Of a stretch of DNA of 64,000 bases, positions 1-64,000 are shown in pieces (position 1 is the stretch's first letter; each line of letters starts with the position of its first letter). This DNA is from Macrostomum lignano (taxonomy: Eukaryota). The notes below the pieces were generated by a model that worked only from the letters and a program-made list of their open reading frames with translations, was not told where the DNA came from and searched no databases. The stretch spans positions 12,867-76,866 of the forward strand of contig NIVC01003785.1 of the NCBI GenBank assembly GCA_002269645.1, written 5' to 3'. The position numbers were made by a program, and so were the translations under genes.

Positions 1-80
1 ATATAAACCATTTGGCGCTAATAGAAACAATTTGGTGTCAATAGAAAATAGTTGGCGTTACATAAAAGACAGCAAAGCAC

Positions 81-207
81 AGGCAGTGAGGCTCTGTGGA
101 AGGCAGTGAGGCGCCGCCGTGGAAGGCAGTGAGGCGCCGTGGGAGGCAGTGAGGCGCCGTGGGAGGCAATGAGGCGCCGTGGGAGGCAGTGAGGCGCCGT
201 GGGAGGC
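81..207. repeat. 20-bp minisatellite (GAGGCAGTGAGGCGCCGTGG), PYROXD1 intron
   Basis: Direct inspection, about 6 copies. Confidence 0.9.
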
Positions 208-254
208 CAGCATGGCTGGGCAAGAAGCGAACACGACAGCGGCGAGCGACTCAC

Positions 255-2843
255 CCAGCAGCACGATCTTGTAGCTGAAAAACCGGGTGACGTGGGTGAA
301 CAGCTCGAAGCCGATGTCCAGCGGAGGCGGCGACTCGCCCCGCCTGGCCGCTGACATGCAGCGGGCGGCAAACGAGCCGGTCTGGCGCGCCTGCGACCAC
401 AGGCGCATCTGAAACCACAGCCGCGTCTCCTCCGCCGCCGAGGAAGTCTCGCCGTCGGACGACCAACCGGCGCAGCCGCAAGCGTCACCGGCGGCGAACA
501 CGTGCGCCAAGGAGCTGCGCATGCCGCGGTCGACGGCCACGGCGCCCTCAGCATCCAGCGCCGGACCGACGCCGCCATCGGCTAGCAGGGCGGTCGGCGT
601 CACTCCGGTTGCGCTGACAATCAAATCGACGCCCAGCAGTTCGCCGTTGCTGAGCGCGGCGAACACCGGCCAAGAATCGGTCAGAGCCGTGGTGTCGGTC
701 GGGAGCAGCTCGACGGCCTCCTTGGGGCTCAGAAGGCTGACGACCTCCACCGAGTAGATTATTCGAGTCTCCGCGGCGTCGCCTGCCGACGTCGCCGCTA
801 TCGCTGCCGGTGCAGCTGTCGGTGCCGATGCCGATGTCGATGACGGTGCCGGTGTCGATGCCGATGTTGGTGTTAATGTCGGTGCTGATGGCAGTGCCGA
901 TGTCGGTGCCGATGTTAGTGTCGCTGCCGATGTCGGTGCTGATGTCGGTGCTGACGTCGGTGCCGATGTCGGTGCCGATGCTGGTGTCGCTGTCGATGTC
1001 GGTGTTTCTGCCGACCTCGACGATGCACCGACGCAGCCGCTAAGTTTAAAGCCGCTCGACCAGTCGGGGCCAAGGGCGCTTCCGGGAAACTGCTGACGCA
1101 TCTGTTGCTGCTCTTGCTGCCTCTGCTGCTTAAGCGGGGGAGGGGCCGAGTCCTCGGCAAGTTGGAATCTGCAAAGGACCGAAAGGAAGCCGATAAATAT
1201 TAAATAGCCCCACCGTCTCCATTCCCTGACACCCCACCGTCTCCATTCCCTGACACCCCACCGTCTCCATTCCCTGACACCCCACCGTCTCCATTCCCTA
1301 ACACCCCACCGTCTCCATTCCCTGACACCCCACCGTCTCCATTCCCTGACACCCCACCGTCTCCATTCCCTGACACCCCACCGTCTCCATTCACTGACAC
1401 CCCACCGTCTCCATTCCCTGACACCCCACCGTCTCCATTCCCTGACACCCCACCGTCTCCATTCCCTGACACCCCACCGTCTCCATTCCCTGACACCCCA
1501 CCGTCTCCATTCCCTGACACCCCACCGTCTCCATTCCCTAACACCCCACCGTCTCCATTCCCTGACACCCCACCGTCTCCATTCCCTGACACCCCACCGT
1601 CTCCATCCCCCTGACGCCCCGACCGTCACCTCCGATGCTTAGTCACGCCGGGCTTGTCGACCCTCGCGCCGCCAGGCCGCGCCAGACTGGGCAACAGGAA
1701 CTGGGCGGCGCCGGCGTCAAAGAACACGGCTCCGATGGAGTCCTGGCGCACCGCCCACACGACGTCGACGTTGCGCAACTCGTAAACCAGCTCGGTGGCG
1801 ATGCCGCCGTTGCCAACGACAAGGACGCGTCGACACGTCGACAACTTCTTGGACAGGTCGGCCACAGTCTCGGTGTCGCGAATGCCCACAACCAGATCCG
1901 GGTGCTGCCGGGCCTGCGGAATCAGCTTCGGCGAAGCGCCGGTGCACAGGCACAGCTCCCCGTAGCCGATCCTGACCTCGGCAGCTTCGCCGGCTGCTGA
2001 CGGCTCCGGATTGGCCAGCGAGGCGCGGAGCTGCCGAGTCTCCGCGTTGAAACCGGTGCAGCTGGCGTGCAGGACGCTAACGCTGCCGCAGCCGCTTCGC
2101 TGACGCTGTTGCCGCTGGAACTCGGCTAGCGGGCGCTCCTGGGATGGTCGGTGAGGTGTAAATTGAGTCAGTGGGGTGTCAGTTGAGTCGGTGAGGTGTC
2201 AGTTGAGTCAGTGGGGTGTCAGTTGAGTCGGTGAGGTGTCAGTTGAGTCAGTGAGGTGTCAGTTGAGTCGGTGAGGTGTCAGTTGAGTTAGTGGGGTGTC
2301 AGTTGAGTCGGTGAGGTGTCAGTTGAGTCAGTGAGGTGTCAGTTGAGTCAGTGAGGTGTCAGTTGAGTCAGTGGGGTGTCAGTTGAGTCAGTGGGGTGTC
2401 AGTTGAGTCGATGAGGTGTCAGTTGAGTCGGTGAGGTGTCAGTTGAGTCAGTGAGGTGTCAGTTGAGTCGGTGAGGTGTCAGTTGAGTCAGTTGGGTTGT
2501 CAGTTGAGTCGGTGAGGTGTCAGTTGAGTCAGTGGGGTGTCAGCAGAGTCAATGGGGTGTCAGTAGAGACAGCAATCCAAAAAAGACCCGCCCTCAGCCG
2601 ATAAACCTCAACGTCGAACTCTTCCAGCAGTTTGGTGACGGGCCGCAGGTTGGTGACGGCTTTGACCACAGGCGAGGCGGACACGATCAGCACCCGGGCG
2701 TCCGGCTCCAGCGCTGCCAGGGTCTCCGCGCAGGTGACACCGGCAATGCCGCCGCCCACAATGACAAAGTCGTATTGGTGCTCAACCGCCAGAAAACGGG
2801 CGCGGTTTGCCTCGCTGTCAGAGCAACTGTTGAATGCCACTTG
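255..2843 (-). CDS. PYROXD1: Pyridine nucleotide-disulfide oxidoreductase domain-containing protein 1 (partial; continues off the left edge). Exons ~2843-2607, 2138-1630, 1168-255
   Basis: Motifs [109 protein letters not shown] and [19 protein letters not shown] match PYROXD1 as I recall it. GT-AG junctions join in phase. The start codon was not found. Confidence 0.93.
1206..1620. repeat. 24-bp minisatellite (CCCCACCGTCTCCATTCCCTGACA), intronic
   Basis: About 17 near-identical copies. Confidence 0.95.
2150..2560. repeat. 20-bp minisatellite (GTGAGGTGTCAGTTGAGTCA/G), intronic
   Basis: About 20 copies. Confidence 0.95.
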
Positions 2844-2848
2844 CTGGT

Positions 2849-3205
2849 GCACCACTCTGCCTATGTTGAACTTGCAGGGATCTGTCACTCCAGCACCACT
2901 CTGCCTATGTTGGACTTGCAGGGATCTGTCACTCCAGCACCAGTCTGCCTATGTTGGACTTGCAGGGATCTGTCACTCCAGCACCACTCTGCCTATGTTG
3001 GACTTGCAGGGATCTGTCACTCCAGCACCACTCTGCCTATGTTGAGCTTGCAGGGATCTGTCACTCCAGCACTACTCTGCCTATGTTGAGCTTGCAGGGA
3101 TCTGTCACTCCAGCACTACTCTGCCTATGTTGAACTTGCAGGGATCTGTCACTCCAGCACCAGTCTGCCTATGTTGAACTTGCAGGGATCTGTCACTCCA
3201 GCACC
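2849..3205. repeat. 44-bp minisatellite at the 5' end of PYROXD1
   Basis: GCACCACTCTGCCTATGTTGAACTTGCAGGGATCTGTCACTCCA, about 8 copies. Confidence 0.95.
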
Positions 3206-4194
3206 AGCCCCAATAAAAGCCTGGCAGATCTCTGAAAGCAATTGTAAACGAAACTACCCTTTTTTGTTCTAAATAAGTGTTGCAAAAAATCAAGTTTATG
3301 AAAACGCAGCGTGTGGCAAGTTTGAAAAATGAAGCAGACAAATAGTTTAGCACGGGTGCAGGTGCACTTATACACAACACACCCGCCAACACATACAAAC
3401 ACACACAAACAATATAAACTGTCATTTTATTTTTTCAACAAGCTTTCAAAAAAGTTGCACAATGCAAACGGTCTCTCTTTACATTTTTGATCTTCAAAAA
3501 TAAAGTTCAGAGTTGGGAGGAATATCGGTAAAACAAAAAAACAATTCCTGACAACGGAGACAAAAAAAATCTCGGACAAAAGTCTGCAGAGATTAAAAGT
3601 ACATTTGAATGATAGTTATTCTCACTTTGTTCGCGCACTTAAAGTACAAACACTGAGGTGTACTGTAATAATAACTACAAAACATTATAAGATAACAATA
3701 CTGAGACACTGTGCAAATAACTAGCAAAATATTTTTTGTAAATATTTTATCCGTTGAAAAGTAGAACAAAACACCAACTGAGATAGCGAGACCAGACCTT
3801 TTTGACTCGGAACGAAAGACACAAAGCACACGAAAAGTACATAAGAGATATAAATAACAAATTAACTAATCTGTTATACAATAGAAAAAATAACTTCAAT
3901 AATTTGAAAATGGATCAAAATATTCGTAGTAATTTGCTGTTTAGCTACAGTAAAACAAAAAATAGAAACAAAAAGTAGCAACTCGACTTGCACACTTAGT
4001 ACCGCGTTGAGTAAAAATTAAAATATAATTTTTTTTTGGTTGGTTGAACGCGAACGAAAATTTTGACGATAGATTTTTATTTGCCTCGGATACACAATAC
4101 GAGCGATAAGCGCCAAACAAAAAACACTCTTCTAGGGAATTTCTGAAGCTAGCCGGAATATTTATGCTTGCGTGTGTAGCAGGTGCACATTAGA

Positions 4195-4765
4195 GGGGGC
4201 AAGAGGTTGGCTGGTCGGGAGCGAGTGTACATTGGGGGAAGAGGTTAGATGGCCGGCTCGGGTGTACATTGCAGGCAGAGGTTGGCTGGTCATGATAGAG
4301 TGTACATTGCAGGCAGAGGTTGGCTGGTCATGATAGAGTGTACATTGCAGGCAGAGGTTGGCTGGTCATGATAGAGTGTACATTGCAGGCAGAGGTTGGC
4401 TGGTCATGATAGAGTGTACATTGCAGGCAGAGGTTGGCTGGTCATGATAGAGTGTACATTGCAGGCAGAGGTTGGCTGGTCATGATAGAGTGTACATTGC
4501 AGGCAGAGGTTGGCTGGTCATGATAGAGTGTACATTGGGGGGGAGAGGTTGGCTGGTCGGGAGCGAGTGTACATTGGGGGAAGAGGTTGGCTAGCCGGGA
4601 GCGAGTGTACATTGGGGGAAGAGGTTGGCTGGCCGGGAGCGAGTGTACATTGGGGGAAGAGGTTGGCTGGTCGGGAGCGAGTGTACATTGGGGGAAGAGG
4701 TTGGCTAGCCGGGGGTGGGTGTACATTGGGGGAAGAGGTTGGCTAGCCGGGAGCGAGTGTACATC
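4195..4765. repeat. 38-bp minisatellite with two variant blocks
   Basis: GAGTGTACATTGCAGGCAGAGGTTGGCTGGTCATGATA and a G-rich variant, about 15 copies. Confidence 0.95.
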
Positions 4766-5214
4766 GGCGGGCGGCTCAAAATCGACATAAAAAGCTTAAC
4801 AAATACAAAATGCCACGAAAAGCAGAGCACAAATTGCACAAAAAACTTTAAAGCCAGTAGAGTAAAAACAAATGACAATTAAATGAGTGTGAGATATTTC
4901 CATAGTCTAATCGGGTTTAAAAAAATTGCTTTATGCAATAACATTTAAAAAACAATCTTACACATCCTAATGATGCCAGGGAATAAGGACTCCATTGCAG
5001 GAGCATAGAGTAACAACTCTTTGCCAACCATTTTCAGACCAGTATAGGCTGACTGCAATGGTTCCTCCGATGAAAACGGCACCTAGGCCAAGAAGCGTCC
5101 CTCAATAAAAGATTAGTAATTGTGCATTCTCCAATATGTATTGTGCGTCAAACTGAAAACTCAGGGGTTGAATACTCCGCGTTCACCTTGCTTGACCCCC
5201 ATCGTCAGGCCGGA

Positions 5215-6500
5215 TCACAGCAGCAGTGTAGCGTCAGTTCCGGCAGTTGGCGGCTGCTGCTGCTGGCGACCCGGGGCCTCATCAGCACCGCCTCCAGTCA
5301 CAGTGCCATCGCCGTCCAGACTGGCCAGGACCTCCGTGGCCATCGTGTAAGAGTCCCGACGCACTGCGGAACGGTTCGTCAGTGAATATAGTTTTCAGCA
5401 AGGGGGCGCTCTGGATTCAGCTGACCCCTGAGCACGCACAAGCTCACGAATGTACACTTCATCTGCCATCGGGGGCTGGGCCTCCTCGCTAGGGGTCGCC
5501 ATCATAAGCTCGAAAAATCACATCGTCGAAAAGTTCAGCAAACATCATCACAATCTCGAAAAGGCACAAGCTCTAACCCTAACCCTAAGGCACCAGTACC
5601 CTAGCCTAACCCTAAACCCTAACCCTAAGGCACAAGTTCTAACCCCAACCCTAAACTTAACCCTAAGCCCTAACCCTAAGGCACAAGTTCTAACCCCAAC
5701 CCTAAACTTAACCCTAAACCCTAACCCTAAGGCACAAGTTCTAACCCTAACCCTATTCGAGATTGTGATGGTGGTTGCTAGACTTTTCGACGATATGTTT
5801 TTTCGAGCTTGACTTTTCGAGCTTGTGATGGGCCCCCCTCGCTAGTGTGAATCGCAAGACACCCCCCGAGACCAAATTTTGTGCCACGACCCCAAAGAGA
5901 GATTGCAGTATAAAAAATCATAGCATAGTCAATGCTCGCTACTGATTAGTAGACGATTATTGATTTGTTTTTTTAAAAACTACAAGATGATAGACCGGAT
6001 GGGATGAAGGAAAAATTATAGGAGAAAGGGGAGAGGAAAAAGATCGGGAGAAGAGGGGGGGCAGGGACACGCAACTGAGAGGACGCCAGGCGCGCGGCAG
6101 CAAAGTGAAACGGGGGGGGCAAAGCAAAGCACGCCACGGCCATGCGAACAGCCCATCTCCACCTGTCAAGCGCGTTCACAAATAGCTGCAGATTAGAGCT
6201 AAATTAGGAGTTGTCCTTTCAAGCTCCAGTGCAGGTGTCGGGTTCAACCTGCTATACCCTACTATCCACTCTCAATATGGCTAACATTACAGTTTCACAG
6301 ACACGGCTGCGCGTGACAAGGGCGCGGCGTTAATGGGATTTCTAATGAAGTCTCTGACGAACAAACCGTACAGAGAAGGGCCAACGGCGAAGCAAGAAAT
6401 TTTCGAACAAGCAGCACCTAAAAGACAGCAGACTGCAGAGAAACTGTGAAAGAGCGCAAGGAGAGCCGTGCATTTCAGTTCGCAGAATTGAGCCAGAAAT

Positions 6501-6531
<31 letters not shown>

Positions 6532-6574
6532 CTAAGACAGACAGATAGACACTAAGACAGACAGATAGACACTA

Positions 6575-6607
<33 letters not shown>

Positions 6608-6666
6608 CTAACACAAGCAGACAGACAGACAGACACTAAGACAGACAGACAGAGAGACAGACAAGC

Positions 6667-6707
<41 letters not shown>

Positions 6708-9700
6708 TACAGACAGACAGACAGACAGACAGACACTAAGACAGATATGAAGGCTGCGTATGGCTGTTCAGTCCAAGGACTGGGGGGTCGCCACACACAC
6801 TTTCAATTACCCCAGCTAATGCTGGCACCCATTTTACAGCTGGGTGAACTGAAGCAATGCTGAGTTAAGTGTCTTGCTCAAGGACACAAATTGTTCCAGT
6901 GGGATCGGGAATCGAACCCCCGACCTTCAAGTCGTGAGTCCAACGCTCTGACCACTAGGCTACAACCCCCCTTGCTCTGACCAGAATTTACTTCCGCCGC
7001 ACGCATACAGATGGAAAAGCGCCGTTGCTGTGCAAAGCCCCAGCAACTTATCCAGCCACGTTTTCTTTTCAGTCTCAAAGGCGCCACAGAGACATCAAAG
7101 GCGCTCAGCTCACACCTGCGTTATCAAAAGCTACAACAGCGGCAGCAGCCTCACATCCAGCAGGCCTCCGAGCAGCTCCAGACACTGGCTAGACCCCATC
7201 GGGGCTGGCCGCCAGTGCTGGACTGTCAGGCGTGGGGTGGAAGGTCCGCTGGCCACGGACACGAAAGCTGGAATAACGGCCCCTCTGCTGGGGTAGACCC
7301 TGGTGGACCTGGTGGCAGGCTCGCCGACATGCCCTCTGCACACTCACGCGGCGACGCGGTGGTGCAAGGCCCCTGTCCTATGGTGAGCGGGACAAAGACG
7401 GCTGGCTGTGCCATGTTGCAGTCAGACCGTTCCCGTAGGCCCAATGACCAGGTGACCCAGCTGGGCCGTCATCAACAACAACAACAGCGGCAGCAGCGGC
7501 AGGCTGGAAACAGAATAGCATAATAATTACTCTGTTTATATAAAATCTGCTGTCACTCTCCTCTCCATCGAAAATATGATGAAGGTGCGTCGAACAGATT
7601 TTTGTTTCTTTAGAGAAAAAGCATCGCCCTCCTCCTGTCTTTCTTTATGCTCGCTCGCTTGCCCGAGCTGGGAGGAAAGCGAAAGGCGAGCGGGGCTCCC
7701 AGAGGGCCAGAGAGGGAGGCTCGCAGCATCTCTTGCTCTCTCACTACGACTGCCTTCTGGGCAATGTACTTAACAGATCGACAAAGCCTGAAATCTCTGC
7801 TCTTTGCTCTACTTCGTCTCTTGCCTCTAACCCCTCATCCACCCGACCTGCTCTCTCAGCTGGGATTTTCCCGTGTCCCGCCAGCTGCCCGAATCAGTTA
7901 GCAATTTTACTTGCACGGCGAACCGGATTAGATAAAAAATGGGAGGAAAAGATAAACAAACCACTCAGCTTGTCTCTAGCAGGTTGCTATTTAACAATCT
8001 TTTTTCTTTGCTAATTGAGAAACCTGAGCAACAGGTGACACAGGTAACGGTTAAGAGGCTTTCTAATCTTATCGGCACAGATAATTTAGCTTAATATATT
8101 TGAAAATTTATGTAGAATTTGTGAAGTTTGAGAAGATTATGTAGAGGTCAAGTGATTCTAACTAGCCTGGTCAATAAGCGGCATGGTCGATAGAAACATC
8201 TCGATAAGGACAGTGGGTGAAGCAATGTACATTGAAGTTCTATCTAGCCTGGTCAATAAGCGGCATGGTCGATAGAAACGTCTCGATAAGGACAGTGGGT
8301 GAAGCAATGTACATTGAAGTTCTATCTAGCCTGGTCAATAAGCGGCATGGTCGATAGAAACGTCTCGATAAGGACAGAGTGGGTGAAGCAATGTACATTG
8401 AATTTCTATCTAGCCTGGTCAATAAGCGGCATGGTCGATAGAAACGTCTCGATAAGGACAGAGTGGATGAAGCAATGTACATTGAATTTCTATCTAGCCT
8501 GGTCAATAAGCGGCATGGTCGATAGAAACGTCTCGATAAGGACAGAGTGGATGAAGCAATGTACATTGAATTTCTATCTAGCCTGGTCAATAAGCGGCAT
8601 GGTCGATAGAAACGTCTCGATAATGACAGAGTGGGTGAAGCAATGTACATTGAAGTTCTATCTAGCCTGGTCAATAAAAGATATGGTTGCAATTACAAGC
8701 TATTCAAGGTGAGTAGTAATGGACACAATCTAAATCAAGTATTGACTCATTGCTGTAAATTTATCATGCATGAAGAGCTCAAATTCGTTGAGGACAAGCA
8801 GACTGAAAGCTTGCATGACAGGAGCTGTGGAGTCATGAACGATCTACAGAGCAGAGGCCAGCATTTTCAACAGTTCAGCAGGGTATTGCTGGTGTTTTTT
8901 GACAGGTAAATCAAAATCAAATCGGAGTTTGCACGCGAAATAATTTTGAAAGGTTAGAAATAAAGACGGCATCGCCCTCCGCTGGGATTCTGCCTCACCG
9001 GAGTAGCACTAGCAATGCCGCACTTCATCATTTTTCTAGGCTCTAAATAAAAGCTGGGCTTTTTATGGCTGCACTGCTGGCGTCATTCAATCAGGTCTGA
9101 ACAGTTGAATGGGGGAGAGTTTTCCACTCCTGAACTCCTGGTGCTTAAAGGCATATTCGCACGTTCCGCTGACTCCTGAGCCACATGCAAGCGCGCCAAT
9201 ACTGTACGCAGGCCCGCACTCAGAAAAACAGGGTATACAGCAACCTTTCTAATCGTCAGGCACTGTACACTCTGTGCCTTAGGGATTGGCTCTCTGTGCC
9301 TTAGGGATTGGCTCTCTGTGCCTTAGGGATTGGCTCTCTGTGCCTTAGGGACTGGCTCTCTGTGCCTTAGGGATTGGCTCTCTGTGCCTTAGGGATTGGC
9401 TCTCTGTGCCTTAGGGATTGGCTCTCTGTGCCTTAGGGATTGGCTCTCTGTGCCTTAGGGACTGGCTCTCTGTGCCTTAGGGATTGGCTCTCTGTGCCTT
9501 AGGGATTGGCTCTCTGTGCCTTAGGGATTGGCTCTCTGTGCCTTAGGGACTGGCTCTCTGTGCCTTAGGGATTAGCTCTCTGTGCCTTAGGGATTGGATG
9601 TGAAACGCACGAGATGCCGTCTATCTTGCCAAGAAAACCAAGGAGTGTCCATCTCTGGTTAAGCAGCGCTGACCGCGGTTAGTACACTGAACGAGTGACA

Positions 9701-12341
9701 GTTTAAACCGAGACCTGAAATTTATCCTGCACTCAAACCCCTCCAGACCAGTTAGCAATAAACTGTGTGTGCTCAGTGTACTCACTTTCACCGGCATTAT
9801 TCATATCCTCGTCAGTTTCGAAGAGGCCCAACTGATCCTGCTGGTCTGGCAGAGCTTCGGGCACGTCGGCAGCGACTTCGGGGCCGCAGAACAGAGTTGG
9901 ACTCTGGCACATAGAGTGAGTCACCTGCAGTGCACATTAGTAAGCTCAAGGTGAGTCAGTTGGTGAAGTGTCTGGTTGGTGGAGTGTCAGGTTGGTGAAG
10001 TGTCTGGTTGGTGGAATGTCAGGTTGGTGAAGTGTCTGGTTGGTGAAGTGTCTGGTTGGTAAAGTGTCTGGTTGATAAAGTGTCAGGTTGGTGAAGTGTC
10101 AGGTTGGTGAAGTGTCTGGTTGGTAAAGTGTCAGGTTGGTGAAGTGTCTGGTTGGTGAAGTGTCTGGTTGGTGAAGTGTCTGGTTGGTGAAGTGTCTGGT
10201 TGGTGAAGTGTCTGGTTCGTGAAGTGTCTGGTTGGTGAAGTGTCTGGTTGGTGAAGTGTCAGGTTGGTGAAGTGTCAGGTTGGTGAAGTGTCAGGTTGGT
10301 GAAGTGTCAGGTTGGTGAATTGTCAGGTTGGTGAAGTGTCAGGTTGGTGAAGACACCAGCTGTTAGAACAGTTCATCATATAAAACTCCTATATAGCACT
10401 CAACTGACCTGAATTTCCGGAATGGCGGCGCCCCCAGCGGAAGAGTTCAGCTGCTCAGCGTACGAGGCGGAGCAGCTGACGGAAGTTTGACCACCAAACT
10501 GGCCGCCGTAGCCGCCAAGGCTCAGACGGATCATGTCGTCTTGGAGCAGCGGCTGCTGATACTGCTGGAACTGCATCGCCAACTGCTGCTGCTGGAGATT
10601 CAATGGCATCATGATCTGCTGGGCTGGCTGCGGGTGCTGCTGATGCTGCCAGTCGGTGCTCTGCTGCTCCGCCGTTGGTGAGCACCGCTGAAGCCGCTCA
10701 GCAATGTTCGTGTCCGACGAGGCGCGCCTCGGCTGCGGAAAAATCGGCAGCCTCTGCGAATCGTCGTCCAGAAGCAGCTGGGACGACTCTGGCTGATTCT
10801 GCGACTGCTGATGCTGGAGCGCGTGGCGGTGGTGCTGGGCTCGGTAGTGCAGCGGCTGCAAGCTCTGCTGATCGTTCACGGCAGTCAGAGAGCCGGGGAA
10901 GAAGCGGTCCCTAGTCGGTGAGTAGGGATGCGACCGCTGCACACGGGACATCACCATGTCGCGTACGCGCCGCTTCGGCGTACACTGAGTCGAAGAAGTG
11001 TACATCGGGCCGCCGGCGCCGGTGCCACTAGGGTAGCCAGTGGAGCCTGCGGCGCCGGCGCTAGCATACTGAGAGGCTGAAACCAGCGGGCAGGAGGGAC
11101 AGCCGGTGAGGGTGGCAGGCGGTGTGCAGCTCACATTGCAGTTGGAGCCGCCGTAGTGGCCGCTAGCTGGAAAATGGCTGCCAGCGATGGCAGCGGCGGC
11201 AGCAGCAGCAGCTGCAGCATTGGTGGAGTACCAGCCACCTGCAGCGATGGGCACAGGCGAGCTTGTGCTGTTGACCTCGGCTGCACCAGTGGCAGCGGCA
11301 CCAGCAGAGGCAACAACAGTGTTGCTATTATTAGCAGCAGCTCCATCTGTTGGGGCCGCTGCACTTCCAACTGAAGCATTGTTGGCCACATTTGGTGTAG
11401 AGACTGTGCGACGAGAGCTTGGGTTGAGCTGTGCCAACATTGGAGAGGTTTGGGAAGGGCGAGTAATTTAGCTAAACAAATCAGCATCAATTATTTATAT
11501 ATTTACTCATTACAACAATAATTCTAACAATTCTAACTTTTTCATTAGCTACTTTTAAGCACTTGTACATTTTTGAAACTATATTGACTTTAAAATAGCC
11601 TAAATCTTATTTTAACTTATCTAAATATGATTGAAAATGTTAAAAATTATAATAAAAAAATATGCAAAAATAATTAACTAGAAATATACAATGCTTGGTT
11701 AGAATTTAAAAATATTTATTTACTAATAAGTTTGTTAGTTATAATTATATAATTTCAATTTATATAGCCATTTTGTTTATTGAAAACAAACTTTATATAG
11801 CATTAGATTATTGGGAATTATATAATTCTTAACCAATATTTTTGTAATAGCTTGGAGCCACTACTTTATCATACTAGATAAATTAATGAAAAATTCAATT
11901 TTTAATTTATTTATCATAGTGGGTAGCTAACTATTGTGGAGAATAAAAGAAATCTATTAAGCTATATAATAAAATTTATAATTATGATATTTAAGTCTAC
12001 TAGGCTAGCAAATAGCAATCCATAAATTTATCTTAATTTAACTTAAACATAGAAATATGCCAATACTATACCATAGGCCTATCACATGAAATATCCAAAA
12101 CAGATTAATTTAACATGTCTACCAGCCAATAATAATAATGCTATATAACCAAAGGCTCAATGAAGTAAATAAAAAATTCAAATACAAGAAAAAGACTCAC
12201 ATGTCCTTTAAGAACATTTAGCTCGCAAAGTAGTCTATCAAACTTTTCATTTGACTCGGACTCATTTGCTTTTAATAAAGCAATTTTTTCATCAAATTTT
12301 CTGGGACTACAATTTGAGCTATAATGCGCTTTGGAAGTCAT
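5215..12341 (-). CDS. CRTC: CREB-regulated transcription coactivator (TORC/CRTC) homolog. Exons 12341-12201, 11428-10409, 9924-9786, probable last exon 5363-5215
   Basis: N-terminal [30 protein letters not shown] matches the TORC_N motif (PRKFSEKIAL). RRASSDTNI resembles the SIK/14-3-3 site, PEIQVT resembles a calcineurin PxIxIT motif, and the middle is Q/A-rich. Splice phases 0,0,1 join in frame. The last exon is less certain. Confidence 0.8.
5493..5837. mobile_element. MITE with ~75-bp imperfect TIRs, 8-9-bp TSD and internal degenerate (CCCTAA)n repeats
   Basis: CCTCGCTAG occurs at 5484-5492 and 5837-5845. The left end GGGTCGCCATCATAAGCTCGAAAA.. matches the reverse complement of the right end. 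Confidence 0.8.
6501..6745. repeat. (CAGA)n microsatellite abutting a SINE tail
   Basis: Direct inspection. Confidence 0.95.
6748..6970 (-). mobile_element. tRNA-derived CORE-SINE (family 1)
   Basis: A box (TAGCCTAGTGG), B box (GGTTCGATTCC) and the MIR-like core TGTGTCCTTGAGCAAGACACTTAAC...CAGCTGTAAAATGGG. Confidence 0.85.
8163..8678. repeat. 82/84-bp tandem repeat, about 6 copies
   Basis: TAGCCTGGTCAATAA starts at 8163, 8245, 8327, 8411, 8495, 8579 and 8663. Confidence 0.95.
8740..8900 (-). mobile_element. Possible hAT transposase C-terminal dimerisation-domain remnant in a CRTC intron
   Basis: [29 protein letters not shown] loosely resembles the YP.L.K.A...L....STA.VER.FSL consensus; one in-frame stop. 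Confidence 0.35.
9272..9597. repeat. 22-bp minisatellite containing TTAGGG
   Basis: TCTGTGCCTTAGGGATTGGCTC, about 14 copies. Confidence 0.95.
9955..10352. repeat. 16-bp minisatellite (GGTTGGTGAAGTGTCA/T) filling a CRTC intron
   Basis: About 25 copies. Confidence 0.95.
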
Positions 12342-13978
12342 GTTCTTGAATGAAAAGTTCCTTGCCTTGCAAAAGCAGTCTTTTAAACTAAAAAACGATG
12401 GGGTTGCTCTTAGAAAATGAAACAGAATTTTTATTTATCGGTTTGTCCTTAAACTTTAAAATATTGGTGCTTCGCCAAATGCCAAGATGTAGAAAATGCA
12501 ACTCGTGCACTATATGAGAAAGTAAAAAATTCAGTTCATAGCTCAAATAATGACGTAATTGGTTTCAAAACGATCTTAAAGTTGGATTTATCCCGCCAGT
12601 AAATGGTCTGTAAATCAATGCGTTCGTAGAAAATTGGACGTTCAAAAAATCTAAAAATATTAACAAGTAGGAAAAAAATTCTTAAAGATTGAGAAAAAGT
12701 TATGTTTAGATATTTTTTTCTGAATTAAATAAAAACTATTTGGCTACCTAGCCAGTGAATACTGGTCCTGCTTGTGTCCGAGAAGCAGCTGAGACGAATT
12801 CAAGCTTCTATTGCTTACTGCTGTTGGATCACGAGATCAGTGATGGTGCTGCTGCTGCTGCTGATTTGTGCTGATGAGCGCGATGTTGTGTGTGATCCAG
12901 TGGAGGAGCTAAGCACAGTGACGTAAGATTCAAGAACCCTAAAGTTGCGCTAAAGCAGCAGTACGTATATTGTACACATTTCTAGGAAATTAAACGAATT
13001 CGTTGAAATTTTCTTTTTTGGAAAATTTACACAATGACGCAGCAGTCAAAAGCAGCAGCACAAAAATTTCAACACTAACAACAACAAAAAAGCAAAAAAT
13101 TAAAGCTCTCTGTTTCGATCTTGCTTATAACAATTAGAGCAGCCCGCTCGGCTTAGCACGCAATAAAGCGGCACCGACCGCATTCGGAGCACCGGCAGTC
13201 AAAAAAACACGAGTGCGCACCTTTCCTTGCCGGTAGGGTGCCTGTAATGTCAGCAGCAGTACCTCTTTCTCACCACCTGTACGCGCGGATATGATGTGAC
13301 TTGCGAGCTGGAATTGCTCGAAGGAGCAACAGTTCGCTTGGACAGACCAGACCGCGCGGTTTGGTGCGGTGATACAGCTACATGTAGCTTGTACCATTCC
13401 TACAAGCCAATTAAATGCGGAAAAAACAAAAACTTGCTTCTGCTCAGGCCAGGCATGAGTTTGGTTTTGCAGCCTCGGAGTGAAGGAAAGCTGGTAAACA
13501 AAAGCCAGCCACCAAGTGCAAAAGCCTTATAAGAATACATAGCTTATAGTCTAGACTATACTTGTACTCCATATATAGGCTACTATAGCTAGTCTACGAA
13601 AGTGCAGCTATGCAACTGTTTGCATCTATTCAAACAGTGTATGCATGAATTCGAAGAGTTGCATCATTGTGGACTGCAGTGGTGCATGGCTATACAACAG
13701 CACAGCTACAGCTAAGCTACCCCTCCGTGCGAGTATTGTGTGCACGTCCAGTAAATTGTTTCCCGCAGCGTATAAAGCAAATAAAGGCTTCTCAACGCAC
13801 CTGAAGGACGGCTTGCTATCAATAATAAAGCTTAGTATCTATGCAACCCCCGCTCCGCCTCGGCTTATTCAATTACATGTAAATAAGAGTCTGGCACCGT
13901 CTTCATCTCCGAGCTTGACCTAATTCTTAGCAAACAGACAATTTTTTCTGCAAGCAATTATACACCTTTTGCAAGACA

Positions 13979-15934
13979 AGTAAGTGCGTGTTGTCTGCTG
14001 CGCATCTAGCTTAATTTCATATAACATTATAGTTTAACATGCTTAGTAACTAATCTATATATTATATTTATATGATTTATGTATAACATTTTAATTCTCC
14101 AAAATTATTGCTATAGAGATGACCGATTAACTACTACTTTGAAAATCGTCAGAGTAACTATAGTTCAAAATCACGGTAAGTTTAATCAGCCATTTCCATT
14201 TTAGTGACACGACGCCCCTTGACTGCTGTCGGCATCGCAGCAGCGCTGGTTCTGTTGCTGCCGAACATCTGCGATTCTGCAATGGCTCCAAAGTCGGAGA
14301 GTCACTTTCCGGTGCCCTCATACGAGTCGCCGCAATGGTGGGTGAACCGCGGTCGAGCAGACCTGCTGGCTGCGAAAGCGGCAGCTTCAAACCTGCAGCG
14401 TGGCCGGGCCAAGAACCTCGTGTTCTTCCTGGGCGACGGCCTGAGCCTGACCAGCACAATGGCGGGCCGAGTCTACAAGGGCCAGTTGCAGAACCGATCC
14501 GGTGAGGAGGCTCAGCTATCGTACGAGACATTCCCACAGATTGCTCTGGCCAAGACATACGACTGCGACTTCCAGACATCGGACTCGGGGGCCACGGCGA
14601 CAGCTATTGGCAGCGGAGTGAAGACGAACGATGGAAACATCGGAGTGAATCAGGACGTCATCAGGGGCAACTGCACGACGTACGATCCCAGCAAGAATTT
14701 GTATTCATTTATGCACTACGCCCAACTGGCTGGAAAGTCCGTGGGTCTCGTCACCACAACGCGGATCACGCACGCCACTCCAGCAGCGATGTACGCGCAT
14801 TCGCCCAGCCGCAGCTGGGAAAGTGACGCCAACCTTCCTGCCGGAACGGACAAGACAAAATGCCCGGATATTGCCACCCAGCTGGTGTCGAACGCGGCCG
14901 ATTGGAATGTCATTTTTGGCGGTGGACGGACCAACTTTTTGCCCACTGCTGAAAGTACTATCGATTACTCGAACAAGAACTCCTCAGTCTCTGGCAAACG
15001 ACAGGACGGCGTGAATCTGATCAACCGCTGGCGAAATCTGCAGTCCAGCAAAATGCGGCGCTTTGCCTTCGCTGAGTCCAAGTCGCAGTTCGACGCGATC
15101 GACCCGGCGAACACTGACTACGTCCTGGGACTGTTCGCCACGAGCCACCTGCGCTACCAGTTGGACAACGAGATGGACCCGACCTATCAGGAGCCGAGTC
15201 TCTCGGAGATGGTGGACAAAGCCATTCGCATTCTGTCCCGCAATCCCAACGGCTTCGCCCTTTTCGTGGAAGCTGGTCGCATCGATCACGCTCATCATGA
15301 CAACTACGGCAAGCGAGCCCTGCACGATGTCCTGGAGCTGGACAGGGCAGTCACTCGAGCAATGGGGCTAACCAACCGCGCAGACACCCTCATGTTGGTG
15401 ACTGGCGACCACAGCCACGTGTTCACTGTTGGCGGCTGGGGCCTGCGAGGAAACCCGATCCTAGGCCGGGTTGTGAACTCTGACGAGGACAGGTACAATT
15501 CCAAAGGCGAGGCAGTCGCCTACGACGGCATGCCCTACACTGTGCTGAACTACGCCGACGGTCCTTCCGCTGCTATCGGGACGCCGCGCAAGAACCTCAC
15601 CGATGCGAACACCACGGCTGTGAACTTCCAGTTCCCGGCTTTGTACAATTACGACTACGAGTCGCACGGAGCGGAGGACGTCCCGGTCTACGCCGCCGGG
15701 CCCAGTGCCTATCTGCTGCACAGCACGCACGAGCAGAGCTACATTGGGCATGTAGTGATGTACGCCCTGTGCGTCGGTCCCGAGGCCAGCGTCTATTGCG
15801 CCGACGAGGAAGCGCCAACGACGACTGGGCCATATATGACGGGACAGCCGCTGCCAAGGTCGGCCAGCGGTCTGACGGCTTCGTCTGTGCTGCTGGCCTT
15901 GGCTTACGGCTTTCGGATTTGGGTCGAGAGCTGA
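13979..15934 (+). CDS. ALPL: Alkaline phosphatase, signal peptide plus C-terminal GPI-type signal; essentially single coding exon 14205-15934, with the A of ATG probably from an upstream exon ending at 13979
   Basis: Contains FFLGDG, catalytic-serine region TSDSGATATA, TTTRITHATPAAMYAH, FVEAGRIDHAHH, VTGDHSH and ESHGAEDV, i.e. the metal ligands of the family. Both termini are hydrophobic. The symbol indicates the family, not strict orthology. Confidence 0.95.
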
Positions 15935-17037
15935 AGACCGCTATTGGGAATATGGGCGGAGATAAGTGAGCATGGGCTGAGTATTAGTCCTGAACAAAAT
16001 TGAAAGTTTTAAACTACGAATGAAATATGACCAACAATAATGCAGATTGCATTGTTAAGAAAATTAGGGGCCAAATTTAGGTATGCTCAGACGTTATTGT
16101 TGAATTGTTCTTTACGTTTTGAGGTTTCTTTTACGAAGCAGAACTTGAACTTTTTTATTCCGGACACTTCTACGCACTTCTCCATTTTGTCACAATGATA
16201 GCCACTTGTTGCTCGTCGAAATTTTTTAGTTTAGTTTTTGCAAGCTATAAAGTTTTTATTTCATCTACAATATCATGCTGCTCTTCTAAAAATAGTTATT
16301 TCGATGTCGTAACTTAAAAGTAAAAAATACTGCGCTTCGCACCCGAAAACCAAATGCACGATTGCCTCTCGATACTCTGAAACACTAAAATATTGATTGC
16401 TGTGAAACACCCTTCTAAAGCGTTTTTTAAGTACTCTAAGTAGTTCATCACGACAGATATAATGTTTGCAGGGGAATCTATATAACCAAATCTGAAAAGT
16501 TACTATGTATGTATGTACATAATCGATTAAATACAAATATCGACAAGTAAAGTTTTTATTCATAATTATTTTTCAAAAATTATCTGATCTCGGTTTTCTA
16601 AATAATCAAATTCTATCATTCGATAATTACGAACACGAGTACTTTTTTATCTATAATAACCCAACAACCAAGCGATTAATTAGGTGCCCAGCTGCAGTGA
16701 CTTTTAGTCGAAGCAATGACCTGCACGTGCGAGACGTGGCATCAGTTTATCCAAAATTTACCAAGAAATCATCCATCATAATTCCGGTTCAGGACACTTT
16801 TACAAACATCAGCTCGTAGCTCTTATATTTGTGAGGGGTTATTGAATTCGAAATTCGAATGGGGTCTTAAATTTAAATAGCCTCTCTAAGTGCCGACTTA
16901 GCACTGAATAGACACGCTTAGCCACCAGTTGCTTACTCTCTTTGCTAAGGAAAATCAAAATGAAATTGTGAGAAAAATATGCTGTACCAGCTATAAGATC
17001 GTGTGTTTGGAATGTACATTGAGAACCGGAAACTGCT

Positions 17038-20000
17038 TCATCGGCGCCAGTAAAACACAGCCGCAGTCGTTGCTAAGGAAGCTGCCGAGAGCAACAGGCC
17101 GCCTATCGATTGCCGAGCCGCCTGATTTACTTCCTCCGCCAGTGGCCTATGGAAGGACGCCATATTGCCATTCGATTCGTCTATCGGCTGATCGCCGGAC
17201 CCGTCGTCCACCCAATCCTCGATCTTCTCGGCCGGCCCCGGCCTGTGCCGCCGCTTGCACTCGCCGGCCGTTGTCGGCACCATGTCGCTGTTGACGCACT
17301 TCATTCCGGAGTACTGGGCAAAGTAGTTGGGCAGCATTACGCAGTGGCCCATGCGGCAGCGGCTGCCCGTGGGCCTGTCGCACGGCCAGTTGGATTGCAC
17401 CGAGACGTCTTGCGGGCAGATCGGCGATTTGCCATCGCAGAACTCAGGAAAGTTGCATCTTGAATTAAGGAAAGTGACTGCGGGATAAGATTCTACTCAT
17501 TCATGAATTTATTATCTCCCTGCAAGCTCCAATGCACAGCAATCAAGTATTATCTACAAATTTCATATGGGTTTGTAGTCTAATCAAATATTATCCACGA
17601 TCTGCAAGGACCCTATCCAGCAGGCTCAGACTATCAACGCAAACCTGGGATCTTCGGCCAGTCTGCACAGAGTGCCCGCGGCCAGCGGGCTGCACGAAGT
17701 CGTGTTGCAGCAGTCGCCAGTTGCGCACGCTGCGCCTTTGACCAGCTTGCAGACGTCGGCCTGGCAGCAGCGATCCTTTCTGCAGGCGAGCGGCCCGCCG
17801 CAGTCGCACTCTTCGCCAGGCTCGACAATCCCATTGCCGCAGGTCGGTCCCCAGTCCTTCGAGTACTCAACGGTGAAGATGTAGCCATCTGGAGGTCATT
17901 GAGTTGGATCAAGTGGGACTAGCGAGGACTAAATATCGCCTCTGTACACTGACTCTCGCCCTACGACCATCGTTGGATTCCCAGTGCGGCCACATTTCCC
18001 TCGTATTTCAGGACTTGTGTACACGAATTGGCCGGAAGTTTGTCACGCGATTCACAGCCATGAGGGCCAACCCTCAAGGCATAGCGAGTGTACATGTCTG
18101 ACTATTAGAAAGTCACGTTCACTGTACACCCTGCGAGAATGTGTGTGTAAGTGCGTGCCTGTGTACAATATTGGCACGCTTGTACATGTATGTGCTCAGG
18201 AGTGTACAATATTGGCACGCTTGTACATGTATGTGCTCAGGAGTGAGTAGATTATCCTTGCATAAGCCGTTGGCATAAGTCACTCACTGGTGCTCGAGAA
18301 AGGCTCAGCTGTCGCAGACAAGCAGGCTGCGTCTAGTGCCAGGCTGTCCAGCGCGTCCGCGACTTTGTTGATGCCGCAGTTGGTCCAGCCAACGTACTTG
18401 CTGCCATCGTTGCTGCGTCCTACAGAGTCGTCCATCAGGCACTGGGAAAATTTGCACTGGCATTTATCCACGGAGTCGTGATTCCCGCCCAACCTGTGAA
18501 CCAGCTCGTGTGCCAGGGCGAAGCCCGACAATTTTATATAATTCGGCCGTTTCGTGTCCAGCTGCGGGGCAGTGATAATTGATTGAGAAGTTTCAATTGA
18601 AAAGTGACGTTCTGAGATTGCGAAACTTTCCAGAATAATGAATGTGAATTCATATTCAAATGTTAATTAGTTGAAGGACTCCCTCAAAAAGGCCTAACTA
18701 AAAGCGCAAATATGACTTGAAATTTCCACCCGAAAATGTCGAATGATACTTTCGCAACAAGATGAGTCAACTACTTTAGGCTACTAATAGCTGGACACAG
18801 CAGCTCAGCTGGTAGCGCGTCCGACTCTCACGTCTCCAAGAGAGTTCGAAGTTCGAAAAAAAAGACAAATGGAGGTCTCAGACAATAGACTGGCACTCAT
18901 AGCATTCGCCACAGAGGCGAATAAAAGAGAAAAACCACAGGAGCCAGTAAATCAACTCGCAAAGGTGAGCTCCAGAGCAAATGGAATCTCGCCATCAGAA
19001 GCGACCGCCCAACACACTGGCAGAAGAGAGAAGAAAACAATGAGCAGCGCCCTGGACACTGGCGAAAGCCAACCAAGCGAGACGGCGCGGCTGACAGGCA
19101 AGACTGGAGGGCTTAGAGGGGGCGAGATGTGACAGAAAAATGGCGAGCTCTGGATGAGAAGAGAGCTGTCCCAACACAAGAACGGCAGCCTACGCCCGCA
19201 GGCTTGACGACCGACGGTTCGATGGACAATTTAAAGTGTACAAGAGACAGTGAGAGAGAGACAGACGGAAATGCATTCAGCTTTAATAGATTCTTTACTC
19301 TCATCAAATGTATCCAGCTCAACCAATGCGATTGCGCACCTCACAAATTACTCTAGCCTCTGCAACTTAGCAACATGATAATAAACAGACTCGCTGCACA
19401 AGTATAGGGCGCTCTGTCCCGATTAAGACGAGTTGCTCGCTTGGCAATACAGTAGATACAAATAGTAAACTGAGTACGTATCAATATTAAAGTTTCGACA
19501 CGTTTCGCACTCCAAGGTGCATCTAGAGGTCAGGTTATTGACGAGAGAGCAGAAAAGATTTGTGTACTGAATAGCACTACTAGTTGCGGCTTTTATTAGA
19601 AGCAGGGAGGCTGTATACACAGCGGCGCACTTCACCGACATTGTCACACGAGAGGCATTACTGCCCATTCCACCGACCCCCTGAGCAGGCACACACTCAC
19701 AGGAGTGTACAGCGGCCCTGACTTTATTTATCGTTAGGCATGTACACTTCACTGCGCCTTGGATGTTGGCCCTCAAGGCGTTAATTGCACGAGCAGACAC
19801 ACGTCGAGATTCCAATTCAGCCTCAAATTAATGTGACTGCATTTGGAATCGAGCTTGGGACGCTGGCACATCAGAACGCCGCGGCCCACTAAGTACTGCG
19901 GATTATAACGGAATTTAAATGGTTGAAGGTGGAAAAAGACTGATAAAAATTTGACTTGGGTTACCAGAGGCTAATAAAGTGCAGTTTTAATACAATCTAC

Positions 20001-23000
20001 GTGTCAATAGGGCACAAGAATGTGAAGTGAGGCTTCAATGATCTGAGTTTGAAATCAGATTGACGTCTTGTCAATGATTGTCTGACACTCGTCGGATTTG
20101 ACTTCAATTTCAATTTTCCATGGCTTAAAGCTTCTACATGTATTCCTTGCCGATGAAGATGCACGTGAACAGACATCCCGACGGCGACAGCGGAGAAAAA
20201 TTGTCAATGGTTTTACGAGAATCGGAACCTCGAGCCGGAACGGCATCTCTTTTCGGTGTGCTCAGGCTTTGCATTGTTTATAATAATTAATAATATTAAT
20301 AATAATAATAATTGATCACACCTGCCCTAATAGACAGATGTGCAACCGACAGCTCAGCCGCAGCTATTGCGCGGCGCATCTGAAGGCTGCGTACGGCTGT
20401 TCAGTCCAAGGACTGGGGGGTCGCCACACACAGCCTTAATTACCCCAGCTAATGCTGGCACCCATTTTACAGCTGGGTGAACTGAAGCAATGCAGAGTTG
20501 AATCTCTTGCTCAATGACACAAATTGTTCCAGTGGAATCGGGAATCGAACCCCCGACCTTCAAGTCGTGAGTTCTACGCTCTGACCATTAGGCTACAACC
20601 GCACTGTCTATAGAGCTGATTAAATCTCTATGCTATACCAGCACTCATTTTTCTTCAAATATTCAAGTGATAATAAGTTAACTGAATCGCTTAAGAACAA
20701 AGGCTCTTCTCACGGCAGGCTAGATCAGTGTTTAGAGAATCGAGAGAGTTGAAACACCGGTGCACAGGACATGTACATACTCGTATATTGCATGAGAAGC
20801 ATCGCCAGCTACTGAGACATCACCTTACAGAAAGCGACAATCGGGTATTGGATGACAGGTGCCGGCATTTAAATGGCACAAGATAGCTAAGATGGTAGAA
20901 AACAGCCCCCTGGTAGCTACACTGTTTAACAGCCACACAGCTCACAGTGACGTATCCAAGACAGGTCGGCCGACCGAGCTGATGCTTGCAGACGTTGCCT
21001 TCTGAATCTGAAGCCGTGGAGTTGTCGATACTTCGTGCGCTGCAATGCAAGGGATGTGATGATGCGTTGCTGAGAGGCAGTTAGGAAAAACAGCTGATGC
21101 CGAAGCCTAAACAGCTGGTATTAAATAATGCTTACGTGAATACAAAGATGCAGTTAACGATTTGCTCAACAATAACCCCATAGTTGTTGTACGTGTAAGT
21201 ATCTCGAATGAACTTGAGCTCGTTCCGGCTAGGAATGTCATAATCTCTAGCCAATAGATTCCAAGGCAAGTGCAGACTGGTCACCATCAAGTAGGTATTT
21301 AGTGGTCTGAGAAGCTACAAAATTATTAATATTTGCTATAGTCATTCAAGGACAAGGCAAACCTCGCAGAGCAGTGATCAAAGCTTACCGTGTTTGCGTA
21401 GTTGACCACTTGTTTAGCTATGTTGCTCATTTCAGCTTGGTTCCGATTCGTGCGTTTCTCCTGTTTGAGAATGTTTTCGGTGATGCGGCTGCTATGAGAA
21501 AAAGAGCTGCTACTGTAGAGTTTCATTCATTCATAAAACGCTACTGTAAGTAGAGTAACGCAAAAACGCGCAGAAAAACTTAAACTATGAATCACGTTAC
21601 TATTTATGTTTCGCAAAATTTTCCTATAAATACAAGCCAAAATTAAAGCGGAAATCTCAGACTCGGAACAGCCTCAGAAGAGACTCATCCAGAACAACCA
21701 CTGGAAAGGGGCTACATCTCTGAGAGAAACGTATACCGATTGGCAAGACTTTGTTGAAGTCGTTATTTGATTATTGAGTGTTGAGTCATTTTCGGCCGTG
21801 ACTGATCAGTTGATTTCTGTTGAGTTATTGAATTAAAGGCCTCCATATTCATATTCCTAAGGGATTGGATAGGATCCACTGGACCGATTCCGATACTCTT
21901 GACGATTATCGATTTTTATTGACTTTGGCACCCTGGAGTACCAGATCGAGGCACACGACTCCCATTCCGTTATTTCTAGAAGAAGACGCCCTTTCTGGAG
22001 GACCTCGCGCTATTATTAGGGCGCATCTCTGATTCTGATTACTGATCTCGAGGAATACATTCCAAGAAACTCCGGAGGAAGACTACATTGAGGAGACGAG
22101 CTCTGCCGACCTGCCCGACAAAGAGGAAGAGCCCGCGACAGTACTTGATCACTAAATTCTGTTCCCAGACTTGCGGTCTGAAAGTATTTCTTGAGCGACT
22201 GATCACCACCCCTAAACTCTTCACTACGAGCGTAGGAAGCGAGAAACTTACAAACTCCCTGTCCAAGTAGAGATGCAGCTTGACAATGTAGGGCCCGAAT
22301 TTGGTCAGGAATCTGAACTGCTGGCTGAGGCTGATGTTCGCCCGAGTGAACTGCAGCCGGCCAGCTTGGTTGATTTTTCTAGAGCGCGGCGTTGCGTATC
22401 TGCGAGTCCTGCTGAGCTGCTCCATCGGCGGCGCAGTGAGGATTGCAGTTCGTGAGTGGTTTTGCGTGAGCAAGTGACTGAATTCGTGACTGGGTGAGAC
22501 AGATGTGCAACCGATAGCTCAGCCGCAGCTATTGCGCGGCGCATCGGAAGGCTGCGTACGGCTGTTCAGTCCGAGGACTGACAGGGGGGGGGTCGCCACA
22601 CACACCCTTAACTACCCCAGCTAATGCTGGCACTCATTTTACAGCTGAGTGAACTGAAGCAATGCAGAGTTAAGTGTCTTAAGTGTCAAGGATACAAATT
22701 GTTCCAGTGGAATCGGGAATCGAACCCCCGACCTTCAAGTCGTGAGTCCAACGCTCTGACCACTAGGCCACAACTCCTGCTCGAAAGCTCATGAAAGTGT
22801 TTTTTAATAAATTGAATAAATTCAGAATACACGAGTACTCAAGGACGACTCAAGTAGGAGGACGGGAAACCTCGTTTCTTTGAAAATTTTTGAAGGCAGG
22901 TTTTCCAAAAAATACACTACGAGATAGGAAATTTTCATTTTTTCAGCACAAAAATTGTAATTGCTTTTGATAGGAGGCAGATTCAGTGTTCATCTTTTGA

Positions 23001-23389
23001 TATGCTGTGCCTTTCTTATTGCTCTATTGATATTCATAAAGCTTTTCGTTCAGAAAGTTAGGAATCTAAGATTCTAGTAATTTGCACGTGTCTTCTGAAA
23101 AACCAAAAGGCTTTATGAATATTAAAATGTTCCAAGAAATGAGGTTTCCCGTCCTCCTACTTGAGTTGTCCTTGCGAGTATTCGGAATGAGAGTTAGTGA
23201 GTAAGCTGTATTACTGTACCAGGTACATTGCCTTACCTGTTCAGATGCGGATGCTGCCTCTGTACCAGCCGGGTCAGGACTTGCGTCATCATTGTGCTCT
23301 ACCGACTCACCGAGGCAAACAGACGCCTCTGGAAGCAGCGCAGCGAAGATGCTCGCGCTGACAAGTAACCAAGTGGCTAGCAAGTGCAT
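17038..23389 (-). CDS. ADAM-like reprolysin metalloprotease-disintegrin, copy A (~516 aa). Exons 23389-23311, 23259-23237, 22416-22252, 21460-21389, 21314-21136, 21039-20946, 18561-18288, 17888-17645, 17458-17038
   Basis: Signal peptide, furin site RTRR, zinc motif [12 protein letters not shown], Met-turn CLMD, disintegrin [15 protein letters not shown]...CCNTTSC...CNFPEFCDG and a hydrophobic C-terminus. All junctions are GT-AG and in phase; total 1551 nt. Confidence 0.9.
19640..19890 (-). mobile_element. Older dispersed repeat, probably a second tRNA-SINE (family 2); related copies or fragments at ~17935-18245 (+), 43185-43310, 54995-55150, 45860-45950, 32005-32055 and 5415-5460
   Basis: Shared blocks GAGGGCCAAC..CAAGGC..GTGTACATG and GCTGTACAC...GTGCCTGCTCAGGGG, with a B-box-like GxTCGATTCC upstream in several copies. 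Confidence 0.55.
20281..20601 (-). mobile_element. CORE-SINE family 1, near full-length with (ATT)n tail
   Basis: Same head and core as the other copies; ends in TTAGGGCAGGTGTGATCAATTATTATT... Confidence 0.85.
22497..22777 (-). mobile_element. CORE-SINE family 1
   Basis: High identity to the copies at 20281 and 56734. Confidence 0.85.
22833..23183. mobile_element. MITE with ~42-bp TIRs in intron 2 of ADAM copy A; related sequence at ~43315-43500 and ~43895-43975
   Basis: AAGGACGACTCAAGTAGGAGGACGGGAAACCTC (22841-22873) is inverted at 23141-23173. Confidence 0.75.
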
Positions 23390-24015
23390 TTCTCTATAGC
23401 AGCTGTAATCTCATCCAAAGCAAAATCTTGCTCCCAGCGTAAACTCTTTCCCAGCGCACTGCTGAATACATAGACCAAATTTGTTGAATCGAAAATAATT
23501 TGTTTGTCTAAAAATAGCTTGAGTTCTTTCCTCAGTGTAGCTATCGCTCAGTTTATTTGCTTCGTATAATTTCGAATCGATAGGAAAAATTAAAAGGCTA
23601 CAGAAAACAAAAGTACAAGTGAACCTAGGCCTTAAACTAACGGGAATAGCTATTATTACAGTTTATTAAGCTCATGAAGCGTTGGTCCAGCTATGTCCAT
23701 GGAAGCCTCTTTGTTCGCTTTGCTTTCCAGGAAGAGACACCTGGTCTGCAATTCGCCAGATTTGTAGTCTACATAAAACCAGACCTTTTCGACACCTCTT
23801 CGCGGTTTCTTTGTTTCATCTTAAAGTTGAGTGAACTTTTACCAGCTTACCAGCAATAGGGTTCAAGGAAGCAGTTACCCCTAGCGGAACTCGTTAAGAA
23901 CGAGATATTTGTCTAATTTTGAATAGTACGTGTAGAGTGAGAAAATCACTGCAGAGCTCTTTGCAAATATCGTCACTGGGAAAGTCACAAGAGTTCCTTA
24001 AGCTAATCTCTGGCA

Positions 24016-27000
24016 CTATAGTATGCATTCAGATTCGAATGAATATCGGAATTCCAACAGGTAAGGCAAGATGCCCAGAGCAACGGAAGCCGCGACAACC
24101 AACGGGCCGCTCCGCAGATGCTGAGCAGCCTGGTCAGTTTCTTTAACTATCGGCTTTTGACTGGCTTTAGCGGCGCTATCCGATACAGTCTCGTTGAGAC
24201 TGTCCGTCCATTCCTCGATCTGTTCAGCAGGGCCGGGGTTGTGCCTTTTCTTGCACCCGCCATCGCTGGCCGGCACCATCCAGCCGCCGTGGCACTTCGG
24301 CCCGCTGTACTTGGCGACCCGTCTCGGCGGCAGGCAGTAACCAAGTCTGCACAGGCCGCCCGTCGCCTTGTCGCACAGCCAGTCGGGCAGCACAGAGACA
24401 TCCGGCGGACAAACTGACGATTTACCATCGCAGAACTCCGGGAAGTCGCATCTGGAAGGAGGTGACAAGTGAATCTGGCTGACGAATTTCTCGCGAATTA
24501 TTCACGTTTGACCCTCATAAGCTCGTTTTAACCGATTAAATCAAGTACATTTCCAACAGAGCGGACCAAATAATATTAATATTACTATTACTATTATTAT
24601 TATTACTAAGCAAACCTGGGATCTTCGGCCAGTCTGCACAGAGTGCCCGCGGCCAGCGGGCTGCACGAAGTCGTGTTGCAGCAGTCGCCAGTTGCGCACG
24701 CTGCGCCTTTGACCAGCTTGCAGGCGTCGGCCTGGCAGCAGCGATCCTTTCTGCAGGCGAGCGGCCCGCCGCAGTCGCACTCTTCGCCAGGCTCGACAAT
24801 CCCATTGCCGCAGGTCGGTCCCCAGTCCTTCGAGTACTCAACGGTGATGCTTTGTCCGTCTGGAGATCACACAAAATTTGAATGGTTGCAATTTCAATGT
24901 TCAGAAAGCCCGTAATCAAAACTTGGGCCGACAGGCTTCCCAATGTTTAACAACTTACAAAATGCAGTTGGATCCACAGTTGAACGTGGAAGAAACCCTC
25001 TGGCCAAGACTACCCAGCCGTCTGATGCGAGCTAGTAAGCAAACACAGAGCATCTGAAGGCTGCTTACGGCTGTTCAGTCCAAGGACTGGGGGGTCATCA
25101 CTCACCACACACCCCAATTGCCTCAGCTAATGCTGGCACCCATTTTACAGCTGGGTGAACTGAAGCAATGCAGAGTTAAGTGTCTTGCTCAAGGACATAA
25201 ATTGTTCCAGTGGGATCGGGAATCGAACCCCCGACCTTCAAGTCGTGAGTCCAACGCTCTGACCACTAGGCTACAACCCCTGCTATCAGATTAATGATGT
25301 TAAGACCTCGCTTCTTTCCAATGCGAACGCCCCAGCAAGCAAAGTTGGGGACATGAGGACCCAGCCTTAATATACAATGGAATTTGCGATGAACCAGTAT
25401 AAAACCTTGTACAAGTACAACCCAAGAAAGAAAGTTCGCTTATCCTCCTCGCCCTTGTTTTCTGTCCCACCCTTGGCCTGCTACTCGAATCTCGACTTTG
25501 GAGACTTACGGAGCTGAGTATAACAGGGACTAAGTTGAACGAAAACTTGACTTAAACAATAATCTGACCTTCAACTTTTGGCCTACTTGGCCTGGCACTA
25601 ACGCTTGAGCATTGAATCGTGGAACAAAAGCCACAAAGACTAGAGCAAACAAAGCGTACAGTATTGTACTCTGGCTCACCCTCGCGAGCTCCAGAGCTCC
25701 AGTTGGCGGACAGGCAGGCCTTCCCAAGCGCCAGAGCATCGAGAGACTCGGCCAGCTTGTCGATGCTGCAAGTGGACCAGCCAATCGGACTTTTCTCATC
25801 GTCCATGCCTACGTATTGGTCCATCAGGCAGCGGGAGAACTCGCACCGGCACTTGTCGTCGGCGTTGTCGTGGCCGCAGCCAACTCGGTGGCTGATCTCG
25901 TGGGCCAGAGCGACTCCAGCTGTTACGATGTAGTTTGGCTTGTTCGTCTCCAGCTGTGAATTATGAGCAAGAGTTATCATTCAATGCGTAAAAACAGGCA
26001 GAGGTCAAGCACCAGAACGGAGCCCAAAGTAAAGCTTTGGATCAAGCAAAACTACAATTTATCATTTGTGGGACAAGTTGATAAAAATGCCGCAAATAAA
26101 AACAATGGAATTGGATTTGCAAGTCAACTTAAGCCTCTTACATCATGGAGAGGCTATAGTTACGCCAAGTTTCAATTTTCATCATAAAAATGGTTCATTC
26201 AACCGTTCCCTCACCATGACGAAGCCTTTGCATTTCGGCTTGCCGTAGTCTTTCTTGCAAGGGTGACCGGATGAGTCCGAAATTGAGTAGTTCATATGGT
26301 CCCGGCCTCTGCAAAATTGAAAGAAAAAATCTAATTGAAAGTGCTTCAGCTCAGAAACTGTAAACAAATTGACACGAATTCAGCAATATTTTTATTAACT
26401 CACAGGAAAATAAAAACGCAATTAATGACCTCTTCAAACATGTAAGAGTAATACTGGTAGTTGTAATCGTTCAGAAAATATAATATGTCATTGCTTCGTG
26501 GTTCCAGACTTGACCCGACATGCTTCGACGGAATGTGCGTGCTCGCCACCATGATGTAGAAGTTGAATGGCCTCAACAACTGCAATCACAAGCAAGGTGT
26601 TTGATGTGAGCAACTTTAACATAAATTAAAAATAATTGTTACAGGCTTCAGAGCAAGTCTAAGTCTCCGGAGGTTTCAACTTCAGTCAGAGTCACTGTGC
26701 AAGTGTCAGGGTCGGTCAGTGCAGCTTGTGGAGTCAGGGTCGGTCAGTGCAGCTTGTGGAGTCAGGGTCGGTCAGAGTAGCTTGTGGAGTCAGGGTCGGT
26801 CAGAGTAGCTTGTGGAGTCAGGGTCGGTCAGAGCAGCTTGTGGAGTCAGGGTCGGTCAGAGTAGCTTGTGGAGTCAGGGTCGGTCAGAGTAGCTTGTGGA
26901 GTCAGGGTCGGTCAGAGCAGCTTGTGGAGTCAGGGTCGATCAGTGCAGCTTGTGGAGTCAGGGTCGGTCAGAGTAGCTTGTGGAGTCAGGGTCGGTCAGA

Positions 27001-28482
27001 GTAGCTTGTGGAGTCAGGGTCGGTCAGAGCAGCTTGTGGAGTCAGGGTCGGTCAGAGCAGCTTGTGAAGTCAGGGTTGGTCAGGATCATACCGAGTTGGC
27101 AAAGTTGACGACCTTCTTTGCCGTCGCGATCAGGTTTTTAGTGCTTTTCATCAGGCTCTCCTAAAACAGTGTTTAAATTTGATCTGATCACGTTTTGGAT
27201 TCTCCTAGCATAGCAACAAAGCAATCGTGAATCAAAGTGCATTGCATACCAGATCTTTTTCTAGGTAGAGATGCAGCCTAATTATATAAGGCCCGAATTT
27301 GGTCAAGAATCTGCTCTGCTGGTTTATGCTAACATTGACGCGAGTGAACTGGAATCTGTACTTTAGATCTACTTTGTGATTGCGCATTCGAGGATCGTAT
27401 CTGCGCACCCGACTTAGCAGCTGAAATATTTTAGTGCGGTTTAAATGAGTGAACTTCAATTCACGAAGTGTGAGTTTATGAGTGAGGTTATAAGTGAATT
27501 TATGAGTGTCTGTAAGTGAGTTGATGAGTATGTTCAATAGCGAGTTCATGAGTGAGTTTATGAGTGAGTTCAATATTAAGTTTATGAGTGAGTTTATGAG
27601 CCAGTTTATGAGCCAGTTAATGAGTGAGTGGTTTTCAGTGCTACAAGCAAAGCCTCTCACCATCTCAGCCGGGGTCTCCGTTGCCGGTTCTGCAGGTTTG
27701 CAATGGAATGGTTTTGTTAAAATTTAATTTGCTGAAGTTAGGATGAACTTCACTGCAATGAAGCAGAAGCATTATCATCTTTTGAGGGAAAAATTGTTCT
27801 AATTTTTCTGGAATTGGTTGCAGATCTTACTATTTGAGCATTGATTGTCAAGCGCACACACAACATTGCACAAATACTAAAATAACTTGTTGGGCCACTC
27901 AGCTCATTTACGTGTAAGCTACTTTCAGTTCAGTAGTCAGTTAAACATACGCATTTTAATGTATTTTTAAAGCCTAGGCTCATTTATTTGCTCTCTTACC
28001 CCCAGCTTAAACCCTCCAACCGCGCCTTTCCACAGTACCCCCCGCCCCGCCCCAATTTTTATTGCCTTTCTCGGAATTCCAGCCTAAAGCTGCCATGTAC
28101 ATTTCAGTGGACTGGCTAATGTACATTATTGCTGAACCAATTAGCAAGCTGTTTACGTCTGCAAGCTTGGGCTTCTAAGCTTATCAAAGTCATTTCAGCT
28201 GCCTTTATTTTTATAAAATAGCTTATGTATTCTTCATTGCTACTGAACTGAAAGTAGAAAGCTGTTTTACTAAGTATATATGCCTGAGTGGCCCATCTAG
28301 TTATTTTAGTATCTGTGAGCGCACCTAAGATGCATCGACCTACATTTAATATCAGACAAGTGTCAGGTTAAGATAGCAATTGATCCACCACCAGCCAAGT
28401 GCCTACCTTGATTTCCAACGATCAAATTAAGCACCACCAAAGCACTGGCGAAAACCAAACAGATGTTTTTTAAATGCAGCAT
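24016..28482 (-). CDS. ADAM-like metalloprotease-disintegrin, copy B (~522 aa). Exons 28482-28407, 27689-27661, 27420-27250, 27160-27092, 26579-26404, 26308-26215, 25953-25680, 24859-24616, 24451-24016
   Basis: Signal peptide [23 protein letters not shown], furin site RVRR, zinc motif [16 protein letters not shown] and a disintegrin domain. Same exon phases as copy A; total 1569 nt. Confidence 0.9.
25051..25280 (-). mobile_element. CORE-SINE family 1 (3'-shortened)
   Basis: Same tRNA head and core. Confidence 0.85.
26705..27085. repeat. 28-bp minisatellite in ADAM B intron 4
   Basis: GGAGTCAGGGTCGGTCAGAGTAGCTTGT, about 13 copies. Confidence 0.95.
27465..27630. repeat. 12-bp degenerate repeat (ATGAGTGAGTTT); same motif inverted at 33745-33965
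   Basis: Direct inspection. Confidence 0.85.
27871..28315. mobile_element. MITE family (TIR CAGATACTAAAATAACT..TGGGCCACTCAG), copy 1
   Basis: ~30-bp terminal inverted repeats plus an internal inverted CTACTTTCAGTTCAGTAG; three copies in the window. Confidence 0.8.
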
Positions 28483-29128
28483 GGGCGGCGAACATTCAGC
28501 TTTTGACGTTTTTATTTATATGAATTATTTGTCTTCTCAAAAAATCACTAGAATTGTTATTTCTCATTTTTGTTGGGCTTAACTAATGCAAAGTCCAAAA
28601 TCAATCTGTCTATGGTATGGTTAGTGAGTTACGAGTACATTAAATTCGAATAGCAACAATTACGATTTTTAAAAATATTGGCGGCAGGGGTGGATTACAT
28701 GATCGAGAAAACTACAAGTGACAATTTGTCAAGCGCTATCCTGGCCACTTGTAAACATAGACTACGCTTTTGTGGCCAAGCAATCACTGGAATTCTCTGG
28801 AGCACATGGCATTGAAATAAAATTTGACAAGTGGTCCGTGCGCTTGTCAAGTGTGCATTCAAGCTTTTACTCTCAGTTTTGCAAGCGATCAGCGTGATGT
28901 TTAGCGATGGTGAGGATGAGGACCTTCCGCTTCTTTATTGTCCTTCATTTGAAAAAGGGAAACGTACGTCAAATAACAAATAGGGAGGCTAAACAATCAT
29001 CTTCTACGAGATTAAAGATGCAGAAAGCCTCTAAGAAACCTAACGATAATATCTACGCATTTTGGCCCATAGGCATGGAATTTCGAGGGAGCTCTTTCGA
29101 AAATCGTCAATTGTTTTTTAAAAGCTTC

Positions 29129-29350
29129 ATGAAGGCTGCGTACGGCTGTTCAGTCCAAGGACTGGGGGGTCGCCATACACACCCCCAATTGCCCGAGCTA
29201 ATGCTGGCACCCATTTTACAGCTGGGTGAACTGAAGCAATGCAGAGTTAAGTTTCTTGCTCAAGGACACAAATTTTTCCAGTGGAATCGGGAATCGAACC
29301 CCCGACCTTCAAGTCGTGAGTCCAACGCTCTGACCACTAGGCTACAACCT
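29129..29350 (-). mobile_element. CORE-SINE family 1 (3'-shortened)
   Basis: Same tRNA head and core. Confidence 0.85.
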
Positions 29351-29604
29351 CTTAGTTAGAGCATGTTATTGTAGTTACATGCTTCAACTCACTTGGATAG
29401 CCATTTCGGTTCTGAGACAATTTGAAAAGTTGCTTGACTTCGATTTTGGACTAGAAAAAACGAAAAGATTTCCGCTTAAGCCTTAAATTTGAAGCACTCC
29501 ATCGCACTGTCTGTTATGCAGATGAGTGAGAAAAAAACATCAAAAAGCTGCACTCCAGCCAAAATTTAACTCTTCTACTATTGCTACGACGGCAGCATGG
29601 CTAT

Positions 29605-30545
29605 CGTTAGGTTTTCTGTGGAGATGTCAGGATCGGTCAGGTTTCTGTGGAGGTGTCAGGATCGGTCAGGTTTCTGTGGAGGTGTCAGGATCGGTCAGGT
29701 TTCTGTGGATGTGTCAGGATCGGTCAGGTTTCTGTGGAGGTGTCAGGATCGGTCAGGTTTCTGTGGAGGTGTCAGGATCGGTCAGGTTTCTGTGGAGGTG
29801 TCAGGATCGGTCAGGTTTCTGTGGAGGTGTCAGGATCGGTCAGGTTTCTGTGGAGGTGTCAGGATCGGTCAGGTTTCTGTGGAGGTGTCAGGATCGGTCA
29901 GGTTTCTGTGGAGGTGTCAGGATCGGTCAGGTTTCTGTGGAGGTGTCAGGATCGGTCAGGTTTCTGTGGAGGTGTCAGGATCGGTCAGGTTTCTGTGGAG
30001 GTGTCAGGATCGGTCAGGTTTCTGTGGAGGTGTCAGGATCGGTCAGGTTTCTGTGGAGGTGTCAGGATCGGTCAGGTTTCTGTGGAGGTGTCAGGATCGG
30101 TCAGGTTTCTGTGGAGGTGTCAGGATCGGTCAGGTTTCTGTGGAGGTGTCAGGATCGGTCAGGTTTCTGTGGAGGTGTCAGGATCGGTCAGGTTTCTGTG
30201 GAGGTGTCAGGATCGGTCAGGTTTCTGTGGAGGTGTCAGGATCGGTCAGGTTTCTGTGGAGGTGTCAGGATCGGTCAGGTTTCTGTGGAGGTGTCAGGAT
30301 CGGTCAGGTTTCTGTGGAGGTGTCAGGATCGGTCAGGTTTCTGTGGAGGTGTCAGGATCGGTCAGGTTTCTGTGGAGGTGTCAGGATCGGTCAGGTTTCT
30401 GTGGAGGTGTCAGGATCGGTCAGGTTTCTGTGGAGGTGTCAGGATCGGTCAGGTTTCTGTGGAGGTGTCAGGATCGGTCAGGTTTCTGTGGAGGTGTCAG
30501 GATCGGTCAGGTTTCTGTGGAGGTGTCAGGATCGGTCAGGTTTCT
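29605..30545. repeat. Highly homogeneous 29-bp minisatellite between ADAM B and C
   Basis: GGAGGTGTCAGGATCGGTCAGGTTTCTGT, about 32 copies. Confidence 0.97.
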
Positions 30546-30745
30546 TTGCAAGTGTCAAAGTCGGTCACAGCTGCAGGAATTATAGAATGAGCTATGATAA
30601 AAAGTATATTTTTGGTTTGCAATGAAGAAATTCTTACAAGGGAAAGGTTAAAACCGCTAGAGCTCATTGTTTACTCAGCTCTGCAATATGCCTGACTATG
30701 CAATATGCCTGCAATATAGGGCAGGTGAAGCTACAAAATTCACTA

Positions 30746-33700
30746 TCAACTCGGCAGCAGAACTGAAACTAATACAACAGTGGAAGCCACCGCCAGCCAG
30801 AGTTCACTACCGACATGCCGAAACCCCCGATCCTGCGTCTCTAACACCGGCCGATGGTTCACCGTCGAATTAAGCTTTGAATCTGTATCTAAAGTGGAAT
30901 TATTCTCCTTGGAATCCTCGTTGTGCTCAAACGCAAACACGATGTCGTCCTTTGGCAGCGGGTCCACCCACTCCTCCAGCTGCTCGGCGGGACCCGGCTC
31001 GTGCATCGGTTTGCAGTCGCCAGCCGTGGTTGGCACCGTCTTGCCGAGTTCGCACCGCGGCCCGCTGAACTTGGCGCCCCACCGTGGCGGCAGGCAAGCG
31101 CGAAGGCGGCACCGCTGGGTCTTCTTCCCGTCGCACGGCCAGTCGGACATCACCGAGAGGTCCGGAGGACACGTCGCCTTCACGCCGTCGCAGAACTCAG
31201 GGTAGTCGCATCTGAACACGCGATGTGCAGAAAGCTTTGGAGTAACACTAATGAGGTTTCGGTGGTACATTTTTTAATGCATGAAAATCCATTCAAAAAA
31301 TAAATATTCGCCAAAAGGGTTGTAATTGGCACCTTGGCGCAGAGCCGTCGGCAACATGGTCCCACAAGCAGCACTGACAAGCGCGCCAATACTGTACACA
31401 GACATGCACTCATACTAATGGTGCAGAGAAGTGACCAGGTGTAGAAACTTTAACTGAGTGTGATGTGAGCACACAGAAAGATAAATACTACTGAATAAAG
31501 AGCATGAGTAGTTTGAAAGCACTTGAAGCGATGTCTCTGCTATCTCACCAAGATTCTACACGGTAAACCTGCTGCAAAACGGACCTGTGATCAACAGCCA
31601 GCCTGCAGAGGACGCCGCTAGCCAGTGGCGTGCACGAAGTCATGTTGCAGCAGTCGCCGAATCCGCAGGCTGCCCCCGCGACCAGTTTGCAGGTGTCTGC
31701 CTGGCAGCAGCGGTTGTTCTGGCAGGCGAGCGGTCCGCCGCAGTCGCACTCTTCGTTGGGCTCGACAATGCCGTTGCCGCAGGTCGGTCCCCAGTCCTTC
31801 GAGTACTGCATCATGATGCTGCGCCCGTCTGTGAAACATGCATAGCGGGTGCCTTATTAAGAAGGGGGGGAAGCCCGATTTAGAGCTTCAGACTACAGTC
31901 TTCAATGGATTTATCTTGTCGGAACAGTCAACCAAAACTCCTTGGAGTTGAGTTTGTCTGCAGGCAACTTTGGGTCAGCGATCCGCAGTCAGCGAGGATG
32001 CAATCAGTCATGCTCATTCCACTGACACCTGAGCAGGCACACATTCACACAGGGTTAATTTTCTTGCTCACCGTTATGAGGCTTCCAGTTCCACTTGGCG
32101 GACAGGCAGGCCTTGCCCAGCGCCAGAGCATCGAGAGAATCGGCCATACTGTTGATGCTGCAAGTCGACCAGCCAATTGGCTCAGCTTTGCCTTCCGTGA
32201 CCACGTATTCGTTCATCAGACATCGTGGGAAATGGCACTGGCAGTACTTTGAGTCGTGACTGGCGCCTATCCTGTGGCTGAGCTCGTGGGCCAGGGCCAG
32301 TCCCGCCGTCTTGATGTAGTTCGACTTGCTAAGTTCCAACTGCGGAACGGGGTGTCATGCAGGAAAGTTTTATTCTGATAAGCTGCTCTTGTGAGTGATG
32401 CAGCCTGGGTTGGAGCCTACACCGCTAATGATAAAGTAAATAAGCCTTTATTGTTGCTAAGTTCGTCAATAATCGTCAATAGTCGCTAAGGAATCACCAA
32501 TGGTCGCTAAGGAATCGTCAATAGTCGCTAAGGAATCAACAATGGTCGCTAAGGAATCGTCAATAGTCGCTAAGGAATCAACAATGGTCGCTAAGGAATC
32601 GTCAATAGTCGCTAAGGAATCAACAATGGTCGCTAAGGAATCGTCAATAGTCGCTAAGGAATCAACAATGGTCGCTAAGGAATCGTCAATAGTCGCTAAG
32701 GAATCAACAATGGTCGCTAAGGAATCGTCAATAGTCGCTAAGGAATTATCTAGGGTCGCTAAGGAATCCTCTAGGGTCTTTGATATCCTCTAGGGTCGCT
32801 AAGGTATCCTCTAGGGTCGCTAAGGTATCCTCTAGGGTCTTTAAGGAATCCTCTAGGGTCGCTAAGGTATCCTCTAGGGTCGCTAAGGTATCCTCTAGGG
32901 TCGCTAAGGAATCCTCTAGGGTCGCTAAAAAATTACCAATGGTCGCTAAAGAATTACCAATGGTCGCTAAGGATTTACCAATGGTCGCTAAAGAATTACC
33001 AATGGTCGCTAAAGAATCACCAATAGTCGCTAAAGAATTACCAATGGTCGCTAAGGATTTACCAATGGTCGCTAAGGATTTACCAATAGTCGCTAAAGAA
33101 TCACCAATAGTCGCTAAAGAATTACCAATGGTCGCTAAGGATTTACCAATAGTCGCTAAAGAATTACCAATGGTCGCTAAAGAATTACCAATGGTCGCTT
33201 AGGATTTACCAATGGTCGCTAAAGAATTACCAATGGTCGCTAAAGAATTACCAATGGTCGCTTAGGATTTACCAATGGTCGCTAAAGAATTACCAATGGT
33301 CGCTAAAGAATTACCAATGGTCGCTAAAGAATTACCAATGGTCGCTAAGGATTTACCAATAGTCGCTAAAGAATTACCAATGGTCGCTAAAGAATTACCA
33401 ATGGTCGCTTAGGATTTACCAATGGTCGCTAAAGAATTACCAATGGTCGCTAAAGAATTACCAATGGTCGCTTAGGATTTACCAATGGTCGCTAAGGAAT
33501 TATAAATGGTCGCTAAGGGATCGTCTATGATAGCTTCGCTCCCCAGGATGCGATAATGATCTTGGCTGGTTTTATCAGCTTTTCAAGCTTTTTCTCTCAC
33601 CGTAACGAATCCAATGCATTCTGGTCGGCCATAAAGGTCCTTACAGAGCTCGCCAGTGGAGTCCGACATCGTATAGTTCATGTTGTCGCGGCCTCTGCGA

Positions 33701-36700
33701 GTGTTGCCGAATATGCCCAAAAGCAGAGTAAGCTTTATAGTTTTCTAGTGAGTTCACTCATGAACTCATTCATAAACTCGCTCATGAACTCACTCATGAA
33801 CTCCCTCATGATCTCGCTCATGAAGTCACTCATGAACTCCGTCATGATCTCGCTCATGAAGTCACTCATGAACTCACTCATGAACTCACTCATGAACTCA
33901 CTCATGAACTCACTCATGAAATTGCCCATAAAGTAACTCATGAACTCCCTCATGAATTCACCCATAATAATCGTACCAAGTGTCATAATAAGGTACTGAT
34001 AAACTTATTTCACATTAGTTCTGTCCAAATTTCTGGCATCCAGCGGGGCAAACTTACAAGAACGTGAATATACAATCGATGTTGTCCTCAAACATGTACT
34101 GCCAATAGTTTAAGGCATATTCGGAACGCAAGAATTCAAGAATATCTTTGTCGGGAACGCTCGGGCTGTAACCCGTAAACTTGGACGGAGAATGCAGACT
34201 GGTCACCGTAATGTAGGCGTTGAATGGTTTCAGGAGCTGCAAAATTACAATGCAATCTGAGCTTGTGATAGTGGGATGACAATAACATTTGAAGGTCAAC
34301 ATTCAAGGACGGCCAGATAAAATGCAGGAGTGGCGACTCCTGCATCTCCAGCCAAAATAGGTTATATAGTATTAAACACAGATGCTAGAATATACTTGGG
34401 CCACTTAGCACATTTTCTTGTAATCTACTTTCAGTAGTAAGTTAAACGGAAGCATTTTAATGTATTTTAAAGCTTAGGCTCATTTATCGGCTCTTAAATA
34501 AAAAGCTTAGGCGACTCGCGCCTTTTCGCACTATAATACGTACCCCCACCCCGCCCCAATTTTTATTGCCTTTCTCGGAATTCCAGCCTAAAGCTGCCAT
34601 GTACATTTCAGTGGACTGGCTAATGTACATTATTGCTGAACCAATTAGCAAGCTGTTTACGCCTGCAAGCTTGGGCTTCTAAACTTATCAAATTCATTTC
34701 AGCTGCCTTTATTTTTATAAAATAGCTTACGTATTCTTCATTGCTACTGAACTGAAAGTAGAAAGCTGTTTTACTAAGTATATATGCCTGAGTGGCCCAT
34801 CTCGTAATTTTAGTATCTGATGTACTAAACGAATCCTATGGATTTTGAAAGACCGTTCTTCGATCCAGCAAAATAATTCCAAGAAACAACGACCGCGAAA
34901 ACATCTAAATATACTAAATCTCTAAGGTTTGTATGCTTGTCCATGTCCAATATACTAAAAATCAAAACTATGTACCTATAGGAACCTTCGCTTAACTTGA
35001 CTCTACATGGTCGGAATTTCGTGGGGTTTTCTGCATTCGATGCGTATTGATGGTGCGCAGGTACACAAAATTTTGCTAAGAAATTGCTTCATTATTTCGG
35101 GCTTAAATATTCGAAAAACTCAATTTTCTCCCTGTTTTTTAAAGTTCAAACAGTTCTTTCCGATTGAGAAGCAGTCTGCCGGCCGATGGAATTGTATTGC
35201 ATCATAACTCAGTGCCAACTATAGCATTGGTTCTCCACACTCGCGTGGAGAGCTACAAGCGTTGAAAGGTTGCGCAACACATTTTAATTGAGGGGCGGGT
35301 GTCGCTATTCAATTATTCATGGGCTGGCTTGGTTGTTAATTTCAATGCATCAACTTGCAGGCCTCTTACTGAGCTGGCGCTGAATGTACGCCTTATGAAT
35401 TTGAATGCTTTAAAGCAGGAATGTTCAATCATTGTTTGTGCTTCGAGTTTTTTACTTTCAGAAGAGAGCCTTGTATTGCTAGAAAGAGCTTGAAACGCTG
35501 AGTTCGGGAATAATTTCTTTGCTTACTCGTAGATTCGAAAAATTAAAAGCACAGCATTAAAAAGAAGATTCCTTTGAATTTTACTTTATATACTCATTGT
35601 ACGCTCTCTAATATCGCAAACCCCTACTTTATCGCAATTCCACAATTCAAGCCAGCGCCATTGAATTTAGATTTAGATTGCGTAACCATATTGGTGACTT
35701 TATTTGAAACTGATACAGACTGGCTGAGAAATTATGTCATAACTGCTTTGCGTGATTTACTCTGTGCGTGGAGTTTTGAAAGTGTTGAATTATGTAAGTG
35801 CTACAATTTATGTTATCAAAGCATTGAGAGATAGCCTAGAGGTAAACAGACTGACCTGCTAATGCAGCGACGTGGGTTCGAATTTTTAAATTGTAGAAGT
35901 ATTTTATTAAAAAAAATTAATTTTAAACTTTTTAGCTAAAGAAAACTAAAAAAACGTCAGGTAAATCAGGTAGAAGAGAAGCTACGAGTATTATATTCAA
36001 AAAAAATTATTAAACTGAGATGCCAAGGCTAAGAGGGAATTGCTGAGATATCAAGACGTGAGGGGAATTGCTGAGATGTCAAGACTTACTGGGGGAATTA
36101 CTGAGATATAAGGGCTTACTGAGAGAATTACTGAGATGCCAAGGCTTAAGAGTGAATTGCTGAGATGTCAAGGCTTGGAGGGAATTTCTGAGGTGTCAGG
36201 GCTTGGTGGGAATTGCTGAGATGTTAAGTCTTGGGGAGGAATTCTATGGATCGGGGAATCTTTGAACGAGAGATGCTTCTAATGGATATCTCGAGGAGAT
36301 GAGGGGATTCTTTGGCCAAGAATTCTATTCATGGGCGGATTATTTGGATGGGAGTTTCTTTGGATTCCTTGAATGGGGGATTCTGTTGATGGGGATTATT
36401 TGGACGTAAAGTTTTTTGAACGGGTTTTTTTAGATGAGGGTATTATTTGGCCAATTATTCTTTTGATGGGAGAATCAATGGATAATGTGGATGGAGATTC
36501 TGTGGATGGGGATTATTTGGACGTGGATTATTTGCATGGGGATTTTTTGGAGGGAGATTCTTTAGTTAGGAATGGATGGGGATGGATAGGAGGATTCTTT
36601 GGATAGGGATAAATAGGGGCATTTTTTCGATAGGGATGGATGGGGGATTCTTTGGATATGGATGGGTGGGGGGTTCTTTGGATATGGATGGGAGGGGGAT

Positions 36701-39700
36701 TCTTTGGATATAGATGGGTGGGGGGATTCTTTGGATATGGATGGGTGGGGGATTCTTTGGATATGGATGGGTGGGGGATTCTTTGGATTTGGATGGGTGG
36801 GGGATTCTTTGGATATGGATGGGTGGGGGATTCTTTGGATATGGATGGGTGGGAGATTCTTTGGATATGGATGGGTGGGGGATTCTTTGGATATGGATGG
36901 GTGGGGGATTCTTTCGATGGGGACTCTGTGAATGAGGGACTCTTTTAATAGGGATTCTTTTGAAGGGGATTCTTTGCATGTGAGATGTTATGGATGGGCA
37001 ATGCATTGGATGGGAAATTCTTCAGATAGGAGAATTCCTTGAATGGGGAATTCTTTGGATCCGGGATTCTATTGATAGGGGTTCTTTGGATGGGAGACTT
37101 TTTGATATGGATGGAGGTCGAGGATTTTTTGGATAGGGATGGATAGGGGGATTCTTCGGATCGGGGATTCTATCGATGGGGGTTCTTTGGATGGGGATTC
37201 TCTGCATGTAAGATTCTATGGATGGGCAATTCTTCAGATAGGAGAATTCCTTGAATGGGGAATTCTTCGGATCGGTGATTCTATCGATGGGAGGTTTTTT
37301 GGATGGCGGATTCTTTGCATGTGAGATTCTTTGCATCGTGGATTTTATGGGTGGTGTATTCTTTGGATGAGGGATTCTTTGTATGGGAGATTCAGTTGGG
37401 TGAAATTTTATTGCGTGGGAAAACTGTGGCTGGAGTTTGGACGGAAAGCCTCAACGGGAGTTGGAATTGGCTAGCTGAGGAAATTGCTTCATTAATCTTG
37501 CTGGGGGTACTTTCTACCAGGGGTTGCTTGCTATCGGAAGGACGCTTGCTCTTGGGGTATGCTTGCTCGGAAGAGAATTTTAAGATGTCAAGATTTACAA
37601 GGGGAATTATTGAGATACATGTATAAAATCTTACCTTGGGGAATTAATGACATGTGAAGGCTTAAGTGGGACTTGCTGAGATGCCAAGGCTTGTGGGGGG
37701 AATTGCTGAGGTGTGAAGGCTTAAAAAGGAATTGCTGAGGTCTTAAGTCTCGGGGAGGGGAATCGCTAAGATGTCAAGACTTACTAGAGGAATTACTGAG
37801 ATATGAAGGCTTACTGGGAGAATTACTGAGATATCAAGGCTTGGGGAGGGGAATTACTGAGATGTCAAGGCTTTGGACGGGGAGAAATTGGTAACATGTC
37901 AAGGCTTGCGCCGGAATTGCTTAGATGTCAATGCTTGGGGAAAATTTCTGAGGTGTCGAGGCTTGGGGAAATTGCTGAGATGTTAAGTCTTGGGGGAATT
38001 CTATGGATTGATGATTCTTTGGATGAGGGATGCTTCTAATGGATAAATTTGAATAGGTGATTCATTGGGCAATTTCTTCGGTGGGGCATTGTTTCGATTG
38101 AGGGTTTTTTGAATGGGGGATTCTTTAGATGAATGATTCTTTAGATGGGGGTTATTTGAACGGGGGTTCTTTAGATGAGGGGATTCTGGATTCTTTGGCC
38201 AATTATGCTTTTGATGGGGGATTATTTAAGGATGTGAATTATTTAGAGGGGGGATTTTTTGGAGAAGGAATTTTTTGGATATGGATGGTTAAGGTGATTA
38301 TTTAGATAGGAATGGATGGGGAAATTCTTTGGATAGGGATGAATAGGAGGATTCTTGGGATAGGGATGGATGGGGGATTGTTTAGATAGGGATGGATGGG
38401 CGATTCTTTGGATAGGGATGGGTGGGGGGATTCTTTGGATAGAGGGTTTCTGTGGATGAGGGATTTCTTGAATAAGGGATTTATTGGACGGGGAATTCTT
38501 CAGATGGGAGGATTCCTTGAATGGGGAATTCTTCGGATCGGGGATTCTATCAATGGGATGGGATGGGGATGGGACGGGAAGGATTGGTATTCTTTGCATG
38601 TGAGATTCTATGGATGGGCGATTCATTAAATAGGGAATTCTACAGATAGAGGATTCCTTGAATGGGGAATTCTTCGGATCGGGGATTCTGTCGATGGGAG
38701 GTTCTTTGTATGGGATTCTTTGGATGAGGGTTTTTTGCACGTGAGATTATTTGCATCAGGGACTTTATGGATTAGAGATTCTTTGGATGGGGGGGGTTCA
38801 GTTGGGTGAATTTCTTTTGCGTGGGAAAACTTTGGTAGGAGTTCTGACGGAAAGCCCCAACGGGGGTTGGAATTGGCTAGTCCTATATACTAAAAATGAA
38901 AATCTTGCTTGTTTGTACGCAATCGATTAGAGAAAAAATGGCTTAACCGATTTTCATGAGACTTGCACTGTTCGATCAGAAATTTTCCCGTGACGGTACA
39001 TGCATCTTGGCTAAGAAATTGCTCCATGTTAAAGCGATTAAATATTCGAAAAACATGCTTTTTTGCAAAGGTCAAGCAAACTTTTCGACTTGAAATGCAT
39101 TGTAAGAATGCTAGAGAAAAAACTGACTGGTTGAATTCTGATTCTGAAATAAATTGCATCATAAATGAATTGTAACTCCGACTTGAATTGCGTCACAGTA
39201 TTGAAAATGCAGTGTGGAAGCGTAGCACCAGACGTGATTTAGATTGCGTAACCATATTGTTATCTGATACTGACTGACTGAGAAACTGATTATGTCATAA
39301 CTGCTTCGTGTGATTTACTCTATGCTTGGATTTTAAACTGTTGAATTATATATATATAAGGGCAAAATTTGATGTTATCAAAACGATGAGAGCTAGCCTA
39401 GAGGTTAGCAAACTGAACTGCTAAATGCAGCGACGATGGTTCGAATTTTCATAGAGTATAATTTTTTTAATTAAAGCTTTTCAATGTCAGGAAAACTAAA
39501 AGACTTTTTAAAAAGAAGCGTCATGTAAAAATCATAGAAGCGTCATGTAAAAAATCGTGGAAGCGTCATTTAAAAAATCATAGAAGCGTCATTTAAAAAA
39601 TCATGGAAGCGTCATATAAAAATCATAGATGCGTCATTTAAAAAATCATAGATGCGTCATTTAAAAAATCATAGAAGCGTCATGTAAACAATCATAGAAG

Positions 39701-42700
39701 CGTCATGTAAACAATCATAGAAGCGTCATGTAAACAATCATAGAAGCGTCATGTAAAAAATCGTAGAAGCGTCATGTAAACAATCATAGAAGCGTCATGT
39801 AAAAAATCATAGAAGCGTCATGTAAAAAATTATAGAAGCGTCATGTAAAAAATCATAGAAGCGTCATGTAAACAATCATAGAAGCGTCATGTAAAAAATC
39901 ATAGAAGCGTCATGTAAACAATCATAGAAGCGTCATGTAAAAAATCATAGAAGCGTCATGTAAAAAATTATAGAAGCGTCATGTAAAAAATTATAGAAGC
40001 GTCATGTAAACAATCATAGAAGCGTCATGTAAAAAATCATAGAAGCGTCATGTAAACAATCATAGAAGCGTCATGTAAAAAATCATAGAAGCGTCATATA
40101 AAAATCATAGAAGCGTCATTTAAAAATCATAGAAGCGTCATGTAAAAAGCATAGAAGCGTCATGTAAACAATCATAGAAGCGTCATGTAAACAATCATAG
40201 AAGCGTCATGTAACAATCATAGAAGCGTCATGTAAACAATCATAAAAGCGTCATTTAAAAAATCATAGAAGCGTCATATAAAAATCATAGATGCGTCATT
40301 TCAACAATCATAGAAGCGTCATATAAAAATCACAGAAGCGTCAAGTAAAAAATCATAGAAGCGACGGGAAGCGTCATATAAAAATCGTAGAAGCGTCATA
40401 TAAAAACCATAGAAGCGTCATGTAAAAATCGTAGAAGCGTCATGTAAAAAATCATAGAAGCGTCATGCAAAAAATTATAGAAGCGTCATGTAAACAATCA
40501 TAGAAGCGTCATATAAAAATCATAGAAGCGTCATTTAAAAATCATAGAAGCGTCATGTAAAAAATCATAGAAGCGTCATGTAAACAATCATAGAAGCGTC
40601 ATTTAAAAATCATAGAAGCGTCATGTAAAAAATCGTAGAAGCGTCATGTAAACAATCATAGAAGCGTCATGTAAAAAAAATCATAGAAGCGTCATGTAAA
40701 AAATTATAGAAGCGTCATGTAAAAAATCATAGAAGCGACGGGAAGCGTCATATAAAAATCGTAGAAGCGTCATATAAAAACCATAGAAGCGTCATGTAAA
40801 AAAATCATAGAAGCGTCATGTAAAAAATCATAGAAGCGTCATGTAAAAACTCAGGGAAGCGTCATGTAAAAAATCATAGAAGCGTCATGTAAAAAATCAT
40901 AGAAGCCTCATGTAAAAAATCGTAGAAGCGTCATGTAAAATATCATAGAAGCGTCATGTAAACAATCATAGAAGCGTCATGTAAAAAATAATGGAAGCGT
41001 CATGTAAAAAATCGTAGAAGCGTCATGTAAACAATCATAGAAGCGTCATGTGAAAAAAATCATAGAAGCGTCATGTAAAAAATTATAGAAGCGTCATGTA
41101 AAAAAATCATAGAAGCGTCATGTAAACAATCATAGAAGCGTCATGTAAACAATCATAGAAGCGTCATTTAAAAATCATAGAAGCGTCATGTAAAAAATCA
41201 TAGAAGCGTCATGTAAACAATCATAGAAGCGTCATGTAAAAAATCATAGAAGCGTCATGTAAAAAATCATAGAAGCGTCATGTAAAAATCATAGAAGCGT
41301 CATGTAAACAATCATAGAAGCGTCATGTAAAAATCATAGAAGCGTCATGTAAACAATCATAGAAGCGTCATGTAAAAATCATAGAAGCGTCATGTAAACA
41401 ATCATAGAAGCGTCATGTAACAATCATAAAAGCGTCATGTAAACAATCATAGAAGCGTCATGTAAACAATCGTAGAAGCGTCATGTAAACAATCATAGAA
41501 GCGTCATGTAAAAATCGTAGAAGCGTCATGTAAACAATCATAGAAGCGTCATGTAAACAATCATAGAAGCGTCATATAAAAAAATCATAGAAGCGTCATG
41601 TAAACAATCATAGAAGCGTCATGTAAACAATCATAGAAGCGTCATGTAAACAATCATCGAAGCGTCATGAAATAATCATAGAAGCGTCATGTAAAAAGCA
41701 TAGAAGCGTCATGTAAAAAGCATAGAAGCGTCATGTAAACAATCATAGAAGCGTCATGAAAAAATCATAGAAGCCTCATTTAAAAACTAATGAAAGCATC
41801 ATTTAAAAAATTAAGAAGCATCATGGAAGAATAAAAGAAGTGTAATGTAAAAATCAAAAGAAGCGTCATGTCAGACATGAAGGATGTCATGTAAAAATGA
41901 AATGCAGCTATAATGCTGTGCTGGGAAGAAAAACTGAGACGTAAAGGCTCTCAGAGAATAACTGAGATTACGAAGGGGGGGGTTGTTTCTGGATCTCAAA
42001 GCAAAAGTCAGAAGCTACTTCAAAGTTCATGTACTTTACTCAATTTTTTATTGCATTCTTTGTTGGCTCGCCATGGGGGGTGCTGATAGAAGAAGAGTCA
42101 TGTAAAAAATAAAAGTAGCACTATGTATACATAAAAGACAAGTCATGTCGAAGTTAAAAGATTCATTTGGGAATTGCTACGATGTCAAAGCTTGGTGGAA
42201 ATCGTTATAGTGCTGTGATTCTTAAAGAAGGAATCACTAAAATGTCAAGGCTTAGGGGAGAAGAATTGCTGAGATTTCAAGGCTTTAGGTTGGGTTAAAG
42301 TTAGGTTTAGGTCAGGTGTGGGTTGAGGGTTATATTTTATCGGGTTTCAAGGTTAACAGTGGATTTTTTAGATTTCAAGGTTTATGGGGGCCATCGCTGA
42401 CATGTCAAAGCTTACGGACGGGGGGGGAATAGCTGAGATGTCAAGGCTCACGGGGGTATAAATGAGATTTCAAGGCTAAAGTCAGAAGCTACATGTAGTT
42501 TATTGAAAACTTTTTATTACATTATTTGATGCCTCCTCAGGCGAGGGATCGCTGATAAAAAAAGCGTTATGTAAAAAATAAAAGAAGCTTATCGCTATAA
42601 TGCTGTAGTAGTGCTATAATGACTCTTAGAGAGAATTACTGAAATTTCAATGATTTAGGGTTAGGTTAGGGTTAGGGTTAGGGTTAGGGTTAGGGTTAGA

Positions 42701-44508
42701 AGGTTGACAGATATTTTTAGATTTCCAAGGCTTATTGGGGGCATTGCTGAGATGTCAAGGGGGGAAGTTGATATGTTAAAGCTGGGGGGGGGGGGAATTA
42801 CTGACATGTCAAGGCTTACAAGGTTTGACAGGAGATTTTTTAAGATTTCAAGGATACATGTAGCTTATTAAAAAAACGTGTATAGCATTTCTTTGGCTCC
42901 CCAACGGGGGGCGTAGATTGCTAGTAAAAACTAAAAATTAGTTAAAGCCAGACATTCTTCAAATTAAAATTTCTTCCCTCAAAGCCAGCCAGTTGCATAG
43001 AACTCAGGCCTGAATAAACTCAAACAACAGACTCACCGTGTTAGCAAAGTTGACAACTTCTTTCGCTACTTTTATGGCGCCGTCTGAATTTCTAGAAAAG
43101 TGGCCATCCTACAGTGCATGGTTTGTGAGTCAGTTTGCAGTCGGACTTGAGAGCTGCCAACCAAAGAGTCTAGAAGTCATGCCAAGTCAGCTGGCCCCTG
43201 AGCACGCACTCAAAACGGGTGTGTACAGCGGCCCCTGACTTCTCATCGCGTCAGGCATACACACACTCCTCGCCCTTGTGAGTTGGACCTTGCGGAATCG
43301 AACCAAGGACCAAGGTCCAAGTAGAAGGACGGGAAACTAGGTAACTTTGAATTTTTTAGGAGGCAGTCTTTAAGAAATACATGACGGAGAATGAAGGTTT
43401 CATTTTTCAGCAAAAAAATTGTTATTGCTTTTCGCATAGGAGAGACCCAAAGTTCATCTTTTGATATGTCCTACCTTTCTGATAGTTCTGTTGATATTCA
43501 CAGAGCATTTCGTTTAGAAAATTTGGCTTTTATGTCTTACAGATATTTTACAGATGGCACAACTCGACTCATTGGTATTATGAATCTTTTTTATCATTCT
43601 GTTACACATCTTGTTACACAGTCACAAGGCAAGACAGAATATGTGGGTATCTTACCAATCCTTTGTCCAAGTAGAGATGCAGCTGAATAATGTAGGGACC
43701 ATTTTTTGTCAGGAATCTGAACTGCTGGCTGAGGCCAACGCTAACGTGAAGTAGTTGAAACCTGTCCTTTAAAGGCTTTTTAAATTCGCGCATAGTTGCT
43801 CTGCGGACACGTCTGAGCGGCTGAAACTGAAATGCCGTGTTGCGTCACTGAGCATGCGAGGTTATGAGCGAGTTCACGAGTGACATATGATCAAAGCAAG
43901 GACGGGAAATCTCGTCTATTAGAAAACATTTGGGGGCTGCTCTGCGCCAAAAATATACTTTGTACACTACGGAGATAGCACATAAAAGCGATTAATTTTT
44001 TCATTGGTTTTTCATTGGTTTCTTCTGTAAAAACGTTCTTATGAAGGTGTATTTAAAATTGTACATGCCTTCTTCTATTTAAAGTAAAAATTCATAAAAA
44101 ATATGACTGGGAAGCTTTTTTTAACAAATAAAAGACTTGATTTGAATCCCGTCTCTCTCCTTTAATCGTCTTTGGATCAATGTTCTCTATGTTGAAGATC
44201 TACATTTATGCATCAAAATGCAGGTGCATAGATGCTAGTTAAATAGTCACACCTAATAAATTTTGCACTCACCATTTCTGACGATTTCAAAGGCTCTGGT
44301 AAATAGGTGTCTTCTAAAGAGTGAAAAAATTAGTGTTTAGATTGGTTTATATCAAAACGTTTGACGTACGATATGTTGTGCCATAAAATCGAAATTACTA
44401 AATTATAATCGGCAAAAGTATACTGTCACCTTCTTGGCCTGATGCGATGGTAAGCAGAGTAATCAACGTTACGACTGAAGCGCAATAGAAGGCAAGCGTC
44501 CAACGCAT
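30746..44508 (-). CDS. ADAM-like metalloprotease-disintegrin, copy C (~530 aa). Exons 44508-44430, 44295(or 44313)-44273, 43820-43656, 43108-43037, 34236-34058, 33694-33601, 32339-32072, 31828-31585, 31211-30746
   Basis: Signal peptide MRWTLAFYCASVVTLITLLTIASG, furin site RRVRR, zinc motif HELSHRIGASHD, CLMN and a disintegrin domain. Exons are homologous one-to-one with A and B; intron 4 is 8.8 kb. Confidence 0.87.
32470..33520. repeat. 21-bp minisatellite with blocks of variant units (ATGGTCGCTAAGGAATCAACA), ADAM C intron
   Basis: About 50 copies, with alternating dimers at the left end. Confidence 0.95.
33745..33965. repeat. 12-bp repeat (TCACTCATGAAC)
   Basis: Direct inspection. Confidence 0.9.
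34379..34818. mobile_element. Same MITE family, copy 2
   Basis: High identity to 27871-28315. Confidence 0.8.
36000..38800. repeat. Composite degenerate G-rich repeats (GGAATTGCTGAGATGTCAAGGCTT blocks and GGGGATTCTTTGGATATGGATGGGT blocks)
   Basis: Two motif types alternate in a duplicated layout; a purer 26-bp run lies at ~36640-36910. Confidence 0.85.
39520..41800. repeat. 22-23-bp satellite (AAAAATCATAGAAGCGTCATGT), roughly 100 copies
   Basis: Direct inspection. Confidence 0.97.
42655..42698 (+). repeat. Interstitial telomeric (TTAGGG)n tract, about 6-7 units
   Basis: TTTAGGGTTAGGTTAGGGTTAGGGTTAGGGTTAGGGTTAGGGTTAG. Confidence 0.9.
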
Positions 44509-44994
44509 GACTTGGTCTGCAGCATAAGACGCGAATTAGCCGAACACTAAGCGTATTAACGTTAATGCTTGATAATTTTCTGTTGCTATATAAAAATATC
44601 TAACTGGAGCAGCCATAGAGTATTCCTATCCAATTTGCAGGGCAGGAATGTGAAAGAAATCTTCAATCCTTTTAGTGTAAAAGAAACAGCGCGTTTTTGC
44701 CATAGACAACTGAATATATTTTAGCGCAAAAATTGAATAAACTATAGACAATTAAAGAACACGAAATACTTATTAACCAGTTAGTAAGTTACGATGGATG
44801 GTATTTTCATATTGTCAAATTTAATATAATAAACTAATAATTAGATAATATAGTAGCGCGAAAAACTTGCGAGATTAGCCATTCCGTACGTTAGGATGGT
44901 GTTTTTAAATTTCCATTTAAATAGTGAACAAATTGCTAACAAAAACTTGTCTTGTGTGAGTAATGACTCACCTGCAAATGTCTGGTCAATCACT

Positions 44995-45330
44995 CACTTA
45001 TAATAAAAATTGAAGGTACAATTATTTTAAAAGGCCCAACCAACTGTTGAGGCTGGCCAGTTAGAGTACCCGTCGCCGTCGCACCTTCTGACACGTTGGG
45101 AGATGCCAGATTGACACTGACAGTCGGAACCGTGGCCGGAGCATCGCAGATCTGAACACTATCAATGCGATTTTCCGGGTGAAGACACTCACTGAGACAA
45201 TTGGATAGCTTCTGCTTCTTCTCGGAACTGATCCTATTTGTGTAACGTTGTACAGACTCGGCGCTCTTGTGTCCAGTTACAGCCTGAATGTCTTGGACAG
45301 AAACTTGGACAGATAGTATTTCTATTTTAA
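44995..45330 (-). mobile_element. Tyrosine-recombinase C-terminal fragment, Crypton-like
   Basis: IQAVTGHKSAESVQRY resembles the TGH(K/R)S..S...Y end of the catalytic domain of Crypton-type recombinases. An upstream FCPHKVY fragment near 45560-45590 resembles their CPV motif. Confidence 0.5.
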
Positions 45331-46029
45331 TAAAATTCAAGATATTTAGCAGAGAAACTGAAATTACAGTAAACTTGAGACATATACGAAGCATTAACCC
45401 GTGAATTTTACCACTGGACATCGGCAGCGGGCAGGAAATGAAAATTCGAAAAGATTCACACTCAAATAGTATGGAGTTACCATAGACCGGGCAGGAAATG
45501 GCGTTTCTGCCCGCCCTTGCAAATTAGGGTAGGAATAGCGATATCATAGACCTTGTGAGGACAGAAAGATGGAGAATCCGAGGGTCGCGAAGCGGCCGTG
45601 AATGGTTTATTCACAAATACTCGTAACTTTAACTGCTAGGTTGGTAGGTCGTTTGAGAACGACAACAAACAAACGCAAAGCTTGGGAACAAACGTAGACG
45701 TTCGCTGTCACTAACTGAATCTGGGGCGCCCGGCATCAGCCAGAAGCCAGTCGATGAAACGCCGAGTGCGCACCTCTTCCGAGTTCTCTTCGGAAGTGGT
45801 TGGTTAGTCAGTTTGCACTTTTATAAGGCAAGGCGACGTTTGACCTGCAGTCAGCGAGGAGGCAGTCAGTCATGCCCATTCCGCTAACCACTGAGCACTT
45901 ATATACGCACACATAAGTAAGCAGGCACGCATTTATGGTGTACAGCTCTCTGTCTTGTGTTTGACCCCATGGGAGAGAATCGCATAACAATGTGTGAGGT
46001 TGCCTGCCAGATGGAGTCACCAACAGTCT

Positions 46030-46550
46030 CTCTCCCGTCAAACCTCATCAGTGCAGTCCTCTCCCGTCAAACCTCATCAGTGCAGTCCCTCTCCCGTCAA
46101 ACCTCATCAGTGCAGTCCCTCTCCCGTCAAACCTCATCAGTGCAGTCCCTCTCCCGTCAAACCTCATCAGTGCAGTCCCTCTCCAGTCACACCTCATCAG
46201 TGCAGTCACACTTCTGTCAACCTCATCAGTGCAGTCCCTCTGTCAACCTCATCAGTGCAGTCCCTCTCCAGTCAACCTCATCAGTGCAGTCCACTCTGTC
46301 AACCTCATCAGTGCAGTCCCTCTGTCAACCTCATCAGTGCAGTCCCTCTCCAGTCAAACCTCATCAGTGCAGTCCCTCTGTCAAACCTCATCAGTGCAGT
46401 CCCTCTGTCAAACCTCATCAGTGCAGTCCCTCTCCCGTCAAACCTCATCAGTGCAGTCCCTCTCCAGTCAACCTCATCAGTGCAGTCACATCTCCGTCAA
46501 ACCTCATCAGTGCAGTCCCTCTCCAGTCACACCTCATCAGTGCATTCACA
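46030..46550. repeat. 26-30-bp minisatellite (GTCAAACCTCATCAGTGCAGTCCCTCTCCC)
   Basis: About 18 copies. Confidence 0.95.
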
Positions 46551-47087
46551 TTCTGTCACACCTTATCAATAGAATTCTTCCTCAGTTATACCTAATTAGT
46601 TAAAGTTCGTTCTCAATTTTTTTTCAACATTTAATATCAAATTTAGGTCTACTTAATAGCTGGTAAATTGATCTAACTTAATTTTGATTTTTGCTTTTCA
46701 GAGTCTTCATATGTAATCGTACAATTTTAGAAAATACATGATTTCTGTGGGCTGTCGACAGCTTTATTTTCCTTGCTAAGCAGCATAAAATAACGTCTTT
46801 ATATTTTATTCAAAAGCATTTTTTTATTTACTAATTGCTTGCTTGTTCGAAGGCAAACAATTTTGGCATAAAAACAGCTGCATTGAAGATGCGGCAATAA
46901 AAAAAGCGATTTGAGTGCCCGGTAAGAGCAAAAAACTAAAATAAGGATCTCTCTTGAGATGCAGCAAGAAAGAGAAAGCTGCAATGGGCGAAACAAGCTC
47001 CTCAAAATTGAGCATAATGACAGAGGAGAAATCTGAAAGGACCTTTAAAGAAGCAAGAGTTTCTCGAACTGCTTAACGCCTCAATAT

Positions 47088-48456
47088 TTATTCCCCATCA
47101 GCGCCTTCCTTGTCCATCTCTTCGACCTCCTCCTCCTCGCCTTCGACGCTGTCCACTCCGACCTCTTCGTAGTCCTTCTGCATGGAGCCCAGGTCCTCGC
47201 GCGCCTCAGCGAACTCGCCCTCCTCCATGCCTTCGCCGACGTACCAGTGCACGAAGGCCCGCTTGGAGTACATGAGGTCGAACTTGTACGCTAGCCGGTC
47301 CCAGGCCTCAGCGATGGCGGTGGTGTTGCTCAGCATGCAGACGGCTCGTGGCACCTTCGCCAGATCGCCTCCGGGCACCGTGGTGGGCGGCTGGTAGTTG
47401 ATGCCGACCTTGAACCCGGTTGGGCACCAGTCCACAAACTGAATCTCGCGCTTGCTTTTGATCTTCTGAACGGCGTCGTTGACGTCCTTGGAGTTGACGT
47501 CTCCTCGGTAGAGTAGACAGCAGGCCATGTACTTTCCATGCCTAGGGTCGCACTTCACCATTTGGTTCGTCGGCTCAAACAGGAGTTGGTGATCTCGCGA
47601 ACCTTAAGCTGCTCGTGATTGGCTTTTTCCGTTGAGATGATGGGCGCGAACGTTGCTAGAGGAAAGTGGATCTTGGGATAGGGCACAAGATTTGTCTGGA
47701 ACTCAGAGATGTCCACGTTGAGGGAACCTTCGAAACGCAACGAGGCAGTGAGCGAAGAAATAACTTGACTGACTAATCTGTTCAGGTTAGTGTAAGTCGG
47801 CTTCTCGATGTCCAGGTTCCTTCTGCAGATGTCGTAAATAGCCTCATTGTCAATAATGAAGGTGACATCGGCGTGTCGCAATGTGCCGTGGGTGCACAAG
47901 ATGGCGTTGAACGGCTCAACAACCGCGGTGCTGACCTGCGGCGCCGGGTAGATGACGTCTGCACCTTGGCCTTTTTGCCGTACTCGGATGACAGCTTGTC
48001 CATCAGCAGGGAGGTGAAGCCGGCGCCAGTGCCGCCGCCGAACGAGTGGAACAGGAAGAAGCCCTGCAGGCTGCTGCAGTTCTCCGCCGCTCTGGCCACT
48101 ACCTCTCGCACGGTGTTGATGATCTCCTTGCCGATGGTGTACTGGCCTCTGGCATAGTTGTTGGCGGCGTCCTCCTTGCCAGAGATAAGCTGTTCCGGAT
48201 GAAACAGCTGCCTGTAGGTTCCGGTACGGACTTCGTCAACTACGGTGGGCTCCAGGTCTATAAACACAGACCTTGGTACGTAACGGCCAGAGTTTGTCTC
48301 AGAGAAGAACGTCTCTACTGAGTTGTCGCACTTCTCCCTGCCGGCTAGCATCATGCCGTCGGGCTGGATGCCGTGCTCCAGACAGTAGAGCTCCCAGCAG
48401 GCGTTGCCGATCTGCACTCCGGCCTGGCCGATGTGAATAGAGATGCACTCGCGCAT
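47088..48456 (-). pseudogene. TUBA: Divergent intronless alpha-tubulin with two 1-nt deletions (~47957 and ~47578): pseudogene or assembly indel errors
   Basis: [47 protein letters not shown] and [14 protein letters not shown] are present. The protein is split over three ORFs that rejoin if one base is restored at each site. Confidence 0.9.
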
Positions 48457-49181
48457 TTTCGTAGCTGGTTGGAGTTGTAAATTGAAAGCTCTAGCGCTTG
48501 GTGCAAGTAAGAGACGCGTTAGCTTGAGGAGCCGCCGGCGTTGACTGACGAGCTTAGATGAGCGCTGGGTCGGGCTCTTCTTAACCTCCTTTGCCTGTGT
48601 CGATACAGGGCCGGGCCAAGAAGCCGTCTATGGCTAAGCATTCCCCAGCTCAACAAATTTTAGTCTGTGGCCAGTGCCCCAGCGGGAAAAATTGAAGCCT
48701 GGGTTTTTAAAGTGCAAATAGAAATTATTCAAATATTAAGTACAAAAATCTAATCGCAAGCCCGTGTCTTGAAGTTTTTGGTTTGGTTTTTTTGGCCCGA
48801 CCCCGAGGCTTATGACTTTATTCAGTCGTCTTGATGTATGACTACAATTAGATTTCAACCATATGCACGGTGCATCAGTACGCAAGAACGTCTTGTATGC
48901 TTTCGACCATTGGCCAATGGCCATTTGACGATTTGGCACAAATTTCTCATTTTTAATCAATATTTCGCTAAATGTTTCTTCCAACCTGCATAATATAAGT
49001 TACTGTAGTATGCATACATGTATGCAGAGAGGCAGTTCGGAGACACCCAGGTTCCGCACTCAGTGACCCCGCCCAGCCCAATCCACTTCTCTTACTCGAG
49101 TACATCTCCACGCGCCCTAAATGAGCCGGAAATCTGTTCTGTCAAGCAGATACACAGGCACAACTGCGTATCTGCTTAGCC

Positions 49182-49338
49182 AAGGGGCGTAGCCAAGCCG
49201 GCTGGGCATGATCCAGGCCAAATTTTCAGCACCCCCCTCCCCCGTCGCAGAGGCCTAGCACCCCCTGCCCCCGGTTGCCGCTGTGAGCCTGTGACTGTGA
49301 CCCCCCCCCAGCAGAAGGAAATCCTGGCTACGCCACTG
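49182..49338. mobile_element. Small MITE with 14-bp TIRs
   Basis: AAGGGGCGTAGCCA ... TGGCTACGCCACTG. Confidence 0.6.
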
Positions 49339-50459
49339 TCTCCAACATTTTTGAGTGCTAACTACACTCGCCAACACGTCTATATAGCGATTATAGTTGT
49401 TTCTCGCTAAAATTACTAATGCTCGTATCAGCATCGGATAGACACTTTCAACACAGCAGATTTTCGAAATCCTAATATTGCTGTAAATATGTATTCACTT
49501 ACTGTGTATTTTCCTATAAACCCTGATACTTAATCATTCAATCTGCGTAAAGCAGCTAGAGTCCAAATTAACGTTGTTTCTTGGAAACTTTTTCAAAAGC
49601 ACAGCGGCGGGCATTCTCTCGAAAAAATAGTTTAAGGAACGATTCGAGAAGAATGCCCGGCGGCACGATTTCTGAAAATCTCGGCACAGAAGGCAGGATT
49701 AAGAAAAACGAGTGTTATTGCTTGTCTCAGTAACTATTGAGGATGCGGATCGATGAGGATCAAACACGATATGGTGTCGATACCCATATTACATGCTTCA
49801 TTTCCTTTGGTTTGGCTATAGGCCTAGGCAAATTTTAATGTTTTGCTGTAGTGTAGTAATGCAGTAATGCACCAGTTATCAACTTTTTGTAGTCTGTACA
49901 GTAGTTTTGTAGTTAGTTAGTTGTCAAAGTTTCTAAGGATTTTTTATTTCATATTTTCAACCACATGACTTTTTTAAATTAGGTCATCCCTATTGACAAA
50001 GGCCTATTGATAATTGTTTTAGGTAAAAAATAATAATTAATAAACTAGTATAATTAATATATTATAAAATTGTTCATATTGCAAATGAGTATTTATTCTT
50101 TATCATTCTTATATTATCATATATATATATAGCCTATAAATCTACATAAATTTGTGCCTTCTAATAATGAATAAAACTATGCTGTTATAACCATTAGGCA
50201 TTAGGTTATGACAATATATTAAATAACCTCTAAAAGTCTAATGGTAATTGGTAAGCACTGCTTACCATGTGTACACCCTAGTTTTAGTCTAGACAGAAGT
50301 CAGATGATTTAGATCAAATATAATCTATGGTAAAATTAAAATACACATTCCCTTCTAGTTGGCTATGGTAAGCAAAACTTTTAGAATGATATCTTCCTAG
50401 ATAGAAAGGAATATACTATAGCATGAAATATTTTGCCTGTTGCATGCATATACCAGGAA

Positions 50460-52000
50460 CCAAAACTGTCAAGAATTCAAGAATGCCATTGCTGAAAGCA
50501 AGTCTCTAGACATAATCTTGGTTCACCTAAACATACTAGTACAAGGTAGTAGTAGATTGATCATTTGATTCTTTCAGCTTGGTAGTAGATGCAACATTGC
50601 TTAGTTGGTCTTGGCTGACTTTCTCAAGCTTGGCTGAATTTGCATTAGAAACTGTGGGCTGACTTGGCCAAAGGCTTGAGCTGCAATAGCTCTACACAAA
50701 TTTACAAATGCTGGCTTCTAGTAGAAACTTAACAAATACCTTTTGGCCACTACAGTTACAGTATACAATCCAAGCATTTTAGACTATCTGCAAGCATAGG
50801 TGCAAACCAAGTTTCAAAAACATTCTGGTTTTCCAAGCAAGCTAATAAGGCTGCATGTTGCTATCTATTTGATTAACGCTGCCTATACCATGTAGCAATT
50901 GTAAGTCAAAGCTGAGTGGCACTACATTGCAGTTGCTGCTTCACCTTGGGCAACTTGTTGGACTAGAACTTTTGATGCTGCTTCATTTGTGTATAGTAAA
51001 TATAATGTTTTTAGACCACTTTCCTTACTTTTAACAATCTTTGTAGCCAGCTTTGCACCCTTGCACATGAAGCCAATATCATTGGGCAGCACATTTAACT
51101 GCCTAAGCTCAATTGACATGCCTTGGTCAGCTCGTATATTGCAAGTCAGATGAGCATCTTGATCCAGAAGGTACTTAGCCAACCAATAAGAACCAAACCA
51201 TTTGTTGACAAAAATGCTATAGCCTTCATCCAACAGATCTTGGCAAAGCTAAACAAAAATTTTTTTGCTGAATGACTAGTTTTCACTTTGTGGATCTAAA
51301 ACAAATGGGGTCCTCATTGTCCAATGTCATGAGTTCAGACACTGTCTACTTGGGTCATTTCAAGCTCTTTGAGAACTGGTTTCAGTATTCGACTCAAACT
51401 AGACTACGACAAATAAAGTATAGGAAACAAAAACTTAAAGAATTCAAAAACCACTATAGTATAAAGCATGACTATATAAGCTATTAAAAAGCTAGACAAG
51501 TGAGGAGACAGATTAGCTTCTCTGTTTAAACTGACTAGGGCTAGGAAAAAGAATATTGTTTATACTGTTTGTGTTGCCCATCCCTCTTGTACAGGGACTA
51601 GTGAATGCAGACACTGTTATCTTCAAAGGTAGGACAATGGCTATATTATGTTCTTATCTTTTATAGCCCAAATTAACCTCTATTTGACTATAGTTTAGGC
51701 ACTTATAACTGTGCCCAATGGATAAAACAGCCATAGACATTTTCCAAATCTATGACTATAAATGTTGCTGCTACCACCATTCCTGCCTATAGTCCGACCT
51801 ATAATTCCTGCCATAGAGATTGATTTTATGCTGTCTAGCTTAGATATAGACAGAGTAGACAAAAATGGCCATCTATCTGCCTATGGCTAAGAACCAATTA
51901 CAAAGCTATATTTACAAGTAGCTACTATATCTTCATCCTACACCATGCCTCCCCTCGAGTTTGCTGTTGGTTAGAAAAGGGCACATATAGAGAAGCTTGC
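50460..52000 (-). mobile_element. Decayed piggyBac (PGBD4-like) transposase
   Basis: LLDEGYSIFVNKWFGS...LTCNIR corresponds to the GYHLYMDNWF region. YNCYM..GSVNQID...KLGLHL...NAWIVY corresponds to YNKYMGGVD...NAWILY. A C-terminal CLGEPRLCLETCF Cys-rich domain is present. Many stops and frameshifts. Confidence 0.8.
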
Positions 52001-54504
52001 CAGCTTTAGTAAGGCTAGTGGGGGGCTAGCTACCCCTTACAACCCTGAGCTTTAATAAGGCTAGTAGGGGGCTAGCCACCCCCAATGCCCCTGGCTTTAA
52101 TAACCCCTGGCTTAAATAACCCCTGGCTTTAATAACCCCTGGCTTTAATAACCCCTGGCTCTAATAATGATAGTGGGGGCTAGCTGTGGATAGCTGAGGC
52201 CAACTTGTCAGTTGCAGATCTGGCCCAATTGGGACAAGTGTAATCAAATATTATTATTTACATACTTACTAACAAACACTCATGATTTTTCTCTTTGTAT
52301 ATTATAACACTGTGGAGCAAGTTTATGTATAGTCTATTTAGTGTAAATATAATTTCAATGGTATTAGCCATAAAACTTATATCAGCAACTGCAGCTTTTA
52401 CCATAGACAACTAAGAAATCTTCAGTAACCAATCAGGATGCCAGGGGCTTCACAAAGAAAAATTGTACCCCCACTTCAAGGCAGCCAAGCAATCAATGGT
52501 TTTATTCATCCATGAGTGGAAGGCCACTCACACTGAATGCCCAAATGTTTTGTTCCTAGACTAGTAATCCAAATATAATATATCATCCTTGGACAGCACT
52601 TATCTTCTTTTGCTATTTATCAGTAGGCTATCAGTGAGCAATAGGTTCATGCATATGATAGAAAAGTTACTTAAATTTATTGACAAAATGATTTCAAAAC
52701 ATAAAAAACCAGATTAATAGCCAACTAAAACAAAAAACCTTGATCTCCCCGCTGCAATATAAGCCAACAACCTGAAACAGCTGCAGGAGGGAACTGATCA
52801 AAATGAACTTTTTATTTTGAAAAAGAACAGAACAAACAGAAAAACACAGCATACAGAAATGCAAGCAAATTATTGGGCAGAAATAAAAAAATGGGCATAA
52901 AAATTGGACTGAAATTTACCTAGAAATGGCTGAGCTTCATGGACCATTTTAAAATGAGGAAAAAAACATACTTATATAAAAGCTGACTACATTTCACCAA
53001 ATAACAAGGCATACAGGTTTGCAACTATAACAGTATTAGCACTGACAAGACAAGGTCATCACTTGACTCATCTCTTGAACTGTCATCAAAGCTACCCTTG
53101 CTTCTTCTATTGTTGTGGCGGTCGCTCCTTTTGTGGCAGTTGCTCCTTTTAGTTCTTTCTGTGCCAACAATTTTTGGCCAGATGACCTAATTTGTTACAC
53201 ACAAAATACCTCTCTACAATATAGAAAAGCTTGTTTGTAAGTATTTATGCTATTTATATATATACATATATGTATAATACACATTTATATTAATACAGAC
53301 TTACTTTGGATGGAACCTTTCCCACCTCCTCCTCAACCTCTTCCACCATCTCCTCCTCTGCCTTGGCTGCCACCTCTGCCTTGGCCACCTCACCCACCTC
53401 TGCCTTGCTACTCTTTGAAATATAGTTTGACTATCATCTGAAAGAAAAAAGTTATGCAACTACATTAGCTGTGTGCCTAAGTGCATGTCTCTTTTTTAGA
53501 AACAATAAAAATGTACACAAGACAGAGAATAGCATAGCTTAGCTACTAAATATAAGTAGAATACACTCTGACAGGACTGACAATAGGGCAATTTAACAAC
53601 ATTAATTTAGAAAACTGTTTAAGCAAATTTGTTAACCTTTGTTAGGATTTGTGAAAAATCCTAATTATACTCCATTAGCACTAACACTATTGGTAAATGT
53701 TAACATTTTTTAACGCTCCTTAACTAATTAACATTTTATAACAAACTTGTGCTGTCTTATAAAGACAGTAATCCATAGACAGGCCAACTGACAAACTGAC
53801 AGTAAATAGTAAATAGATAGATAGACAGAAAGATAGACATATGGACTGGAATGGAGACAATAGAAATTTAGGTCAAGTCCTGAAGAGCTGAAGAGGTTAA
53901 ACTACACATTATCCTTATCTATCTTATAATTATTGGTTAATAAATGGATTATTTATTAATCTAAAAATTATTTGGCACTTTTAAATCAAACCATTTTTGT
54001 TTTCCTCAATTTCTTTTATATATAACTTTTTTATCTACAACTTATGTCTAGAAATGCATTAAAATAGCAATAACAAAAAATTAATTCGCATTTTAAATTC
54101 TAATTTTGCTAAAAAGGCTTTGTTTTTTGTATTTATATATAAAAGTTATTATATATGTAGGCCTATATAGGCCTTTATGGACTTTATGTTCTTTTTGAAA
54201 TCTTATTAAGCTGCCACCAAAGTTTCAATAGTGCTCTTTGTTATATCTTTAACAATCTCTATTCAAATGTTTGGGTTGGGGTTTGAAAAAATGTTTGGGC
54301 CAGGCCTCAGGGTAGTGATACTGGAACCCCGAACCCTGAAAAATTGCCCTCCTGAACCCCTACTCAGCGCTAGTTGTGGGACGGTGTCGTCAAAAGCATT
54401 TGTGCCAGGCTAACCACAGCCCTCCTGCAGTTATGGTTATTATTGTAGTCATGGCTGCACGAATTGTAGTTGGCAGTAAAAATCTCTGGCAATAAAAACT
54501 CCAG

Positions 54505-57500
54505 GAGCCGCAGCACCGCCAGCAGCGCCGTCAGTGCCCCAGCATTGACAGCATCCTAGATGACGCTCAGGCCTCTCGTCAAACATTGAAGCTGTCACCC
54601 GAGACTACCGAGTTCGCTCGCAGAAAATATGGCATCTCCAATGGCTACGCGCACTGCCGCCAGCGTCAGCAGCAGCCGCAGCCTCCGCCTCCGCCTCCAA
54701 AGTCGCCGTCGCCGCCGACACCCGCTTCGCCGCCAGCATCCGCATCATCAGCGGTGGCGGCGACAGCGGAGCGGCCCCAGTCGCCACTGCAGCTGCTCCG
54801 AGATGAAGCGGAGGTCGCCGCACTGCAGGCGATGCTGACGCACATGCGAGCTGGGGTGCAGGCTGGCAATGAAATTCGCGAGTCGCTTGAGCAACAATTT
54901 GACAGGATTAGCAAATCCGCCGCGGCAGCCACCGCGGCGTCTCAACGCAGTCGGGTGGATGAGCGCGAGGCGAATTGGTGAGGGACTCAACCCATGGCGC
55001 ACTTTAAGCAAGAGGCATTCCTGCCCATTCCGCCGACTCCCCTGAGCAGGCACAAGAGCGCGCGGATACGCACAGCACACTCACACAGGAGTGTACACAG
55101 CGGCTTTGACTTTTTTGTCGTTGGACATGTACACTTCACATGTACACTTCTGACGATTATCGTCAGACATAATCGTCAGACTTTCTAATCGTCAGACTTT
55201 CTAATCGTCAGACTTTCTAATCGTCAGGCTTTCTAATCGTCAGACTTTCTAATCGTCAGACTTTCTAATCGTCAGACTTAATCGTCAGACTTTCTAATCG
55301 TCAGACTTTCTAATCGTCAGACTTTCTAATCGTCAGACTTAATCGTCAGACTTTCTAATCGTCAGACTTTCTAATCGTCAGACTTTCTAATCGTCAGACT
55401 TTCTAATCGTCAGACTTTCTAATCGTCAGACTTAATCGTCAGACTTTCTAATCGTCAGGCTTTCTAATCGTCAGACTTTCTAATCGTCAGACTTTCTAAT
55501 CGTCAGACTTAATCGTCAGACTTTCTAATCGTCAGACTTTCTAATCGTCAGACTTAATCGTCAGACTTTCTAATCGTCAGACTTTCTAATCGTCAGACTT
55601 TCTAATCGTCAGACTTTCTAATCGTCAGACTTTCTAATCGTCAGACTTAATCGTCAGACTTTCTAATCGTCAGACTTTCTAATCGTCAGACTTTCTAATT
55701 GTCAGGCTTTCTAATCGTCAGGCTTTCTAATCGTCAGACTTTCTAATCGTTAGACTTTCTAATCGTCAGACTTTCAATCGTCAGACTTTCTAATCGTCAG
55801 ACTTAATCGTCAGACTTTCTAATCGTCAGACTTTCTAATCGTCAGACTTTCTAATCGTCAGACTTTCTAATCGTCAGACTTTCTAATCGTCAGACTTTCT
55901 AATCGTCAGACTTAATCGTCAGACTTAATCGTCAGACTTTCTAATCGTCAGACTTAATCGTCAGACTTAATCGTCAGACTTTCTAATCTTCAGACTTTCT
56001 AATCGTCAGACTTTCTAATCGTCACTCGTGCACTCTGAGTCAGCTGCTCTGTCCTTAAACTTAAGATTTTTGAAATCAGGGATTTCAGAAGTTTACGATA
56101 ACCCGCACAATGATAATCCCCACTCGTCCACCTGAAGTCCCGAGCTCGCCGCCATTGAGGCAGCCGAAGCGGCCGAACGTCGGGCGGCTGAGCGCGGCCG
56201 AGCCAACTTGTCCGAAGCCAAGCGGCTGCTGGAGTCGCTTCCTGCCCGGCCGCAGCCGCCGGACGGCGCTGACACTGATGAAGGTTGGCGCACCCTGTCG
56301 GAGCAGTTCAGCGAAGCCCGGATGGGACTGTACCGCCTAGCTGTGCAGTCCGGCCTGACCGACTGCGAGCTTAGGGAGGCCCGGCGCTTCTATGAAGCCG
56401 CTGCAGCTGCCGCCACCGCCGCTGAAGCTGCTGCTGTTGCAGCAGCCGAAGCCGCAGCCGCCGAGGCTGCAGCCGCTGAAGCCGCAGCCGCTGAAGCCGC
56501 AGCCGCCGAGGCTGCAGCCGCTGAAGCCGCAGCCGCCGAGGCTGCAGCCGCTGAAGCTGCAGCCGCCGCTGCACCGAGAGAGGTCAAAGCTGAGGTATTC
56601 TGGGATTGCCAAGTTGAAGCTTGGCTCGGGATCTGGGATGTCCCTTGAATATCTGTGTTTATATTTGAGGATCTGGAATTTCTCTTTAAGAATATCACAA
56701 TAGTGTCACAGTATCGAGTTTTATAAGAATCTTGGGCTGTAGCCCAGTGGTCAGAGCGTCTGATTCACAACTGAAAGGTTGCGGGTTCGATTCCCGACCC
56801 ACTCGGAACAATTTGTGTCCTTGAGCAAGACACTTAACTGCATTGCTTCAGTTCACCCAGCTGTAAAATGGGCGCCAGCATTAGCTGGGGTAATTGAGGG
56901 TGTGTGTGGCGACCCCCCAGTCCTTGGACTGAACAGCCGTACGCAGCCTTCAGATGCGCCGCGCAATAGCTGCGGCTGAGCTGTCGGTTGCACACTCGGC
57001 CATTAGGGCAGGTGTAGTCAATTATCAGTTATCTTAGATTTTCACAGTTGTCATTTCGCAGCTTGTAGATTTATCTTTTACAGAAGTGACAGATTTGAGT
57101 CACATTTTAATTTTATGGAATATTGCTCGTATTTCCATCTAAATCCATTTTATTGCTTTTATTTGCTTTCAGGAGCCAAACAGCAGAAATGATCCTCCAG
57201 CTGTTTACGTCACTTCCGCTCTGCCAGCTGCCGTGTCCGCCCCCTCAGCCGCTGTACCCGCCCCCTCAGCCGCTGTACCCGGCCCCTCAGCCGCTGTACC
57301 CGGCCCCTCAGCCGCTGTACCCGCCCCCTCAGCCGCTGTACCCGCCCCCTCAGCCGCTGTACCCGGCCCCTCAGCCGCTGTACCCGGCCCCTCAGCCGCT
57401 GTACCCGCCCCCTCAGCCGCTGTACCCGGCCCTCAGCCGCTGTACCCGGCCCTCAGCCGCTGTACCCGCCCCTCAGCCGCTGTACCCGCCCCTCAGCCGC

Positions 57501-59686
57501 TGTACCCGCCCCTCAGCCGCTGTACCCGCCCCTCAGCCGCTGTACCCGCCCCCTCAGCCGCTGTACCCGCCCCCTCAGCCGCTGTACCCGCCCAGTCCGC
57601 CCCCGGCGCAAACAATTCAACTGACAGCGGCTGGCGCTGGCGCAAGTGTCGCGAGAAGCTTGCAACTCTGCGCGCCCAGCTGACCGACTTGATAAACGGC
57701 GCCACGCCCGAATTGATGACCTTCAAAATGGCCATTCAGACCACGCTACAAAATCGTTTAGCCCAGTTTTGCGCCTCCGACGAGCCTCAACTGATGAGGC
57801 AGCGTCAGCAGCAGGTTAGATGGATTGCCATTAATGTGATCGCCACTTAAATATACTCCTTTAAGTAGTGAGGATCTGAATTCAAATTCTCTAAAAGAAA
57901 GTTAGCCAGAAATTTTTTACTAAGAGCACTAAAAGTCCTTGGTACAGATAACAAAAAACTAATTGGGCCACTCGGAACATTTGCGTGTAAGCTACTTTCA
58001 GTTCAGTAGTAAGTTTAATAGAAGCATTTTAATGTATTTTAGGGCAAGAATCGGTTATTGACCCTCTTACCCCCAGGCCTCAGCTTGAACCCCTTAGACC
58101 GCACCGCGTCTTTCTCTACCCCACCCCCGCCATTCAATTTTATTGCATTTCTCCCTCCGTTTTATTGTCTTGCCATGTACATTTCAGCGCCGTTGGCTAA
58201 TGTACATAACAGCTACCCCAGTAGCAAGTTGTTTACATCTGCAAGCTTGGCTTCTAAACTTATCAAAGTCAGTTCAGCTGCCTGTCTTTTATTTCATAAT
58301 ATAGCTTACGGTATTCTTCCTTACTACTGAACTGAAAGTAGAAAGCTGTTTTACTAAGTATAACAAAAACCTCTTAAATTCGGAAGCGCTTAGCCATGAA
58401 AACTTCTATTGCTGATTCACGCATTCGAGCTTGTGAAGCTTCGAGCTTGTAAAGTTTCGAGCTTGTAAAGCTTCGTGCTTGTGAAGCTTCGAGCTTGTGA
58501 AGTTTCGAGCTTGTGAAGCTTCGAGCTTGTGAAGCTTCGAGCTTGTGAAACTTCGAGCTTGTAAAGCTTCGAGCTTGTAAAGCTTCGAGCTTGTGAAGCT
58601 TCGAGCTTGTGAAGTTTCGAGCTTGTGAAGCTTCGAGCTTGTGAAGCTTCGAGCTTGTGAAGCTTCGAGCTTGTGAAATCTGAGCTTGTGAAGCTTCGAG
58701 CTTGTGAAATCTGAGCTTGTGAAGCTTCGAGCTTGTGAAGCTTCGAGCTTGTGAAATCTGAGCTTGTGAAGCTTCGAGCTTGTGAAATCTGAGCTTGTGA
58801 AGCTTCGAGCTTGTGAAGCTTCGAGCTTGTGAAATCTGAGCTTGTGAAGCTTCGAGCTTGTTAAACGCCCCCATTAAAAATATTATTCCATCCAATGAAT
58901 GAATTATTCCAGACGATGCTGCTACTATTGAAGATATTCAGCATGGAGCCATTCGTGTCGTTTTATCAGCAGCGTAAAATCAGCAGCATTCGTTCGGTGC
59001 CAAACGGGGAGCAGTTCGCCATGTACACCTACTGCGAGTGCCTGCTCATGCAAGCCGAGGATCAGTTCAGCGAGCCGGCCAAGCTGCGGCCGGATGAGGA
59101 GGGCGCCGATCACCTGTTCTGCCTGCGCATCGCCCAGAGCCTGGCCATGGCCACTGCTATGCTGTGCTCATGCAGCAAAGCTTTCCAACCAATGCTGCTC
59201 AGCTTCCTCCTAGCCGAGTGTCCCCTGCTGCTGCCGCATCCGCCCCCGCCAGACTGGGAGGCCGGCCGTGAACTGGACGATCGAGTGATGCGCTGCCGCT
59301 CTCTCGGCCGCCTCTACGCCGCCCTGTTCTGCGCTCCCCCTCTGATGGGCAGTTTCTCCCGGCCGAAAGAGTTCTCATTGAATCACATGTGGAGCCTGGC
59401 AGCCGGCTTGGTTCGCCTGTCTGCTACAGGCCGGCACAGCCACCTGCTCACGTGCGCCACTCTGCACTCGGTGCTTGAGGTCGCCGGCGCTAGCATGTGG
59501 CGCCGGTATGGCGCGCAATTTGTTAAACTGCTCCGGTCGGCGCTGAAGCTGTACGATCAGGAATCGTATTTCATTGACTCGTCAGCTGTGCTGCTGGTGC
59601 AGTATCTGCAGTTTGTACTGGCAGCTGGATTTATCACGGATCTGGGCGCCACTAGCTCAGCTTCTCAGCTCATGTCATCCGCTTGA
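54505..59686 (+). CDS. GLE1: mRNA export factor GLE1-like. Exons ~54505-54977, 56138-56594, 57173-57814, 58934-59686; start uncertain
   Basis: C-terminal domain ECPLLLP...RCRSLGRLYAAL...NHMWSL...LHSVLEVAGASMWRRYGAQFVKLL aligns to the GLE1 CTD (CPY..[34 protein letters not shown]). The N-terminal region is coiled-coil-like. Junction phases 2,0,0 join in frame. Confidence 0.8.
55165..56025. repeat. 16-bp minisatellite (CTTTCTAATCGTCAGA) with shortened variants, GLE1 intron
   Basis: About 55 copies. Confidence 0.95.
56734..57025 (+). mobile_element. CORE-SINE family 1
   Basis: GGGCTGTAGCCCAGTGGTCAGAGCG...GGTTCGATTCCCG head, core and 3' body. Confidence 0.85.
57945..58362. mobile_element. Same MITE family, copy 3 (diverged, right end truncated)
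   Basis: TTGGGCCACTC start and CTACTGAACTGAAAGTAGAAAGCTGTTTTACTAAG near the end. Confidence 0.7.
58420..58860. repeat. 16-bp palindrome-rich minisatellite (GAAGCTTCGAGCTTGT), GLE1 intron
   Basis: About 27 copies. Confidence 0.95.
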
Positions 59687-61990
59687 CTTGCAGACTTGTT
59701 TCCTTAGATTAGGTTCTACAGAGCATGGCCAAGAACGCTTAAAGTTGAGATTAGTAAATTTGATTGACGAGACTTTTTTAAGCTTTTATGGTGGCATTTG
59801 TAGAAATAATTTTTACTTATTCCCCAAAAGGCTTTTGTTTCTATAGCTCATAAATTTATTATTCATAAAATTGCATATAAAACTAAGGTATCCCTAACAG
59901 TGCCTATATGTGTTTAGTACTAATCATGTTTGAAAACGAATTCCATTTAATGCACAAATGACAAATTATAGCTTCTTTTTTTGTTTAAAGCATAATTAAA
60001 ATGGTATCTATCACTGCAATATTAACTAGACTTGCTTCAATTCGGTGAATTAAACAACGTTGTTGCCAATTGACTTAAATTGTCCTGTATTCATTTCGTT
60101 AACAAGTTTTAGGCATATCTGTTCCTTTGGATTATTGTTTGTTTCTAAAAACTTGAACTGTACTAACTACAACGATATACATTCTATGAAAATTATAAGG
60201 AAAATTCAGACGAATAATGCCAGAACATGTAGAGTAATTGCAAGAAATTAAAAACAATGAAAATATTTTTCCGACGCATTTAATATTCAATGTAGACGTG
60301 AAGCTGGAGTCAGTGTAATTCGCACGAAATGTTAAAAGACCAAATTTTAGCTTGTACTAAAATATTTGAAGTAATTTACAAGGACATGCTTGTTAGCTAG
60401 CTACTATGCTACTAGCGGTTGTTTGTGATATACATGTAATTTTTGAATGCGAATGCATATTTATTGTTTTTCGGACTTTAAAGAAATAACATTAAAACAA
60501 AGTGTACGCCTTGATCTTTATTGCTTTTTGACAAATTTCAGTAATATATTAAAACTATTAAGTTTTAGTTGCATAAATAACAAAACAGGTTTTCTTCACA
60601 ATTTTTACTTTATGTAATTTATGCTTTGTCTAACATATTTAATGTGCATTATGTTTCGTATTTATGATCAATGTTTTAGTCTACATAGGACTCGAAGGCA
60701 GTAATGCAGTATGGTGCAGGCATTCGTCGTTAAATATTTGGCAAATTAAAAAGATCGAAGTGGCTCCTTGGATGAACTTTAGACTTTACTAGCAACAAAG
60801 AATTAAAACATTTTGCTAACGAATATAATTTATCGCTAGGTTTACTGGTTTAACAATTTTCCTGCACAGTAGACTCTATAGTCTAGCTCTAGCTAGAGGT
60901 ACAAGTACACAGGTGCATGAGCTTTACTATTTTGAACGGGTCCTCTGAAACGTCTCAAAGATAACACCTTCTACACGCAAACTTTAGTAAATAATATTTT
61001 ATTTCAATAAATTATTGAAATAATGTATCTACGGGTGTCATATACATTACTTTTCCTCTAGCTTCTACAGTTGGATTATATAAAACCTACTTGGTTTTCA
61101 GATGTTATATTATTATTATAAACAGTAAAGTAATGCTGGCATAATTTTTTGTGCTTTCAGTCTATTTTATTTTATATCCGAACAATTTATGAAATCATAA
61201 TTAGATTAGAGTATCAAATAATTAATCTCTAATTCTCTATGCCATGTGTACACCTTTTTAAAATTCTAGAAGCTATTAATTAGTGGAATGACTAAACTGT
61301 ATTTAAATATAGAAAAGTTTTTATTATTAAAAAATATTCTTTGATGCTCTCTTAAGCTTTTAGTAGGACAAAAGTATTTAAGTTAAAAAAGCACTATAGA
61401 TAAGATATTACTTAATGTAGCATACTCTTCTATTGTGATACAAGGACATGATTTAAACCAGGATGATTCATACTTTTTATAAATGCTGATGCGTTAAGGT
61501 TGTATTTCTTTTATGCCATTCTGCTACTTAGTCAGCTGAAAATTTAATATTAAAAGTAAATGATACTGACGCACTACTTTTCTCCATTTTAGTTTTATTG
61601 CAAACCTAAAACCTAGGGATTCTCACTCTAAATTAAATTATCAACTCTCAAATATAAAACTTTTTTAAAGACTGCAATAACATATGGCAAAAGTTTCATT
61701 TTTAAGGTAGAACATTGATCAATCATTTATCTTGACAATTTTTTATTTCTTTAAATAAAAATCTGTTTGATAACAATTTTAGCTACATTAATACATTTCA
61801 ATACAGGCATGATATAGAGCAAGGTATGAAGAAATATTATGCTTATGTATAGTTTTATATTTAATTTACATAGTTTTAGTAGCTTTTTGAGTTTGTTAAA
61901 AATATGAGTCTTAAAAAGAGTAGAAAGTATTCTTAATCAAGCAGTAAATTACTTTAAATCTAAAATTTGACTTCATCCGCCACTGCAGCC

Positions 61991-63625
61991 ATGCCAGTCG
62001 TGCCAAGCTACCAGACGCGCCTGCCGCAGAAGGTCATCCCCCGCTGCGTGACTGTCGGCCGATTCGATGGCCGCTCGGACACCCTGGCTTGTGCTGCCCC
62101 GGCCGGCCGAATCATGCTCCTCGGTCCTGGCGCCGGCGCTGGCGCCAAATCCGGTGGCTCCAGCAGCCGCGTCCTCCGCCCGGAGCCGGTGGCCGCAGCC
62201 GGCGCAGCCGACGTGATGCTGCTGAACATGGGCCAGGCGGTGACGGCGCTGGCCGCCGGCCGGTTGGGCGAGCCGGCAACCTCACCGATGCAGGACCTAC
62301 TGCTGGTCGGCAGCGCCGGCTCCTGTCTGGCTTACGATGTGCTCAACAATGCCGACGCATTTTTTCGCGACGCGCCTGACGGTGTCAGCGCCATTGTCGT
62401 TGGCAGACTTGGCCGCCAGTCCGGCGTCGGGCAGCTGGCGCTGGTTGGCGGCAACTGCTCGCTGACTGGATACGACAGGTTCGGGCTAGAAAGGGGTTTT
62501 CCGATGCTAATTTTAGAAACGGAGATTCCCTTTGCTATTTTTAGAAACTAGACTGGTGATCTGGATAGGCTTTCCATGCTATTTTTAGAAACGGTCTGGA
62601 AATATTTTAAACTCAAGCTCTGAAAACTATTTCCAAGAAATGAAGTGATTTTTTCCCGAGGATTGGCGTTGGCACGGATTAGTGTCGTTACTCTAAGAAT
62701 CGAGTTCAGGTCCTCTGACCTAAGTGAGCTGCGCGCTTGACCCGCCTCTCCCTTCCCAGGTCGGGAAACGACGTTTTCTGGAGCGTGACTGGCGACAACG
62801 TGAGCAGCCTGTCACTGTGTGACTTTCTTGGCAGTGGCGGCAACGAGTTGCTCGTCGGTAGCGAAGACTACGAGATTCGAGTGTTTCAGGACGATGAGAT
62901 TGTGCAGGAGATCACTGAGACCGAGGTAGTCAGCTGCCTGTGCGCGATTCAGGGCCCCATGTTTGCTTACGGGCTGGCCAACGGCACTGTGGGCGTCTAT
63001 GAGAGGTGATACAGTTTCTGTTGTGATGGCTTCACTGTTCACGGGATATAAATCGCTCTTCACTGTTTACCTATCGCTATTCACTTTTCAACTTCGCTAT
63101 TCACTGTTCACATTTCGCTATTCACTTTTCAACATCACTATTCACTGTTCACATATCGCTATTCACAGTTCACATTTCGCTATTCACTGTTCACATTTTG
63201 CTATTCACCTGTTCAGTATTCACACACATAATTATTGTTCACGAGAATATGTTCAAGTAATGACTTGTTAACGAAGAATTTTTTTCACGGAACTCTACTA
63301 ACAGTAGCAGAAATCGGGTTTTTAAGTAGTGAGCAAGTTTAATTTAAGCAATTACCGCCTTATCTCTCGGTCAGATCGACCCGCCTGTGGCGCATCAAAT
63401 CAAAGAACACCCCGGTGGCGGTGTTCGCTTTTGATCTGGACAGCGACGGCGTCCCCGAGCTCATCACCGGCTGGTCTAACGGAAAAATCGACGCCAGAAA
63501 CTGTCGCACAGGGGAGGTCGTGTTCAAGGACCAATTTCCCAGCTCTGTGGCTGGCATTGTGGCTGCTGACTTTTCGCAAGGACGGCACTAAGTTGCTGAC
63601 CATCGTCCAGCGTTGATGGGGAGAG
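61991..63625 (+). CDS. BBS2: Bardet-Biedl syndrome 2 protein (5' part). Exons 61991-62478, 62760-63005, 63375-~63625, with two +1 indels near the end
   Basis: [95 protein letters not shown] and [13 protein letters not shown] match BBS2. Confidence 0.95.
63030..63240. repeat. 21-bp degenerate repeat (TTCACTGTTCACATTTCGCTA), BBS2 intron
   Basis: Direct inspection. Confidence 0.85.
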
Positions 63626-63659
63626 GCTGGTTTAGCAACTGCGCGAGGACTGGGCCAAT

Positions 63660-64000
63660 CACAGACAATAGCCTAAATCACACCGTTAAGCCCCAACCAC
63701 CTGTTAAACAATGCCCAATCACCTGTTAGGAAAATAGCCTAAATCACCTGTTAGACAATAGCCTAAATCATGCGATAATACCTAAATCACCTGTTAAACA
63801 ATAGCCCAAATCAGTTAGACAATAGAATCACCTGTTAGATAATAGCCCCAATCACCTGTTAGACAATAGCCTAAATCACATGTTAGACAATTAGCCTAAA
63901 TCACCTGTTAGACAATAGCCCCAATCACCTGTTAGACTAAGCCCTAATCACCTGTTAGACACATTAGCCCAATCACCTGTTAGACAATAGCCTAAATCAC
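63660..64000. repeat. ~25-bp noisy repeat (AATCACCTGTTAGACAATAGCCTA)
   Basis: Direct inspection; many indels. Confidence 0.9.

Follow-up and report, generated by a model that had tools for sequence, protein, structure and literature searches.

Three tandem ADAM-like genes of Macrostomum lignano without an encoded prodomain

Vertebrate ADAMs from which the prodomain has been deleted are generally inactive. The ADAM prodomain is regarded as a folding aid and as a latency device, and snake-venom metalloproteases (SVMPs) and ADAM22 are synthesised with a prodomain of ~200 residues and a complete Cys-rich domain (PMC4885070). For ADAMTS13, the literature describes a propeptide of 41 residues without a cysteine switch, which does not keep the enzyme latent and can be dispensed with in secretion and function (PMC4885070; PMC6706451, citing Majerus et al. 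2003). This propeptide is removed by a furin-type convertase, and the secreted enzyme carries TSP1 repeats, a spacer, CUB domains and a disintegrin-like fold. ADAMDEC1 is a reduced, soluble ADAM with an M domain and a truncated disintegrin region, without Cys-rich, EGF-like and transmembrane parts; it has kept its prodomain, and Asp replaces the third zinc-binding His. In crustaceans, proteins of copepods (Neocalanus P0075, Calanus P0076, Lepeophtheirus 'ADAM10' P0166) and krill (CAL4131229.1, P0099) begin with a signal-peptide-like N-terminus and reach the M12B domain within ~20-70 residues, with no prodomain in between. Their ORFs are complete and stem from transcriptomes and ~1.5-kb metatranscriptome contigs, and we found no description of these prodomain-less proteins in the literature searched.

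Here, we analyse a triplet of ADAM-like genes (A, B and C) of the flatworm Macrostomum lignano. Like ADAMTS13, the triplet has a short pro-segment (12-25 aa) without conserved Cys, which is a functional resemblance and not family membership. Unlike ADAMTS13, it possesses a true ADAM/SVMP disintegrin domain (PF00200) and a putative hydrophobic anchor at the C-terminus, has no TSP1 repeats and bears a shorter pro-segment; prodomain reduction in ADAMTS13 and in the triplet are independent events. Unlike ADAMDEC1, the triplet keeps HExxHxxGxxHD and is devoid of a prodomain. The crustacean proteins are distant from the triplet (E 1e-4 to 1e-5 versus gene C). The krill protein also has ..VVRR.. ahead of its Reprolysin and Disintegrin domains; the copepod proteins, unlike the triplet, are ADAM10/17-like (Reprolysin_2/_5), and their disintegrin domain is confined to its initial portion. 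They have a transmembrane segment and a cytoplasmic tail. Since copepods and krill possess M12B proteins without prodomains, the triplet is not a new kind of protein but a variant, and its departure from the usual ~200-residue prodomain is rare, not unique. The restriction to the lineage proposed in the initial annotation stands, but the uniqueness of the architecture is weakened by ADAMTS13 and the copepod and krill proteins. In the literature searched we found no mention of Mlig019806, Mlig026616, Mlig013992 or Mlig005741 and no description of prodomain-less ADAMs in flatworms.

Gene models and their support

The window, i.e. the whole 64-kb stretch of contig NIVC01003785.1 that was analysed, contains three ADAM-like paralogues of nine exons each, all on the minus strand; neither a fourth copy nor a pseudogene fragment was found within it. 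Gene A (Mlig013992.g2; 17038..23389; 516 aa) comprises exons 23389-23311, 23259-23237, 22416-22252, 21460-21389, 21314-21136, 21039-20946, 18561-18288, 17888-17645 and 17458-17038. Gene B (Mlig026616.g2; 24016..28482; 522 aa) comprises exons 28482-28407, 27689-27661, 27420-27250, 27160-27092, 26579-26404, 26308-26215, 25953-25680, 24859-24616 and 24451-24016. The exons of gene C (Mlig019806.g2; 30746..44508; 537 aa in its annotated form) are 44508-44430, 44313-44273, 43826-43656, 43108-43037, 34236-34058, 33694-33601, 32339-32072, 31828-31585 and 31211-30746. The outer limits of the triplet coincide exactly with the stop codon of gene A (17038) and the start codon of gene C (44508). All 24 introns are of the GT-AG type, intron phases are identical across the three genes and the sizes of the 27 exons are near-identical between them. 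Intron 4 of gene C (8.8 kb) is filled with minisatellites, and ARAGORN found no tRNA in the dispersed repeats. The locus is present in three genomic copies, with intact ORFs and unchanged pro-segments in all of them.

The CDS annotation of M. lignano is based on an RNA-seq-based, genome-guided transcriptome and TransDecoder ORFs (PMC5730564). GenBank PAA49799.1 is identical to the translation of the gene B model, and the GenBank gene range is also 4467 nt. PAA49800.1 (537 aa) is identical to the translation of gene C with acceptors 44313 and 43826, and the range of this gene (13763 nt) matches GenBank; the alternative acceptors 44295 and 43820 would yield 529 aa. For gene A, the partial GenBank entry PAA49798.1 starts in exon 7 and is identical to the C-terminal 310 aa, while GenBank holds no transcript-derived CDS for exons 1-6. 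Retention of intron 1 of this gene, which is 51 nt long, in frame and stop-free, would add 17 aa. A search for independent, cDNA-like contigs with the exact A, B or C proteins found none. The nine-exon models, and with them the threefold prodomain-less ADAM architecture put forward in the initial annotation, are borne out by RNA-seq-derived GenBank CDS for B and C; exons 1-6 of gene A follow from paralogy.

An exon of 69-72 nt encodes helix A (K.VVN[FY]AN) and is also present in the UniRef model P0001. An eight-exon model without it was rejected; with the exon added, Pfam Reprolysin coverage rose to profile positions 3-190/200. Fused database models of 727 aa and 1475 aa, in which the last exon is joined to exon 2 of the next gene and the signal-peptide exons are skipped, were rejected as well. 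The older WormBase/UniRef models P0001 and P0087, which merge the three genes, are typical chimeras of tandem genes. Such models, and the unannotated 5' end of gene A in GenBank, could be taken as signs of an annotation artefact, with real mRNAs containing extra exons (upstream or in introns 1-2) for a divergent prodomain and with mis-assigned 'signal peptide' exons. We consider this very unlikely: the fused models miss the signal-peptide exons, the CDS of B and C derive from RNA-seq-based transcripts and have good signal peptides at their start, and the layout and phases of exons 1-2-3 are common to all three paralogues.

The N-terminus and the space for a prodomain

In A, B and C, the signal peptide is followed by 12-25 residues, RTRR or RVRR, ~37 residues and the reprolysin domain. 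The signal peptide is encoded on the minus strand by exon 1, which ends in phase 1 in gene A (23311..23389, read from the sequence), gene B (28407..28482) and gene C (44430..44508; MRWTLAFYCASVVTLITLLTIASGQE); in gene B its top 10-residue hydrophobic window reaches 2.96 (Kyte-Doolittle), from residue 9. The furin-type motif is RTRR at residues 37-40 of A (22399..22410, minus strand), RVRR at residues 39-42 of B (27400..27411, minus strand) and RVRR at residues 46-49 of the annotated protein C (43800..43811, minus strand). RxRR is unchanged across the paralogues although the flanking residues have diverged. A spacer of 14-17 aa between signal peptide and RxRR had been proposed; it exists, but its length is ~12-25 aa. 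The annotated gene C transcript reads ...GQEEDTYLPEPLKSSEMFQPLRRVRR. As the pro-segment has no conserved Cys, there is no cysteine switch.

Pfam found no match of Pep_M12B_propep in the three proteins. Pfam, tblastn and a custom HMM revealed neither a prodomain in any frame of the models, introns and upstream DNA nor a stand-alone prodomain gene in the window. These homology searches are low-powered: a prodomain HMM built without Macrostomum sequences recognised the pro-region of the canonical M. lignano ADAM P0092 only at E=0.18, and Pfam misses that region also. Absence of the prodomain therefore rests mainly on gene structure, space and transcripts. A divergent, exon-split flatworm prodomain, as the artefact would demand, would escape profile searches. 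However, the first two introns are only 51 and 820 nt long in A, 717 and 240 nt in B, and 134 and 452 nt in C, and the larger of them consist of dispersed repeats or low-complexity DNA with open stretches of at most 83 aa, which agrees with the earlier claim that these introns are too small or too repeat-filled to hide a prodomain. Neighbouring genes limit the upstream space as well. Gene A begins 626 nt from the stop of gene B, gene B begins 2263 nt (mostly a 29-bp minisatellite) from the stop of gene C, and an alpha-tubulin gene lies 2.6 kb upstream of gene C. No prodomain is encoded in A, B and C, and there is hardly space for one.

Run exhaustively against 1.84 billion representative proteins, phmmer matched the M. 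lignano genes of the triplet alone, followed at E=3.7e-17 by the canonical M. lignano ADAM Mlig005741 (PAA73542.1, P0092; 1031 aa). This supports the proposal of a lineage-specific subfamily. P0092, the closest relative, shows 31% identity to the triplet across 414 residues. Its pro-region of ~225 aa and its RKKR site are accompanied by ADAM_CR and a transmembrane segment. It shares with the triplet an M12B domain bearing HExxHxxGxxHD and a Met-turn, a disintegrin domain behind it whose loop is of the CRxxxxxCDxxExCDG type, and a convertase motif before the M domain that is followed by a homologous extension (..VTKAGPF.. in P0092 versus ..LTKFGPY.. in the triplet). Unlike P0092, the triplet has no ~225-residue pro-region and apparently neither an EGF-like region nor a cytoplasmic tail, its Cys-rich domain is down to ~25 residues and its members, at 516-537 aa, are half as long.

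The ~35-aa segment after the furin site had been suggested to act as a replacement regulator. It carries the invariant motif QQ.RFLTK.GPYI, is under purifying selection (dN/dS 0.26-0.39) and is longer than the short stretch ahead of strand beta-1 in solved mature enzymes; the AF2 model places a strand at residues 60-66. The N-terminal ~55-60 residues (the pro-segment and the post-RxRR segment with its predicted strand FTRVNVS) might thus form a mini-prodomain that shields the cleft or aids folding and is later removed or displaced, with latency kept. This appears unlikely to us. P0092 has a homologous segment after its RKKR despite the long pro-region, and in this lineage the segment therefore belongs to the M domain of the mature enzyme and is older than the prodomain loss. 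In addition, the N-terminal region shows neither a conserved Cys nor another convertase consensus, the arginine aligned with the RKKR of P0092 falling in LKYR / QAGR / LKDR, and AF2 confidence there is low (pLDDT 46-69). The segment has thus probably not taken over the role of a regulator.

Protease, disintegrin and C-terminal parts

The minus strand carries HExxHxxGxxHD three times, at 18510, 25902 and 32288. The respective zinc sites extend over 18475..18510 in gene A, 25867..25902 in gene B and 32253..32288 in gene C (HELSHRIGASHD), and the Met-turn CLM follows 11-13 residues later (18441-18433, 25830-25822 and 32222-32214). Pfam detects Reprolysin (PF01421) over profile positions 3-190/200 from residue ~79 (E 2e-11 to 2e-15) and Disintegrin (PF00200) over positions 1-75/75 (E ~1e-18) in all three proteins. 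The disintegrin domain is encoded on the minus strand by exon 8 (17645..17888 in A, 24616..24859 in B and 31585..31828 in C; Pfam, and for A and B also per-exon identity) and is of the ADAM/SVMP type, not ADAMTS-like. No match was obtained in A, B and C for ADAM_CR (PF08516) or an EGF-like domain (Pfam) or for TSP1 repeats (Pfam, E up to 10). The Cys-rich domain is reduced to a short Cys-containing stub of ~25 residues, and the alignment to P0092 stops ~25 residues into ADAM_CR. After the stub come a linker and a hydrophobic segment at the C-terminus, predicted as a helix at residues 495-511 in B, with only 0-14 residues beyond; this putative anchor may be either a tail-less transmembrane helix or a GPI signal.

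AF2 on the single sequence gave an unusable model (pLDDT 33), and we used the alignment-based model, which reaches pLDDT 80-93 across the M and D domains. Foldseek matched it to P-III SVMPs and ADAM22/10/17 (E down to 1e-21) and to isolated M domains (P-I SVMP, ADAM8) at TM 0.78-0.81. The top structural matches over both predicted domains are P-III SVMPs (VAP1 2ERO, VAP2, bothropasin) and the ADAM22 ectodomain (E 1e-21 to 1e-19, ~345 aligned columns). SVMPs are soluble, P-III enzymes arising from a pro-M-D-C precursor, whereas the triplet has neither prodomain nor full C domain and bears a hydrophobic putative C-terminal anchor.

With dS > 1 between A, B and C, the paralogues are old, and dN/dS of ~0.2 (0.18-0.22 in the catalytic domain) places them under purifying selection. 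The most conserved part is the disintegrin exon, whose copies in A and B, at 97% DNA identity, have been homogenised. Among mammalian ADAMs, many have no proteolytic activity, and the prodomains of ADAM10 and ADAM17 can work in trans experimentally. The triplet could likewise serve mainly in adhesion or ligand binding via the disintegrin domain, or obtain a prodomain or chaperone in trans from another gene, and the loss would then say little on autonomous folding. We regard this as distinctly improbable, because all three proteins retain HExxHxxGxxHD, its catalytic Glu included, as well as the Met-turn, the catalytic domain has a dN/dS of ~0.2, and the low-powered searches of the window yielded no stand-alone prodomain gene.

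Proposed mode of action and significance

As the likeliest reading we propose an ADAM that is anchored in the membrane, has a vestigial propeptide cleaved by a convertase and, like ADAMTS13, is not kept latent by a cysteine switch. On the way from a canonical ADAM to the triplet, the prodomain of ~200 residues, the EGF-like domain, the cytoplasmic tail and the greater part of the Cys-rich domain would have disappeared. The three proteins would enter the ER, the vestigial pro-segment would be trimmed at RxRR by a furin-like convertase in the late secretory pathway and the enzyme would reach the cell surface, held by its C-terminal segment (tail-less transmembrane helix or GPI signal). Folding would be autonomous and prodomain latency absent; control would come from elsewhere, namely expression, inhibitors or substrate access, as is established in ADAMTS13. 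With moderate confidence, we regard the triplet as old, functional, Macrostomum-specific ADAM-like genes whose products are prodomain-less, convertase-trimmed, surface-anchored, non-latent and autonomously folding. More tentatively, and with some doubt, they may be naturally prodomain-free true ADAMs (M+D) with chaperone-free folding and a minimal (possibly GPI) anchor that become constitutively active sheddases after loss of the 12-25-residue peptide.

A prodomain-free ADAM kept by selection in three diverged copies would provide a ready-made minimal M-D scaffold for studying which features of the M domain make autonomous folding possible and what restrains activity when there is no cysteine switch. 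RNAi works in M. lignano. As transgenesis is established in this species as well (PMC5730564), in vivo testing is possible. The gain is moderate, as ADAMTS13 already is an M12B enzyme without a functional propeptide, crustaceans have similar M12B proteins with a short N-terminus and the activity of the triplet is predicted from sequence. If the proposed reading is true, the triplet would represent a natural minimal ADAM, and the prodomain would be dispensable in ADAMs as it is in ADAMTS13. Together with the copepod and krill proteins, the triplet would then suggest that prodomain loss is a recurrent route in the evolution of invertebrate M12B proteins.

Locus and gene models

The window holds three HExxHxxGxxHD motifs, each on the minus strand and with R-x-R-R upstream. 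By reading open stretches and exon borders we assembled three models of nine exons each, all on the minus strand: gene A (23389-17038, 516 aa), gene B (28482-24016, 522 aa) and gene C (44508-30746, 529 or 537 aa). The limits first annotated for the triplet, 17038-44508, coincide exactly with the stop of gene A and the ATG of gene C. All 24 introns have GT-AG borders, intron phases agree among all three genes, and corresponding exons differ little in length (76-79, 23-29, 165-171, 69-72, 176-179, 94, 268-274, 244 and 421-466 nt).

The nearest database proteins are from Macrostomum lignano itself. GenBank PAA49799.1 (BOX15_Mlig026616g2) equals gene B residue for residue, PAA49800.1 (Mlig019806g2) is gene C with acceptors 44313 and 43826, and the partial entry PAA49798.1 equals the C-terminal 310 residues encoded by gene A; all map to NIVC01003785.1 of GCA_002269645.1. 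This assembly was not annotated ab initio: the annotation builds on a genome-guided transcriptome from RNA-seq (StringTie/TACO and a de novo assembly), in which trans-splicing and poly(A) reads defined the gene ends and TransDecoder called the ORFs (PMC5730564). The nine-exon models of B and C are therefore transcript-supported, and the RNA-seq confirmation proposed in the initial annotation has in effect been obtained for them; for gene A it extends to exons 7-9 only. The assembly is substantially redundant (PMC5730564). It contains three copies of the locus with all ORFs intact and 2-10 substitutions, none of them in the RxRR motif or in the pro-segment that separates it from the signal peptide.

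In the older WormBase/UniRef annotation two or all three genes are fused, the last exon of one being spliced to exon 2 of the gene that follows. We rejected the corresponding UniRef entries A0A1I8FIT5 (P0001, 727 aa) and A0A1I8H487 (P0087, 1475 aa) as real proteins; both are chimeras of tandem genes, and such models in public databases can mislead surveys of domain architecture. The latter also retains intron 1 of gene A (23260-23310, minus strand), 51 nt in frame and stop-free, which lengthens the pro-segment by 17 residues.

A dispersed repeat of ~280 bp occurs at least six times in the window, its copies 87-90% identical to one another (22497-22774, 20332-20599, 25050-25284, 29131-29348, 6749-6969 and 56738-56994), several of them in ADAM gene introns; ARAGORN detected no tRNA within this repeat. 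A second repeat, ~450 bp long, is present at 27869-28315, 34377-34819 and 57944-58362. Large minisatellites occupy 29613-30557, 39514-41871, 32477-33518 and 36573-36918, with 33 copies of 29 bp between genes B and C and, within gene C, 104 copies of 23 bp and 50 copies of 21 bp. The arrays inside gene C have swollen its intron 4 to 8.8 kb, against 512 and 74 nt for intron 4 of B and A, respectively, and minisatellites are also responsible for the strong GC skew between 36 and 40 kb. Neighbouring genes encode a pyridine nucleotide-disulphide oxidoreductase (61-2198, minus strand), an alkaline phosphatase in a single uninterrupted frame of 582 codons (14186-15931, plus), alpha-tubulin (47091-48627, minus), a GLE1-like protein (58865-59683, plus) and a BBS2 N-terminal domain (61964-62548, plus). 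No functional link between them and the triplet is evident.

Protein architecture and the prodomain

Each protein starts with a hydrophobic signal peptide from exon 1, followed by a pro-segment of 12-25 residues, depending on acceptor choice, which has no conserved cysteine and ends in a convertase-type RTRR or RVRR. The spacer is thus short, as initially described, with a wider range than the 14-17 aa given. After a post-furin segment of ~37 residues including the invariant QQ.RFLTK.GPYI, Pfam places Reprolysin (profile positions 3-190 of 200) from residue ~79 and then a full Disintegrin domain. The zinc site and the CLM Met-turn are intact, as had been claimed. At E up to 10, Pfam found no Pep_M12B_propep, ADAM_CR, EGF or TSP1 in the three proteins; the HMMER check suggested earlier thus recovers Reprolysin and Disintegrin without a propeptide domain, and ADAM_CR is absent as well. 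Beyond the disintegrin domain, ~25 residues align to the start of the Cys-rich domain and are followed by an acidic linker, a hydrophobic stretch and 0-14 terminal residues. The alignment-based AF2 model of gene B reaches pLDDT 80-93 across the catalytic and disintegrin domains. In the PDB it comes closest to P-III venom metalloproteinases and to the ectodomains of ADAM22, ADAM10 and ADAM17 (E down to 9e-22), with TM 0.78-0.81 against isolated catalytic domains. Based on this model and its matches, the catalytic domain is predicted to be complete.

No prodomain was found by Pfam in three-frame translations of introns 1-2 and all upstream DNA of the three genes, by tblastn with four query prodomains, one of them from the closest paralogue (best E = 0.78), or by a custom prodomain HMM run on all 2570 open stretches of the six frames (best E = 1.3). 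These negatives carry little weight, because an HMM of this type from which Macrostomum sequences were left out gives the true pro-region of the canonical M. lignano ADAM PAA73542.1 no better than E = 0.18, and Pfam likewise misses it. The strong case for absence comes from gene layout, space and transcripts, which we grade above homology. Introns 1 and 2 measure 51 + 820 nt in A, 717 + 240 nt in B and 134 + 452 nt in C; dispersed repeats with further copies in the window, or else low-complexity DNA, make up the larger introns, and no open stretch in any of the six exceeds 83 codons. As the initial annotation stated, they are too small or repeat-filled to leave much room for a prodomain. Upstream, 626 nt separate the start of gene A from the stop of gene B, and 2263 nt, much of it the 29-bp minisatellite, separate the start of B from the stop of C; the alpha-tubulin gene lies 2.6 kb upstream of gene C on the same strand. 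In the transcript-derived CDS of B and C the signal peptide is the first coding element, and the layout does repeat three times, in diverged paralogues. Further exons encoding a prodomain that searches of such low power overlooked are thus highly improbable.

Upstream of gene C, a 177-codon open stretch (44993-45523, minus strand) has no Pfam match. Its motif GHKSAESVQRY is reminiscent of the C-terminus of tyrosine recombinases, and the stretch is possibly a mobile-element remnant.

Most likely, as judged from this architecture, the proteins would enter the ER, have the vestigial peptide cut off at RxRR by a furin-like convertase, be held at the cell surface by the C-terminal hydrophobic segment and lack latency imposed by a prodomain. 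R-x-R-R is invariant in the three proteins while its flanking residues have diverged, which argues that the motif is in use. An established parallel of a short propeptide without a latency role is ADAMTS13, whose 41-residue propeptide has no cysteine switch, does not confer latency and is dispensable for secretion and function (PMC4885070; PMC6706451).

Relatives, age and selection

An exhaustive phmmer search with residues 1-316 of B against 1.84 billion representative proteins gave 20 matches, two of which are clusters formed by the genes themselves. The best of the others is PAA73542.1 (P0092, 1031 aa; E = 3.7e-17), with an N-terminal region of ~225 residues carrying the typical C.Y.G...S.....C.G..G......Y motif and RLKR and RKKR sites, and beyond these Reprolysin, Disintegrin, ADAM_CR, a transmembrane segment and a tail, as in a canonical ADAM. 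The remaining matches, none better than E = 6e-8, are all ordinary ADAMs. M. lignano is therefore the only species from which the subfamily is known, in agreement with the lineage-specific origin first proposed.

Alignments between B and P0092 begin at B63-70 and P0092 230-237, inside the segment after each convertase site, where VTKAGPFLMELYLIA of P0092 aligns to the post-furin segment of B. Because P0092 shares this segment and keeps its pro-region, the segment did not arise to replace the prodomain, and the suggestion that these ~35 residues substitute as a regulator is weakened. Judged by sequence, they are an N-terminal extension of the mature catalytic domain, common to P0092, and no prodomain-replacing novelty. 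That the first ~60 residues serve as a mini-prodomain, for which the conserved part of this segment might speak, is unlikely; they contain no conserved cysteine.

Between the paralogues dS is 1.1-2.7, with synonymous sites saturated. The catalytic and disintegrin domains have dN/dS ratios of 0.18-0.22 and 0.17-0.26, respectively; the ratio is 0.26-0.39 for the post-furin segment and 0.5-0.8 for the C-terminal linker. By these sequence measures the genes are old and functional, and the prodomain-free layout is older than the triplication. An adhesive role, with which constraint on the disintegrin domain would be compatible, or folding chaperoned in trans seems rather doubtful to us; the catalytic domain is constrained too.

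Exon 8, encoding the disintegrin domain, is 97% identical in DNA between A (17645-17888) and B (24616-24859; both minus strand), and the remaining A-B exon pairs are 55-69% identical. Such a pattern suggests a tract of recent gene conversion between the tandem copies.

Apparent prodomain loss in other invertebrates

Our literature search turned up nothing published on these genes, nor on flatworm ADAMs that lack the prodomain. The architecture is nevertheless not unique. Among the weak matches is a family of membrane-anchored M12B proteins of 360-450 aa from copepods and marine metatranscriptomes (P0075, P0076, P0166, P0072 and P0070; the first three from Neocalanus, Calanus and Lepeophtheirus), known from complete transcriptome ORFs, a Lepeophtheirus NCBI protein and many metatranscriptome contigs of ~1.5 kb. 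Their catalytic domain starts at residue 21-43, directly after the signal peptide. In the krill protein CAL4131229.1 (P0099) a signal-like segment is followed by VVRR, Reprolysin from residue 73 and Disintegrin. We found no description of these copepod and krill proteins in the literature. Like the Macrostomum triplet, they are ADAM-like and apparently prodomain-less, and prodomain loss therefore seems to recur across invertebrate M12B lineages.
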